A stretch of 64,000 bases of DNA, from assembly GCF_030684315.1 (NCBI RefSeq), contig NC_081369.1, forward strand, positions 51,753,598 to 51,817,597, in the 5' to 3' direction. Numbering within the stretch: position 1 is the stretch's first letter; each line of letters opens with the position of its first letter. Source of the stretch: Stegostoma tigrinum. Lineage: Eukaryota. The notes below the pieces were generated by a model. That model was given only the letters and a program-made list of their open reading frames with translations. It was not told the origin of the DNA and made no database searches. Below, one piece after another: positions 1 through 64,000 of the stretch. The translations under genes were made by a program, and so were the position numbers.

Positions 1-439
1 AAGAAATGTTATAATCCCTTTGGGATTTGCGTTTAACTTTTGAGGGACAATTTTTTGGCCTGTTCTTCAAAAGATGTAAATTTCGTGCTGAAAATATTCT
101 ACTCATACATAAGACTAAAAAAAAGTTTAGAAAATTCAGCTGGAATGAACTGATAAATTCTTCATGTGCTAACATCCTTGCAATGAAAGAGAAAAATAAA
201 ACTTTAATGAGTTTGATATACTTAAATAACCAATTAAAGCTGAACACCTCAACTTTACTTATTTGAAATGCAATGTATAGTCCTCTCTCAATAAAATAAT
301 CAGATTTGCTGATGCTTCATTGAATGGGTTACTTGAGGGGTCTTGCCATGTGTAAGTTACCTGTCAGATGCACCTACCGTGACACACTGTTTGCTTCATT
401 TAATCATGTAGGTGTTACTGACAAGATCAGTGCTTAAGG

Positions 440-560
440 GACCTTCCCTAATTACTATTGAAAAGATGGTGGTGAGCTGCCTTCTTGAACTCCTGCAGTC
501 CATGTGGGTTAGCTACAGTGCTGTAAGGGAGGGAGTTCCAACATTTGACACAGCAACTGA
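440..560 (-). mobile_element. 3' tail fragment of an L2/CR1-group LINE
   Basis: 'gaaaagatggtggtgagctgccttcttgaactcctgcagtccatgtg' is the reverse complement of the tail at ~47280-47340 and recurs at 26645 and 52968. Confidence 0.6.
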
Positions 561-619
561 TGGAATAGTAATAGGATCTAATAAACTGAATGCATTTCTA
601 AAGTAAAAATAAAGGGGAT

Positions 620-800
620 CTCGTCCCAGAGGAACAAAAGGGTGCTCTCTCATTAGAGAGAGATGTCTGGTGGTGAGTTTAACCTTAGGGTCACCACATC
701 TCAGGTGAGGGGTGATGTTGAGAAGGCAGGATGGTGATCTCAGCCAGATTGGGAATTAAACTTGTGCTGTTGCCTTATTTGTGAAGCCATTGTGCATCTT
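620..800 (-). mobile_element. tRNA-derived SINE (family C), degenerate
   Basis: Shares 'cattagagagagatgtctggtggt...gggtcaccacatctcaggtgagg...ctcagccag..tgggaatt' with copies at 37580, 56450 and (opposite strand) 14740. Confidence 0.6.
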
Positions 801-1269
801 GCGGGCACACTGAACCATCAGAGCAAAAGAAATCAGAAGAATTTATTCAACCAATTTCTTTGATTTGTTTCACTGTGAATGCTCCTTCCTGTTTAGTAGT
901 TTTGGAAAGAAAATGGAGCGTAATGATTTGTAAGCAGTCGTAGATTTTATATTACAGCTAATCAGCAAAAGTTGAGCTCACAGGTATTAATTTTAGCCAA
1001 TTAGATGCAAGTTTTAATTGCCCTTTATACCTGTGAGCTTCAAGTATGCCATAGGCAGGAGGGGGTCAATGGCACTTGGTAATGTCCTCACCCCTGAGCC
1101 TGGAGGTTTACATTTCGCCTGATGTGTGCCACAACATGTCTCTACAGATTTTCATGACAAAAATATTTATAACTTGGGCAGTGGTGGTTGAGGAAACATG
1201 AAGATTCTATTGATCAATGAACAGGAAGTATATTGAAAGCATTTGGCAGAAGAATAATAAGGGAATTAA

Positions 1270-1500
1270 CAGCAATTATTTCATCCAGAAAGCATTGTGT
1301 GTTGGAACTCATTGCTTGAAGTAATAGAAGCAATATGATCATTGCCTTTGAAAAAAAATATTTTGGATATGGACTTGAAGTGCCTTAGCTGATAGGGTGA
1401 CAGACCAAGAGTGGGAAAGTAGAGTTTGTCTTTCTAGCAGTTGTTCAGCTGGCACAGAGGTGATGGGCTGAATGGTCTCTTTCTATGCCTTAAATATTTT
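1270..1500 (+). mobile_element. Degenerate CR1 LINE 3' end
   Basis: FIQKALCVWNSL-like coding tail followed by 'tgggctgaatggtctctttctatg' CR1 3' UTR motif. Confidence 0.55.
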
Positions 1501-1859
1501 ATTTTTATGTGTCTTCACTGTTTGAGTAGGTATGACCTCGCTCCAGCGTGAATGAACTATTCAGTCACCAGTGTTCTAAGCTGGCAGTAGTGAATGCGCA
1601 AGTGATTCTCAGGAGCTAAGTCACATTGCTTCCTCTGGAACCGAGGTAAAGATCAAACTCCCAATAAAATCTGTTCTGCCACTTCTAAAGAAAATCTAAA
1701 TGCTTAACAAAATGATATATTTATCACAAACTTTAACATAATTGACTGAAATTGATATTTTATATGTTCTTCAGCATTAAAAGGGAAATAATGGAATTGC
1801 AGTAATTTGTCAAATAGCCAAAAGCCTGAGGCTCTTACTTCAGCATAGCAACTGGTGTT

Positions 1860-2710
1860 GGAGCTCAATTAAATGCAGTTAATAAATTTGGAATGTGAAT
1901 CTAGTTGACCATGACAATCATCACTGCGCGTTGCAAAAACCCATCTGGTTCACAAATATCCTTTAGGGAAAGAAATCAACCATTCTTATACAAGATAACA
2001 AAGTGTGGAGCTGGATGAACACAGCAGGCCAAGCAGCATCTCAGGAGGACAAAAGAGGACGTTTCAGGCCTAGACCCTACATCAGAAAAGGGGGATGGGG
2101 AGATGGTTCTGAGATAAGTGGGGGGGGGGGGGTGGACTGAAGATGGATAGAAGAGAAGATAGGTGGAGAGTAGAGTTAAGGTGGGGAGGTAGGGAGGGGA
2201 TAGGTCAGCCCGGGGAGGATGGACAGGTCAAGGGGGCGGGATGACATTAGTAGGTAGGAAATGGAGGTGCGGCTTGAGGTGGGAGGAGGGGATGGATGAG
2301 TGAAAGATCAGGTTAGGCAGGCGGGGACGATCTGGGCTGGTTTTAGAATGCAGCAGGGAAGGGAAGATTTTGAAGCTGGTGAAGTCCACTCTGATACCAT
2401 TGAGCTGCAGGGTTCCCAAGCGGAATATGAGTGGCTGTTCCTGCAACCTTCGGGTGGCATCATTATGGCACTGCAGGAGGCCCAGGATGGACATGTCATC
2501 GAAGGAATGGGAGGGGCAGTTGAAATGGTTCACGACTGGGAAGTGCAGTTGTTACCCAGTCTGGCCTACAAGTGACTAGATATTCATAGTAAAGTAGCTA
2601 ACTCTTTACTTCCCCCTGAAGTGACGTAGCTAGGCAATTATGGAATTGAGGAAGGGCAAAAAAAGCTGGTCTTCCCTGTTTCACACACATCCCCTGAAAG
2701 AATAAAGAAA
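1860..2710 (+). mobile_element. tRNA-derived SINE (family B), split by a Penelope insertion
   Basis: 'aaaaacccatctggttcacaaatatcctttagggaaagaaat' continues after 2550 as 'cagtctggcctacaagtgact...gggcaa...aagctgg'; same family as 3115, 32480 and 62890. Confidence 0.65.
1991..2550 (-). mobile_element. Penelope-like element 3' fragment (GIY-YIG C-terminus + pLTR, family 1)
   Basis: ORF 2228-2533 reads HFNCPSHS..MSILGLLQCHNDATRRLQEQPLIFRLGTLQLNG; near-identical to 40684-41209 on the opposite strand; degenerate hammerhead at ~2058-2085. Confidence 0.85.
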
Positions 2711-3114
2711 TATACAAAAATAGGCAGCGCACGATGTTTTACTTTCTTGTATCAAAGTTTTGCAGAGGTAACAAATCTCACTAATTTTATATCATGATTA
2801 AAATACCATCTGAGATCTCAGCATTAGAGGCAGAACATAACAAACTGAGGAAAGCAAATCCATGCCTTCAGTTTAAAAAAAAGCAATTTTGAGTGACTGA
2901 GATGTGTAAATAAATGTTCAAGAAAAGTGGAGTTAAATCATACTTTTATGCTTTGCCATAGAGCCATCCTTCGCCCCAGCACACAAGTGCAACATAGCAT
3001 AGCATGGCAACAGAGGAGTAATAATTTCAATTTGGCAGCCGTTCCTTTAGTTCGTCTGAATATTGTGCAACTAATTGGGTTATAAGGGGTGTGCACAACC
3101 TTAGATGGGGGATG

Positions 3115-3410
3115 GTGACAATATTACTGCCCTAATCATCCAATAATCTAAGGCTAATATTCTGAGGACGTGGCTTGAAAGATTGTCAAATTGGAAATCT
3201 ACATTAAAAAAAGTTCTGGAATACAAAGTAACTACAATTGATCTTCTAAAAAAAGCTAATGCATCACAAATGTGCTTTAAGGAAGGAAACATGCTGTCCT
3301 CTGATCTGACCTACAAGTGACTGCGATCCACCAGTGGTTGAATCTTAACTATGCTCTGGGCAATTAGGAATATACAATGAATGCTGGACTAGCCAATGCC
3401 ATTAACTATT
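3115..3410 (+). mobile_element. tRNA-derived SINE (family B), degenerate
   Basis: Body 'taaggaaggaaacatgctgtcctctgatctgacctacaagtgact' and tail 'gggcaattaggaat..aatgaatgctgg'. Confidence 0.55.
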
Positions 3411-4541
3411 TTTTAAAAAAGTAAATTTCCAGGGGTGTCAGAGTTACCGACTCCAAAGAAACATTTATCAGAAGAAACAAAATAAAAAGGAACTCCTTCC
3501 TTTAAATGAAATATAATTCTTTAAAGAAATCTACCACAAGCTCATAAAAACCATACAGCTCTTTTGTCCTCAGCCAGCAAATGTACTTTTTTTTCTGTTT
3601 TCTAAACCCCAGATTAATATAGAAATAGCAGTAGTCAGCACTTCTCTATCACTTTTAAAAAAAAGGGACAGCAGACCTCATGATTTTTTTTTAAATTGTT
3701 GATTTCCTAAAATTACCCAATAGGTCAATCAGCTGACCTTGTTCAAAGTTACTCAAGATGTGTCATTTAGCCTAGTTAGCACATTTCTTGTGTTACCAAT
3801 TCATCATCCATGTGTGCAAAAAAGTAAAACTAGGAGTTACCAGGAGTTGAGGTTTAAAATTCAATTCTGTCACATAAAGAGAATGTAGAAGTTGTACTTT
3901 GAGCCATGATATCCCTCTGCAATTGTTCAGTAATGAGTAAAGTTTTAAAAAGGACACATTTCATAGACTACCCAAGGATGATGAAGTGCATCCAGCTGTC
4001 TTACTCATCAGGAAATGATTAATTTATAATTTGGTAGAGCGTTTGGCAATTTGTTGACCCTGAAAATGGGAAGAGTAGTGCAGTTCAGCTGTTAATGCTC
4101 TTGCCCAGACTTTGTTTGCCTAACGTGACCAATTGGATAATGAAACATTTAGCATTGTATGTTAACATTAAGAAGTTTCCACTGAGGCAACAAACAAGCA
4201 TAGATATTTGGCATAAAGTAGGGCCAATGGAGTTGACACAGCAGGCATAAATCTGGTTAAAATCCTGAAACGGATGGCCAAAGAGTTACCTCTTTTGAGC
4301 AAAAGATTATTTATAATCTGCATTCTTTATTTTGTTCATTCACAGCATGTGGGTATTGCTGGCTAGACCAGCATTTATTATCAAACCCTAAGCACCCAGT
4401 GGGCAGCTAAGAGTCAACCACATTGCAGTGGGTCCGGAGTCACATGTAGGCCAAGCTCGGCCAAGTAAAGATGGCACAATAACAGAAGTTTCAGGAAAAG
4501 GTCAGCAGGTCTGGCAGCATCTGTGAAGAAAAATCAGAACT

Positions 4542-4571
4542 AATATTTCAGGTCCATTGACCCTTCCTCAG
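4542..4571 (-). ncRNA. Minimal type I hammerhead ribozyme motif (PLE family 2)
   Basis: Minus strand reads agtt-CTGAGGA-a-gggtc-aatg-gacct-GAA-ATAT-T: core intact, palindromic helix III tetramer ATAT. Confidence 0.65.
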
Positions 4572-6071
4572 AACTGATGGTAGCCAGGAAAATGTCAGTT
4601 TATATGCAGAAGATAAGAGTTAGGAGAGGGTGTAAGGAGTAAAAGATAGTTGGGTTCAGAGCCCAAAGAGACAGAGAGGGACAGTTGGACAGAGAAGTTA
4701 ATAACTATCTGGTTAGCAGAATGAACAGCTGTTAGTGGAAAGTGTTAGTGGCTAACAATAGGCAATGTGCAATGGCAGGCTATGTGGGCCTGGTGTGTGG
4801 GGTGGGGGACTAGGACAAGGGAGAGCTCAGGCCCTAAAATTAATGAACATGGTATTGAGTCCAGAGATATGCAGGGTCTCGAAGTGAAAAATGAGGTGCT
4901 CTTCCAGCTTGTATTGAGCTTCACTGGAACATTACAGCCAGCCTAATGCAGAAATGTTGGCCAGGGAACACGATGGTGTGTTAAAGTGGGAGGCAAGTGG
5001 TAGCTCAGGGTCTATTTTTTGGGCACAATATGAATGTTCTGTGAGCGGTCTATGCTTCATTTCCCCACTGTAGAGGAGACCACATTGTGAGTAATGAATG
5101 CAACAGACAAGATTGTGGGAAGTGCAGGTAAAGTGCTGCTTCACCTGGAAGGTATGTTTGTGCCCTTGGACACTGGGGAGAGGGGAGATAAATGGGCAGG
5201 TGTTGCACTTTCAGCGACTGCAGGGGAAGGTGCCATGGTGCTGTGCGGGCGTGATGCAAGTGAAGGAAGAATGGACCAGGGTATCCAAGAGGGAATGGGC
5301 CCTATCGAAGCCTCTGCAACCTTCCTCCCCTCCTCTTCCCTCTGACTCCATCCCCTTCCCCAGCACACCTCCTGTCGGGTGTTCACCATCATTCCCAACC
5401 TTCCGCTCGCCGGTGCTGAACATTCTGTACTCAGCAAAGGTATCAGCTTTATCCCTCCATCTCAACGAATTTTGGGCACAACATGACTTCGAACTCTTCT
5501 TCTCCTGCCTTCATCTCCGTGTCCATTTCTTTGGATACGAGTCCTTTTCCTGTCCCACAGACTCCTTCACACACCTCCAACACTGTCCCTCCATTTGTCC
5601 CTCCACCTCCCACTGGCCTTTTACCTGCACCTAATCTGTTCATGGAGAACCATCAAAACGATATTCGTGGCCTCAGTTTCTCTACATCCATCACCCAACC
5701 AAACTATCGCCCTCTGAACAGACTGCACTCTACGTGCTTAGATCCAACCCTGATTTTGTTATTAAGCCTGTCGATTAGGGCGGTGCTATTGTAGTCTGGT
5801 GTACTGACCCCAACATTGCAGAGGCTGAGCGCAGCTCTCATACCTCCTCTTATCTTTCCCTGGACCATGACCCCACCATGACACATCAGACCATTTATCT
5901 ACCACTATAACTGATCTCAATTCATCTGGTGGCCTCCCCCCGCCACTGCTTCCAAACTGATAGTCATTCAGCCCCGCACAGCTCATTTCTACCTCCTTCC
6001 AAAATTCCACACACAGGACTGCCCAGGCAGACCCAATGTTTCAGCTTGCTCCTGCCCCACAGAACTCATCT

Positions 6072-7543
6072 TTAAATCGTCATTGTCTACAGGAATAGTG
6101 CCAGATGACTGGAGGATAGCAAATGTGGTTCCCCTGTTCAAGAAGGGGAGAAGAGACAACCCTGGTAATTATAGACCAGTGAGCCTTACCTCAGTTGTTG
6201 GTAAAGTATTAGAAAAGGTTATAAGGGATAGGATTTATAATCATCTGGAAAAGAATAAATTGATTAGGGATAGTCAGCACGGTTTTGTGAAGGGAAGGTC
6301 GTGCCTCACAAACCTTATTGAGTTCTTTGAGAAGGTGACCAAACAGGTAGATGAGAGTAAACCAGTAGATGCGGTGTATATGGATTTCAGCAAGGCGTTC
6401 AATAAGGTTCCCCACAATAGGCTATTGTACAAAATGCGGAGGAATGGAATTGTGGGAGATATAGCAGTTTGGATCGGAAATTGGCTTGCTGAAAGAAGAC
6501 AGAGGGTGGTAGTTGATGGGAAATGTTCATCCTGGAGACCAGTTACTAGTGGTGTACCGCAAGGGTCGGTGTTGGGTCCACTGCTGTTTGTCATTTTTAT
6601 AAATGACCTGGATGAGGGCGTAGAAGGATGGTTTAGTAAATTTGCAGACGACACTGAGGTCGGTGGAGTTGTGGATAGTGATGAAGGATGCTGTAGGTTG
6701 CAGAAAGACATAGATAAGCTGCAGAGCTGGGCTGAGAGGTGGCAAATGGAGTTTAATGCAGACAAGTGTGAGGTGATGCACTTTGGTAGGAGTAACCGGA
6801 AGGCAAAGTACAGGGTTAAAGGTAAGATTCTTAGTAGTGTAGATGAGCAGAGAGATCTTGGTGTCCATGTACACAGATCCTTGAAAGTTGCCACACAGGT
6901 TGACAGGGCTGTTAAGAAGGCGTACAGTGTTTTAGCTTTTATTAATAGAAGGATCGAGTTCCGGAACCAAGAGGTTATGGTGAAGCTGTACAAAACTCTG
7001 GTGCGGCCGCACTTGGAGTATTGTGTACAGTTCTGGTCACTGCATTATAAGAAGGATGTGGAAGCTTTGGAAAGGGTGCAGAGGAGATTTACTAGGATGT
7101 TGCCTGGTATGGAGGGAAGGTCTTACGAGGAAAGGCTGAGGGACTTGAGACTGTTTTCATTAGAGAGAAGAAGGTTGAGAGGTGACTTAATTGAAACATA
7201 TAAAATAATCAGAGGGTTAGATAGGGTGGATAGGGAGAGCCTTTTTCCTAGGATGGTGATGGCGAGCACAAGGGGGCATAGCTTTAAATTGAGGGGTGAA
7301 AGATATAGGACAGATGTCAGAGGTAGTTTCTTTACTCAGAGAGTAGTAAGGGAATGGAACGCTTTTCCTGCAACGGTAGTAGATTCGCCAACTTTAGGTA
7401 CATTTAAGTCGTCATTGGATAAGCATATGGACGTACATGGAATAGTGTAGGTTAGATGGGCTTGAGATCGGTATGACAGGTCGGCACAACATCGAGGGCC
7501 GAAGGGCCTGTACTGTGCTGTAATGTTCTATGTTCTATGTTCT
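6072..7543 (+). mobile_element. Young 5'-truncated CR1 LINE (HER1-like) inserted in the Penelope ORF
   Basis: Uninterrupted RT ORF, CR1 3' UTR and (TGTTCTA)n tail; ATCT at both junctions (6068-6071, 7544-7547); the Penelope ORF resumes across the insert. Confidence 0.95.
6083..7450 (+). CDS. CR1 LINE ORF2 fragment, reverse transcriptase domain and C-terminus (no endonuclease, no true start codon)
   Basis: NYRPVSLTS, QHGFVKGRSCLTNL, YMDFSKAF, GVPQGSVLGPLLF, KFADD, LVRPHLEYCVQFW motifs; 455 aa without stops. Confidence 0.93.
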   Translation: MSTGIVPDDWRIANVVPLFKKGRRDNPGNYRPVSLTSVVGKVLEKVIRDRIYNHLEKNKLIRDSQHGFVKGRSCLTNLIEFFEKVTKQVDESKPVDAVYMDFSKAFNKVPHNRLLYKMRRNGIVGDIAVWIGNWLAERRQRVVVDGKCSSWRPVTSGVPQGSVLGPLLFVIFINDLDEGVEGWFSKFADDTEVGGVVDSDEGCCRLQKDIDKLQSWAERWQMEFNADKCEVMHFGRSNRKAKYRVKGKILSSVDEQRDLGVHVHRSLKVATQVDRAVKKAYSVLAFINRRIEFRNQEVMVKLYKTLVRPHLEYCVQFWSLHYKKDVEALERVQRRFTRMLPGMEGRSYEERLRDLRLFSLERRRLRGDLIETYKIIRGLDRVDRESLFPRMVMASTRGHSFKLRGERYRTDVRGSFFTQRVVREWNAFPATVVDSPTLGTFKSSLDKHMDVHGIV

Positions 7544-8177
7544 ATCTCTTTCTGCCTTAACTCAGTCTTTTCTCGCCTGGTCCAGTCACTGCCCATGTAC
7601 ATCTGTGATTCTTATGATGTTCTATACCAGCTTCAGAATTTCTAGTTTGCAGACCTCAGCAGCCACCTCTTTACCAAGGACATGCAATCCCTTTATATAT
7701 CCATACTCGCAGGGCTCTCCTCTTCTTCCTGGAACAAAGGCCTGAGCCATCCCCACCCACCACCACCCCTCTCCACTTGGCCAAGCTCGACCTCACCCTT
7801 AATAACATTTCTTTTAACTTCTCACATTTTCTTCAGATCAGCGAGGTGGCCATGGGTACGCACATGGGCCGCAAGAATGTTTGTCTCTTCGTGATGTATG
7901 TAGAAGATTCCTTGACCCAGCCCTATTCCGGCCTTACCCACAACTATTTCCCTGATATATCGATGACATCATCGGAGCTGTTTCCCTCTCTCATTTGGAG
8001 TTGGAAAAGTTCATCAATTTCGCTTCTGATTTCCACCCTGCCCTCAACTAGCTGGTCTTCCTCTGACTCCTCCCTTCCTTTCCTCAACATCTCTGCTTCC
8101 ATTTCTGGGAAAGACTGGCCACTAATATCCACTATAAACCTATTGACTCCGTCAGCTACCTGGACTATACACCCTTA

Positions 8178-8280
8178 CACTCTGGTTCCTATAATGACTC
8201 CATCCCATTCTCTCAGTTCATCTGTCTCCATCACTCTGCTTCCTGTAAAGACTCCATCCTATCCTCTCAGTTCATCTGTC
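8178..8280 (+). repeat. Tandem duplication (54-bp period) inside the Penelope ORF
   Basis: cactctggttcctataatgactccatcccattctctcagttcatctgtc / cactctgcttcctgtaaagactccatcctatcctctcagttcatctgtc. Confidence 0.85.
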
Positions 8281-9287
8281 ATATATGTTCTGATGAGGCC
8301 ACCTTTGACAAGGGTGCCTCTGAAATGTCCATCATCCCCCTCAACCAAGGATTCCCAGCATTGTTGTTGACAGGGCCCTCAACCAGGTGTAATCCATCTC
8401 CCACGCTTCCACCCTTACCCCTCTCTTCCCTCTTACAACAGCGATAGTTTTCCCATTGTCGTTACTTACCATCTCACCAGCATCCAATCCAGAAGATCAT
8501 CAGACTCTATTTCCACCACCTCCAGCAAGATGCCAACACCAGATACATATTTCCCTCACCTCCTTGTCCAACTTCTGCAGGGACCATTCCTTCTGAGACA
8601 TTCTGGCCCAGTCTTTCTTCACTACCAACAGCCCCTACAGCCCTGCGACACCTTCTCCTGTAATCTGTGAAGGTGCAACACCTGCCCATTTACCTCCTCC
8701 CTCCCTGGTATCTAAGGGCACAAACATACCTTTCAGTTGAAGCAGGGCTTTACCTGCACTTCCCACAATCTATCTATTGCATTCACTGCTCACTTGTCTA
8801 CTCTACAATGTGGAAATAAAGAATAGAGTAGGTGACCGCTTCACAGAAAATGTACATTCTGTCCACAAAAAAAGACCCTGCGCTTCCAGTTGCCTCCCAC
8901 TTTAACACACCACCTTGTTCCTGGGCCAGCAACTCTGTATTAGGCTGGCTGTAGTGTTCCAGCGAAACTCAGCACAAACTGGAAGAACAACACCTCATTT
9001 GCTGTTCAGGGATCCTCAGCCCTCCAGACTCAATATCAAATTCAATAATTTAAGCCTGAACATTCCCAAGTCCCAGGCCCCTACCCCACACACCAGGACT
9101 TGTTATGACATAGCCTGCCATTACACATCACCTGTTGTTAGTCATTAACAGTCCCCACGAACAGCTTTTCACCCTCCCAGCCTGATCATTATCAACTCTT
9201 TTGTCTGTCCAACTGTTCTCTCTCTTTGGGCTCTATCCCACCTATTGTTTACTCCTTACCCTCTCTGCTGGCTCTGTCTTCTGCATA

Positions 9288-9579
9288 GGGGCGGCACGGT
9301 GGCTCAGTGGTCAGCACTGCAGCCTATCAGCACCAGGGACCCAGGTTCACTTCCAGCCTCGGGCAACTGTCTGTTTGCACATTCTCCCCTTGTCTGTGAG
9401 GGTTTCCTCCCACAGTCCAAAGATGTGCAGGCTGGGTGGATTGGCCATGCTAAATTGCCCGTAGCGTTCAGGGGTGTGTGGGTGATAGGGGGATGGGTCT
9501 GGGTGGGATGCTCCAAGGGGCAGTGTGGACTTGTTGCTCCAAAGGGCTTGTTTCCACGCTGGAGGGAATCTAATCTAAT
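9288..9579 (+). mobile_element. HE1-type (V-SINE) tRNA-derived SINE inserted in the Penelope pLTR
   Basis: A box tggctcagtgg, B-box-like ggttcacttcc, core 'cccacagtccaaagatgtgcagg..ggattggccatgctaaattgccc', CR1-like tail (AATCT)n; cata TSD at 9284-9287/9580-9583. Confidence 0.9.
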
Positions 9580-9607
9580 CATATAATTTTCCTAGCTACC
9601 ATCAGTT

Positions 9608-9637
9608 CTGAGAAAGGGTCACTGGACCTGAAACATT
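9608..9637 (+). ncRNA. Degenerate hammerhead motif in the Penelope pLTR (family 2)
   Basis: agtt-CTGAGAA-a-gggtc-actg-gacct-GAA-ACAT-T-aact; stem I agtt/aact pairs but the core has a G>A change. Confidence 0.55.
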
Positions 9638-9899
9638 AACTCTGGTTTTTCCTTCGCAGATGCTGCCAGACCTGCTGAGCTTTTCCAGCAATTTCTGTTT
9701 TTGTTCCTGATTTGCAGCATCCATGGTTCTTCTAGGTTTGTCAGGCAAAGATGGCAGTTTCCCCTCCCTAAGGAGACATTAGTGAACCAGATTGTTCAAA
9801 TGGTGTGTAATGTCAAAATTTGCAGATGACACTAAGGTGAGTGGTAGAGCAAAGTGTGCAGAAGATGCTGAAAGTCTGCAGAGGGATACAGATAGTCTA

Positions 9900-10086
9900 A
9901 GAGATACTGGGAACTGCAGATGCTGGAGAATCCAAGATAATAAAATGTGAGGCTGGATGAACACAGCAGGCCCAGCAGCATCTCAGGAGCATCTGATGAA
10001 GGGTCTAGGCCCGAAACGTCAGCTTTTGTGCTCCTGAGATGCTGCTGGGCCTGCTGTGTTCATCCAGCCTCACATTTTATTATCTT
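9900..10086. mobile_element. Fold-back PLE mini-insertion (family 1) with hammerhead in the loop
   Basis: Perfect 58-bp inverted arms 9934-9991/10029-10086; exact 10-bp TSD agatagtcta (9890-9899/10087-10096). Confidence 0.92.
9993..10020 (+). ncRNA. Minimal type I hammerhead ribozyme motif, intact core
   Basis: CTGATGA-a-ggg-tctagg-ccc-GAA-ACGT-C: conserved core, palindromic ACGT helix III, GUC cleavage triplet. Confidence 0.8.
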
Positions 10087-13000
10087 AGATAGTCTATGTG
10101 AGTGGGCAAAGATCAGGCAGATGGAGTACAATGTTGATAAGTATGAGGTCATCCATCTTGGTAGGAATAATAGCAAAATGGACTATGTTTTAAATGGTAA
10201 AAAATTGCAGCCCACTGCCGTACAGAGGTGTCCTTGTGCATGAATCGCTAAAAGTAGGGTTGCAGGTGCAGCAGGTAATTAAAAAGGCAAATGGCATTTT
10301 GTCGGCCATTGCTAGAGGGATGGAGTTTAAAAACAGGGAGGCTATGCTGCAGCTGCATAGGGTCCTGGTGAGGCCACACTGGAATATTGTGCGCAGCTTT
10401 GGTCTCCTTACTTGAGAAGAGATATACTAGCGCTGGAGGGGGTGCAGAGGAGATTCACTTGGTTAATTCCAGAATTGAGAGGTTGGATTATGAGGAGAGA
10501 CTGAGTAGACTGGGATTATATTCATTGGAATTCAGAAGAATGAGAGGAGATCTTATAGAAACATTCAAGATTATGAAGGGAATAGATAAAGTGGAGGCAG
10601 GGAGCTTGTTTCCGCTAGCAGGTGAAACTAGGACTAGAGAGCATCACCTCAAAATAAAGGGAAGCAGATGTAGGACTGAGGTCAGGAGGACCTTCTTCAC
10701 CAAAGGGTTGTGAATCTGTGGAATTTCCTACCCAGTGAAGCGGTTGAAGCTGCCTCACTGAATGTTTTTAAGGCAAGGCTAGATAAATGTTTGAACAGTA
10801 AAGGAGTTAAGGGTTATGGTGAGTAGGGGGGGTAAGTGGAGCTGAGTCTCAAAAAGATCAGCCATGATCTTATTAAATGACGGGGCAGGCTTAAGGGGAC
10901 AGATGGCCTACTCCTGCTCCTAGTGCTTAGATAAGTTTTTCCTGACAACCAACAATGGATTTATGGTCATGCTTAGATTCTTGATTCCAGATTTTTGTTG
11001 TTGAATTCAAATTTCACCATCTGCCGTAATGGGATTCAAATCTGCAACACCAGAACATTGCCTGTGTCTCTAGATTAACAGACCAGCAATAATACCACTA
11101 GGCCATCAAGCTCTCCATGTGGAATAGTTCTATCACATTCAAGAGATCTCAGTTGCAATGTTGACGTACAAATGCAAGCATGCCTTTAAGAGACTGCTCA
11201 ATACCATGAGCAAAGTGGCCCATGAGCTGTTTAACATTTTTGGTGGCTCCCACAGGCCAACAAAAGAAATTCTCTCTTAGAGCCAGTACACATAAGAATT
11301 CCCCAATCTCTTTGTTTCTGCTGCACCAACATCAGCCTGTTCAACATGAAAACTAGGTAATTTCTCAATCTCCCATGACCAGTGTGCGCCAGTGAGATCT
11401 TTGCTTTTTGGCTGCATCCTCTTAATGGTGGGGCCTCACCAGTATCTCTCACAAGTGATTCTCACACAGTCAACAACTGGCAAATGGTAGGCACACCCCA
11501 GCTACCTGCTGTACACCCAGAGTTAAAATCATATTTTCTTTCTGTGCACAGAGATGAACAGTTTACTTGACATTATTCTCCATGCATTTTCTCGGTTTCA
11601 AAGATCACCAACCAAACTGGGTTATGATATCATCAGTTCAATTCAGTTCAACACAGGCATCCTTCTGTCTGTGCAAAGTGGTGGATTCGGCAGCAAAATA
11701 ATCCTACTTCAGACAGACTGCTTTCATTTAGCACACGTTTGATAAAGGTTGGAGGGTCTTGAATATTTGAACATATGGACTTGCAAAGTTGGAATAGTGT
11801 TCAGCTATTTGAACTCAAGCCATCCATACCTTCCAAAACCATTGTTACTAATCTGCTTGAGTTTCATGTTCCATATTCCCAGCTACCCATAAACTTTTAA
11901 TCCTCTCGCCTAAAAAGAATAGATCAACCTCTCCTTTAAAAATAATCAATAACTCCACTTCTGCATTTTGAGGCAAAGTTCCAAATTCTCACAACCCACT
12001 GGGAGAAACAAAAAGCTTCTTCATCTCTGACTTAAAAAAGTGACTCCTAATTTTAAAATACTGTCTTCAAGTTTTGTTTTGGACTGACCCAGAAGAGGAA
12101 ACATCTTTTCCACATCTAGCTTGTCAAGACTGTTCAGGATCTGATACACTTCAATCAAATCTCACTTCACTCTTCTAAACTCCAATGGAAACAAACCCAA
12201 TGTGTCATAACTACCCTCATAAGGCAACACATTCATTCCAGGTATCAATCTAGTAAACCTCCTGTATATTACCTGCCACATATTTACACCTTTCCTTAAT
12301 TAAGAAGACTAAAACTGCACACGTTATTCAAGATGTGGTCTCACCAATGTCCTGTCTCACTGAAAAGTGACATTCTTACTTTAACTTTCAATTCTTACAA
12401 TAAAGTTTTGCATCCTGTTGGCCTTCTTGATCACAAATTATATCATCATACTAACTTATTCTGATTGAAGTGCTAGAACAGCTGGATTTCTCAAAACCTC
12501 AGATTTCTGCAACTGTTGTCTGTTTAAGTAGCACTTTGTTTTTATTCTTCCTGCCAAAGTAAACAACATTGCACTTTCCCACACTATATTTCATCTGCCA
12601 GATTTTTACCCACTCACTCAACCAACCTATATCCTTCATCATGTCTTCTTCACAACATATGTTCTTACCAATCTCTCATCTAAGCCAGGGATATAAATTA
12701 TAAAAATTTGTGGCACGGCACAGACCCCTCTGGAACTCCATTTGTCACATCCTGCCAACAAGATAAAGCCTAGTTTGGATATACTGACTTTTTTTGCCAG
12801 CAAGTCTATCCATGTTAGTATGTGAACCCCTACACCATGAGCTTTTACTTTCCACAATAACCTTTTATGAGATACCTTATCAAATACCTCCTTGAAATTC
12901 AAGTCCAGTATATCTACAGATTTCTCTTTACCCACTGTCGCAGCACATGCGGCTCCTTCAAAGAAGTGTAAAGAATTAGCTAAACATGATTTCCCTTTCA

Positions 13001-13249
13001 TAAAACCATGCTGCATCTTGCTGATTACCCTGAGCTTTTCCCATTGGCTGAATGTAACCTCTTTTATATCAATTATAATACCTCCCCAAAAGCAGTCAAA
13101 CTGACTGGCTTATAGTTTCCTATTTCCTGCCTCCCTACTCTGTTGAAAAAAGTTATTATCATTGCTTCATTCCAGTCTGATGAAACCTTTCCTGGATCTA
13201 AGAAGTTTTGGAAAATTGACACCAATACCTTGTTCATCATCATTAATTT

Positions 13250-13512
13250 CTGCTGCTGGCGTTTGGCAAGGTCAGCTTTTCTTTCTCCCTGGCATATTAT
13301 CCTAACAGGCATTCCCTCATTCTAAGCTCCATCTCTGCCTATCTGCTAACTGCCTATTGCTCCCTCTTGTCAGCAGTAATATTACTTTTTCCTAGCTACT
13401 ATCAGTTCTGAAGAAGGGCCAATGAACTCAGAACATTAACTCAATTTTTCCATCTCCATAAATGCTTCCAGACCGGCTGATATGCTCCAGCAAATTCTAT
13501 TTGTCTGATTTT
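13250..13512 (+). mobile_element. Penelope pLTR fragment (family 2) with degenerate hammerhead, inserted in the old CR1
   Basis: 'ttttcctagctactatcagttctgaagaagggccaatgaactcagaacattaactc' matches 9587-9642. Confidence 0.7.
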
Positions 13513-14197
13513 CTAACTCATTTGCCACCCTCGGATGCAATCTGTCTGGACCCAGGGTCTTGTTAGCCTCCAGCTTCATCACTTTGCTCAGTAAAACATC
13601 CTTAGTAAGTACAATATCATTAAGCTTCTCTCTCTGTTCCACAATTTACATAATTGCTGGGATGCTCTGTAGTGAGTACAGAGGCAAAATATTTTGTTCA
13701 TTTCATCTGCTGTTTCCTTGTTATCTATTCTTAATTTGCTATCTGACTCTCTAGAGGACACTCACTTATTCCTTTTCCTTTTTAAATTCCTCTGGAAACT
13801 CTTGTGGTCTGATTTTACATTTCTAACTAGCTTTCCCACATACCGTAATTACTTTATCCCGATAAACCTTTTAGCCATTCTCTGCCTTTCTTTATGTTCA
13901 GACCTACTACCTATCTATGGACAATTTTGTACTTTTTCTTTAAGTTTGATACTCTCCTTAACTCCTTTAGTTAACATTAGATGGCGGGTTCTCTCTTTAG
14001 AATTTCTTAATAGTAGAAATATACTTACACTGAGTAAACTACATATAAACTTCAATCACATTGAAATTGCTGCTGCATAGGGGTGCCCCCACTCTGAGAA
14101 CATAAATTAATCCTGTCACATTACAGAATACTAAATCTAATATAATCTGTTCTCTGATTAGTGCCAAAACTTGCTATTCTCAGAAGCTAACATGAAA

Positions 14198-14322
14198 TGG
14201 ATAAGCATATGGATAATGATGGGATAGTGTAGGGGGAGGGGCTTAGATTAGTTCACAGGTCAGCGCAACTTCGAGGGCCGAAGGGCCGGTTCTGCGCTGT
14301 ACTGTTCTATGTTCTATGTTCT
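14198..14322 (+). mobile_element. Short CR1 3'-end insertion
   Basis: Similar to 7416-7543 ('ggataagcatatgga...gagggccgaagggcc...tgttctatgttctatgttct'); aaat at both ends. Confidence 0.85.
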
Positions 14323-14739
14323 AAATCATTCTCTGAAATCCTCATCCAGGCTAGTAATGCCATCTCATTCTTCGAGTTTACATGTCACTGAAAGTAGCCA
14401 TGATTACTGCCTTAACTTTATCAAAGTACCCAATGTCTCCTCTTTCTGTTTCATTGTTACTGGTGGGGGCCTGTAGACCACTGTCACTAGTAAACTTCTT
14501 TTCTGTAATATTCCTCATTGCCAACCAGATGGACCCACTCAATCTCTAACTACTGCACAAATGTCACTCTTGATAAGTAATGCTACCCCTCCACCATTAC
14601 TTCCCTTTATTCTTATTGAGTATTGAGTATCTCTCAATATGCAGACACACTCCTTGTCACTCTGCAGCCACATCTCCATAACAGCTATGACATTATATGC
14701 TATGAGAGCTATGAGAGGCAGGATCAATCAGGCATGCTG

Positions 14740-14930
14740 CATGTCAAGCTACCAGGTGTCTTTGTGCAGGGTAAAGCCAAAAGCACGTGTTCAATTCCCA
14801 CACCAGCTGAGGCTATCTTCTCAACCCCTCCTGAGGTGTGGAGATTTGCAAATTAACCTAACACCAGTCATCTCTCTCCAATGATAGAGCAGCACTATGG
14901 TCCACTTGAACGGTGGTGACTTGACTTTAC
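14740..14930 (+). mobile_element. tRNA-derived SINE (family C)
   Basis: B-box-like 'gtgttcaattcccacaccagctgagg'; reverse complement of copies at 620, 37580 and 56450. Confidence 0.6.
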
Positions 14931-15330
14931 TGATAGGGTGAGAAAGTGGAGTCACGGTGGAAAATCAGTCACAATTGTTTTAAATGACAGGACAGGCTCC
15001 AGGTTTGGATGGCCAACTCCCGCTCTTATTTTGTTTCATCCTTGACTTCTCAAATACATTGTTGATGCAAAAACATTTGCAGAATTTCAGTTAGGGGCAA
15101 CCTGTTCTGGCTGGGACTAAGGGCTATTGTTGGATACAAAACACAATAAGGCTGACTCCTGGCAGCGCTCGATGCTGACACTGAGTGACAAAATGGAAAA
15201 CACAAAGTGTTCCACTCCTCAACACCAACGTGTTTCACCTTGCAAAGCACAACATTTACCCACAAAAGGAGAAGTGGATGAACTTTAGCATTATCAGCTA
15301 ATGGAATCCCCTGGGAGTGTGGCCGCGAAA

Positions 15331-15368
15331 GCGTGTGTGCGCATGTGTGCATGTGTGTGTGTGTGTGC
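15331..15368. repeat. Imperfect (TG)n microsatellite
   Basis: gcgtgtgtgcgcatgtgtgcatgtgtgtgtgtgtgtgc. Confidence 0.9.
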
Positions 15369-15543
15369 TTTTTGTATGTGAGGAAGGATAGGTTTTTCTC
15401 AGGCTCCAAGAAAGATTTTCTGAAGGCAGGCATTGCAACCAATAAATTATTATTCCAAGGCAAACATTTTTTGTAATGAACAATATTAAAAATCCTGAAA
15501 ACATCAAGTGCTTGTGCGTTCAAGCTCACTTTTAGGATTATGA

Positions 15544-15668
15544 TGTGAAAGTGCTGGTGTTAGACTGAGGTAGGCAAAGTCTGAAACCTCAAAGGGGCTT
15601 CACTCCAAAAGTTTGTGATTTCAAATAAACCTGTTAGCCTATAACCTGGTGTTGTGTGACTTCTGACT
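15544..15668. mobile_element. PLE mini-insertion (family 3), partly inverted
   Basis: Matches 43905-44005; 14-bp TSD ttttaggattatga/ttttagaattatga (15530-15543/15669-15682). Confidence 0.75.
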
Positions 15669-16349
15669 TTTTAGAATTATGAAAGATAGCATAATCGGTT
15701 GACTCTGCATCCACTGAAGAACTGTGTCTACAGGGAACATAACTAATAGAATTGAGGGTATATTCTTGAAGGCTTATCTCCCTTCTAGTGCAGCTTCTCA
15801 CTGAAGACATATGATCAAGGAATTGCCCCTTAAAACTGTTCAGTCTATTACATCCTGAGAATCTTGTCTTCTGCATCTATATTTAATGCCAACTTGTCAC
15901 TTCAATGTGGCATAGATAGAATTGTTAATGAACAGCAACTGAGAATTTATAAATGGAACTTTCATTGTTTTAGCATAAGAAACAAGATGAAACTTTGGCA
16001 CTCCCAATCAACCTCGAAGAAAAGCCTGCCAGTTCCTCGTTTCGTGCTGGCATGAGAAACTGACAATGTTATTACATGATACATGTTCATTCCTGAACTG
16101 GCCAGTTCCTCACAAATTTTAACCCTGTATTTTTCTGGCGGTATCTCGACCACCTTCTTTGTGCTTCAAAGCACAAAATCTGCTCAGGTCAAATGTAGCA
16201 ACCACACTTAATTTGTTTCAGTACTGTTGTTAAATAGTAGAATAATGGAGTGTGTTAATTCTCTCCCTCACCTGGTGGGAATGTGATGCCGCCTGAATAA
16301 GTCATGCATCTCACAGCACCATTTTTACTTGCATTTTTCTCTGCCCTTT

Positions 16350-16695
16350 TCCTCGGTGCTACGGGCAAGGCTAGCTTTTGTTGTTCATCCCTCAGAACCC
16401 TCAACACAGTGACATGCTAGACCACTCCAGAGGGCAATTAAGAGTCAACCACGTTATTGTAGATCTGGACATGTAGTCCAGACCATGTCAAGGTGGCAGA
16501 TTTCCCTCACCTAAGGGCTTCAGTGAACTGAATGGGTTTTTATGAAAATTGACAATGATTTCAATATCAAACTAATTTTTCATTCCAATTTATTAATTGA
16601 ATTCAAATTTGCTGTTGTCAACTCAAACCCATGTACCCAGACTAAGATCTTGGTCCTTTGGATTAAGTGAATTCCCACTACGACATTGTCCCCTC
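16350..16695 (-). mobile_element. tRNA-derived SINE (family B)
   Basis: 'agagggcaattaagagtcaaccac...gtggcagatttccc...cagtgaac' colinear with 32480-32825. Confidence 0.75.
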
Positions 16696-17292
16696 AAAAA
16701 GGCATTTCCAAATTGGCAGGCAGTCAATTCTAGAAACAAAATCAAAAGTCTGAACCTGAGCTGACTTTTTGCTTTGTTATTTTCTTTCCTGTGCCCAACA
16801 TCTTTTTCCTGTAAAATACCAAAAGCTCCACAGACATTGAATCACAGTTTCAGTTCTACTTTCAGTGGAGTACTTTTCAAATGTAGCAAGGGTCTGTTCT
16901 TTTACATATCCCTCATGCAGCTATGCTTTCTTCAAATATCTCACATTATAATCATGTTAAATCAACTAAGTCAGGGCTCTTGTTGCTAATTCCAGAACGT
17001 ACCAAATTGCTTAGGCATAGTACATTGAAGAATATCAAACAAGAAGAAACAAGTGCCTGTAAGAAAGCTACCAATATTCCAAATATTAATCAATTTAAAT
17101 GGATAAGGAGCCAGCTTAGCCATCTTATGAAAGTGCAGTTCTTCCTGCTAACTTTTCACTATGTGTCCAATGGCAGAATTCTAAAGGTTAGACTATATAG
17201 ATTTGCTAAGTAAAGCCATAGAATATCCTAAGTGAAAAATCACTCTTCTATTTTGTGCAACTGCTACATTCATTGCCACACCATGTGTTTTT

Positions 17293-17591
17293 CATAGAAT
17301 CCATATAGTGTGAATGCAGGCCATTCTATTAAAGATCACCCAGACCCACCCCCTGTGCTATCCCTGCATTTCCCCACCCTAGAAACTATGGGCAATTTAG
17401 CATGGCCAATCCACTTAATCTACACATCTTTGGACTGTGGGAGGAAACCAGAGCACCCAGAGGAAACCCACACAAACACAGGGAGAATGTGCAAACTTGA
17501 CACCAACAGTTGCCTGAGGCTAGAATTGAACGTTGGTCCCTTGCACTAGGAGGCAGCAGAGCTAACCACTGAGTCACTGTGCTGTCCCCCC
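17293..17591 (-). mobile_element. HE1-type (V-SINE) SINE
   Basis: 'gggcaatttagcatggccaatccac...acatctttggactgtgggaggaaacc...gctaaccactgagtcac' is the reverse complement of the HE1 core and A box. Confidence 0.9.
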
Positions 17592-19671
17592 GTTATTTTG
17601 CCCATTTTTGTGTAGCAAAAGCCTTGAAGTACTTTTGTTCTGGTATCCATAAGAGCTAGATACATACAGTGCTCTTGGTTTTCTCCAGTTTGTGGGCATG
17701 GAGGTCAAGATTCATGGTCAGCTCACTTCCAGTCCTGTAAAGGCAGACAGCACACAAACAATTTATTGCCTCCCTATCTGAATGGTTGTGGCCTTTGGCT
17801 GAATGTATCCTGCAATGCTGACTGGCTGCAAGATGAATGGACTCAGCGGTATGCACAGTTAGCATATACTCCAATTATCCTTCACCTCTCAATGAGAGCT
17901 CGCCCCTCTTAAAGGGAATTATTAAAAAAGCTGGGGTATCTAAAATACCCCAGAAATACAGAAATAGTACGTTGTGGTGAAAGGAAGAGGAGTTGGGTGG
18001 GCAGGAAGTTTTAACTGTGGGAGGAATTTGGTGAATTGTCAAACACCCATAACTGTAGCAACCTTTCTGTAGATAAGTCACTAAACCTGTTTGTTTTGTC
18101 CCTCAGATATAGTATTGACAGGAGGAATGATCTTCTAGGGGAGCTGGAGTCTGTGTAAGTTTTATAGACTGTCCATGTGGAGCAATTATCTCTCTGTCTC
18201 CTTTTGCTCTCCCTCATCCACGTTCTCCCCTCCTGCCAATGTGGCCTCCATTTGCCTGGCTGCTTGCAGTGTCACAACAAGCATTTTGCAAAGGGCACAA
18301 TAGACCACAACAAATTTGGAAAAGAGTTCCTATAAACATAGTAGGCCAGTTCCGAAGCAGGCCAGATCATGGAAACATGGTACAAGAAAACTGAGTTTCC
18401 CCAGTGACTTTCTTAATGGCAACATGGCTCTCGCTAAAAGGCTATTGGCATCACTAGTCGGGTGACAGAAGGGTTTCATGAGCCATATGTACAGGAAGTA
18501 CTCCTTAATGACAACTGATCATCCAATGACTGCTTCTTGCCAGAGGCATAAAGACAAAGGAATAGTAGACTGTCTCAGGGTAATGCTGCCTGTAGGTATT
18601 GCCATTCATTAACATGATGGCCTGGCATGATTAAACCCCAATTACAGATGAATGAAATTGAAAGCTTTGAGGTTTGGGCACACTTTACCCGGGAACTCTC
18701 AGACCTGCAGGGCTGCCTGCAATATTGGCCATCCTACTACCTGGCAAACCCATGTGCTAACTCATCTCAATTACCTCTAATTACCCTTTGCAAAGAGTTT
18801 GCCCTCTGCATCCCATTCCTCCATGTTGCCGCATACCTAGACTGTTTGCAGCTACAGCACCCATAACTGTAGCAACCTTTCAGTTTGTTTTGACCCTTAG
18901 ATGGAGTGTTGACAGGAGGGATAGGCAAAAGGAAGGAACTTACGTAGCCTCTTTCATAACCTCAGAATGTCACAAAATGCTTTGCAGCCAATTATGTAGT
19001 TACTGTCAATTTGAAGTTTACTCAAGATTAAAATGTAACTAAGCTGTGTCTAATTTGAACATTGGCCAGCTAGAGATATGGGAAAGGCCCCTTGAAGGTA
19101 TTGATCAAGTAAACAGTCAGCTTGGTTGTAAAACATGTCAGCTGCGCTCCAGATCTCAAAGTAGCCACAACTAACAACCTTGTGATCTGCTGGATGAACA
19201 ATTCCATTATTTTCAATGTTTGATCTTAACATCATTTTCCCTCCTCATTTTCCCCAACCAATCCTTAACAAGTCTAGTATGGAAGTAGAAGGAGCCATAA
19301 TCTCTACTTGATGACTTTATAACAAGGATAGTATTAGATGAAGTTGAGAAGATGAATATTAACTGTGTTTTCAATATGGCTCCCTCACTATTATAGCTTG
19401 GACGTAAATGTAGAAATTTGCACAATGACCAGGGTCATCACTTTAAGAGCATGTGATCTTGAATTTATCCATTTCAAATTAATAAGCGGAAGAGAGGGGC
19501 AAGGGCTTACTGTAAAGAGAGATTGCTTCATTCAATCTATTCAGAATAGACTTCGTACTTCCCTTATACCTAGAAACAGTCAAATATGGTTAACATTTTC
19601 AGGAAAGGGAAAGATTCAGTTGAGACTATGATTTTAACTCTACGAGGATCATGCTGGTGATTTCAAAATAT

Positions 19672-19860
19672 AGAAACATAGAAACTCAGTTTAGAAGTAA
19701 GTCATTCAGCCATTCAGGCCTGTCCTATCATTCAATATGATCATGGCTGATTCTGTGTCTCAACACTATATTCCCATTTTCTCTCCAAACCCCTTGATGC
19801 CTTAAATATCTAAAGATTGATCAATCTCTTTCCTGAAGTGTCCTATCTTCTCTGGCCTTC
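19672..19860 (-). mobile_element. CR1 LINE 3' tail
   Basis: 'atagaaacatagaaac...attcagcc...ttcaatatgatcatggctgat'. Confidence 0.7.
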
Positions 19861-21299
19861 TGTGAGATCTTACAAAGCGAATATAGCCACATGATTTTAT
19901 GGATTTGGACACAGAACAATAATTCACCAGTTAGAACAGTCACACAATCGGCAATATGTATAAATGCTGGTTCGATAACCCAGAATTAACATCTGGTAAA
20001 AATTGGGTGAGACATTGTTTGTAGGATTTATTAAATAACATTTATGAATATTGAAATTATAAATATTGGCCTTAAAGTCCCAAGTTTATGCTGCTGACCA
20101 TGAAGTTTTCACATTGGTACTGCACATAAGAGCTTGCATTTATAAGGTGACTTTTACGTTCTTAGAACATAGTAAAGTGACTCAGAGCCAATAATATAAT
20201 TCAAAATGAAGTCATTGTTGCAAAGATTTTTGGGTTCAGATTCAAAATATGAAAAAGAATGGAATTCTAAAGAGTTTTCATTACAAATTTTCCCTTTAAT
20301 TTCTTAAGTCGACCTGGCCTTCACTCAAGGGCGTCCTAACAATCAGTCCCCAGGCTGACATGGAAGCTCATCTCAAATCTTTGCCATTGATACAAGGAGA
20401 TATCATTACTTCTGCATGGCAATGCTTAGTTTGATAACTATCAAGGCAAGTAAAATCAAACCCTGATGCTCCTCCATGTTACTACTGAGTGTCACTGCTT
20501 CAAGGCTCAGTACCTCCATATCATGATACAATAATTACAAGCTTATTAATGGCCGATCCTTGATTCAAAGATGATGGCACTTCAGGATTTAGAGTTTTTG
20601 TTGTGGGCCTTCATGTAACTGAACAGACCAATTTTCATTCCTCAGATCCTTGAACACACAGAGCAGGGCGTCTGACAAGGTCATGGAATTGAGTGTGTAA
20701 AATTTTCATCCTTTCTTTCCTTCTCTGTCACCATTTTGTCTCCATTCAGGCACTTGGACTCAAAGTATGATGGACAATTTGTTGCCATTTTACACAACTG
20801 GTAGCAAAAATCCCTCCTACAATCACTAGTGTCAATGTTGCCCCACTTCAAGAAAAGCTTCAGAGTAAGCTCATGCAAAACCAACTGAAATGTACAGAGC
20901 ACTAAGTCCATATGGTTATACAGGACCCGTATTCTCAAATCTTAAACGGCTGGCATTGCAGGGGAGGACAAATAAATTGTTACAAAGCTACAGCAATTAT
21001 CATTGTCCATTAGCTAAAGAACCATGTCTCTCAAAACATTCCTCTTGGCCTTCAGAATTTCAAAAACACTTCACAGGTAGTTAAATACTTTTAATTGTGT
21101 AGACACTGTTCTAATGCGTAAACAGTATTTAAACAAATTACCCAAATATTTAATTTCAGGCTAAGAGAGAAATATCATCCAGATCATCAGGGGGATTTTT
21201 TTAAATTCACTTGCTGACTGCCCAGCATTTATTGCCTGTCCCGAGTTGCCCTTGAGAAGGTGATGGTGAACTGCGTTCTTGAACAGCGACAGTCCTATC

Positions 21300-21500
21300 T
21301 TCAAACAGTGTTATGGGATCTTTAATTTTCACCTAAGAGGTCAGACAAGACATCCTATTTAATAGGTCATACAAAATATTGCACCTCTGACAGTGCAGTA
21401 GTTTCATAGTCCTGCAATGGAATGTACACCTCTTTGGCTCAGGGCTTAAAGCCACAATCACCTGATTCAGAGGGGCGATTGTGTTACCACGTGATCCAAA
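21300..21500 (-). mobile_element. Deu-domain SINE (SacSINE1/AmnSINE-like), degenerate
   Basis: 'tgggatcttt...cacctaagagg.cagac...gcacctctgacagtgcag...cctgattcagagg' resembles the reverse-strand Deu-SINE body as recalled, not aligned. Confidence 0.55.
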
Positions 21501-23859
21501 GTCAATTCTGAAACATCATAAAAGGGTGTAAATCCCTCTGTCAAATGTCAATAACAAACTGATTAAATTCCTAAGCGCGTATTTTATCAATTATACTGAT
21601 ACATTTACGTTTAGTTAGTTAACATTTCTGTTAAAGCAGAAACATTTCGCACAAGTGAACTAGTATACTGGCTAACAAACTTGCTCAGCACTAAATGAAC
21701 TGTGTATTTCTGCCACAAACGTTTCTTTCCATTGCAGAGAGTAATGCATTTGAAAGACTTGCAGCACCAGCAAAACATGACCCTGACACCAGGCAGTTTC
21801 CTGCCTCAGCGTCTTGTGTCTACATCTTCAGTGGACTGAAATTTAGTTTTTGTCCTCTCTTGCTCAATCATAACCCTTCAGCAAAAATCATTTCTTTTAA
21901 AAGTAAAATACCTAGGAAAGACGCCTGAAGGTTTGCTGTTTTTTAATGAAACTCTTCCATTGCTGCCCTTCATCGTTGAGGTTTTTTCTCACATGCAACC
22001 CTGGTCACAACACCTGGAAAAACTACTGACCAGCGGCACCACTGAAACCTCAATATTGGTGTTGCAATAACTTGCTTCTTGCCAAATTGCAGACACAGCA
22101 GTGTCAGCCAGGAAGAAACGTCCTATTGCTTGTCAGATGACCTTCACTGGCTTAGCCTGGGAAATGTCAGCCAGATTATTTTGCTCCCTTAGATTTTGAA
22201 GAGTGGCAATCTCCGAGGACCTTCAGCCAAATGTTATTTAACTGCAAAAATGAATTATCTGCAAGCGCCTCCCTTTAACTTAGAGGTTTGCTTATGTGCT
22301 GAAATGTGAATTTTAGCATCAAGATTTCAGTGCATTCTTGATTCAGAGATAACCCTCGACGCTGTGAAAAGATTTTAAAAAGCAAGAATCCATTCTTGCT
22401 ACAAGTCCTATAATGAATATTAAATTGGTCACTATAGTTTGAAATCCTAATAACAGGGATTCTCTCGAATGAATGAGGTCTTTATATCAGGGTTTCACTA
22501 CCACATTCAAACAAGAAGTGGGTTTTGGTGTTCATATGTTACTGAGCACACAGCTAAAATATGAGTGAAGCGCAATCATGCCAGCCACAATGCCAAATGT
22601 ACACCTTGTAAATGAGAATATAACTATAACCTGGAAATGACAACATACTGTTTTAACTTGCAGACACTGAACGTATTCAATATAAATTATTTTGTCTACC
22701 ACCTTAATGGATAAAGGCACATTGATAAAATACAAAAACATTTTTATGCTGTAATATGAGACAGTAAAAGGTTCAGCTCATGACAATTCAGAATTGATTG
22801 AAATCCAAAATGAATGCACAGCATATTTAAGAAATAGATCCATCATGTCAGAATCCAACAGGTTAATGTTTTGCATTCAGCTCTTGTATCAGTGCTCATA
22901 ATGATTTGTTCAGAGACTGATTAACCCATTAGCATGTGTTTGCAGCCACAACCTTTGCTTTAGTTCTCCTTTTCTGCTTCTGATTCAGGCAACCTCAGAA
23001 GAATGCTTTCCTATTTCATCTCTGAAATATTAAACATTGCCTCTCCCTTTCAAAAGCTGACAGATACTTGTTTCAAACAGTCAATATTCTGAATTCTGAG
23101 TGAATGAAAGCCAATATTTTTGGTGAGCTTTTATCATCAGTCTGTGTCACCAGTTGCCTTGACAATTTAGATTTAGGTCATATGCTCCAGCTTGTGTTAG
23201 TGAAAAAAAAAGACTTCTTTCAACCTTTTCTTCCCTATCTCACTCATTTAATTCCAGTGAATAATTTGAAGAATCAATGTTGAGTTCATTAAAGCAGAGA
23301 TATTTTAAGAAAGATCGAATGAGGAAAAGGTGGAGAATTTGGATTACTACTCAAAGCATAAAGAGGGAGATGAAATGATGGGGTTTTTTTAAATTCAAGA
23401 GATTGTTTAATTATGATGTACACTACAACAGCCGTCTTTGAAGTTGGAAACTGAGCTGGTTCCTCCCGTGAGGAGTTTACAAACTCAGAGCCGTAAAAGA
23501 TTGAAACATTGTCTTCAGTGCACAAATTCCTTTAACTTAATGAATCCTTAATTTTGCTTCAACTCAATTCTATCTATAATTAGATAATTTTCCCATGTCC
23601 TGGAGAGGTTCTCCAAATGGGTCTTTTCACAAGTTTACGCAAAATACATGTTAGTGTTTATAACCTGACAGGTGATCTTTTTCTTAACTGTAGCCCCAAT
23701 TAGTCCTTTCATTATAACTTCCGCTAGCGTGACTTTGAGGTTTAAAGACCACCCCTCATCTTCTATCAGTTCCATTGTTCCCCCTTAAGTTGTACTGCTC
23801 AGTTTCCTTTTAGATCTTTGGGCAGAATTTTCACAGCATTTAAACTGCGTGGACAATGA

Positions 23860-24355
23860 CAAGAAATACAGTCAAACAGCATGGAAACAGACTCTTCGGT
23901 CCAACCAGTCCATACCGACCACAATCCCAAACTAAACTAGTACCATCTGTCTGCTCCTGGATCATATTCCAGCAAAGCTTTCTTATTCATGTACTTATCC
24001 AATCACCTTTTGAAAATGGCAGTTGTACCTGCATTCACCACTTCCTCTGAAAGTTCATTCCACATATGAAACACTCTGTGTAAAAAAGTTGTCCCTTATG
24101 TCCATTTTAAATCTTTCACCTCTCACCTTAAAAATATGTTCCCTAGATTTGAAATCCCTCACCTTTGGGAAAAGACACTTTATCTATGCCCCTCATGATT
24201 TTATAAACCTCTGCAAGGTCACCCCTCAACCTCCCACGCTCCAGTGAAAAAACGTCCCAGCCTATCCAGCCTCTCCTTATAACTCAAACCTCCATTCCTG
24301 GCAACATCCTGGTAAATCTTTTCTGAACCCTCTCCAACTTAATAATATCCTTCTT
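23860..24355 (-). mobile_element. CR1 LINE 3' fragment
   Basis: Reverse strand encodes RFTRMLPGMEV*VIRRGWIGWDVF-like end of ORF2, followed by a CR1 3' UTR. Confidence 0.85.
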
Positions 24356-24539
24356 ATCTAGAAATGTGAAAAGTAAATAAAAAGCCTAAGATAGCCCCGA
24401 AGATTTCAATGTTTAGATGAGAAGCTTGCCAGTAAGTGGTGAGCGCTTTATATTAATGTATTTACACCTCGTTATAATCATTACTGCATATCATGCAGCA
24501 TTGAGGAAAATGGGAAGCTCAAGTATAAACAATGTTACT

Positions 24540-24650
24540 AAGGGATAAGTGCCAAAGGCATGTATATAGTTTAGACCACAGATCAACCATGGTCTCATTG
24601 AGTGGCAGAATAGGCTCAAGGGGTTGAATGACTTATTACTGTTTCTATGT
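24540..24650 (+). mobile_element. CR1 3' tail
   Basis: 'cagatcaaccatggtctcattgagtggcagaataggctcaaggggttgaatgacttattactgtttctatg', cf. 10855-10925. Confidence 0.7.
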
Positions 24651-24667
24651 TTCTCTTTCCATTAGCC

Positions 24668-25050
24668 AATCTCCCCTCCCCCCACTGCAACCCAATCCCG
24701 CCCAGCTCGTCCTCGCCTGCCTAACCTGCTGTTCCTCTCACGCATCCCCTCCTCCCACCTCAAGCCACACCTCCATTTCCTACCTACCAACCTCATCCTG
24801 CCCCTTTGACCTGTCCGTCCTCCCCAGACTGACCTATCCCCTCCCCACCTCCCCGCCAATACTCTCCTCTCCAACTATCTTCTCCTCTATCCATCTTCAG
24901 TGCGCCTCCCCCTCTCTCCATATTTATTTCAGAATCCTCTCTCCATCCCCCTTTTCTGATGAAGGGTCTAGGCCCGAAACAGCAGCTTTTGTGCTCTTAA
25001 GATGCTGTTTGTTCTGCTGTGTTCATCCAGCTCCACACTTTTTTATCTCA
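24668..25050 (+). mobile_element. Penelope pLTR fragment (family 1) with hammerhead motif at 24956-24983
   Basis: Colinear with 40830-41209; CTGATGAagggtctaggcccGAAACAGC with mutated cleavage triplet. Confidence 0.85.
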
Positions 25051-25927
25051 ATTATTCTTCTGGAACTGGCTTTGTATGGTGGCTGTCAGCCTGTCCATTG
25101 AGACAGCCAGACACATGCATGTAGGAAAACAGCACTGGGCCAGGATTGTGATGGACTCCTCCAAGCTGTGTTCCCATTTGTCTCAGACAAATCTGCCTTC
25201 CCCTCCTGTGACCTTCTGTGTATTTGAATAAAATTATTCATGACCAACACCATGAGCTAATCTGCTGGAAATCACAGCGGGTCAGAAGCATGGACTAATC
25301 TTCTGCCTGGGGCTGAGCTGGTGTCTGGTCTCCAGCTGTCCTCAGAGAACCAGCGACCTGGGGATTTCTTCCTCAAACAGCTGCGGAGACGTCCCGGTGA
25401 TGTGCTCACCAGAGGGTGGAAATGACACTTAGCTGAAAATGTTTGAAAAATTCAGCCTTTTATTTTTCCCAGAATCTCAATATGTACAAAATTCCAAGGA
25501 GTGGGAGGGGGGATTTTCTTTTGCAGCAGGGGATGCGACAGAGAGATCTCATACAGGTTTGGTGCATAAACGTTCAAATTCAGATTGGGAAATTAGCCAT
25601 CACACCCGGCCAAATCTCCAGTCCAGGAATCCTTCATGTGCTGTGTATTCTGACACGCTGCTGGAATAGCCAGGCTAAAAATCACACACTTTGTTTCTTG
25701 TTGGTTAGAACAAAGGAGCAAATGTGAGGTTAGGTCAAGTTACATTGCGCAAATGCAGAAAGAAGCAAAAGCAATTGTCACTTCTTTCTTAGCACATAGC
25801 ACAGGAAATAAATGTGAAAATGAAACAGCTTACTTCTATGCCTTAAAGGAGTGCCAAAGTTTTTTTTTCTAATTTATACTTGACACCTGCAATATACTGA
25901 CCAATTAGAGTAGTATTATTCAATATT

Positions 25928-26060
25928 AGTGATAATGGGAACTGCAGATGCTGGAGAATCCAAGGTAACAAAATGTGAGCCTGGATGAACACAGCAGGCC
26001 CAGCAGCATCTCAGAAGCACAAAAGCTGACGTTTCGGGCCTAGACCCTTCATCAGAGAGG
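25928..26060 (-). mobile_element. PLE mini-insertion (family 1) ending just past the hammerhead
   Basis: Near-identical to the arm at 9900-9991, plus the hammerhead. Confidence 0.88.
26028..26055 (-). ncRNA. Minimal hammerhead ribozyme motif, intact core
   Basis: Minus strand: ctct-CTGATGA-a-ggg-tctagg-ccc-GAA-ACGT-C-ag. Confidence 0.8.
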
Positions 26061-26571
26061 CAAGGTTTTCAATGTATCGTATGGAAGGAAAAATAATTTC
26101 AGGAATATATTCAAAACTGCTCCAGAAATTTGTGGTTGATACCAAGTGTCATGCATTGTGTTTAGTACTTGGTAGATGCTGCAAAAAAAGCCTGTCCCAG
26201 TAGAAGTCTTATTATTTGCTTTGACCCAGGAGAATATTTTAATAAGCAGCATTTTCAGTGCCCTTTATGTCTCATGGAACAACACAACAACCAAAAAAAA
26301 AGTCAATTCAGCAACAATCATGTTGCAGGCAGAAGTTAATGAGCACATGATCAAGTAAGGTTTGCTGATTATAGCAGTAACTGAGGATTTGTGTATGTAC
26401 GCTCAAATTCAGAGTCTGCTTCCAAATGCATTAATATTTTCCCTTTTGATTTTCGGTGGACTTAGCATGATATAAAATGCTAAGTGTGTCTTTGCAGTAT
26501 ATTAGTCGGATGTCTGGCAAACAAATTTATGGTGTCAATATGAGAATACTTGGGAGGAAAATCATATGGAG

Positions 26572-26930
26572 TTTTTTTGTTCATTCATGAAATGTTGGTG
26601 TTGCTGACAAGACCAATATTTCTTGCCCATCCCTAGTTGCTCTTGAGAAGATGGTAATGAGCTGCCTTCTTGAATCACTGCAGTTCATTTGGTATATCTA
26701 AATATATATTGCTGTTATGGAGGGAGTTCCAGAATTTCGATCCAACAACAATGAGGAAACAGTGCCCTGTCATATTAAGTCAGGCTGGCATATGGCTTTG
26801 AGGAAAAGTTGCTTCCATGTTTCTGCTGCCCTTGTCCTTCTGGATGATTGTGAATTTGGAAGGTGCTGTCCAGTGAGCCTTGGTGAATTTCTGCAGTGCT
26901 ACTCGTGGATGGTACAAACTGCTGCTATTC
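26572..26930 (-). mobile_element. L2/CR1-group LINE 3' fragment
   Basis: Reverse complement of the tail at 46975-47400 ('gcccatccctagttgctcttgagaagatggtaatgagctgccttcttgaa'). Confidence 0.75.
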
Positions 26931-27127
26931 GGTCTGCCTCTCGTTTACTTGTAAACAAAATGGATCGAGCTCAAATAATTTGTTCAGGATTATTTCTCAT
27001 TATTATTGAAAGGCCTGTTAAAAATTAAGATAAATTTTGAAAATGAATGTCAAAAAGGAAAATCAAACAACAGCTTGAAGAGTATCCAAACAGAAAGGAC
27101 AATGGAAACAGAAATATCAAAGCTTTG

Positions 27128-27331
27128 TTGAACACAACAGGCCAAGCAGCATCTTAGGAGCACAAAAGCTTACGTTTCGGGCCTAGACACTTCAAAAGGA
27201 ATCTGGTGAAGGGTCTAGGCCTGAAATGTCAGCTTTTGTGCTCTTAAGGTGCTGCTTGGCCTGCTGTCTTCATCCAGCTCTACACTTTGTTATCTCGGAT
27301 TCTCCAGCATCTGCAGTTCCCATTATCTCTC
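27128..27331. mobile_element. Fold-back PLE mini-insertion (family 1) with two back-to-back degenerate hammerheads
   Basis: Inverted arms about ~27200; 14-bp TSD atatcaaagctttg/atatcaaggctttg (27114-27127/27332-27345). Confidence 0.9.
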
Positions 27332-27520
27332 ATATCAAGGCTTTGTATTTGTTTAAGTACACATTGGTAAAGGGCCAACTAAAGAAATAATAATCTAATT
27401 AAAATATGCATATTGTAGAAAATCTATCCCCATTATGAAATTCTTCCAAATTAAATGACTTTGAGATTTCATTAAAAGCATAGTTGAAAAGCTTTAGAAC
27501 AAATCAACACAAAAGAAACA

Positions 27521-27731
27521 TAAAAACCAAAGGAACTGCAGATGCTGTAAATCTGGAACAAAAACAAAGTTGCTGGAAAAGCTCAGCAGGTCTGGCAGCA
27601 TCTGTGAAGAAAAGAAATCAGACTTAACGTTTCGGGTCCAGTGACCCTTCCACAGAATGGTTCTGAAACTGACCTAAAACATTCACTCTGATTTTTTTCT
27701 TCACAGAGGCTGCCAGACCTGCTGACTTTTT
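27521..27731. mobile_element. Fold-back PLE mini-insertion (family 2)
   Basis: cagcaggtctggcagcatctgtgaaga / tcttcacagaggctgccagacctgctg arms; hammerhead-like motif on minus 27626-27655; 12-bp TSD acaaaagaaaca/acaaaagcaaca (27509-27520/27732-27743). Confidence 0.88.
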
Positions 27732-27744
27732 ACAAAAGCAACAA

Positions 27745-28630
27745 TGCCTGTGTATGATGGAACAGCACTCATTCTGGCAAATTCGGAGTATTCCTTCATA
27801 CTCCTGACTTGGGCCTTGTAGGTGATGAAAAGACTTGGAGGGCTAAGAGTTGAGTCATTGCTGCAAAATTCCCAGCCTGTGACTTGCTGTTGTAGGCACA
27901 GTATTGATGTGGTTAATTTAGTTCATTGCCTGAACAATGGTAACGCACAGGATGTTGGTCACAAGAGATTCAGTAGTGGTAATGGCATCAAATACAGAAA
28001 AGCAATTGACAGGTTCTCTGATGTTGGAAATTGACTGCCATTTGTGTGACACAAATATTACTCACCAATTTTCAGCCCAAAACTGGATATTGGCCAGGTC
28101 AGAGGTAGTAGGAACTGTAGGACGGTAGGAATTTTCTGAAGAAGGGTCTCGACCCGAAACGTCAGCTTTCCTGCTCCTCTGATGCTGCTTGGCCTGCTGT
28201 GTTCATCCAATTTACACCTTGTTATCTCACATTGTCCAAGTCATACTACATTGATGTATGGACTGTTTCAGTATCTAGTAAAGCTTGAATATTCATAAAC
28301 ATAGCAAAATCATCAGTGAAAACCCTACTTCTGACTTTATGATGGAGGGAAAGTCATTGATGAAGAAGTGGAAAATGTTTGCACCCAGGACACTGCCCTG
28401 AGGACCTGCTGCCAAGATGTCTAGAGCTGAGATAACTGGTGTCCAATAACCATCAGCATCTTCCTTGGTGCTAGCCATGATTCTAATCATCAGATAGTTT
28501 TCCATTTGACTCACATTGACTCCGGTTTTGCTATGGTTCCTCGATGCCACGCTCAGTTGAATGCATCCTCGAAGTAAAAGGCAATCATTCTCACCTCCCC
28601 TCGCGAATTGAATTCTTTTTTTCCATATGA
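27745..28630 (-). mobile_element. L2/CR1-group LINE RT fragment
   Basis: AGPQGSVLGANIFHFFINDFPSIIKSEVG; homologous to 59440-60190 on the opposite strand. Confidence 0.8.
28101..28228 (+). mobile_element. PLE mini-insertion (family 1 variant) with intact hammerhead at 28136-28163
   Basis: CTGAAGA-a-gggt-ctcg-accc-GAA-ACGT-C; short inverted 5' piece; diverged 14-bp TSD atattggccaggtc/acattgtccaagtc. Confidence 0.85.
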
Positions 28631-28749
28631 CATAATACCGACTGTTACACCATTATATTTAAGTGTTTGCTTGAAAAGAATTCAGTAATAATATTTTAAC
28701 ATTTCGGCTTGTAAAAATTGTGTACTGATGTGTTAGCATATGAGGCGTA

Positions 28750-29310
28750 GAAAGATGGCTCAGTAGTTAGCACAGCTGCCTCACAGTGCCATGGGCCCAG
28801 CTTTGATTGCACCCTCAGTCTGTGTGGAGTTTGCACATTCTCCCTGTGCCTGCTTGTGTTTCTGCCAGGTGCTCCATTTACCTCCCACAGTCCAAATAAA
28901 AACCAAAAGAACTACGGATACGGTAAATCAGGAACAAAAACAAACTAGATGGAAAAGTTCAGCAGGTCTGGCAGCACCTGTGGAGGAGAACGTTTCTCAG
29001 TTCTGTTGAAGGGTCACCGGACCCAAAATGTTAACTCTGTTTTCTCCTCCACAGATGCTGCCAGACCTGCTGAGCTTTACCAGCAACTTTGTTTTTGTCC
29101 CACGGTCCAAAGGTACTCAGGATAGGTGGACTGGCCTTGCTAAATTGTCCATAGTGTCGACGGATGTGCAGGCTAAGTGGTTTAGCCTTGGAAATGCAGG
29201 GCTACAAAGATAAGATAGAGGAGTGGGTCTGGGTGGAATGCTCTTTGGGGGATTGGTGTGGATTCTGTAGGCTATATGGTCTGCTGCCACACTGTTAGGA
29301 TTCTATGATC
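28750..29310 (+). mobile_element. HE1-type SINE interrupted by a PLE hairpin
   Basis: A box tggctcagtag, 'gagtttgcacattctccc', core resumes at 29098. Confidence 0.85.
28897..29097. mobile_element. Fold-back PLE mini-insertion (family 2)
   Basis: Inverted arms; degenerate hammerhead at ~29003-29032; 14-bp TSD tcccacagtccaaa/tcccacggtccaaa (28883-28896/29098-29111). Confidence 0.9.
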
Positions 29311-29455
29311 CTTTCTCTGCTGATGAAGTTACTGTAAGCCAATGAAAAATAGGTCCTTTGATGTGAGCAATTGACCTGCTCAATCACAAGAATGATACAC
29401 TTACTAAAAAAAAAATTCATTAAGTAATGAAGTCCACAGGCATGCATCTGAACTG

Positions 29456-29585
29456 AAAACTAAAAGAGCTGCAGATGCTGCAATTCAGAGACAAAACAAA
29501 AAGGAATTGCTGGCAAAACTCAATAGGTCTGGCAGCATCTGTGGAGAGAAAGCAGAATTAACATTTCAGTTCCAGTGACCAGCCT
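29456..29585 (-). mobile_element. PLE mini-insertion (family 2), single arm
   Basis: 'ggtctggcagcatctgtggagagaaagcagaattaacatttcagttccagtgacc' ends within the hammerhead. Confidence 0.75.
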
Positions 29586-29609
29586 CTGAATTAAGTTGCA
29601 CAGAAATAG

Positions 29610-30048
29610 GTACTAATTCGCTGAAATTAAGAAAAGTTTGCAAGGACCTTTCATGAAGACAATGTCCTTTGTTGGCTTTCCCCACGTTACTCATATATTT
29701 CTACGGAGAGGACAAGGATATCGGCTATTCCTAATGCAACAGCAAAATACGAGAAATCTGAAATATAAACCCGAAGTGCCAGAAGTGCTCAGAAGGCCAA
29801 ACAATGTTCTGTGGAAAGAGAAACAAGGGTTCACATTTCAGATCTGCCACTGTCAATCGGACTTTTTCTGTCCACAGGTGTTGCCTGATCTGCTGCACGT
29901 TTCCAGCTGTTTCTCTTTTAATAACCTGTTACTGAGTTCTGAGCACTCTTAAAAAAAGCTCTTACGTATTCTCAAAATTTCCTTTGAATAATGCGTGGGA
30001 GAGATTCATGGCCTGATATTTCCTCTGGGGAAGGGACTACCATAATTC
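29610..30048 (+). repeat. Left arm of a long inverted duplication (partner 34574-35023)
   Basis: e.g. catggcctgatatttcctctggg vs cccagaggaaatatcaggccatg; ttacgtattctcaaa vs tttgagaatacgtaa; cagatctgccactgtcaatc vs gattgacaatggcagatctg. Confidence 0.88.
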
Positions 30049-30054
30049 TGAACT

Positions 30055-30155
30055 ATCGCTTCTGAAGACGGGTCACTGGACCCGAAACATTAACTCTGCT
30101 TCCTCTCCGCAGATGCTGCCAGAAATGCTGAGCTTTTTCCAGCACTTTTCTGTTT
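30055..30155 (+). mobile_element. PLE mini-insertion (family 2) beginning at the hammerhead (30062-30091)
   Basis: CTGAAGA-c-gggtc-actg-gaccc-GAA-ACAT-T-aact; ctgaact repeated at both flanks. Confidence 0.8.
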
Positions 30156-30889
30156 ATACACCTGAACTCCTGACTTGTTAAACAAATATTAAAAGATGTT
30201 CCTGATAGTTGAGTAGTCTTATAATGTGTGGGTGTTCTTGTGCAATGGTGCATGAGCCTTGTTCTGGCCTGGGAGTGGATGAAAATGTTTTCTCATGTTA
30301 CTTGCTGATATGGTGGTTTGTCTTCTACAGTATGAAAGAGAAGGTGTGTTCCAACACAATACATGGTGAGGCAGGAGCCATATGCTGTCATTGACAATGA
30401 CTATCCCTGCTGTTTGACCACTCAGCTCCAGAGCTCCAGACAGGGCCAGGTTATGACAAGCTGACACCGAAAGATATGTCAAGCTGAAGAGTTCATTCAA
30501 CATTATCAATTAGATATTGAGTAGTATCAAATCATTTTTGGATCCTAATTCCACCTAAATGAAACATCTGTCTTCGAGGTTGAATGCACATACAAAGGCT
30601 ACGTCAGTCATAAAAGTTAGAGTTTAATTCTTGATTTGCTTACCCATCTTCATACTGATGACAGTGAAGGAAAGTGTATAAGGAAAGAATCTGGGATTAT
30701 TCAGGAGAAAATGGGGGAGTTGGTGTTTGTGCTCATGCTGGAACAACACAAGGGACAACAGGATGCAGGACAATCTTTTGGGCATGCACAAAGCTTTGCA
30801 AAACACCCTCACTTCATGAAACAGATCCAAGAAATTTTTGATGATATTGAACTCAAAGCAAAAGAAAACTTGCTTGATTCAGACTACAA

Positions 30890-32297
30890 ATCCTCCGACG
30901 AACCAAAGTCCCCACCTGTTTCAAGAAGACCACCATTATCCCTGTACCAGGAAAACACATACAGTGTGCCTTAATGAGTACTGCCCAGTGGCCTTGACTT
31001 CAATTATCATGAAGTGTTTGGAGAGGCTGGTTCTGGCCCATATCAAGCCCAGTCTCCCAGACCACCTCCATCCCTTACAGTTTGGCTCCTGACAAACAGA
31101 TCCACAGAGGATGCCATAACTCCATCCCTGCACTCACCCCTGGAACATTTGAACAACAAAGTCAGACAGACAAAGTCAGACGTAGGCCCAAAACATCAGC
31201 TTGTGTTCTCTTAAGATGCTGCTTGGCCTGCTGTGTTCATCCAGCTCCACACTTTGTTATCTCACATTCTCCAGCATCTGCAGTTCCAATTACCCCTGAA
31301 CTTGGTCTTAGCTCCGCCTTCTGCAACTGGATCCTCAGCTTCTACCCATATGCCGCAATTAGTGAGGATAGGTAACTGCACCTCCTCCACAATAACACTC
31401 GACACTGGAGTCCCCCACCCCCCCCCCACCAAGGATGCGTCCTCAGTCCCCTACTGTATGACGGTACATCTACAACGGCGTTGCCAAATTCCAAACAAAC
31501 ACCATCTACATTTAACATCACTGTAGTGAGATGGATATCTAACAATGATGCTTTAAAATACAGAAGGGAGACAGAGAGCTTGGTGACTTGGTGCAGTGAA
31601 AACAATCTGTCTCTCAACTTCGGCCCAAGAAGGGATGAGAAGAAGCCCCCATCTACATCAACGGAACTGAGGTTGATAGGGTGAAGAGCATCAAATTCTT
31701 CAGAGTGACAATAACCAACAACCCGTCCTAGACTTCCCATGTAGATGTAACAGTCAAGAAGGCACAACAACACCTCTTATTCCACAGGCAGTTCTGGGGA
31801 TTTGGTGTGTCCATAAGGCCCCTCACCAACTTCTAAAGATACACCATTGAAAGCATACTGTCCAGGTGTATAACGGCCTGGTATGGCAACTACTCTGCTC
31901 AGGACCTTCAGAAATTATAGAAGGTGGTATGCACAGCCCAGACCATCATGGAAAACAACCTTCTATCCATGGACTCTATTTAATATGTTCGCTGCCGCAG
32001 AAAAGCAGCGAACATCAAAGATCCATCGCACCCTGGTAATGGCTTCCTACAACCTCTTCCATCTGGCAGAAGAAACAGAAATCTGAACACTCACACAAGC
32101 AGGTTCAGGAACAGTTTCATTCCAGCTGTTATCAGAATGTTGAATGGACTCTAGTGTCAAATAATGTAATCTGCAATATAACCTGAATGCCTCTGAATCT
32201 TTTTGATCTGTACATCCTTTGCTTGCTGTGTTCTGCCTGTACTGCTCGTAAACAAAGCTTTTCATTGTATTTCGATACACATGACAATAAAATCAAA
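30890..32297 (+). mobile_element. Rex1/Babar non-LTR retrotransposon 3' fragment, decayed
   Basis: VPTCFKKTTIIPVP, CLNEYCPVALTSIIMKCLERLVL, YRRETESLVTWCSENNLSLN, IESILSRCITAWYGN; tail 'cttttcattgtatttcgatacacatgacaataaa'. Confidence 0.85.
31182..31297 (+). mobile_element. PLE mini-insertion (family 1) within Rex1
   Basis: 'taggcccaaaacatcagc...gatgctgcttggcctgctgtgttcatccagctccacactttgttatctc...gcatctgcagttcc'. Confidence 0.8.
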
Positions 32298-32479
32298 GTG
32301 CGTGAAATTGAAAGGACAGGAATGTAAAAAGCCAACGATGGTGCTGGTCTAAGCGCTTATGAAACACTTTTTCCAACACACATGTTTTGATTTTGGTTAA
32401 TTTAGGAAACTCAGAAAAATGGTTAAACGATGTATAAAAGCTTACCTTGATGGTGTTAATGATAACCTGGTTGGAGATT

Positions 32480-32825
32480 TTCTTTTAAATTCATTCACAG
32501 GATATGGGCATTACTGACAAGGCCAGCATTTATTATTCATCCTTAATTTCTCATCGGACAATTAAGAGTCAACCACATTGATGTGGATCTGGAGTCACAA
32601 GTAGGCCAGACCAGGTAAGGCTGGCAGCTGCTGTCCATAAAGGACATTGGTGAACCAGATGATGACAATTTCATGGTCATCAATAGACACTTAATATCAG
32701 ATTTTTATTGAATTCAAATTCCACCATCTGCAATGGTGGGATTCAAACCCAAGTCGCCAGAATATTACTTGGGTCTCACGATTAATAGTCCAACCAATAA
32801 TACCACTAGGCCATTGCATCCCAGA
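32480..32825 (-). mobile_element. tRNA-derived SINE (family B), near full length
   Basis: Reverse-strand A box (taccactaggcca) and B box (gggattcaaaccc); tail shared with the L2/CR1-group LINE. Confidence 0.85.
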
Positions 32826-34573
32826 GTCCCAAGCTTATTTCAAGGAAATTTTTTCAGATAAGCAGCATTTAAGCCACCAGTATCCACATCAAATCATCGT
32901 AAACATAAGATACAGTTCACTTTCCCTAATGTAGAAACAACATTGTGGTTCATTTTGAGTTTCATGGTAACAAACCACTGAAGCAAAAGGTCACTTTTGG
33001 AGCTGAAAGCCTTCAAGAGTGAACTGCAGATGATAACGCTGCAAGAAAAGTAGTCTGGAATAAGTACTATGTCTTCACTTCTAATCAACAGTGATTTTGC
33101 TGTCAAAAAACCAGGAAGGAAAATATTTTAGATTTTATGCTGCAGACTTAAGGACTTCAAATGCTTCAAAAAATCATGAAGTCATTTGATTTGACAGCAT
33201 TTCTAAATGCAAATAAATTTATTGTGATATATTTTAGTTAGATTATTAGTTTTTATTTGCCCCTTTGCATATGCATATTTACAAATATAAAACATTGATT
33301 TTGCTATTTTTATTGCCCTTTCTGTTAGGATATTTTTTCAAGCTATTGCTCGTTTTTCAATTCTGACATCCACTTTCAAGCATTCACTTTATTTTTTAAC
33401 AAGCCTGTCTACAATAAGGAGCAAAAAACCCTGGACAAATTCTTTGAACTCAAACCCTTTTGTTTATGAATAAATTAAAACCCATAAGTGCAACACCTAC
33501 CTTTCAATATTATATGTATATTTAGCTGGTGTCAATGAGAAAAGGGGGTGTTTTTCATGCTTCATTAGTTCTTTAAAATTTAATGTATCTTTTAAAAGGA
33601 AAATGTTTTCAAACTTGAGAACTTCTACGTACAATATCATGTTGAAAATGCCTTATAAGACACTTTTATTTCATGACTGAAGCAGTAAAATGGATCACGT
33701 GACTTTGAACAACAAAGGAACAGAGCAGAACTGTTCTCGAACTGCATTGCTGTGCTTAGGAACACAGTAATCTAGGAGTTTGTCAGTGTGAAACACAGGG
33801 GCCTGGGAGTCTAAGGACTACATAGTTTTAAAAACAGCACAGAGCAAACCATAGCATTCTGGTTGTGTTTAATATCAAAGCCAAATTATGTTATATGATA
33901 AGTATTTTATACAATAATAGTATTGTTATCATTGCAGAAAGAAAATGTGCATTTTTGAGAGTTTCTTTTGCTTGATCCCTTTGATTTTAATCTAAAATTT
34001 TGATCTAAAGCTTGAAGTTTAGTCTTTTTTTTATATTTAGAGGCCCCACATTATCGTTTACTTAGTTTATGCCAAAACCTGGTACCGGCTCTGGTCTTCT
34101 CTTGTTAGGAATATCTGGAGTAGCTCTAATCTTGCAACTTCTACCAGAGGCATAAGAATGATACGCCGAAGCTAACGCCTCTGTCCATCAAGCACTGCAC
34201 ACTTCCAATATTTCACTTTTAATGCTAAAGACAAAACTCAGTCAGCCTTTCAATCCTCTAAGTGATCAAGGCATTTAATGTTCTGGACTGTAATCTTAAT
34301 TACATTCTGATGTGCAGGATGACTATCTGCCAATATACTATGGGCTGATAGGTCCCAGAAAGTCAAAATTCCTCTTGAACAATTGTACTAAAGCTGTGAT
34401 AGTTGATGCTCTGGTCATTAGCTCTACTGCATCAATGGTGATGAATGTTGGTGATGAATAAGGGTTGTAGGTAATATGCAAAACTGCTTTTCCCTGCCAT
34501 TCAATTCCTATCCAAAGTGCTACTGTTGTCTCACTCTCCATGCATTAAACATCAGCCTTGAATAAATTGCATT

Positions 34574-35023
34574 GAATCATGGTAGTTCCTCACCCAGAGG
34601 AAATATCAGGCCATGGTTGTCTCCCACACATCATTCAGAGGAAACTTTGAGAATACGTAAGGGCTATTTTAAGATCATTCAGAAATCAAAAATAGATTAT
34701 TAAAACAGCAACAACTGGAAATATGTAGCAGATAAGGCAACATCTATGGAGAGAAATGGTCTGATTGACAATGGCAGATCTGAATTGTGAATTTTTTTTT
34801 TGTTATTCACAGAACATTGGCTGTCCTTCTGAGCATTTTCAGCATTTTCTTCTTTTATTTCAGACTTCCAGCTTCCGCAGTGTTTTGCTCTTGTATCAGG
34901 AATAGCAGATAACTTTGCCCTCTCCATAGAAATGTAATGCACATTGTGAGGAAAGCCAACAAAAAGCATACTATCTTCATAAAAGTTCCTAGCAAACATT
35001 TCTTAGTTTCAGTGAATTTGTAC
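34574..35023 (-). repeat. Right arm of the long inverted duplication (partner 29610-30048)
   Basis: Colinear reverse complement over ~440 bp including an old PLE hairpin; both ORF translations share FVGFPH. Confidence 0.88.
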
Positions 35024-37579
35024 GTGATTCAGAGACCATCACAAAAAGGTATTCTGGAGCTCTCTGCATCAGAAATGGTGCATTATACAGATACTTTTAA
35101 AATCATATTTGAATTTAAATCTTTAAATATTTGAACTTAGGTTCATGCATAGCTTATTGTAAGAACATGCTTTCTCTGCAACAGTGGATATCTTATTCTG
35201 ACTACCTTAATGTTAAAAAGAGAACCTTCTTTTTCCATTTCCTTGCTCACACTGTTCCTTCTTCACATCCGTGATTTCTTCCTCCTCAAGTCACACAACC
35301 TGATACCTAAATTCATTCTTTCCTCAGAACTAAGGATCTCTTTACCTCCCCCTCACTTCCCCTTCTTGCATTTTTCAGGCTTTTAATAACCGTGTTTCAT
35401 TCCACTAATCACTGAGGCTTCCTTGTCTCCTCTTTCACTCTATTTAACCTTAATGCTGACCGTATTAGGGACTTTGTTGATGCAATTACAAAAACAACTC
35501 CTTGTGCCATGTTGCACTCTCATATTTCACAGTCCCTAAAATTTCCTGCCAGCTGTGAATATTCTGTAAGCAATACAAGTACAAAATCTTATTAGCCTTC
35601 ATTTTGATACAACATAACCAATACTTCTCCAAAATTACTTTAATGATAGCCCACAGCAAATTATTGCAAGATTATTTATTCAGGCTAAATAAATGTGAAG
35701 CATTTATTTGAAAGGAAAGGCTAGATCTAAGTGTCTGAAAGAGAAAGGAGAGCAGATTTATCTATTATTTGACCGATTATATAAATTATAGATTTGTTTC
35801 AATATTTGAATATCTTCTGATGTCTCAGGAACCACCAGTTCTTGACCTCTGTGACTGTTTTTGAGATATAGTTTACCATGACAATAGATCACTGCCTCAA
35901 ATTACATCTAGACACACTGAATTTAAGTAAAAGGTTTTTCTTGTAGAACTCTTCAAAAAAAAAGAGACATCCAAACCAAAGATGGTCCTTGTGAATGTAA
36001 ATTCTGAAAATGTAATTCATTGTCTGGAATATTCCAGTGTAGATAATATTTAATCATGAGTAAGATAATGGAATGTCACACCTGGAGAGTGTCCAAAAGT
36101 TCAAACAGAGACACTGCAAAGGAAAAGATGCAATACAAATACTAAACTGTATTCTGTTATGACTTCTATTCCAAAAACAAACAAGAAAAAGAGTTTAAAA
36201 AAATTCCAGGCCTAGGTATGTTAGTGTGGTGTTCTAGTTCAATTGGGTTCATGTGTGTTTTGAAGGTCACAGCTGAATAAAATCCACTTGACTACCTTTA
36301 CCTGCAAGCACAAGGGTATGGTCTCTTGCTGCTTTGCTGAGTGCTGAAAACAAGACACAAGTCTGCAAAAGTATTATTTCAAAGGAAGGAGAACAACTCC
36401 CTTCAACTAAACATGACAAACCAAGAATCTCCAAATTAATTGCTCAGCCACTGTTGTGTGCACCACTGGAAACCTTCAATTTACCAGCTGTAACTTTCCA
36501 CCATCTACTCAGCACGAAGGAGCAAATTTCTGCTTTGCATCCATGTTGCATTGTATTATTTTTCCTCACATTCTCTAATTAATAAACTCACTATCTTCCT
36601 TAACACAAGAAAGCCAAGTTAAAATAGCTCCTCTTGAAACAGTGAAACTGGGAAAGGTATCCACAAGGGGAGAGAGAAGTGTAAAGTTAACCTTGCTGTC
36701 TCTGACTCAGGTGAAGGAGGTGGGCAGCAGGAGGGTGGAGTGGAGTAGTGGAGTCCAGTTCTTCCCTCCTCAGCTGGGGATATAATTATCTGGGAGTGTT
36801 CAGTGCCACATACACTGTCCTAACTTGGGGACTAATCATAATAACAAGTTAATAAGTTGCCCTTAAGGTGGCCATGTGAGCTGAGTGCAAGGAAAACACA
36901 TTCCTCCAAAGCTAATGCACAATTTGTCCTCCCTGTTTGTTTGAAATTCTATACATCCTTCTAATACTGATCTGAGGAACTGACGGAATTTCCCCGGTTC
37001 TTCCTTTTAAGCAATGAGAAGACTGTTCACTGCAGACTCAGCTATTTTGATTGTCATAGATCATCTGTAATGGGGAAAAGACATTGTCATTAAAATCTCT
37101 AAGTTTGTAGCTTAACAAACAACCTCTCTAGCAGAGTATTTCTTTTTCATGAGTTGTTTTCAAAATGAAGCAACAAAAAAAGCAGGATAAAGGTGATCAC
37201 ATGTGAGCCACCACTTCTTACATCAAGTTGCTGAGAACGAGCATATCTTTTTACCCTAACAAGCCTTCAGAGTAAGTTCCTATTAAATATGAAAAGAGTA
37301 CTGGAGAGCATTAAAGCTGGGATTGACAATTAACTGCTTAGCTTTGTAGATTATAGGAAAGCAGGAGGAAAGTCAGAAATCACATTTTTGTGAAGGATTA
37401 CATTCAACGATGCAGCAACAATCCTGAATTCAACACAAGCACAGAGGGAGAGAGAAGAACATGCAAGGCTAGATCTTTCAAATTTCAGAGAAACGTTAGA
37501 AGATAGTTGAAAAAGACCAGTAACCATGGCCAAACAGTTAAAAAGGACAGACAAGAAAGGAAATATAATGGTGAGACAG

Positions 37580-37755
37580 TAACAGTAAAGTCACTGTTAT
37601 CTCATTTGGGAACGGAATACGACTGGTGGTGATCACGCCTCAGGCAAGGTCAAGGAGTAGAACCTTCATAGTAACCTCAGCTGGTAGTGAAATTGAACCT
37701 ACACTGTTGGCACCACTCTGTGTTACAAACCAGCTATCCAGCCAACTGAGCTGGT
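37580..37755 (-). mobile_element. tRNA-derived SINE (family C)
   Basis: 'gactggtggt...cctcaggc...aacctcagctgg...attgaacc...tccagccaactgagct'. Confidence 0.65.
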
Positions 37756-37759
37756 CAAC

Positions 37760-38590
37760 TAAAACAATGAACTACAGGAGCTAGAAATCTGAAAAAAATG
37801 CAGAAACTCCTGGAGGAATTCAGTAGATCAGGCAGCACCCATGGAAAGAAAATGAGTTAATGTTTTGAGTCCAGAGACACTTCTTCAGAGCTGATGGTAG
37901 CTAGGAAAAGATGCTATGTATGCTAAAGGCAGCGGGTGGGTGGAGGAAGGCAATATGTAGTAAGTGGAGAATGAGGCCAGAGACAGACAGAGAGAGATAG
38001 ATGAGGTCAGAAATAGAGAGAGAGAAAGAGAAAGACAGTTAGGCAGATGAAGGGATGGATAATGGTAAAATGGCCATTGGATAAACATATGGATGATAAT
38101 GGAATAGCATAGGTCAGTTGGGCTTCAGAATGGTTTCACAGGTCGGTGTAACAGTGAGGCCCAAAGAGCCTGTACTGTGCTGTAATGTTCTATGTTCTAT
38201 GATCTAAAGGAGAAAGAAAATCTCAAAATGTGCACCAATAATAGTGAAAATTGATTGGCAGTGCTTGAAACAGCCCATGTGCTGGCAGGGCCTGATATGT
38301 GGGGATGGGTAAAGAACATGGAAGAAGATGTTCAGATCTAAAATTGTTGAGCTCGATATAGTGCCCTGAAGGCAACAATGTCCCCAAGTGAAAAATGAGA
38401 TGCTGTTCTTTCAGCTTATGCTGAGCTTCATTGGAACAAGTCTGAGACAGAAATGCTGGCCAGGGAATAATGTGGTATGTTTAAATGGCAGGCAACTGGA
38501 AGCTCAAGAGTATTTTTGCACCCAGGACATAGGTGTTCTGTGCTTCATCTCCCCAGCGTAGAGGAGACTGCGTTGTGAGCAGCAAATATA
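37760..38590 (-). mobile_element. Old Penelope 3' fragment (family 2-like)
   Basis: Colinear with 4480-5100 ('gagctgatggtagctaggaaaa...aaaatgagatgctgttctttcagc...cagaaatgctggccagggaa'). Confidence 0.8.
38075..38205 (+). mobile_element. Short CR1 3'-end insertion inside Penelope
   Basis: 'cattggataaacatatgga...cctgtactgtgctgtaatgttctatgttctatg' as at 7413-7540. Confidence 0.85.
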
Positions 38591-38601
38591 TCCATTCCTT
38601 T

Positions 38602-38800
38602 AGAGACAAAAAAAAGCACTGCAAATGCTGGAATCTAAGGTAGACAAACAAGAGGCTGGAAGAATATAGCAAGCTAGGCAGCATCTGGAGGAAAGGAGCA
38701 GTCAAAGTTTTGAGTATTACCCTTCTTCAGGACTGGATGGGGGGTAGGGGGAGCTGCAGAAAAAGAGTGGGGGAGGGGTAGAAGCAGAATGGTGGTGATG
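38602..38800 (-). mobile_element. Penelope pLTR fragment (further family) with degenerate hammerhead
   Basis: Minus strand agtc-CTGAAGA-a-gggt-aat-actc-AAAACTTT-gact; stem I agtc/gact. Confidence 0.6.
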
Positions 38801-39977
38801 TCCATCTTTTTGTCTGTCTAATTTCTCTCCTTCTGTGCAACATCTCCACTTGTCACATACTCCTTCTCCACCCTAAGCATGCTGGCTCTGCAACGGTTTA
38901 CTACTTCCCAGTTTCTCTCCAATATGCTCTTTTACAGCTTGCAAGTTATATCCTGCTCAGTTGTCAGTCTTTCCAAGTCAGCTGTTTTATTCCTTAGTTT
39001 TAAATTTTCATAATTGAATCCTGTATCTTTCTGTAAATCTTCTTCTTTAACTGCCTGAGCTTTCGAAAGTAGCAAATGAAGATTCACCAGACTAAAACTA
39101 TTAAGTCTGTTTTCTTCTCACTGATGCTGCTAGACCTGCTGAGTTTCTTCAGCAATTTCTCTTTCTGTTAAAGAAGAAAAACTCATTAGCAACATTATCA
39201 AACAATGAGAAGGCATCAAGATTATCACCAACATGTAGTAAATTATCAACAACAAATGATGCAACATTGGTAACATCAAGTATGAATCCAGAAAGTGTAC
39301 AACATCATTGGAGAAGCATTTAAATTATCATTAAGATCTCTACATCCTATATCTATGGGGTGGAGGTACAACAACCTGTCATCGAATCAATGCTGTGAAT
39401 CATGTCTTGAGAAATAAAAACAAAATATGACAGGATGTAAAAAGGTTTTAATTCAATTATAAATTCAATTGTTAATCATTTTTAGGAGAGTATATTATTT
39501 TAAAAGAAGCCATAATTGGAAGGACTATATGAATATAGAGGCACTTTGTTGTTAAGAAAGCTTTTCAAGAAAAGTTGTAATGCAAATATGCATCCAAGGT
39601 GTCACATGTTTCTGGTGCAATGCCATGAGGTGCCAAGCCGCAGTAGTTTATTCCACCAGCCAGTGGAGACCTGTAAGAAATATGCATTTTGACTCTACGC
39701 ATGATTATTTCAAGCTTCTGGATACAAAAAGATATAACAATTTGCATCCCCTGTCAGATCAAATAACAGGAGTTCCACTAATGTTCTATTGAAGCTTATT
39801 TTGTCTGTGAGCTTTTAATCATGGGATGTTGAAGAAATTGCTGTCCTCACAACACAAAGTGAAATATGAACATTACACATGTTTATTACTGAAGTGCTGA
39901 CATGTGACAATGTCCCACATCAGTTTTGTCTCTTGAACATTACAATTAACCACCCATCTCCATCATATGCCAGCATA

Positions 39978-40295
39978 GGGGGAACATGGTGGCTCAGTTG
40001 TTAGCACTGTTGCTTCATTGTGCTGGGAACTGGGTTCAATTTCAGCCTCGGGTCTCTGTCTGTGTAGAGTTTGCAGGTTCTCCCCATGTCTGCATGGGTT
40101 TCCTCTGGGTGCTCTGGTTTTCTCTCACCATCCAAAGATTTACAGGTTAGGTAGTGTCAAGGGATGTGTAAGCTATGTGGATTAGCCATTGGAAATGCAG
40201 AGTCCCAGGGATGGGGTAGATCTGAGTAGTATGCTCTTCAAAGGGTTGATATGGGCTGAATAGCCTGCTTCCATAATGTAGCAATTCTACGATGT
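39978..40295 (+). mobile_element. HE1-type SINE
   Basis: gtggctcagttgttagcact, gggttcaattt, 'gagtttgcaggttctccccatgtctgcatgggtttcctctgggtgctctgg'. Confidence 0.85.
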
Positions 40296-40579
40296 TACTC
40301 ATACATTCCAAACCCCATTTCTTTTGATGAAAATTTGTTCAAAATTTTATGACAGAACGTTAATCAACTTCTTTCTGATGTACATGATGGGTGGTTGTGT
40401 TGTTGTACACTTAGTACCCAAATATCCCTTTAATAGAAATGCTCATAATAACAGTATTGTTTAATAGCATTTGATTCCAGGTTATAAAGGTCTCAGATTT
40501 TGTCCTAACTGGGGTCACTGGAAGCATGACATACTGATGGAAATGTGCTGCTACTAGTAACCAAATAGCTCAATATTAA

Positions 40580-41278
40580 ACAAAAAATAAAGAAATGCAG
40601 ATGCTGAAAACAAAAACAAATATTGCTGGAGAAACTCAGCAGGTCTGGCAGCTTCTGTGGAGAGGAAGGAACATTTTGGATCCCCCTCCCATTCCTTAGA
40701 TGACATGTCCATCATGGACCTCTTGCAGTGCCACAATGATGCCACCCGAAGGTTGCAGGAACAGCAACTCATATTCCGCTTGGGAACCCTGCAGCCCAAT
40801 GGCATCAATGTGGACTTCACAAGCTTCAAACTCTCCCCTTCCCCCACTGCATCCCAAAACCAGTCCAGCTCATCCCTGCCTCCCTAACCTGTTCTTCCTC
40901 TCACCTATCCCCTCTTCCCACCTCAAGCCGCACCTCCATTTCCTACCTACTAACCTCATCCCGCCTCTTTGACCTGTCCATCCTCCCTGGACTGACCTAA
41001 CCCCTCCCTACCTCCCCACCTATACTCTCCTCTCCACCTATCTTCTTTTCTCTCCATCTTCGGTCCGCCTCCCCCATCTCCCTATTTATTCCAGTTCCCT
41101 CTCCCCATTCCCCCTCTCTGATGAAGGGTCTAGGCCTGAAATATCAGCTTTTGTGCTCCTGAGATGCTGCTTGGCCTGCTGTGTTCATCCAACTCCACAC
41201 TTTGTTATCTTGGATCCAGAGACCTTTCTTCAGAGAACAGGCTTGCTACATTTTTTCTAGCAATTTCTCTTTTCGTTA
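40580..41278. mobile_element. Family 2 PLE hairpin with a family 1 Penelope fragment (40684-41209, +) inserted at its centre
   Basis: Inner piece encodes SPSHSLDDMSIMDLLQCHNDATRRLQEQQLIFRLGTLQPNGINVDF plus pLTR; ttggatcc repeated at 40676-40683/41210-41217. Confidence 0.85.
41118..41145 (+). ncRNA. Minimal hammerhead ribozyme motif
   Basis: ct-CTGATGA-a-ggg-tctagg-cct-GAA-ATAT-C-ag; palindromic ATAT, AUC triplet. Confidence 0.7.
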
Positions 41279-41783
41279 CGTCAATGTTAGCCCAGACATT
41301 GAAGGGTCTGTGACCATAATATAGGTACATTCCAAGAGCTGTAATAAAAAAAATCTTTTGAATCATTCAGTACTGCGTTGTCTACATCTAGTTCACATGT
41401 TATAGGAGCTAACATAAATATTGCCCCTTCAGGTACAAATACCAGCTGGAGTCAAAAGCCCACAACATAATGACAGGATATGCACCTTATTTGTAGACTG
41501 CAGATCATGTCCTCACAAGAGAAAGTCTAAGATTCCCCTGAAAGCGAAATGGGAAATTCCCTGCCTACTGCTATTCATTTTTGATTCAGCTTTTGTGTCC
41601 CTCAAAAATCACATAGATCTGTAGTTAAACACTTTAACTGTACTGCTTGAGGGAAGTGTTGCCTTGAGCAGCTGTAGCTAGGATTCCAACATAACCAAAC
41701 TGAAATAAATGAAAAGTATTTCACTTTGGTTATCTTTGTAAAAATGGGGAAGCCACGTGTAAAAAGACCAAAGAAGAAAGTTG

Positions 41784-42043
41784 AGGTAACAAGGTGTAAG
41801 GCTGGATGGACACAGCAGGCCAAGCAGCATCAGAGGAGCAGGAAAGCTGATGTTTCGGGGCCTAGACTCTTCTCCAGAATTTCTGAAGAAGGGCCTAGAC
41901 CGAAGCATCAGCTTTCCTGCTCCTATGATGCTCCTTGGCCTGCTGTGGTCATCCAGCTCTACACTTTGTCATCTCTGATTCTTCAGCATCTGCAGTTCCC
42001 ACTATCTCTGATTCTTCAGCATCTGCAGTTCCCACTATCTCTG
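41784..42043. mobile_element. Fold-back PLE mini-insertion (family 1 variant) with terminal 33-bp tandem duplication
   Basis: Exact 13-bp TSD aagaagaaagttg (41771-41783/42044-42056); two back-to-back degenerate hammerheads around 41880. Confidence 0.92.
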
Positions 42044-43720
42044 AAGAAGAAAGTTGCCAAGTTTTCGAAGAGGAAGGAGAAACACAGTAAATGAGCAAGT
42101 AATGAGTAATGAAAAATCTTGAGTCTTGAGCTCCTGCAAATTGTATGATGGTTGAGAAGTTCCACAAATATCTGCACTTTGTTTGCAGGATAAGGCACAA
42201 TGCAATTTAGTTTGACTTCATGACAACAAGAACGCGTAGAGGAGGAAGGTACAGAGAGGGAAAGTTCAGAAGATCAAAAAACATAATAGTTTGAGTAAAT
42301 GGGGGTCAGATCTTGTTGGTAATGACAAGATTGATCAATGCTAGTGGCCGGAGGTGAAGCATTGATCAACAAGACACTAATTACTAATAATAATTTTGAA
42401 ATTATGGGAAGTTATAATTTACTCTTCCCAGATAATTTATGTTGACATATTTTACATTAGGTCAGTATTTGTTCTTAGTCTGTTTGTTTGGGTGCATTCA
42501 GAAACTACCCTGCATTTACACTGCTTGATTAATCTGAAAATAGTCCTTGTATATAGAAATATAATCAGTGCTGCGTTCAAGTAATGTCTCACAACCATGT
42601 ACACCACTGAATCATGATTAATGAGGCTAATTATCCTGTCTGAAAGTGGAAAGATTTTAGCCATTCTTTTAAACGTTCCATGAAAAATTCTTTGTAGCCG
42701 ACTAAAATAATGCTATTTCTGCACCAGACAGACAGAAAGAGATTTGGTTTCCTGTTTAATTGTTATCTATTCCAAAGGATATTGGTCAGCAGCCAACGCT
42801 CCCAAAAAAAGGTAGAGAAAGTAATTGTTACAATTTCTTTTACAACACCAAGTTTATATAACATTTATGCAATGTTTACACTTACTAGAACCAGAGCAAG
42901 ATTTTACTGGCATTATATTATAGAATAACATCTTTTCAAATGTATTTCTCATCATTTTTATCTATAACACGGGATTTGTTGAACTTTCTGATGTTAAATG
43001 CAAACAGAAAATGCTGCAGAAACTCAATGGCTCCGGCAGCATCTGTGAAGAAAGAAACAAATTTAACAATGCAAGTCTAACATAACACATCTTCATAATC
43101 AAGATATTCTGTTTGTATTTCAGATCTCCAGAATTTATATTAATTTGATTTTATTTGAGTTTGCTGATGTCTCTAGCTAAAATTGCTTAATTGCTAAAAT
43201 CTAATATTCGTATAAATCTATACTGGATTGAAACTTTGAACATTGAATTTTCTTTTAGTAATGTAGTTATTGTCTAGTTGTAAAAACAAAAGTGAAAGTT
43301 TGGAATTGAAAGCAATGTTTGAAAAGCAAGGCTTGGAAAGCAATGATAATGCACAACAGATTACTCCAGCTTTAAATGAGGAAGACAACTTTGAGTAAAA
43401 CATTATGCCAAAGCAATGAATGAGCTTCAGTCAATATACTGAAAAAAACTATTCATTTGTGGGAATTAGATTTGGATTCATACCAGCAGCCAGGTAGAAA
43501 TGTCAACAGCTACAATAGAATAATAGCTATTCATGTCATTGTGCAACTAGCCCCGTATCATGTTTGCATCTGCACTGCTGTGTCTAAGTTTGGAGACAGG
43601 AGCTTCCAATACAGTGCATGCTTTGAAGTATGGGTGAACAGTCCATATACATAAAGTACAAAAGTTTCATAAAGGAAGCTAACATGGATGTTTACTTTTC
43701 CATGAATGACAAATGATTGG

Positions 43721-43765
43721 TGTGGTAGGGAAGAAGAGTCCTAAATGTGGTAGGGAAGAAGAGTC
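43721..43765. repeat. Perfect 20-bp direct repeat (25-bp period)
   Basis: tgtggtagggaagaagagtc at 43721-43740 and 43746-43765. Confidence 0.9.
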
Positions 43766-43791
43766 AGATGATTATTCAGTGAGTAACATGA

Positions 43792-44005
43792 AAAAGCCAG
43801 AAGTCACGCTACACCATGTTATAATCCAATAGGTTTATTTAAAATCATAAGCTTTCGGAACGTGGCCCCTTCTCAGGCAACTTCACCTGACGAAGGATTA
43901 GCGCTCTGAAAGTTTGTGATTTCAAATAAACCTGTTGGACTATAACCTGGTGTCGTGTGACTTCTGGCTTTGTCTACCATAGTCCAACACCAGCACCTCC
44001 ACATC
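43792..44005. mobile_element. Fold-back PLE mini-insertion (family 3) with two back-to-back hammerhead motifs
   Basis: aagccagaagtcac..taggtttattt / aaataaacctg..gtgacttctggctt arms; plus-strand motif tcac-CTGACGA-a-gga-ttagcgc-tct-GAA-AGTT-T-gtga (43883-43919). Confidence 0.85.
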
Positions 44006-44334
44006 AAAGCATGAAGCAGCAGCATGGGAACCAAAGGGTTAACCCACAGCCCTGTGATTTCAGCAGGAAATGGCACTTGAAGGAAACCTTTCAACATAGA
44101 ATCAGATCGTGGGTTACAAATCATGTCAAATGATGCAAAAGTCTTTTTTATTGTTAAGAGGTTGAGGAATGTATGGACTCGTGCATTTTGTAAATTCTGT
44201 GATCCTGTTTCTAGCAGACCCATGTTTAATGGCATTCATTAGCACTGATCTTCAAACTCTGGCTTCGGTGCAATTTTTTAAAAGTTGATTTCTTTGTATC
44301 ATAGTGGTCTTGATTCATCTCCAATTCTTTCAGC

Positions 44335-44645
44335 AGAAGCCTGGAAGTTCCAGAGTCTTGAGCATGTAATCCATGCAGACACATCAGTTACAGTGAGGGA
44401 GCTCCACTTAAGAAGAACAGCAGGGATTTTTTTCAGGAAATGTTTATGCCTTAACCAACATCACTACAACAGATCATCTGGTCGCTTGTCTCATTGCTGT
44501 TTGGGGACCTTGCTGTGCACAAACTAACTGGTATAGTTTCCACATTACAATAATGGCCATAGTTTGAGAACATTCCTATACTTCACTGGCTATGAAGCTC
44601 TTTGGGACATTTATCAGAAGCAATGCATATGTGCAAGTTATTTCT
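44335..44645 (+). mobile_element. Deu-domain SINE (SacSINE1-like), degenerate
   Basis: 'cagatcatctggtcgcttgtctcattgctgtttggggaccttgctgtgcacaaa...tttcccacattacaa...ttcactggctatgaagctctttgggac'; related piece at 55860-56045. Confidence 0.6.
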
Positions 44646-45199
44646 TCCCTTTATATTTTAATAATTGAATGTGTTGAAGACTGCTGGATGATTTCCTCAC
44701 AGGGTTGGAAGAAAAGACGAATGAGTTGCCAAATACCTCTTTTTGTGAATATTATGACCTCAATGCCTCAAATGAGGTGTAAATATTGATTGAGTGTGAG
44801 CTGAGTTACAACACTTAGGCTATTTTAAAAATTGGCTGATTGAAATGGGAATAGTTATTCATTTCTGATCTCATACTTTGAAGAATATCTGTGTAAGTTC
44901 TTTACATATTTCCTGTAACTAGTTGGAGTATCTTTCATTAAAAGGCATTTAAAATTGACTCTAATCATACATTATTGACCAATTATGTAAATTAATCCCA
45001 CTTTGTAGTTATTTTAAATGGCATTGCTTATGTTGACCAAATATAGCCCAGCATCTTTTGGAATCTGGTATAAATTGATGTAAAAGGCAAAGGACCATGT
45101 TGAATTTTGTTTCATCATAATTGGAAACAGTGCCATATTTCATAAGTAACAGAAATTAAGATTTAACAAAAAAAAAGCAGAGAATTGAGGACAATTAGC

Positions 45200-46070
45200 A
45201 GTTTTTAACTTCAGAATGATGCCTAAACTTAACAGCCTCTCCTTTGACACAAAGGCCAAGAAGAGTTTCAAATCAATAATAAAAGCAACAAAAAAGTGAG
45301 CATGAAAGCTTTAAATTGAGGGGTGAAAGATATAGGACAGATGTCAGAGGTAGTTTCTTTACTCAGAGAGTAGTAAGGGAATGGAACGCTTTTCCTGCAA
45401 CGGTAGTAGATTCGCCAACTTTAGGTACATTTAAGCCGTCATTGGATAAGCATATGGACGTACATGGAATAGTGTAGGTTAGATGCGATCGAGATCGGCA
45501 TGACAGGTCGGCAAAACATCGAGGGCCGAAGGGCCTGTACTGTGCTGTAATGTTCTATATGTTCTATATGAAAGGGACATCAAAATATGAATAATTTGCA
45601 ATTATGTTTGTGGGGAATAAAAGGTGATCCGAAGCAAATGGTCTGTTCGAAAACATAACAATGATGATGTGTATGAAAATAAGGAAATGGCAAATATACT
45701 GAATAATTATTTTGCTTCAGTATTTACAGTAGAGGTAAAAAGTCAGCATACCAGATATTCCAGGAAAACTATTATTGAATCAAGATAAGGAGTCAACAAA
45801 ATTCATGCAAGCAGGTAACAGCTACAGGGAAATTGATTATGCTAATGAGCAATAAATCACTCACACCTGATGCTTTCCATCCCAGTGTTTTCAAAGAAAC
45901 AGGTGAGAGCGCTGAAAGATGCAATGTTCTTTTGATTACGGCACTGATGCTTTATGTTAGAAAATTGTGCAGGTCACTCCATTGCTTAAGAAAGGCCACA
46001 GAGGAAAAACTACCACTTAAACATCCAGTTAATTCAATATCTATTGTCTGAAGATTGCTAGAGTCTACAA
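45200..46070 (+). mobile_element. Old CR1 ORF2 internal fragment
   Basis: ENKEMANILNNYFASVFTVE and NKSLTPDAFHPSVFKE motifs; probably continues at 47420-48110. Confidence 0.7.
45309..45567 (+). mobile_element. Young CR1 3' end, same subfamily as 6072-7543
   Basis: About 6 mismatches over ~250 bp versus 7282-7535 by manual count; 7-bp TSD atgaaag (45302-45308/45568-45574). Confidence 0.95.
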
Positions 46071-46974
46071 TGTAGACAGTTTCTCTCTATTCACTCTGCT
46101 TTAACTTCACATGACTAAAGACCTCTGTCACATCTGCTCTCAACTTTCTTTTGCCATACATCACATTAGGTCAATTTCACTCAACCAGGTCAATGATTTC
46201 TCATTGCTTGTCAAGAGCAGCAACACAACATACTGTCACTGGAATAATAATGTGCTTACTGTATTTAATTGAGCCACATAAATCTATAAAATAAACTTAA
46301 TAGGTACAATGCAACAATTAAAATTATTTGTCTGTAAACAATGCTGAGATGCAATTGAACCAGAGATTTTTTGGAAGAATCTACTCTGATTTTGGCACAA
46401 TGTCAATTTGGAAGAGTTTCATGGAAGTCACAAACCATGGAGATTTTCATCCCACGAGTCTCTGCCAGTCACTTCATTAAGTATGTACCTGGTTCCATCG
46501 CACCATTCTCACAAAATATGACACTCAACAGCGGCAGAAATGGTCACCAGTGGTGAGCCGAAGGGTGTTAATTCCTTGGACATCAAAATTAATCCCCAGC
46601 TGTACATGTAGCAGCCAGGCCAGTGTGGTGCCCATGATCTAGAAGAATGTGCAGCAAAGTCAGAAGCAGCTCAATAGCCATATCTACTCTGAAAGAGTAA
46701 CTACCCTCTTCCCTCTGGTGCTACTACACACTCTAATTCTGCCATTGCATCCACCTGCTTGCAAGGTCTACCACAGCTCATGTGCATACATGTCAGAAGC
46801 AGTAATGATGCTTATATGTATATAAATGGTTAAATTTTAGGTTGACTGAACTTCTTAAAGCTGTGTCAAAAAGATTTTTCTCCCTTCGCATTTTCTTCTT
46901 TTACAACATTCTTAATGGTGGCAAGCTTCCTGAGAGTTTTAAAGTGTTTTCTAAAACTCTCAAGAATCTTACCA

Positions 46975-47400
46975 ACATTCGGAACAAAGCAGCCCCTTGA
47001 TTATCACCATATCCATAAACATCTACGCCCTCCAATACCAACCCCCACTAGCTAGAAGATACATTGCAGAAGTTTACCAAAAGATCCTTAGGCAGCATCT
47101 TCCAAACTCATTGTCACTTCCATCTAGAAGGACAAGGGCAGCACATTAATGGGAACATCATTACCTGCAAGTTCCAAGCCACTCACCATCTTGACTTGGA
47201 AATATATTTCCATTCCTTCATTGTCTCTCGATCAAAATCCTGGAATTCCCTCCCTCAGGACATTGTAGATCTATCTACAGCACATGGACTGCAGTTATTC
47301 AAGAAGGCAGCTCATCACCACCTTCTCAAGGACAACTAGAGTGAGACAATAAATGCAAGCCAGCCAGTGGACACCACAGCTCTCAAAAAAATAAAAAGAA
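46975..47400 (+). mobile_element. L2/CR1-group LINE 3' end
   Basis: HSFIVSRSKSWNSLP..GLQLFKKAAHHHLLKDN* and tail 'gacaataaatgc'. Confidence 0.8.
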
Positions 47401-47419
47401 ATATTTTCAGCTAATCAGA

Positions 47420-48110
47420 GTGAACTTGTAAAGTTACAAAAGGATTGCTATGCCTGATGAAAACTGATTGAATTGGTTTGAAGGTACGACTAAATCAGTG
47501 AACAAGAGATTGCCATTGAGTGTTATTTATTTGGATTTGCTCTGAAAAGACTGTTATAGTTGAAGTTCATGAAATTGAAGGCAAATTGTTGATCTGATTA
47601 GCAAATGAACTAAGCAAAGGTCATTGAGAGTATTCTAACTGGAAGACACTCTAATAGACGGGAAATGGCAAGTGGTATCCTGTCCTCAGCTGTTCACTGC
47701 ATTTATCAATGGCCTAAGTGATAAGACTGAAAGCCAAACATCAATGTACCAATGAGACAAAAGTGGTTGATATTGTAGCTAGTACAGATAGAAGAGCAAA
47801 ATTAAAGGTAGATGTTTGTGGATTAAATTAATGAATAACATGAAGCACATTGATTTACATGCAGACAAATTTGAAGTCATCCATGTTGGACCCCACAAAG
47901 AATAGAACGCAGAACTGTCCAAATCACAAAAACTAGAAAAGTGGAGATTCAAAGTGGGAGCCAAGGACACAAAATCTCATGAATTGAAACAGAAATAATG
48001 AAAACGGTTAATTGAATGCTGGTTTTTACGTCTAGAGAAATGGAATAGAGATGGACAAAAACCATGGTTCAGATATACAAAGACGAGTTAATGCACACCC
48101 AAAGTAAAAT
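47420..48110 (+). mobile_element. Highly decayed CR1 RT fragment
   Basis: VIYLD, LFTAFINGL and ADKFEVIHVG-like motifs in order. Confidence 0.6.
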
Positions 48111-49069
48111 TCCAAGAAGTGATTTTTCTCTTGTTTCCACATCGCAAGAAAATCAAATTGTTTTTTTATCAACCAAGTGTTTTCATATTGAAAATGTGCC
48201 ATATTTCTTTGAATCTTTCTGGATAGAAACCCTGTGTCTGGAAGGATCTTCAGTGTAGGCTGCATGCAAAAGATTGAGAGTTTATGGTCAGTTATTTGAT
48301 TCACTCTAACCTATTGTAAAATCAACATAGAACTGTATCAATATCACTCAATAAAATGATTACAGTTAAAGTTCAGTCTTTTTCTGATTGCAACTAACCT
48401 GCCCATCTCAGCAACCATCTAAATGATTCCTTAACAAATCTATCTGGAAGTCAATGTTATACATTAATCAACATTAATGTAAAGGCAAGTTTCCTGATAT
48501 CAATTCACTAAAACATTTGTAATATAGAAGCCAACTAAACATCTCAACTTCAAATACCAAAGCCTAATAAAAGACCTGAAAGGCTGTGTCATGCCAAAAA
48601 TTTATACAAAATTCCACATCAATTTTCCACACCGACAATTGTGAAAAATCCCAAATATTGCAGCATAGTAAAAACATAAATTTTCTTTGTATGTTGTCCC
48701 ATGATTTTCCAAAATTACCCTGGGTCTGTATTCCTAACTCCAATTTAAAATTAATTAATAGGCCAAGTTTTGATGAGATTTTTAAAATCACACCTTGCAA
48801 GCTTATAGGAACTAAATTTCCAGAGGAAATATCAGAAAATAGATTCGCTCACCTTGTTTCCTACCTCTCACCCATAGCACACCTTCAAGTGTGAATATCA
48901 CTTCACTGCAGTTTTCAAGCAATTTAGCAAGTGATCTGTTCCTAGTCCTTAAAGCCAACAGAAATAAAGACTAAAAGATGTGAAAAGACCTGTTAATTTC
49001 ATACTCTTGAAATGCTACTGATCCATTTTCTGACACAGGAAGCAGAAGTCAGTCAGGCAACCTGACATA

Positions 49070-49312
49070 ACTAAAATACTGTAAATACTGGAGATCTGAA
49101 ATAAACACAGAAAATGCTGGAGAAACTCAGCAGGTCTGCCAGCAGCTGTGGAGGAAGAAACAGAATTTATGTTCCCAGTCTAGAATGATTTCAGGACTTT
49201 TGAGGACTTTCTGAAGATGTGTCATATCAGACTCATGCCATTTTAACTCTGCTTCTTTCTCCACAGATGCTGTCACATCCATTGAGTTTTTCCAGCACTT
49301 TCTTTTTATTTC
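49070..49312. mobile_element. Old fold-back PLE mini-insertion (family 2)
   Basis: tgctggagaaactcagcagg..cagcagctgtggagg / ctccacagatgctg..gagtttttccagca inverted arms. Confidence 0.75.
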
Positions 49313-50929
49313 AAAACTGTTTATGTATCTTCAATACATACACTGGTTTGTTCTTTTCCCTTCCTAACCCACACTGGAGGGAAAAACAACCCCCAACTTT
49401 TAAGTTGATAAATGCACTACCAAATTAACCAATCACTCAACGAAAATTCCAAGGCTGCTCACCAAGGGCAAGATGACAATAACAGAACACAGAATGGGTG
49501 ATAAAACAAAGGGAACTAAATAAAAGTGAAGTCAGTAAGAAAGAAAGTCTTTTTATTTATATGCAGAAGTGCTCTTACACCCATGCTGCTTTTTTATATC
49601 CAGCATTTTCTGAAGGCAAGTCAGCGATAGTCACAAAGTGTTCATCTTGCCTCACTAACACACCTGTTGACTATAAGAACTGGGAACAGATCACTTGCTA
49701 AATGGCTTGAAAACCACAGTGAAGTAATGTTCATACTTGAAAGGGCTGGTGTGGGTGAGAGATAAGAAACAAGGTGATACAATCTATTTTCAGTCATTCC
49801 CTCTGGATATATGAGTTCCATGCACCGCTGTGTTTACACCTATAGTACTGGTAGGAAGGGCATTCCAGGAATTTCTTCTGTGCAGTTGGAGGTCGTGAGT
49901 CTGGGAGTTGCTGATAAAAGGGTTGAATTGTTCACCCTCCAAATTCACTTCCTTCCCTACCATATGGAACTTGCAATTTTGGCACCTCCACTGTCCAACA
50001 ACCCGGACACATCTAACCTCTCCCCACTACTCCCCTCCCCCCACCCCCATTGATAAATGGTCCAAATTTTAGGAAAATTCAGCTAAGTGTCAATTTCAGG
50101 GAGTTTCATAGGGAATTAGTCTCTGATGAGACTCAATGGGTTATCTCATGCAATGTCCACATATCATTGATGATTTTTGTGGTACACCTTTAAGGTGCTG
50201 CACTATTTTACATTATTGTGTGGAAACGATCCCTGCTGTCAGGACCTTCTGGGATTCATGCCACCAGTTCCATAATTCAAGCCCAACTGGCCTGTGCACC
50301 AGGATAAATACTGCACGCTAGGGACAGATCTTCACATTAACCATAGCAGGAGGGAAATAAAAAGGAAAGCATCTGAGTATACGTAGATCGTGCAGAACCA
50401 CCTCTTTGGAAATAGAAGGCACCTTTCCTAAATATTATGCACTTTACACCATCACCTGCCTGAGTGACTGTCATTAAACTGAAACCACAAGAATGATGTT
50501 ACAGAGCCCTACCCATCTTTAATGACATACCATAATAAAACCCTGTATCAAGAAAAGCTCATCTTTCCCGAATGCCCAGCCAGCACAACACCTTGTCATT
50601 ACTTGATTTCAAAACATTACACGTTGGAAAGCCTTCAAACAGTTAATGATGCTCACTTCAATTCACAATAGAAAAAGCAAAGGAACAAGTAAAGCTGCAT
50701 TTCTTCCAGTACTAAACGGCACTGGCTTGCTTTTCAAGTAACAGCAAATCTACAGTCAATAAATGCAAACTTTGCCCAACTCCGATCTATCAAAGCTAAT
50801 TAACTCTTGTCTGTCTTGGTGTCTGATGTGACACCGGTCTGTCATACAGATAGTGATCTTCCTTCTGCTCAATGCCCTCCTCTTCCTCCCCAAAAACCTA
50901 CTGTGAATCTCCAAGCTCTTCAGAGACCT

Positions 50930-51800
50930 TCACATCTGCTCTTTGCCTACTCCGGTTGTGCAGATCAGAGTATGCACCAAATCCACCTGGATTGTACGGC
51001 AAGATCCACCAGACTGATGCCAGCAGCGAAATCTCATCTTCAGAAGGCCTCTCATCTGCTCCATGCTGGGCTTTGTGGAAGAATGGGCTGCATCATACCT
51101 ACACTTGACATTAGTCAAGGTTTGCAAAATAGAGTCATCAGTTATCGTCTCCATCACTGTAAGGTATCCAGGCTTTGAAATGAAGCAAGAACTGAAGGGT
51201 TATTAAAGATGATCAAAGATCATTATGGCAACTCCCAGGGTACTGTGCACAGGCCTTTAAGATGTGGCTCCAATGGCTGCCACTGACGTAAATTAATCGC
51301 AGTTTCCATTGGTGAAATGAGCCATGTAATAATATTGGCATTCTCAACATGATGTTTGTGCTGTCTATGGTGCCCTGCACCTCAGGAATGCCACCAATAT
51401 GGCAGAGCTTACTGACCCAGGCTACAGCACTGACTTTGTCATGGGGAAAATGAGGTGAAGCAGTACTTTTTGGCATGAATTAGATTAGTAAAAGGCTTGA
51501 TACATTGAGGATAATGAGGATTGAGAGATCACACACAGATCTTCAATGGATCCTTGGAACCAGCCAGTTACACAAAAAAATTAACACAACTGCTACCTTG
51601 AGAGCCACAAGTTTAAGATGGATAACCACCCCTTCAGATTGCTGGTCCTGCTCCAGCAGATAACACTGTTCTGTGGTCGTGTCTTGGGACATCCTCATTA
51701 GGTGGCAGCACTGCACATCACTCATCTGGAGGAAATGGCATCCAGAACGATAGAGTCGAGGCCTCCAGTACCTCCTCCACATCCTGAGGTGACCTTCTGT
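50930..51800 (-). pseudogene. Decayed PIF/Harbinger (HARBI1-like DDE) transposase
   Basis: Ordered fragments LQMSDVQC..MRMS, VALKVAVVL, GIPEVQGTIDSTNI, CAQYPGSCHND, RYDAAHSST..EQMRGLLKMRFRC across frameshifts. Confidence 0.85.
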
Positions 51801-52162
51801 TGTGATCTCTTTATATGGAGACTATTTTGGCAGCCACTGGAGGTTGTTGTTGGCCTTGGACCTACTGGTGGAGTTGTTGTTCTTCAATTTCTCTCAGCCA
51901 TGATAGTGCAGCGGCCACAGTAATGATCACTCCAGCAATGAGTGGATCCAAGGAGTCAGTCCCACTAAACCTTTGTGGGCAATATCAGAAACTGAAAAGG
52001 CTTCTTAGTAATATTAGCAGTCAGCATTCATATCAGACACAAGTGATAGTTTACTGTATCCAGTGGGACATGGTGGATGAGAGCAAGGAGGGACATGGGA
52101 GGCCTTCACATGAACCTTTGACATAGAAGTCCTTACTCTGATGTAAGTAACACCAACCAGGC

Positions 52163-53281
52163 TTTACAAACATAGCAGGAGATTTTAAGTGCAGTAGAAT
52201 TAATGAAACCACATACCCTCATGCATCTCCCCCACGCCATCGCCAAAGATAGGCATTGTTGCACATGAGACTTTGTTAGCAAATACTTGTGAAGTATGAG
52301 CAGAATGTAGCTCCCCTCCCTAGTGCATCCTATTGGGTTGTTGGATTGTCTTTGTGAATTGTGGCACACATGTAATACTTGTTAGAGTGTCTGCGACTAC
52401 TTTTGGTTCACAGAGATGACTATGATCAATTTGTAAAGACAAATGACATGGTCCAACTGGTTCATGGCCAGGATTTATATTTGACAGAGTTGGTCACTGC
52501 CTGTGGCTCACTGCAGAATCCTGTGATTACAAATATCCTTAACATGTGCTTTGTACATGCCTGATTAATGCAATTGCCTCTTGAAGATCCTCATGTCATT
52601 CACAACTAAAACCTGCATACTCAAACAGTAAATAACCTTGCACATACTCTAGCAGTGATGTGAGCCAATTTTAATTTTCATCGAGCATCTGTGATTCAGA
52701 TGAGGATGGAATGCATTGCAGGTCATGTAAGCTGCAGGCTCAGCCTGTCAATCAAGGTGACTCCCTCCAAATCTTATTATCTATTCCTTCCTGGCATTGT
52801 TTCCACACATACCCATCAAACTCTCTTATTTAAGTTCTCATGTTCCGTGACAGCCAGGCCTACAACTTAGATATCTACCTACCCAACAGTGAAGCCAGGG
52901 TGATGGGATCATCAATATGTTTTTATTTCATTCATGAGACTTGGGTATTGCTGGCATTTATTGTCCTTGAGAAGGTGGAGGTAAACTGCCTTCTTGAACT
53001 CCTGCAGTCCACATGCTGTAGGTTGGCCCACAATGCTATTAGAGAGGGAATTCCAGGAATTTGGCCCAGCGATGAGTCCAGTTGACTAATAATGCCCCCT
53101 TCCCACATTAACTAATGTTTACTAATGCCCCATTTGCAAACATAGCAGCAGGTTTTAAGTGCAGTAGAATTAATGAAACCACATACCCTCATCCAGCTCC
53201 CCCACCCCATCACCAAAGAAAGGCATTGTTGCACATGAGACTATGTTAGCAAATACTTGTGAAAGATGAGCAGAATGTAGC
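52163..53281 (+). repeat. 149-bp direct repeat pair (52163-52311 and 53133-53281)
   Basis: Ungapped alignment, 11 mismatches by manual count. Confidence 0.92.
52920..53075 (-). mobile_element. L2/CR1-group LINE 3' tail
   Basis: 'gcatttattgtccttgagaaggtggaggtaaactgccttcttgaactcctgcagtcc'. Confidence 0.7.
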
Positions 53282-54604
53282 CCCATAATGCCCCATAATG
53301 TCCCAACCTTACATGTTGAGTCGCTGCCGCTTCACAATCATTGCGCCCTTCACATTTCAGCATGTCTGCTTCCAATTCCCACAATTGGTTTCCCAACCTG
53401 CTCAGCACAGCAGTGGCACTGATAACATCTAATCTCTTCACTCTCAGTGGAACAGATACACAGGAACGATAGTGGCCTACTCCCTGACAGATTGGGATGA
53501 TGCCTCTGATTAGTGAGCGATCTGATCCCTAATTGCTTTCTATGCAGCACCCTGACTTGACTGCTGACCTCTGAACTGCTTGTATTTTATCTGCAGGAGA
53601 CATTGGATCACCCTCTGGACTGCAATGATATAGAACCCTGACTCTGATAACTAAAGCAGCTAACTACCCATGTCCAAGCCACTGAACTGAGAACAAGTGA
53701 TATGTATGACTGACTATGGTGACACCCCTTGATTGACAACAGTCCACTTTCATTGCCATTGAAAAGAGAAACACAGACTGTGGTCTACTCCCTTTAAACT
53801 TTATGACATGGCCATTTGCTTGAAGCACATGCCGTGTGCTTGCCACATAAGCTCCTGACACAAGCAGTAGGTGTCACATTGACATATGAAAGCAATATGT
53901 CCAGCCCCTTGACTGATCTCGGCTGGCAAGTATAACAAGGTGCTCGGTTTTGCGTATGCACTGAAAGACCAGCAGGATAGAAGCTCATAAGCCAGCAAGT
54001 TCTCAATGATGCAGCACTTCTCAAAAAGGCAAGTCAAGGGGAGGCAGAGATACTGTGAGCATCCAGTGAAGTGAAAAGTGTAAAGTGAGCACTAAAAAAG
54101 CCCTGAGATACATCCTGCTTTGACACATTGGATGGGTGCCTACGCCTGCATCTAAATTAACTTGGTAACAGCATTGTAATGTACAGGATACATGAGCTCC
54201 AAAGTGCAGCATTGAAGTGGTGAGCTCCATTATTAGTGAGTTGAAAATGGGTCTTGATGATATTATGAAGCTAGTATGTGTGTCCAGCTGTCGTGTAGTC
54301 TTAGAGGCACATATGGCAAGCTACAACCATCAGGTACCAGCTCAGCCTTTGATAATGGGAATTGTAACCATCTGGTTTCTCTCTGCTGCCTGGAAAAGTA
54401 GCAACTTGCATATAAATGAGACAGAAATAGTTGGTAATGACACATTGATTCATCTCACCTTTCACTTATGAAATTCTCAACCACCATGAAAATGTTGGGT
54501 GAAAAATTTAACTTTTTTTTCTAAATGTCTCACTGTTTATTCTCAACTGACTCACCACTGCCCAAGTCATCAGGGGACTGGGAAAATTCCACTTGTTGAA
54601 ATGG

Positions 54605-55240
54605 AGGACTTAGGAACAGGAGACAGTCATGCAACTCTTCAAAGTCACTCTGCCACTCGATAAGGTCACAGTTGATCTAGTTGGAGTCCACTTCCCACAC
54701 TATAACCCGTGATTCCCTTAATCAAGATTCTCTCTAATTCAGACTTCAATAAATTCAATGTCCTAGCTTCCTTTCTCAGGTAAATGTTACATGCACAAAT
54801 AACTCTAGAGAAAAAGAATTCCACCTCTGCATTAGAAACGAGGCTTCTTATTGTTAAGTTATGTCTTCTCATTCTATTTTCCCCCAGAAAATAAAACAAC
54901 CTCTTTGTATTGACACCACCATGACTTCCAGGATCTGTTAGGTTTCAATAGGATCATTTCACATACTGCTATACTCCAAAGGGTAAAGGCTCGACTAGTT
55001 CAGCCTTTCTTCATAAGGTGAATCCTTAGTTGCAGGATCGAGTGATGTGAACCTTCTCTGGACTGCTACTAATGCAATTATGTGCTTTTCAGATAAGGAG
55101 ACGGCAACTACATATTGTTATCCAAGTGTGGTATCATGCAAGGTTTTACATAGTTGCAGCAGAACTTTTCCACCTTTCTGTTCCATTCTCATTGCAAGAA
55201 ACAACAACTTTCCATTTGCCTTCCTAATAACTTGTACCTG
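54605..55240 (-). mobile_element. Old CR1 3' fragment
   Basis: Minus ORF LGENRMRRHNLTIR...FFFSRVICACN plus CR1 tail. Confidence 0.75.
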
Positions 55241-56449
55241 CTTGATGATGAAATTTAAATATGAAGCTCAATAAGGTTAAATCGATTTGAAATATTTCAG
55301 GCTATCTTGGCATTGTCTTTCACACTGAGTGCTTTTTTCACTGTCGTAGTTTGTGACTATGTTTGAGTCAAAAAAGAATGCAGGGTGTCTCTAAAATATT
55401 AGAAATCTGTCTTTGATGAATAGTGTTTCTGCAACTTTTTTGGAAAGTAGAAAAATTGTTTTTAAAAATGCTATTTGAGATATTTGCTTAACTTCTATAA
55501 TTTGCAGTAAGGGCTGCAGATAATGAATGTATAAAGAGTCTTGTACCTTTAACTTTGTTTTTTATTGTATACGTATGTAACCAGTTACTTAAAATAGCAA
55601 CTCTTTTTACCAACAACACATTTTTGTTGTAACCAACACAACCCCTAAGGGTTAAAATTATGTAAATTACTTTCCTGTTCAAAACACTTTTAGCATAATT
55701 AAGAATGCTTCTATCTAAAATAGCCAGACTAGTCTTCCTGCTTCTTTACCAAGGAAATGAGAGTTAAGTGAAGAAATTTTATTGTTTAATTCAGGGTCCA
55801 GTCCGCCATCTCCAGAAAACATTAACAATTCCATTGGACTAATTCACAGGAAAGTAGAAGAATTCTCACCAGTGCCCTGGTCATTGTTTCTTTCTCAACA
55901 ATACCTGAAAGAGATTGTGTGATCACTACCTGTTAGCTGTTTGTGGGATTGTAATGCGTGATAGTTGACAACCAAGCTTCTTAAAGAGATGGCACGCAAA
56001 TAATATTTAATCGGCTGGAAAGCATTTGAGCTATCCTAAGATTAAATTATTCAAATCAGATAAAATTAGTTTGCTAATTTAAAATTAAATGCCTGATTTA
56101 ATTTTCTTTAAAAAAATTGAAATTAGAAAATGTTATGCAATATTATTTCTGGTAATTCATTTTTGACAGATATGAACACTGCATTATTTTATAGATCCTT
56201 TATCAACATTAATGGTTCTGCCAGAATAATAAGGCTGACCTTTGTACGACCAAATAAGGTGATCAATCCTAAGACTGGGCCAGTTGTTTAAAACTGGTTG
56301 TAAAAATGTGGACGATAAAACTACATTCTGCTGATTCTGAGGCTCCTACCATGTGTTAGTTTGAGTGTTTTTCTCCAGAGATAAATACATTCTGTTAAAA
56401 CCTCACCACAATTTCAGATAACAAAGATTTATTGAGACATAAGGCAAAA

Positions 56450-56625
56450 TAGGAGCGGCTGTCTCATTAGAGAGAAACAACCAGGAGTGGTTTACCCTGG
56501 GGTCACCATATCTCAGATGAGAGGAGAGGTCAAAAAGTAGAGTCCTTCATGGCGACCTCAGCCAGTGTGGGAATCGAGCCCATGTTGTTGGCACCACAAG
56601 CTGGCCATCCGAGCTAACTGATTCC
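56450..56625 (-). mobile_element. tRNA-derived SINE (family C)
   Basis: 'ctcattagagagaaac...ggggtcaccatatctcag...acctcagccagtgtgggaatcgagccc'. Confidence 0.7.
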
Positions 56626-57724
56626 CTACTATAGGCAAAATACCTGGTGAACACCTAAAAGTATTTAAACTTTATTTTTCCAAACATTTCACAAGCTAGG
56701 ATGCAACTACAAAGCACAATTGCTTAATTGAAAGTCATAAAAGGCCTGCGATAACTGGATTGATATAAATAATCATGTTACATTTGGAACCCGCTCCGTG
56801 TGACTTTACAAGAAATTTTCGAGAAATGAGGTCAGGGAAATTTGCAACAAATCCGACTGTTGCATCACCAATAAAGTGTATTTATCAAAGATACACAGAG
56901 ATAGCAGCTGAATTAACAAAAGGAAATATTGATTCCACAGAAGTCAACCTCAAAATTTGAAATCCTAGTTTATGAGCAACATGAACAGGTTATTGGAGCA
57001 TGTTATCATAAAAGTACAGATGCAAGATATCTGTAATAAAATACAAAAATTCTGGAAACTCTCAGCAAGATTGGAAAGAGTGAGTAAAAAAGGGTTAATA
57101 TTTCAGTTGATGACCTCTCCACAGAACAAGTTTCTGTTTCTATTTCAGGTTACTAAGTAAACTTTAAACAGGCTTGCTTATTCCTGGACAAACCTGTAAT
57201 TCATTTATCAGGATTTAATCATTGTTCTCTAACTATACAAGTAAGACTGCCAACAATCCTCTCAGTCTGAAATTAGTTTATTACAGGAATGTTGCAGTGC
57301 CAGAAAATAGCCAAGTTTAGAGCAGTCTCACATTGAAGCATCAGTGGCAAATAAAGGTCACAAGTTGGTGAACAGGACAACATGATATTTATCCCAGTAG
57401 TAGGAAGAACCTGTGAATAGATATGTGATATAAATGAGTTAGTTCAGAGTTTTGCCATTGTTTACATTTCATTTATGTTTTTGGGATACTAACAAGCTGG
57501 TTGTAACAGTTACACAGGATGCTTTACAGAAGCTCTGTAATTTTCAGTGCTTGCGTGTACAATTCTCGCATTTTTTTTCTCAAAATAAAACTCAATTTAC
57601 AAGGCAAACATCAATTGTGTTTGACAAACATTGTACATTTGATGCCAACATTCTAAGTGACAAAAGTCTAATCTGTCTATCCAAGCTCTTCTTAAAATCG
57701 AAAATTCCTGATTGTGTACATCGT

Positions 57725-58185
57725 GACATAGAAACTTATAAGATAGGAGCAGGTAGAGGCCAATCAGATCTTCGAGCCTGCTCCATTATTCTTCATGATC
57801 ATGGCTGATCATGCAACTCAATAGCCTAATCCTGCTTTCTCCCCATAACCTTGATCCCATACACCCTAAGTGCTCTATCTAGCTTCCTCTTGAATATATT
57901 CAATGTTTTGGCATCAACTACTTCCTATGGTAATGAATTCCACAGGGTCACCACTCTTAGGGTGAAGAAATGTCTCCTCATCTCCATCCTAAATGGTCTA
58001 CTCCCGAATCCTCATACTGTGACCTCTGGTTCTGGACACATCCACAATCAGGAACATCCTCCCTAGATCCACCCCATCTAGTCCTGTTAGAATGTTATAA
58101 GTGTCTATGAGATCCCCCCCTCAATCATCTGAACTCAAGCGAAAACAATCCTAACATATTCAATCTTTCAATCTCTCCTCATAGT
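57725..58185 (-). mobile_element. CR1 3' fragment
   Basis: 'catagaaacttataagataggagcaggtagaggcca...gatcatggctgatc...gaattccacagggtcaccactc'. Confidence 0.85.
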
Positions 58186-58502
58186 GTTTTGAATATTTGT
58201 ATTTCCTTATGCTACGATGTTGCTTGCAATAAATGCTGGTTGAGAGAGAGAAGCCTACATCCCATGAATGAATAAAAGGGTCGCAGGCACCATCCCTGGA
58301 TATGTCCTCCACACCTAGACTCAGCAGGGCTGGTAGCATATTGATATAGAATGCCAGGCAGACCTAAAAAGGAGGTGGCTTGGTATAGCTATAATACAGA
58401 AGACTTGCATGCCAACTGGCAGAAACAGCATGCAACTAACAGAGCTCAGTGATCCCACAACCCAACAGGCTTGGTCTAAGCTGTACAGCCCTACCACACC
58501 CA

Positions 58503-59390
58503 ATAAGACTGTAAGACAATAAGAAACAGGAACATGATTAGGCTATTCAGGACCTCAAGCCTACTCCAGCAGTCAAAACAATCATGGCTAATCTGATATT
58601 CCTTATTTCTGCTTTTCTGCCCTTTCCCCACAACCCTTGATTTCCCTGATGATTAAGAATCTATCTATTTCAGCCTTAGATATACAAAAGGACTCTAGCC
58701 CCACAGCTCTGGATGGCAAGAAGCTTCAAAGGCTCACAGCCTCTGAGAGAAGAGATCCCTTCTCATCTCAGTCTTCAACAGAACAGACTAGAATTGCCAT
58801 TTATGTTCAAAAAAAATGTGAAGCGTGTTTAAGTCACCTTACCACTGCAGAATAACAGACTAATAGCAGAAAGCATAGATATGAAAAAAAAATCAAGATG
58901 AAATCCATTTTAGTTTAATTCCTGACTCCTGGGCTCAGGTAAAGACAGTACCGCTGCAAGACTGCCATGCCGGGCCACTGGAATGCCGGCCATCCATGAT
59001 GGGCTGCTGGAAACTCACGCCACAAGACTCCACAGAAGCTTCCCAATGGACACAGCTGGAAAGACCATGAAAAAACAGGAAAAGTGGCTAGAGTGGATGA
59101 GCCCTCGGTAACAGGAACTCAGACGCTGCCTACTCCGCCGCAGCCATCTTGCTGCAAAAATTGCCATCCCTTAATTCTGAGACTATGTCCTCTGGTCATA
59201 GACTCCACTATGAGGGGAAACATCCTCTCAGCATCTACCCTCTCAAGGCCATTAAAAATCCTTTTATGTCTCAATGAGATCACCTCTTATTCTTCTAAAC
59301 TTCAGTGGGGAGAGTCCCAACCTGTTTAACATTTGCATATAAGACAATCCTTCAAGACCAGGGATCATCCTCTTGAACCTTTGCACACAT
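58503..59390 (-). mobile_element. CR1 3' fragment split by an insertion at 58778-59155
   Basis: RFKRMIPGLEGLSY..LNRLGLSPLKFRRIRGDLIET; 'catctcagtcttcaa' resumes as 'aaattgccatcccttaattctgagac'. Confidence 0.85.
58778..59155 (-). mobile_element. Short non-autonomous retroelement (YY1-type 5' end, Rex1-like tail)
   Basis: Minus strand starts gcagcAAGATGGCtgcggcggagtagg and ends 'taaacacgcttcacattttttt..ggcaattctagtctgttctg'; boundaries defined by the interrupted CR1. Confidence 0.6.
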
Positions 59391-59439
59391 TTGCACAGAA
59401 GTGACAATGGACAATGTGTCTCAATTTCCTTAGCATCAC

Positions 59440-60190
59440 TGATGCCAGCCAAAGTGATTTAAGAAAGGTCTGAAGACACAATGTTGACAATATTCTGGCA
59501 ATAGCTTGCTCTTGAATGTTTCATCCAGCAGAATGAAGGAAGGTATTGCAAACAGTGCTACCAAGCAGCACTTGCAAAAGAACAGCCTTGTCATTGACGC
59601 TCGGTTTGGGCCTGCCAGTGCCACTCAGCTCCTGACTTATTACAGCCTTGCTGTAAACATAAGCTAAAGATCAGAACTTCAGATGTAAGGTAAAAGTGGC
59701 AGCTCTTGACCTCAACCTAAGCTGCAGGTCATTTCTGAAGAAGTTCCTCAGGGTCATATCCTAGATGTCCCTAGAAATCTTCAGCTCCTTCATCAATAAC
59801 TTTCCTTCCATCAGTCGGGAAGCAGGATGTTTGCTGATGATTGCACGATGTGCAGCACCATTCAAGATTCTTCACCTAGTAAAGTACCCGCTCAAATTGA
59901 GCAAGACCAGACCAAGATCCAGGCCTGCGTTGGTAAGGATGTGAGAGTAACATTTACACGACACAAGTTGGCAATAACTATCTCCAACAGAGACAGAAAT
60001 TAACAATTTCCCCTTGACATTCAATGGCATGACCATCGTTGAATCACTAACTATCAACATCCTGGGGGTTACCATTGATGAGAAACTGAGCTGGACAAAC
60101 TGTATAAATATATTGTGATTACAGGAACAGGTCAGAACTCTGCAGTGAGAAACTCACTGCCTGACCACCACCTACAAGGCTCAAGTGAAG
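59440..60190 (+). mobile_element. L2/CR1-group LINE RT fragment
   Basis: VPQG.., FINNFPSI, MFADDCT (~59828), TINILGVTIDEKLSW. Confidence 0.8.
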
Positions 60191-60689
60191 GCAATAGGTG
60201 GGGATATATGAAGTTGTCACTAATTTGGCACTGGGGCTATAAAGGGCTATGGGAATGATTGTGGTTATAGTGGGTATGAAGCATCATGGGAAAGGGGCAA
60301 ATTAATATAGAATGCATGCAGGATATGGGGGATCATGGGAATTGAATAAATGGGCAAAGGGTAGATAGTAGGTTCAAGCAGTACTAATGTACAGGTTTGC
60401 CTAAGTATGTTTAAACCTGCTGAAGTAATGAACTCCCAAGGCTTTCAGTCTTTTACACCATCATTACACAGGTGATCTTCCACACCTTCCCAGACATTAA
60501 CCCTGCAACTGTGATACCACACAGACAAAGCCTCGATTTAACATCTCAAACAAAAAACTGCTCCTCTGACAATGCAGCACTTCTTCAGTATTACAATAGG
60601 ATGTCAGCTTAAACTTTGTGTTGGAGAATTAAAGTGAAATACAGAACCGTTGCAAATATCTTTTATGTTAATGGTTTAATGAAGATCAG

Positions 60690-61800
60690 TAGCTGGGTAG
60701 CAGTTGGAGTTGTTGGTCAATTTGCCAAGTTGACTGGTTTTCATATGAACGTTTTGTCTCCCTTCTCGGTGGCATTGTCAATGCTGTATAGCCTCCATTG
60801 AAGTGCTGTTATTCTGTCCGGCTCTGAACTTATATGGTCCAGTCTGTCATGGTGGGCAGAGATAATTAGAACTGCAGATGCTGGAGAATCCAACATAACA
60901 AAGTGTGTAGCTGGATGAACACAGCAGGCCAAGCAGCATCTCAGGAGCACAAAAGCTGACGTTTCGGGCCTAGATCCTTCATCATTTCGACATGTTTGTT
61001 AATTGCATTGGTGGTTGAATACTGGGGCCTCCAGGAATTCGTGTACTTGTCTTTATGTCGCTTGCCCTTGTACTGAAAATTCGTCCCAGTCAAACTGATG
61101 TCCTTCCATGTCAGAGTGTATTGAAATGAAGGAGAATTGATTGTGCTGTTTTGCTGTGAATTGGTGTTCACGTATCCTGGTGGCAGGTTTCCTGCCTGTC
61201 TGTCCTATGTAATGTTTCTCACGTTGCTGCATGGTATTTTGGGTGTCACATTTGCCCTGCTCATTGTGGGTATGGGGTCTTTCATCTTTGAGAGTAACTG
61301 GTGAAGTGTGGCTGTTGGTTTGTATACTATCCTTATTTCAAGAGGTTGTAGACATCTTGTAATCATTTGTGATTTGTTTCTAACATATGAGAGGTTGGCC
61401 AGTGTGTTGGGGTGTACAGTGTCTTCTTGGTGTTGTTTGCTTGCCAGGCATAAGTGGCTGAAGCTATTAGGATAACCATTGTTTGCAGAGAATCTACATT
61501 GGTGTTCCTCTTTGCTCTTGCGCAGCTCCAGGGTGTTGCAGTGAGTTATCGTTTGTTTTGTCAGAGCCTTGACACAGCTCTGATTGTGGATGCCAGTGTG
61601 GTTACTGTTGTAATTCAGGATTTGTTCTCTGTGTGTGTAGTCTTTCTCTATTTGCTGGTAAGGAATTCCCCTTTGTCCATTTGTTCTACCATTATGTGTA
61701 GAAACGGGAGTTCCCTGGTGAACCTGGTCCCAGTGAATATGCTGTTAATAGAGTGGTGTGTTTCTTCTAACTCTGTAAGATACTTTACAATAGATTGACA
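60690..61800 (-). mobile_element. Penelope-like element (family 4): RT C-terminus, GIY-YIG and pLTR, decayed
   Basis: LEETHHSINSIFTGTRFTRE.LPFL; TGRKPATRIREHQ at ~61165-61205; degenerate hammerhead on minus ~60747-60780 (ttgacaatgccaccgagaagggagacaaaacgttc). Confidence 0.8.
60858..60984 (-). mobile_element. PLE mini-insertion (family 1) inside the family 4 PLE, truncated at the hammerhead
   Basis: Near-identical to 25928-26055; ends at 'gacgtttcgggcctagatccttcatca'. Confidence 0.88.
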
Positions 61801-62889
61801 CCATTGACAAAAACAGGAGAGACTTCCCTTTCTTTTAATCCATGTACCGGTCTTGACTGTTTTGAGTGCAGAAATATTAACAAAATAGAGAACAAGTATT
61901 AATGGTTGGTTCTGGTTACACTGTAGAATCATGTCACAATACAGGGTAGGAAGCAACTATTCATCTGAAGGCATGTAACGCGTGATAATTGACTGACCTC
62001 CAGTTCAGGACAGTTTCTATGGATTGAAAAGGGCTGATGGGGCTAGCAAAACCATCCCACAAATAGAAACTGGAACAAGCCCCACTTTGTTAACTTTAGA
62101 ACTTAACTTCTGCCTCAACTGCAAAATATAACCAACCAATGTCACTTCCTGGAAGTGTCATATTTGTATCATTAGTGAGAAATGCCAATATGAAAGTTTA
62201 AAGCTTACTGTGAAAACATACAGATTATGTGTCAGAAATGATGGTGTGACTCAAGACTGATAATGATAGACCGCCTATCAGCTTGGGCAGAAATTTAAAG
62301 TCAGGTCATACAATGAGCTTTGAGTTTAAATTAAAACAGGATTAACCAAAATCCATCAAACGTTTCATTGAAGACAAGGTAGATTAATAGTGTGGTAGAT
62401 TCATATCTGTATTGCTCACTGTTAATGAATGTAACACATTTGGCAGGAAATTGCCTTTGGTTTCTTCAGTCCAATATATCAGCAAGTGAGCATTTTGTCT
62501 TTTCTTTAACATCGGTCGTGACCACATTTGCTCAAGGCATTTTCTTTGAAATGTAAGGCTGAATTGCTGAGATAGATTTCTAAAAGCACCAGTTATATAA
62601 ATAATTAGCCACAACAAACTTATAAATGAATTCATCAGGTTAAATTTGGTCAGAAAATGGGAATGACACAAACTGTTGGATCAGAGCAACAATTCAAACC
62701 AGATAATGTGTTGCATTTGAAGTGTATTATTATTGTCACATGTTGGAAATTGGAAATGAATAAATTCAAATAAATTGCGTACGCCTTGATGAGGTATTTG
62801 ACAGATTTGTGGGTAAGTGCACAGCTTGGTGAGATACTGAGTCATTCAGAAAAGACTAGCTCCCAGTTATAATGGGAAATCAAAGCAGA

Positions 62890-63240
62890 GCAACATTGCC
62901 ATTGCACTAGTAATTAAAATTTGGGATCATGGGTTCAAATCTGAGCATGGCAAATGGTGGAATTTCAATTTGGTTAGTAAATCTGGAATTGAAAGCTAAT
63001 CTCAGGCAATGATATCATCATCTATTGTTGTAAAAACGTGTTTGGTTTACTTGTGTCCTTTTGAGGAAGGAGGTCTATCATCATGACCTGGACTGGCCTA
63101 CACGTGACTCCAGACCACAGCAATGTGCCTGACTCTTAATGACATCTTTTGACATGAACTGGCAATAGTTAGTTCAAGGGCAATTTGGGAATGTCAACAA
63201 AAAGCTTGCAGATACCCACATCCTGTGATGGAATAACAAA
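62890..63240 (+). mobile_element. tRNA-derived SINE (family B)
   Basis: B box gggttcaaatc; 'tggtttacttgtgtccttttgaggaagg...ggcctacacgtgactccagacc...aagggcaatttggga'. Confidence 0.75.
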
Positions 63241-64000
63241 TTTGCAGACCGTGCTATTTATCATTTCGGAACAAGAGTGAGCGAGGGAATAAAAATTAGA
63301 AAGCCTCCCCATCTCTAATCGCTCCTGAGGTAATAAGGATTAGTAATTCAATTGGTGTCCGTGCAACAATTAGGGAAGCATCTTCTCATCTTAAAAACCA
63401 GCAGGTAAAAATTTGTTCAAGTCACTTTCAAACTCCATGTTTCTGACACCACCATTGACCACCACACTTAATTCTTTGCTCAGCTATGTGGACAGAGGTT
63501 CAAATTGATTACTCCAATTAAAAGTGAAATTCAAGCACACAATGCCAGAAGAAGATACCGACAATCTCACAAAGTAAGAGCTCCTTGTTCTCACTCAAAA
63601 CTGAGACACAGCCGAGGTTTATCCTTGTCAGAGTGCCTATTGGCTCCATGAGACGGCCATCAGGTATGAGAATGGTAGTTCGCCTGCTCTCTGACCAACC
63701 TCCCCTCCAAAGTCCTCGTTAGCAACAGACATCGAGCTGGGTCAGACTGCCATCATTCTGGAGCTGAGTCTTCAGTGGTCAGAGCTATATCAAGGCGTCC
63801 ATCATAGCAATATCAAGTATCTTCAGTAGAAGTACAACAGCCTTCCACCATTATTGGTGACATCTGGAGATGTGAAATAAATTCATATTGTTTAATTTTA
63901 TGGTCTTCATAGTAGTGACATAACAGGAATGCCAATGAGGTTGAATGTCAGAAGGATCTCAGGGTCTCTGTTTCTTCCTGGAAATAAGTCCCGAACCGTA

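Follow-up and report, generated by a model that had tools for sequence, protein, structure and literature searches.

Background

Inserts that combine an inverted pLTR with a tail have already been published for EN+ Penelope-like elements (PLEs). According to the relevant passages of PMC3846280, PMC8557442 and Schostak 2008 (PMC2377424), such inserts show a head-to-head, 5'-truncated copy, a 30-40 bp tail at one end, variable TSDs and palindromic junctions, and the elements display a C-terminal GIY-YIG domain and a Neptune/Nematis-type linker, all of which recur in the inserts described here. However, most head-to-head pairs in the present set lack an ORF between the arms (both arms are short in 51 of 77). 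The one-tail asymmetry, the coupled arm lengths and the fixed 5' stops are counted here and apparently not in those passages, and the PLE literature, to the same extent, leaves open both the origin of the inverted repeats and the in vivo role of the minimal hammerheads. The PLE minimal type I hammerheads (Cervera and de la Pena 2014, PMC4209133) share with those reported below the core, the extra base after A9 and a palindromic minimal helix III. The consulted part of that study already mentions paired opposite-strand motifs 100-700 bp apart and many truncated singles; it states that in vivo evidence is lacking, whereas the genomic 5' ends counted in the present work accumulate at the predicted cut.

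The anole element PAc, as characterized in vitro by Frangieh 2024 (PMC11167929), resembles the scheme proposed below in having two internal RT start sites that bound the tail, and in the cutting and extension of both target strands. The same account predicts a PAc dimer, describes a protein-assisted hammerhead and notes no strand preference of the start sites. PAc belongs to the Poseidon clade, whereas the family-1 parent described below appears to be Neptune-type.

Animal non-LTR retrozymes, as outlined in PMC7229834 and Li et al. (bioRxiv 10.64898/2026.07.22.740005), are likewise non-coding and pLTR-derived, with a type I hammerhead and long TSDs. They are, however, tandems of head-to-tail units that each contain a hammerhead, while the short inserts studied here (minis) are head-to-head and mostly without an intact core. 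Retrozymes are also characterized by expression as small circular RNAs. None of the minis in the analysed window is a tandem of this kind; the arrangement was found only at loci L218, L219 and L231. MITEs have fixed termini with terminal inverted repeats, a uniform length and a fixed TSD length; the minis instead have asymmetric ends, lengths of 119-276 bp and TSDs of 10-18 bp. In L1 twin priming, too, both target ends prime and an inverted, TSD-flanked product results, but there the second primer is extended on a part of the RNA that lies further upstream and does not overlap the first, whereas here a single 3' segment serves as template for both arms, starting at two fixed sites. Finally, the R2 ribozyme, in the section of PMC3774820 that concerns it, has a self-cleavage site coinciding with the 5' ends of genomic copies; it differs in being HDV-like and in belonging to a site-specific element with full-length copies, in contrast to the stumps found here. 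In the openly accessible main texts covered, we found neither such minis nor PLE copies with an end at the hammerhead cut described.

Elements in the window

The window is a 64,000-nt stretch of the Stegostoma tigrinum genome (GCF_030684315.1, NC_081369.1, 51,753,598-51,817,597, forward strand). An earlier note on this DNA had listed nine full or partial hairpins and five single arms, and its coordinates for these elements are right. The arms of all the hairpins are the 3' ends of PLEs; in the family-1 numbering used here, position 0 is the first C of the hammerhead core. The element at 9900-10086 consists of a family-1 tail arm on the reverse strand (9900-9991, PLE +128 to +36) followed by a forward site-1 arm (9992-10086, -1 to about +93), whose strict minimal hammerhead occupies 9993-10020, with a predicted forward-strand cut between 10020 and 10021. 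It is flanked by exact 10-nt TSD copies at 9890-9899 and 10087-10096. Further long hairpins are the family-1 elements at 27128-27331 (short arm and tail arm, mutated core; TSD 14/15) and 41784-42043 (tail tandemly duplicated, cores decayed; TSD 13/13), the family-2 elements with mutated cores at 27521-27731 (TSD 11/12) and 28897-29097 (TSD 13/14), a family-3 element with a decayed hammerhead at 43792-44005 and an old family-2-related element at 49070-49312. These seven of the nine fold at -85 to -155 kcal/mol. The other two, a family-3 two-armed insert without a hammerhead core at 15544-15668 (TSD 13/14) and a forward family-1 site-1 arm after a short inverted tail stub at 28101-28228 (strict hammerhead at 28136; TSD 11/13), are not hairpins (-29 and -34 kcal/mol, respectively), because their two arms barely overlap.

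The seven TSDs that the note had claimed were all found, at 10-15 bp (10/10 at 9900 through 13/13 at 41784), and paralogous empty sites fix the length at 9900 (10 nt, one site), 27128 (15 nt, one site) and 28897 (14 nt, 46 sites); no paired paralogue was found for the remaining six flanks. With a slack of +/-25 nt, no TSD was recovered at 43792, at 49070 or at the five single arms. The latter comprise a reverse-strand family-1 tail arm at 25928-26060 (-5 to +128, strict hammerhead at 26055), two family-2 arms at 29456-29580 (reverse, decayed) and 30055-30157 (forward, near-intact core), a forward family-1 arm from +13 without the 5' core at 31182-31299 and a reverse family-1 tail arm from +1 at 60858-60984.

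The list had left out a family-2-related two-armed insert at 42990-43146 (weak TSD, 13/16) and longer copies of the same PLE ends. Family-1 3' fragments of this kind lie at 40672-41215 (forward; the endonuclease frame ends here and is followed by a 3' UTR rich in pyrimidines, with a strict hammerhead at 41118), 1988-2553 (reverse) and 24668-25048 (forward), and a family-2 3' fragment with coding remains at 4465-5262 (reverse; strict hammerhead at 4571). A decayed forward PLE at 5915-9739, with RT remains at 5939-6071 and from 7544, is interrupted by a LINE RT frame (about 6072-7447) and probably continues up to its family-2 end at 9600-9739.

A strict minimal descriptor, with shuffled sequence as background, recovered five hammerheads in the window against 0.02 expected; these have the conserved core, helix II and palindromic helix III of minimal type I hammerheads, and 113 strict sites occur in 1.514 Mb of the genome. 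Only when decayed or cut-off cores are included can most of the insertions be said to carry a hammerhead, since the motif is intact in just three of the 14 listed features (9900, 28101 and 25928). As a strict hammerhead is kept in only 17 of 53 family-1 minis, and the biggest counted class with a shared junction has no catalytic core, the label "ribozyme hairpins" is an overstatement. An Rfam scan of the window returned no hammerhead family at E<=1; microRNA and snoRNA matches were sub-threshold only.

Parent element and insert architecture

The family-1 parent (L100) contains an RT-like frame with a YIDN motif, a CX4CX2C version of the CX2-5CxxC linker between RT and endonuclease, and, in frame 1176-1688, a C-terminal GIY-YIG domain with a cysteine pair between GIY and YIG, as in EN+ PLEs. 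The RT motifs were recognised by eye, the RT frame having no match in Pfam or in a PDB sequence search. The GIY-YIG domain matched Pfam at E=0.002, below the curated cut-off, and four decayed or N-terminal frames gave no Pfam match. Judged by the linker motif, from which the clade name is taken, the parent is probably a Neptune-type (Neptune/Nematis) EN+ PLE. Among 31 loci with sequence beyond the tail there was no intact full-length element, the longest frame being 399 aa.

In an unselected genome sample of 1.514 Mb, with 277 family-1 arms in 199 inserts, 77 inserts were head-to-head, none tail-to-tail and one tandem; 121 appeared single-armed, and 48 of 70 young ones had no TSD. Families 2 and 3 gave 15 and two head-to-head pairs, respectively, and no tail-to-tail pair. 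The family-1 pairs span 119-2853 bp, and 56 of the 77 have a TSD score of at least 10, a threshold reached by 0 of 300 random intervals; their TSDs measure 10-18 bp with a mode of 14-15. Taken together, the pairs show the inverted head-to-head 5'-truncated copy, one-end tail and variable TSD of complex PLE insertions. Of the 75 pairs that could be classified (two could not), 74 have the tail of about 35 nt on just one arm (p=2e-21 under an even split): the tail arm ends at site 2 (+128) and the other arm at site 1 (about +92). The lengths of the arms are coupled, with both short in 51 pairs, both long in 22 and mixed in four (73/77 concordant, p=5e-15). The two arms of an insert also resemble each other, with 4.9% divergence within inserts against 9.7% between them, and in the 52 usable inserts out of 56 minor variants are present on both arms 94 times, whereas permutations gave 56 at most. 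A smooth continuum of lengths was dropped as a description, the 5' ends being bimodal with a wall at -9 to +9, and an apparent truncation hotspot at -284 proved to be an artefact of an indel in the reference copy.

Origin of the hairpins

The earlier note had offered two options, a self-propagating retrozyme- or MITE-like unit and a stereotyped PLE insertion product. An estimated 110,000 or so family-1 minis genome-wide (extrapolated from 43 in 1.25 Mb; 95% range 80,000-148,000), the coupled arm lengths and 709 loci with one exact palindromic centre (+28 to +31) might suggest a non-autonomous hairpin that is copied whole. However, the 53 family-1 minis have 47 distinct pairs of breakpoints, and the 30 closest matches to the 9900 element have 18 junction strings, with both arms matching in all 30. 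Junctions mostly differ. The note's contrast between shared and unique junctions nevertheless needs refining, as shared ones do exist but do not point to inheritance. The commonest junction string among these 30 matches is found with both subfamily markers (four and four). Among 20 loci with the shared centre, the two arms match at 14, which are distributed over three haplotypes (7, 4 and 3), the other six having a short or altered arm. As the same junction thus turns up in different subfamilies, each time on arms that match one another, such junctions are recurrent rather than inherited, and together with the variability of the remaining junctions this indicates that the inserts are built anew at insertion and are not a self-copying retrozyme or MITE. 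The outer ends and TSD lengths also vary, the same layout extends up to 2.85 kb with coding sequence, and the shared-centre class is devoid of a catalytic core. A self-propagating unit is therefore largely refuted and very improbable, whereas the head-to-head PLE ends with mostly different junctions support a stereotyped insertion product.

It is probable that the hairpins are the shortest of the PLE insertion products, each made of two cDNAs from one RNA, and that many of these run off at the RNA start or at the hammerhead cut. What the sequences display is the 3' ends of elements with an RT-like frame and GIY-YIG, arranged head to head between TSDs of 10-18 bp. By analogy with the anole element (Frangieh 2024), sites 1 and 2 might be the places at which RT starts internally. 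The target would be cut in a staggered fashion and both of its ends would prime, each nicked strand using a different site of a single RNA; microhomology or short filler would then join the resulting pair of cDNAs. Priming at the 5' pLTR copy would give two short arms and priming at the 3' copy two long arms. The resulting stumps are likely to be dead ends.

The matching arms, the one-sided tail and the perfect palindromes could also be accounted for if a single primed cDNA folded back and copied itself, the endonuclease trimming the copy at site 1. Self-priming has been proposed for PLE palindromes in the pertinent part of Arkhipova 2013 (PMC3846280), and the tail is ascribed to endonuclease resolution in that of Craig 2021 (PMC8557442). 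Under this course of events the tail arm should in every case be the one that extends furthest 5'. In 74 pairs the site-1 arm reached further by more than 10 nt in 27 and the tail arm in 19, the two being within 10 nt in 28. As neither arm contains the other in 27 of the 74, the pattern favours two cDNAs primed from both target ends; moreover, some pairs hardly overlap (15544, 28101), and we regard self-priming as decidedly unlikely.

A further possibility is that the inserts are built anew on a short, non-coding transcript of the pLTR that solo copies make, which would extend from about -5 past the tail and be mobilised in trans, as SINEs are. Such a template would fit the sharp wall at -9 to +9 and the coupled arm lengths, internal RT starts would leave no 3' transduction, and tandem non-coding hammerhead units of 290-420 bp do exist. 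Against this, haplotypes are common to minis and long coding inserts, with no mini-only haplotype among the common ones. The stumps lack the beyond-tail sequence needed for activity of the anole element according to the consulted part of Frangieh 2024 (PMC11167929), and this sequence is rare in the genome (at least 218 first-look candidates against at least 7,015 for the 3' UTR). We accordingly give this source of template a low probability.

The 5' stops and the predicted hammerhead cut

Short arms have two fixed 5' stops, at -4 to -6 and at +28. Of the exact ends upstream of the core, 27 of 37 fall at -4 to -6, and the wall at -9 to +9 holds 4.3 ends per nt against 0.07 upstream. Counted genome-wide as exact matches in which both upstream bases depart from the element, arms begin 681 times at +26, 3,494 at +28, 699 at +29 and 584 at +30. 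In the sample, 11 of 220 arms start at +28 (eight clear by eye) against 0.93 per neighbouring position. This pile-up of 5' ends at the predicted hammerhead cut, like that at -4 to -6, is new, on inserts whose hairpin structure is mostly known. In the proposed scheme, hammerhead cleavage would produce the 5' end at +28, and transcripts would start at -4 to -6; the excess of G before the ends at -4 to -6 was not significant (13/35, p=0.38), and thus a capped start is not supported.

The +28 peak could alternatively arise because the RT pauses there or because a 4-nt palindrome acts as a repair hotspot, with no hammerhead cut in vivo, which would alter the cut step only. Among the first 100 of the +28 matches about 60 are palindromic junctions (20 loci, each entering the count from either strand) and a further 11 are compatible with a 3-nt microhomology, so that most are microhomology junctions; the leftover 29%, or about 1,000, exceeds the counts at neighbouring positions by a factor of only about 1.5. 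The family-1 hammerhead has a helix I of only 2 bp, and an alternative helix, which pairs positions 0-5 with 24-29 and ends at +29, may cause an RT pause near +28. Family 2 shows no peak at its predicted cut in 101 older arms, and family 3 is too sparse for a pile-up (18 arms). The PAc data, in the portion of PMC11167929 concerned, likewise count against the cut step, as insertion in vitro persists when the hammerhead is mutated and RNA-seq reads ending at the cut were not observed. On the other hand, the equally short palindrome at +23 to +26, 5 nt upstream, is used 14 times less (50 loci with exact palindromes against 709 centred at +28 to +31), and +30 is not raised. Of short inserts that abut the TSD without an inverted arm, where arm-to-arm microhomology cannot act, four of 15 start at +28 (p=1e-5), and direct repeats also restart there (L271, and ten exact tail-to-+28 joins as a raw count without control). 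A pause or repair hotspot is hence rather unlikely, though of appreciable weight. From the distribution of these genomic ends, it is likely that the copies stopping at the predicted cut reflect a ribozyme working in living cells.

Implications

The stumps may represent a germline fossil record in which the PLE hammerhead cuts RNA in the transposition complex and one RNA primes both target ends from two fixed start sites; we hold the chances of this joint reading to be evenly balanced. If true, it would account at once for the inverted pLTR and for the presence of the tail on one side only. For the existing in vitro system, the counts predict that each target end uses a single start site, that the two arms derive from one RNA and that cDNA runs off at the cut. 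With respect to annotation, the estimated 110,000 family-1 hairpins would be PLE stumps and not MITEs, retrozymes or microRNA precursors, the last caution being prompted by the sub-threshold microRNA matches in Rfam.

Insert architecture in the window and in an unselected sample

The coordinates that the earlier note gave for its nine elements and its five single arms are correct. Seven of the nine elements fold as long hairpins; the other two, at 15544 and 28101, have arms that scarcely overlap. The seven clear target-site duplications (TSDs) that it listed were recovered (7/9 elements, 10-15 bp), and those of three elements are backed by empty paralogous sites; a flank search found no TSD for the five single arms, nor for 43792 and 49070. 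With a strict descriptor of the minimal hammerhead, 5 sites are detected in the window versus 0.02 expected by chance; the claim that most features carry a hammerhead, intact or decayed, is borne out in strict form by only 3 of the 14. The 9900 hairpin, whose 10-bp TSD is confirmed by a paralogous empty site, sits inside a decayed remnant (window 9700-10300) that we take to be LINE reverse transcriptase (RT). Short inverted repeats at window 46909-46984 and 41688-41736 match none of the three named families.

To obtain an unselected set, we sampled 1.514 Mb in 26 blocks picked by position (one holding the window plus 200 kb of neighbouring sequence, and 25 x 50 kb), counting family-1 arms of at least 80% identity that extend to +70 (numbered from 0 at the hammerhead core's first C). 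The 277 arms form 199 inserts, with 77 head-to-head, 0 tail-to-tail, 1 tandem and 121 single. The head-to-head inserts span 119-2853 bp, and 56 of the 77 are bounded by TSDs of 10-18 bp, versus 0/300 random intervals. Arm 3' ends cluster at two sites, around +92 (site 1) and +128 (site 2, which includes a tail of about 35 nt), and 74 of the 75 classifiable pairs have one arm per site (2 pairs were unclassifiable). Families 2 and 3 have this layout too, with 15 and 2 head-to-head inserts, respectively, and no tail-to-tail ones. It corresponds to the inverted pLTR plus tail, a published structure of Penelope-like element (PLE) insertions, and the two 3'-end sites agree with the pair of internal RT start sites that Frangieh 2024 (PMC11167929) describes for an anole element. 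The hairpin structure is a known product of PLE insertion. Besides the three named families, the 113 strict hammerhead sites in the sample include further minimal families that differ in helix II sequence.

Assembly of the hairpins at insertion

The earlier note had left a self-propagating unit and a PLE insertion product as alternatives, and the junctions favour the latter over self-copying: most are distinct, with 47 breakpoint pairs in the 53 short two-armed inserts (minis). The 30 best-scoring matches for the 9900 element, which are skewed in favour of its junction, have 18 junction strings, the commonest of which occurs in both marker classes; two of these matches, L026 and L027, have common flanks and represent one duplicated locus. 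The arms agree within the insert in 30/30 of these matches. Divergence is 4.9% between arms of one insert versus 9.7% between inserts, and in 52 of the 56 TSD-bearing inserts 94 minor variants are common to both arms, whereas permutations give at most 56. Later gene conversion between arms could contribute to this match, but it would not recreate the haplotypes of minis that long coding inserts also carry. Varied junctions, matching arms and these common haplotypes together indicate that each hairpin is made at insertion, with RNA of one subfamily as template.

If the second arm arose by fold-back copying of one cDNA, the tail arm should always extend furthest 5', but in 27 of the 74 pairs it is the site-1 arm that extends further, with a lead of over 10 nt. 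This favours two separate cDNAs, likely copied from one RNA and primed at the two target ends. The 74 arm joints comprise 31 with microhomology, 6 blunt and 37 with filler. Arm lengths are coupled (both short in 51 inserts, both long in 22, mixed in 4), 5'-end density is 4.3 per nt between -9 and +9 and 0.07 per nt further upstream than -10, and by exact parsing -4 to -6 holds 27 of the 37 upstream 5' ends; from these observations we infer that the two arms have a common template end. This end is probably a transcript start in the upstream pLTR, comparable to Drosophila Penelope, for which a transcript beginning within the pLTR is on record. A test for cap-templated G at the upstream ends was not significant. 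The template may possibly be a short non-coding RNA.

5' ends at the predicted hammerhead cut

According to the descriptor, family-1 RNA would be cleaved between +27 and +28. Of 220 sampled arms, 11 were assigned a 5' end at +28 (8 of them clear by inspection), versus 0.93 per neighbouring position; genome-wide exact counts, taken at four positions, are 681 at +26, 3,494 at +28, 699 at +29 and 584 at +30. The first four post-cut bases form the centre of a perfect palindrome at 709 loci, versus 50 loci for the palindrome 5 nt upstream. Among the first 20 of the 709, 14 have two matching arms, across three haplotypes, exactly one tail is present in 18, and the TSD score is at least 10 in 12.

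On this sequence evidence it is fairly likely that hammerhead cleavage occurs in vivo. In its favour, direct repeats begin again at +28, and by our tally, of 15 TSD-abutting short inserts with no inverted arm, 4 start at +28. Against it, about 71 of the first 100 matches listed at +28 fit microhomology joins (tally), and those that do not fit represent only a ~1.5-fold excess; family 2 lacks a peak at its predicted cut, +29 is the end of an alternative helix, and Frangieh 2024 (PMC11167929) detected no RNA ends at the cut. At G000:C6:50040195-50040396, a sampled genomic record, the +28 to +128 segment forms a direct dimer flanked by an 11-bp TSD, and exact tail-to-+28 joins number 10 genome-wide. 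Both are as expected if the RT jumps off a cleaved RNA end or reads a small circle.

Tandem units and the parent element

In most copies that extend about 117 nt beyond the tail, the sequence switches at one fixed point to varied places in the 3' UTR. This yields tandem units of about 290-420 bp, each with its own hammerhead. Exact matches number 22 for one such junction, versus 6 for one exact form of ORF continuation. Examples include the tandem array L218:1172-4221 (9.9 copies of 309 bp) and the head-to-head array L219 (330-bp units, with TSD); in these and in loci L231, L224 and L220 every unit has an intact hammerhead, the tail and about 117 nt past it. Such units fit the published definition of non-LTR retrozymes better than the hairpins do. 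In most loci examined, the switch that leads from the start of the ORF back into the 3' UTR has one fixed origin, which suggests a third RT entry site.

Upstream of the family-1 ends lies a pyrimidine-rich 3' UTR, preceded by a reading frame. In locus L100 this frame encodes RT-like motifs, a CX4CX2C linker and a GIY-YIG domain (Pfam match E=0.002, below the cut-off); according to Craig 2021 (PMC8557442), such a linker characterises the Neptune and Nematis clades. Decayed frames homologous to that of L100 adjoin family-2 ends in the window. At L229:925-2121 the open N-terminal part of a family-1 PLE ORF (399 aa, without a Pfam match) begins past the tail, contains a short Pro/Thr/Asp-rich repeat and is ended by a jump to the hammerhead. 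In the stop-free frame of 511 codons at window 5915-7447, about 50 codons of PLE RT pass directly into LINE RT, an insertion within the PLE that is presumably CR1-like by its motifs. A 179-codon frame at window 61208-61744 (minus strand), without a Pfam match, looks, by eye, like the C-terminal portion of a different PLE-like ORF.

Conclusions

A search among open-access main texts did not find the strict tail asymmetry, the arm-length coupling or the hammerhead-cut pile-up in print. All three are directly testable and relevant to two open questions of PLE biology, namely the origin of the inverted repeats and the in vivo role of the minimal hammerheads.

Follow-up and report, generated by a model that had tools for sequence, protein, structure and literature searches.

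The hammerhead-bearing repeats in a 64,000-nt stretch of the Stegostoma tigrinum genome (NC_081369.1, positions 51,753,598-51,817,597, forward strand; hereafter the window) raise the question of why short copies lose what lies upstream of the ribozyme and keep its core. From the window alone, it had been proposed that 5' truncation and inversion points cluster just upstream of the core because the folded or dimerised ribozyme, or the adjacent tract, stops the RT (the original prediction). The hammerhead copies fall into four Penelope-like families (A, B, C, and D). We number positions from hammerhead C3 (of CUGANGA) as zero, which puts C17 at +27 in families A and B and at +29 in family C.

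These families have the make-up of EN+ Penelope-like elements (PLEs), namely, in families A and B, an ORF with RT and GIY-YIG domains, together with pLTR tandems, an inverted truncated copy, and a one-sided tail. The single ORF runs from the RT through a cysteine linker to GIY-YIG and is followed by a pyrimidine-rich 3' UTR; at locus L102 it is a 1068-codon open frame with DKG and YIDD motifs. Pfam matches to RVT_1 (E 6e-5) and GIY-YIG (E 2e-4) both lie slightly under the curated cut-offs, a search of the PDB gave no match, and a CxxxxCxxC motif precedes the GIY-YIG domain in translation, as in the Neptune linker. The ORF was recovered for families A and B only, and families C and D have the same 3' architecture and hammerhead. 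A contiguous upstream pLTR is present in 15 of 30 near-full-length loci, and full-length copies carry the hammerhead and tail ahead of the ORF too, whose probable start codon lies ~40 nt after the tail (in PAc, the Poseidon of Anolis, the ORF begins at stem II; PMC11167929). The elements have two 3' termini, at ~+92 and +124/126, 32-34 nt apart.

The sense-strand hammerhead has the features of the minimal type I, with a CUGANGA and GAAA core, a stem II that covaries among the four families, a palindromic helix III, and a UH site, and we regard it as a putative ribozyme. An Rfam search returned no hammerhead match and only chance miRNA matches on palindromes. Metazoan PLEs carry minimal type I hammerheads, mostly as single motifs and sometimes as opposite-strand pairs 100-700 bp apart (PMC4209133), and ours resemble them in the core, the extra nucleotide before stem II, and the palindromic helix III. 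All window copies are single or head-to-head, with none of the head-to-tail hammerhead tandems of non-LTR retrozymes; one head-to-tail array was found outside the window (locus L220).

All ten short copies named in the original prediction start within ~10 nt of CUGANGA, at -10 to +1 of C3. In family A these comprise a tailed single copy at 25931-26060 (minus strand, -5 to +124; C3 at 26055, predicted C17 at 26028), a single copy at 60859-60984 (minus strand, from +1, within the core), a head-to-head pair at 27129-27329 (minus arm +4 to +69 from 27194, plus arm -1 to +126 from 27202, 7 nt between them), and a young pair at 9903-10090 with a 10-nt target duplication (tailed minus arm +36 to +124, untailed plus arm from -1 at 9992). 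Family B has a short single copy at 28133-28238 (plus strand, from -3; C3 at 28136) and a pair at 41784-42008 whose arms start at -2 and -4 (41879, both strands). Family C has pairs at 27551-27730 (minus arm from -2 at 27657, plus arm from +17 at 27671) and 28927-29101 (plus arm from -6 at 28997, minus arm from +39 at 28990) and an old short copy at 30052-30155 (plus strand, called at -10; C3 at 30062), and the family D pair is at 43790-43975 (plus arm from -7 at 43880, minus arm from +15 at 43862). While these positions were as called, the list was selective. It lacked a short family C copy at 29495-29580 (minus strand, from +9) and an old family C fragment at 29864-29919 (plus strand, from +37), and only 12 of the 29 window arms of families A-C end at -8 to +11, the rest ending elsewhere (e.g., -21, -49, -61, +13, +25, +26, +30, +37). 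Long family A copies at 1988-2553 (minus strand, reaching -472, with the endonuclease coding end and the pyrimidine-rich 3' UTR), 24668-25048 (plus strand, reaching -288; C3 at 24956), and 40672-41215 (plus strand, reaching -446; C3 at 41118) do have a long pyrimidine tract upstream, but this tract belongs to families A and B.

We mapped breakpoints relative to C3 and C17 in 32 arbitrarily placed blocks of 50 kb (1.6 Mb), leaving out window copies, block-edge arms, and arms with fewer than 40 aligned nt downstream of +30. The distribution is not uniform and peaks at the hammerhead in families A-D. In family A, 68 of 148 arms at risk end at -8 to +11 (0.029 per nt) and 2 of 80 at -48 to -9, with 0.001-0.002 per nt out to -3200; the peak rate is about 20 times that of the ~3 kb upstream (ratio 21.6, in which paired arms are not independent, and measured over 3 kb in family A only). 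The peak recurs in family B (75/100 arms), family C (63/89), and family D (9/19 at -9 to +6, after 3 of 22 arms that served as references were dropped). Counted per insertion, -8 to +2 versus -48 to -9 holds 37 versus 1 of 125 in family A, 52 versus 6 of 100 in family B, and 47 versus 7 of 97 in family C. The pile-up of 5' ends at the hammerhead 5' edge is confirmed in all four families. Its predicted place just upstream of the core describes the sharp edge at about -7 to -2 and misses a shoulder that decays through the core to ~+50, ends 3' of ~+55 being under-detected.

Could the peak be an alignment artefact in low-complexity sequence, or later deletion at palindrome centres? Long palindromes are unstable, and our references for families B, C, and D are weaker in their upstream part. 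However, simulated long copies were almost never miscalled into the peak (A 0/106, B 0/101, C 1/92), which rules out an aligner artefact; young copies keep the peak (51/121); breakpoint flanks are unique sequence or the inverted arm (shared in 1/68 in family A); and a target duplication lies near the breakpoint in 10/41 of the short A/B singles. The simulation, flanks, and target-duplicated singles refute this explanation for family A, and overall we give it almost no weight.

The cleavage site, in contrast to the core, shows no clear excess of 5' ends: 10 lie within 1 nt of it versus 76 in the 33 flanking nt (P 0.18), and a cruder shared interval of +27 to +30 gave P 0.007, compared with 143 of 431 arms at -7 to 0. 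With the core kept and the peak at the core rather than the cut, the copies derive from RNA that was not self-cleaved, as had been argued. None of 86 copies has its 3' end at the putative hammerhead cut. A cut near -3, or a 5' cleavage product as template, was rejected, as none of the 86 copies anchored upstream stops short of +60. Cleavage and circularisation were proposed for metazoan PLEs without a breakpoint map (PMC4209133), whereas here the core is retained and the cut has no clear peak.

Head-to-head pairs are mostly single insertions, since they are flanked by target duplications (29/37 short pairs and 20/24 long ones with at least 9 matches, against 0-1% in controls). The pairing also covered arms that extend beyond the reference. 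One arm is tailed and the other untailed in 83 of 91 A/B pairs. The two arms meet the same fate at the edge in 49 of 51 family A pairs (31 both stop, 18 both pass; P 1e-11), and they share non-CpG subfamily variants in 51/51, 50/52, 50/50, 45/49, 45/51, and 44/48 cases, against 0.66-0.82 for random same-subfamily arms. Arm similarity could also be raised by gene conversion. Had each RT been stopped on its own, about half of the pairs should be discordant. The concordance and variant sharing exclude such independent stops, and they also disfavour fold-back, where one cDNA (or antisense RNA) self-primes on the hammerhead inverted repeats. Self-priming was proposed earlier (PMC3846280, in its available part), and fold-back would explain why variants are common to both arms and why many junctions overlap by 1-20 nt, some of them with a palindrome (GGCC, ACGT, or AGCT) or CUGAUG/CGUCAG at the centre. 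But copying the untailed strand cannot add a tail, and fold-back would therefore make the tailed arm the longer of the two. The tailed arm is longer in 21 pairs and the untailed arm in 45 (P 0.004). The peak also persists in unpaired family A copies (24/67), and the target-duplicated singles count against fold-back as well; we consider it very unlikely.

The abundance of the short copies and their seemingly fixed start would also suit a separate SINE-like or MITE-like lineage from short masters with a fixed 5' end, and short and long copies differ somewhat in allele frequencies. Against such a lineage, which we think very improbable, junctions vary between copies, both subfamilies hold short and long copies of similar divergence (0.978/0.973 and 0.940/0.949), and all diagnostic variants are common to the two. 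Furthermore, 6 of 50 short tailed arms (five convincing by eye) run 10-22 nt into ORF-side sequence, indicating a template of pLTR followed by ORF.

The sharp upstream edge in four families, the concordant arms, and the shared variants lead us to a reading that we hold to be probable: RT initiates at an internal site in the 5' pLTR and copies by run-off to the 5' terminus of its RNA, close to -4. The protein would nick both target strands and prime two cDNAs internally, at +92 and at +124 or slightly beyond, with one RNA as the shared template or with sister RNAs from a single locus. On linear uncleaved RNA, initiation in the 5' pLTR would take both cDNAs to the run-off point near -4. Long copies would come from RNAs that extend further upstream (tandem read-through, circular RNA, or downstream-pLTR initiation). 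The cDNA ends would then be joined head to head, or one cDNA to the target; trimming and short homologies would smear the ends 3'-ward at this step. Full-length run-off copies of LINEs mark the transcript start at an internal promoter, and such a start is a tentative candidate for the RNA 5' end here; a stop of 5'-to-3' trimming at the protein-bound ribozyme is a more doubtful one. In favour of run-off, families A, B, and C carry an initiator-like or TCT-like motif whose predicted +1 is at -4, and in family C TCAKTY matches once in 290 nt, at the edge. Against it, these motifs are degenerate, were picked with the peak already known, and in family D lie at -7. Drosophila virilis also counts against it: there a 75-nt intron ends at helix I and the start is 46 nt ahead of that intron (PMC2377424; PMC4209133), ~120 nt upstream of the ribozyme. 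Non-templated G, a cap signature, was not enriched at junctions (7/25, 17/52, and 13/51 versus 6.8, 14.9, and 11.9 expected), with 8/18 at -4 junctions alone. A splice acceptor at the edge was rejected, AG occurring at -4/-3 in family C only and a shared upstream exon not being seen. In contigs of four presumed-RNA runs from another organism, transcript starts were not visible and genomic short copies confound. An unlikely extension is a strong-stop-like product, where RT that initiated in the 5' pLTR reaches the end of a transcript beginning at the ribozyme 5' edge and must switch to the 3' pLTR (or a ribozyme-made circle) to reach the ORF; the 100-130-nt hammerhead copies would then be failed transfers, and successful ones would explain the partial tandems of PLEs.

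The architecture of the insertion unit is already known. The available parts of accounts of EN+ PLEs (Penelope/Poseidon, Neptune) describe a pLTR, an inverted 5'-truncated neighbour copy, and a one-sided 30-40-bp tail (PMC8557442; PMC3846280), and our copies match such units in their partial tandems, head-to-head inverted arm, one-arm tail, target duplications, and 5' truncation. The hammerhead truncation hotspot and the arms with shared fate and variants set ours apart from those accounts as available. Subscription papers aside, we found no paper on such a hotspot; Fig. S2 of PMC11167929 (PAc genomic coverage) may bear on its novelty. That paper reports that the RT of PAc initiates internally in vitro at two sites bounding the tail, extends both strands, and uses uncleaved RNA, as we infer here; as available, it concerns RT start sites, whereas our map concerns RT end sites. 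The replication mode of PLEs and the purpose of their hammerhead are unsettled in the field (PMC8557442; PMC11167929). The hotspot and shared arm fate narrow the mechanism to two cDNAs that come from a single template class, with the RNA left uncleaved and ending at a defined point, the ribozyme edge. They make a prediction that bears directly on 5'-end mapping and on the in vitro system already in use. The abundance of short hammerhead-bearing repeats in the genome is explained as well; these repeats should be scored neither as active ribozyme genes nor as a new SINE. In L1 twin priming, two primers on one RNA produce a 5' inversion whose segments do not overlap; our pairs likewise suggest two primers and one RNA, but both arms hold the same sequence.

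As for the stop signals originally proposed, the pyrimidine tract is no barrier, being crossed at the background rate or below it, and families C and D differ upstream yet share the edge. An RT stall caused by a fold is expected 3' of the helices, but the edge is found on the 5' side of the ribozyme fold, where -8 to -1 are predicted mostly unpaired (0.06-0.30). Arm concordance is equally expected, which counts against run-off, if two RTs share one RNA and the leader stalls at the ribozyme 5' edge (by fold, dimer, or bound protein) and blocks the trailer, both passing if the leader passes. In that case the ribozyme might have a second role. Such a coupled stall accounts for the shared variants with no special RNA end and for the untailed arm being more often the longer, and the edge, read from sequence, coincides with the helix I 5' strand in families C and D. 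Even so, we think it unlikely. All helices have been copied before the stop is reached, the unpaired edge and freely traversed tract speak against it, and hammerhead core mutants left insertion size unchanged in vitro (PMC11167929, in the part available). Nor does a second hammerhead act alike: among sets of 16 and 27 loci, reduced to 2/15 and 4/26 by removal of the non-contiguous L199, 4 of 26 copies passing the upstream hammerhead start at -1/-2, versus 46% stopping at the first (P ~0.003). Most long templates therefore extend past it, and run-off near -4 must assume a second template class. The four starts at -1/-2 nevertheless count in favour of run-off, and two of these copies (L189 and L212) carry a short inverted arm ending at -2/-4.

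The repeats in the window, which belongs to a genome of 3.2 Gb, are the 3' ends of Penelope-like elements (PLEs) in which a pyrimidine-rich 3' UTR comes after the ORF, then a minimal type I hammerhead on the sense strand; the 3' termini lie near +92 and +124/126. Positions are numbered from hammerhead C3 as 0, and the predicted cut lies after +27 in families A and B and after +29 in family C. The window holds four families (A, B, C, and D), of which B is about 75-80% like A, and in near-full-length copies the hammerhead and the tail (the roughly 32-34 nt between the two 3' termini) continue into the beginning of the ORF.

The original prediction held that 5' truncations and inversions cluster just upstream of the hammerhead core. 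Each of the ten sites it named has an arm, meaning one strand-oriented piece of a copy, that starts between -10 and +1, and the three long copies match their description. The list was selective; 12 of the 29 family A-C arms in the window end within -8 to +11. We evaluated the hotspot in 32 blocks of 50 kb placed arbitrarily in the genome, detecting arms by the portion downstream of the cleavage site and calling 5' ends by local alignment. For family A, 68 of 148 at-risk arms end in -8 to +11 and only 2 of 80 end in the next 40 nt upstream; the background is flat at 0.001-0.002 ends per nt across 3 kb, giving a peak-to-background ratio of 21.6. The peak at the core was also found in these blocks for families B (75/100) and C (63/89), and in family D 9 of 19 arms end at -9 to +6. 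When the 5'-most end is counted once per insertion, the distribution drops off sharply at about -7, with its mode at -5 to -2. No false peak arose when uniform truncation was simulated, and the sequence flanking the breakpoints is either unique or an inverted arm. Breakpoints had been predicted not to cluster at the cleavage site itself; with family-specific coordinates there is indeed no clear excess there (P 0.18), whereas a cruder, common cleavage-site window gave P 0.007. No 3' end among 86 copies falls at the cut or at -4.

Many arms lie in head-to-head pairs, most of which are single insertions: target duplications flank 29 of 37 short pairs and 20 of 24 long pairs (controls, 0-1%), and 10 of 41 short singles. 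One arm is tailed and its partner untailed in 83 of 91 A/B pairs, and paired arms have subfamily variants in common far more than random arms of the same subfamily. The longer arm is untailed in 45 pairs and tailed in 21 (P 0.004), with 17 pairs equal within 2 nt, and 6 of 50 short tailed arms reach into ORF-side sequence by 10-22 nt. Of 18 long family A pairs from the blocks, 4 have arm ends within 10 nt of each other and far from the ribozyme, suggesting that both arms share a broken RNA end. Three apparent singles (block coordinates BL071 23249, BL121 40293, and BL066 3147) have an inverted tail remnant of 15-50 nt; among singles of this kind a few remnants stop near +95, and at one junction there is a short templated segment of the core. 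A family C arm at 40609-40683 of the window adjoins a long family A copy (40672-41215) in head-to-head orientation, the two overlapping by 12 nt; this cross-family junction may be either chance or a two-template event.

The hammerhead or the adjacent tract had been proposed to stop the PLE reverse transcriptase (RT). Of the 51 family A pairs, 31 have both arms stopping at or before the core, 18 have both passing it, and 2 are discordant (P 1e-11); if each RT stopped independently, about 24 discordant pairs of 51 would be expected, so such a stop is excluded. Neither is the pyrimidine tract a barrier, since RT crosses it at or below the background rate, and the breakpoint edge is 5' of every helix, where the sequence is predicted to be mostly unpaired. 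A fold-back origin of the pairs is disfavoured because the tail cannot be gained by copying an untailed strand. The simplest reading is that the template sets the fate of both arms. An anole PLE in vitro uses internal RT starts, both strands, and uncleaved RNA (PMC11167929). We infer that RT would start internally at +92 and +124 in the 5' pLTR (the repeat carrying the hammerhead) of a linear RNA beginning near -4, where both cDNAs would run off, and that joining with trimming would smear the ends 3'-ward. A leading RT that stalls on a shared RNA would account for arm concordance equally well, though we consider it rather unlikely.

The 5' end of such an RNA could be the transcription start, as an initiator-like motif puts the predicted +1 at -4 in families A, B, and C. 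These motifs are loose and were picked after the peak was known, cap G is not enriched at the junctions, and in D. virilis the Penelope start lies about 120 nt upstream of the ribozyme (PMC2377424 and PMC4209133); for these reasons trimming that ends at a protein-bound ribozyme ranks closely behind. Counting against the whole reading, a second hammerhead is passed by most of the copies that get that far, which would require long or circular templates to coexist. Of 26 young copies passing an upstream hammerhead, 4 start at -1/-2 (scored on 5' starts alone), and at locus L189 a short inverted arm and an arm that reaches 2 kb or more into the ORF both end at -2. At a second locus (G000:C10:16520847-16521717), there is a short pair (-2/-4) and, 360 nt downstream of it, another copy that starts at -1.

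Earlier papers (PMC8557442, PMC3846280, and PMC4209133) describe arms that are inverted and 5'-truncated, tails on one side only, and abundant single hammerheads. The hotspot is real and strong, a testable feature of this known class, and a literature search in the text of open-access papers found no study in which 5' breakpoints are mapped to the hammerhead. Tandem retrozymes derive from PLEs (10.64898/2026.07.22.740005). A head-to-tail array at G000:C4:126926000-126928600 has units of about 655 bp, about 99% identical, spanning -247 to +408 of the young family A element with its hammerhead and ORF start; it is retrozyme-like and compatible with rolling-circle copying. The 8-mer TCTCTGAT occurs in family A at both the hammerhead edge (-3 to +4) and the tail end (+123 to +130) and could aid template switching. 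The 33-bp tail is duplicated in tandem at 41971-42044 of the window, and at about 8180-8510 both strands carry older fragments of PLE ORFs (identity judged by eye), together with a 54-bp tandem duplication.
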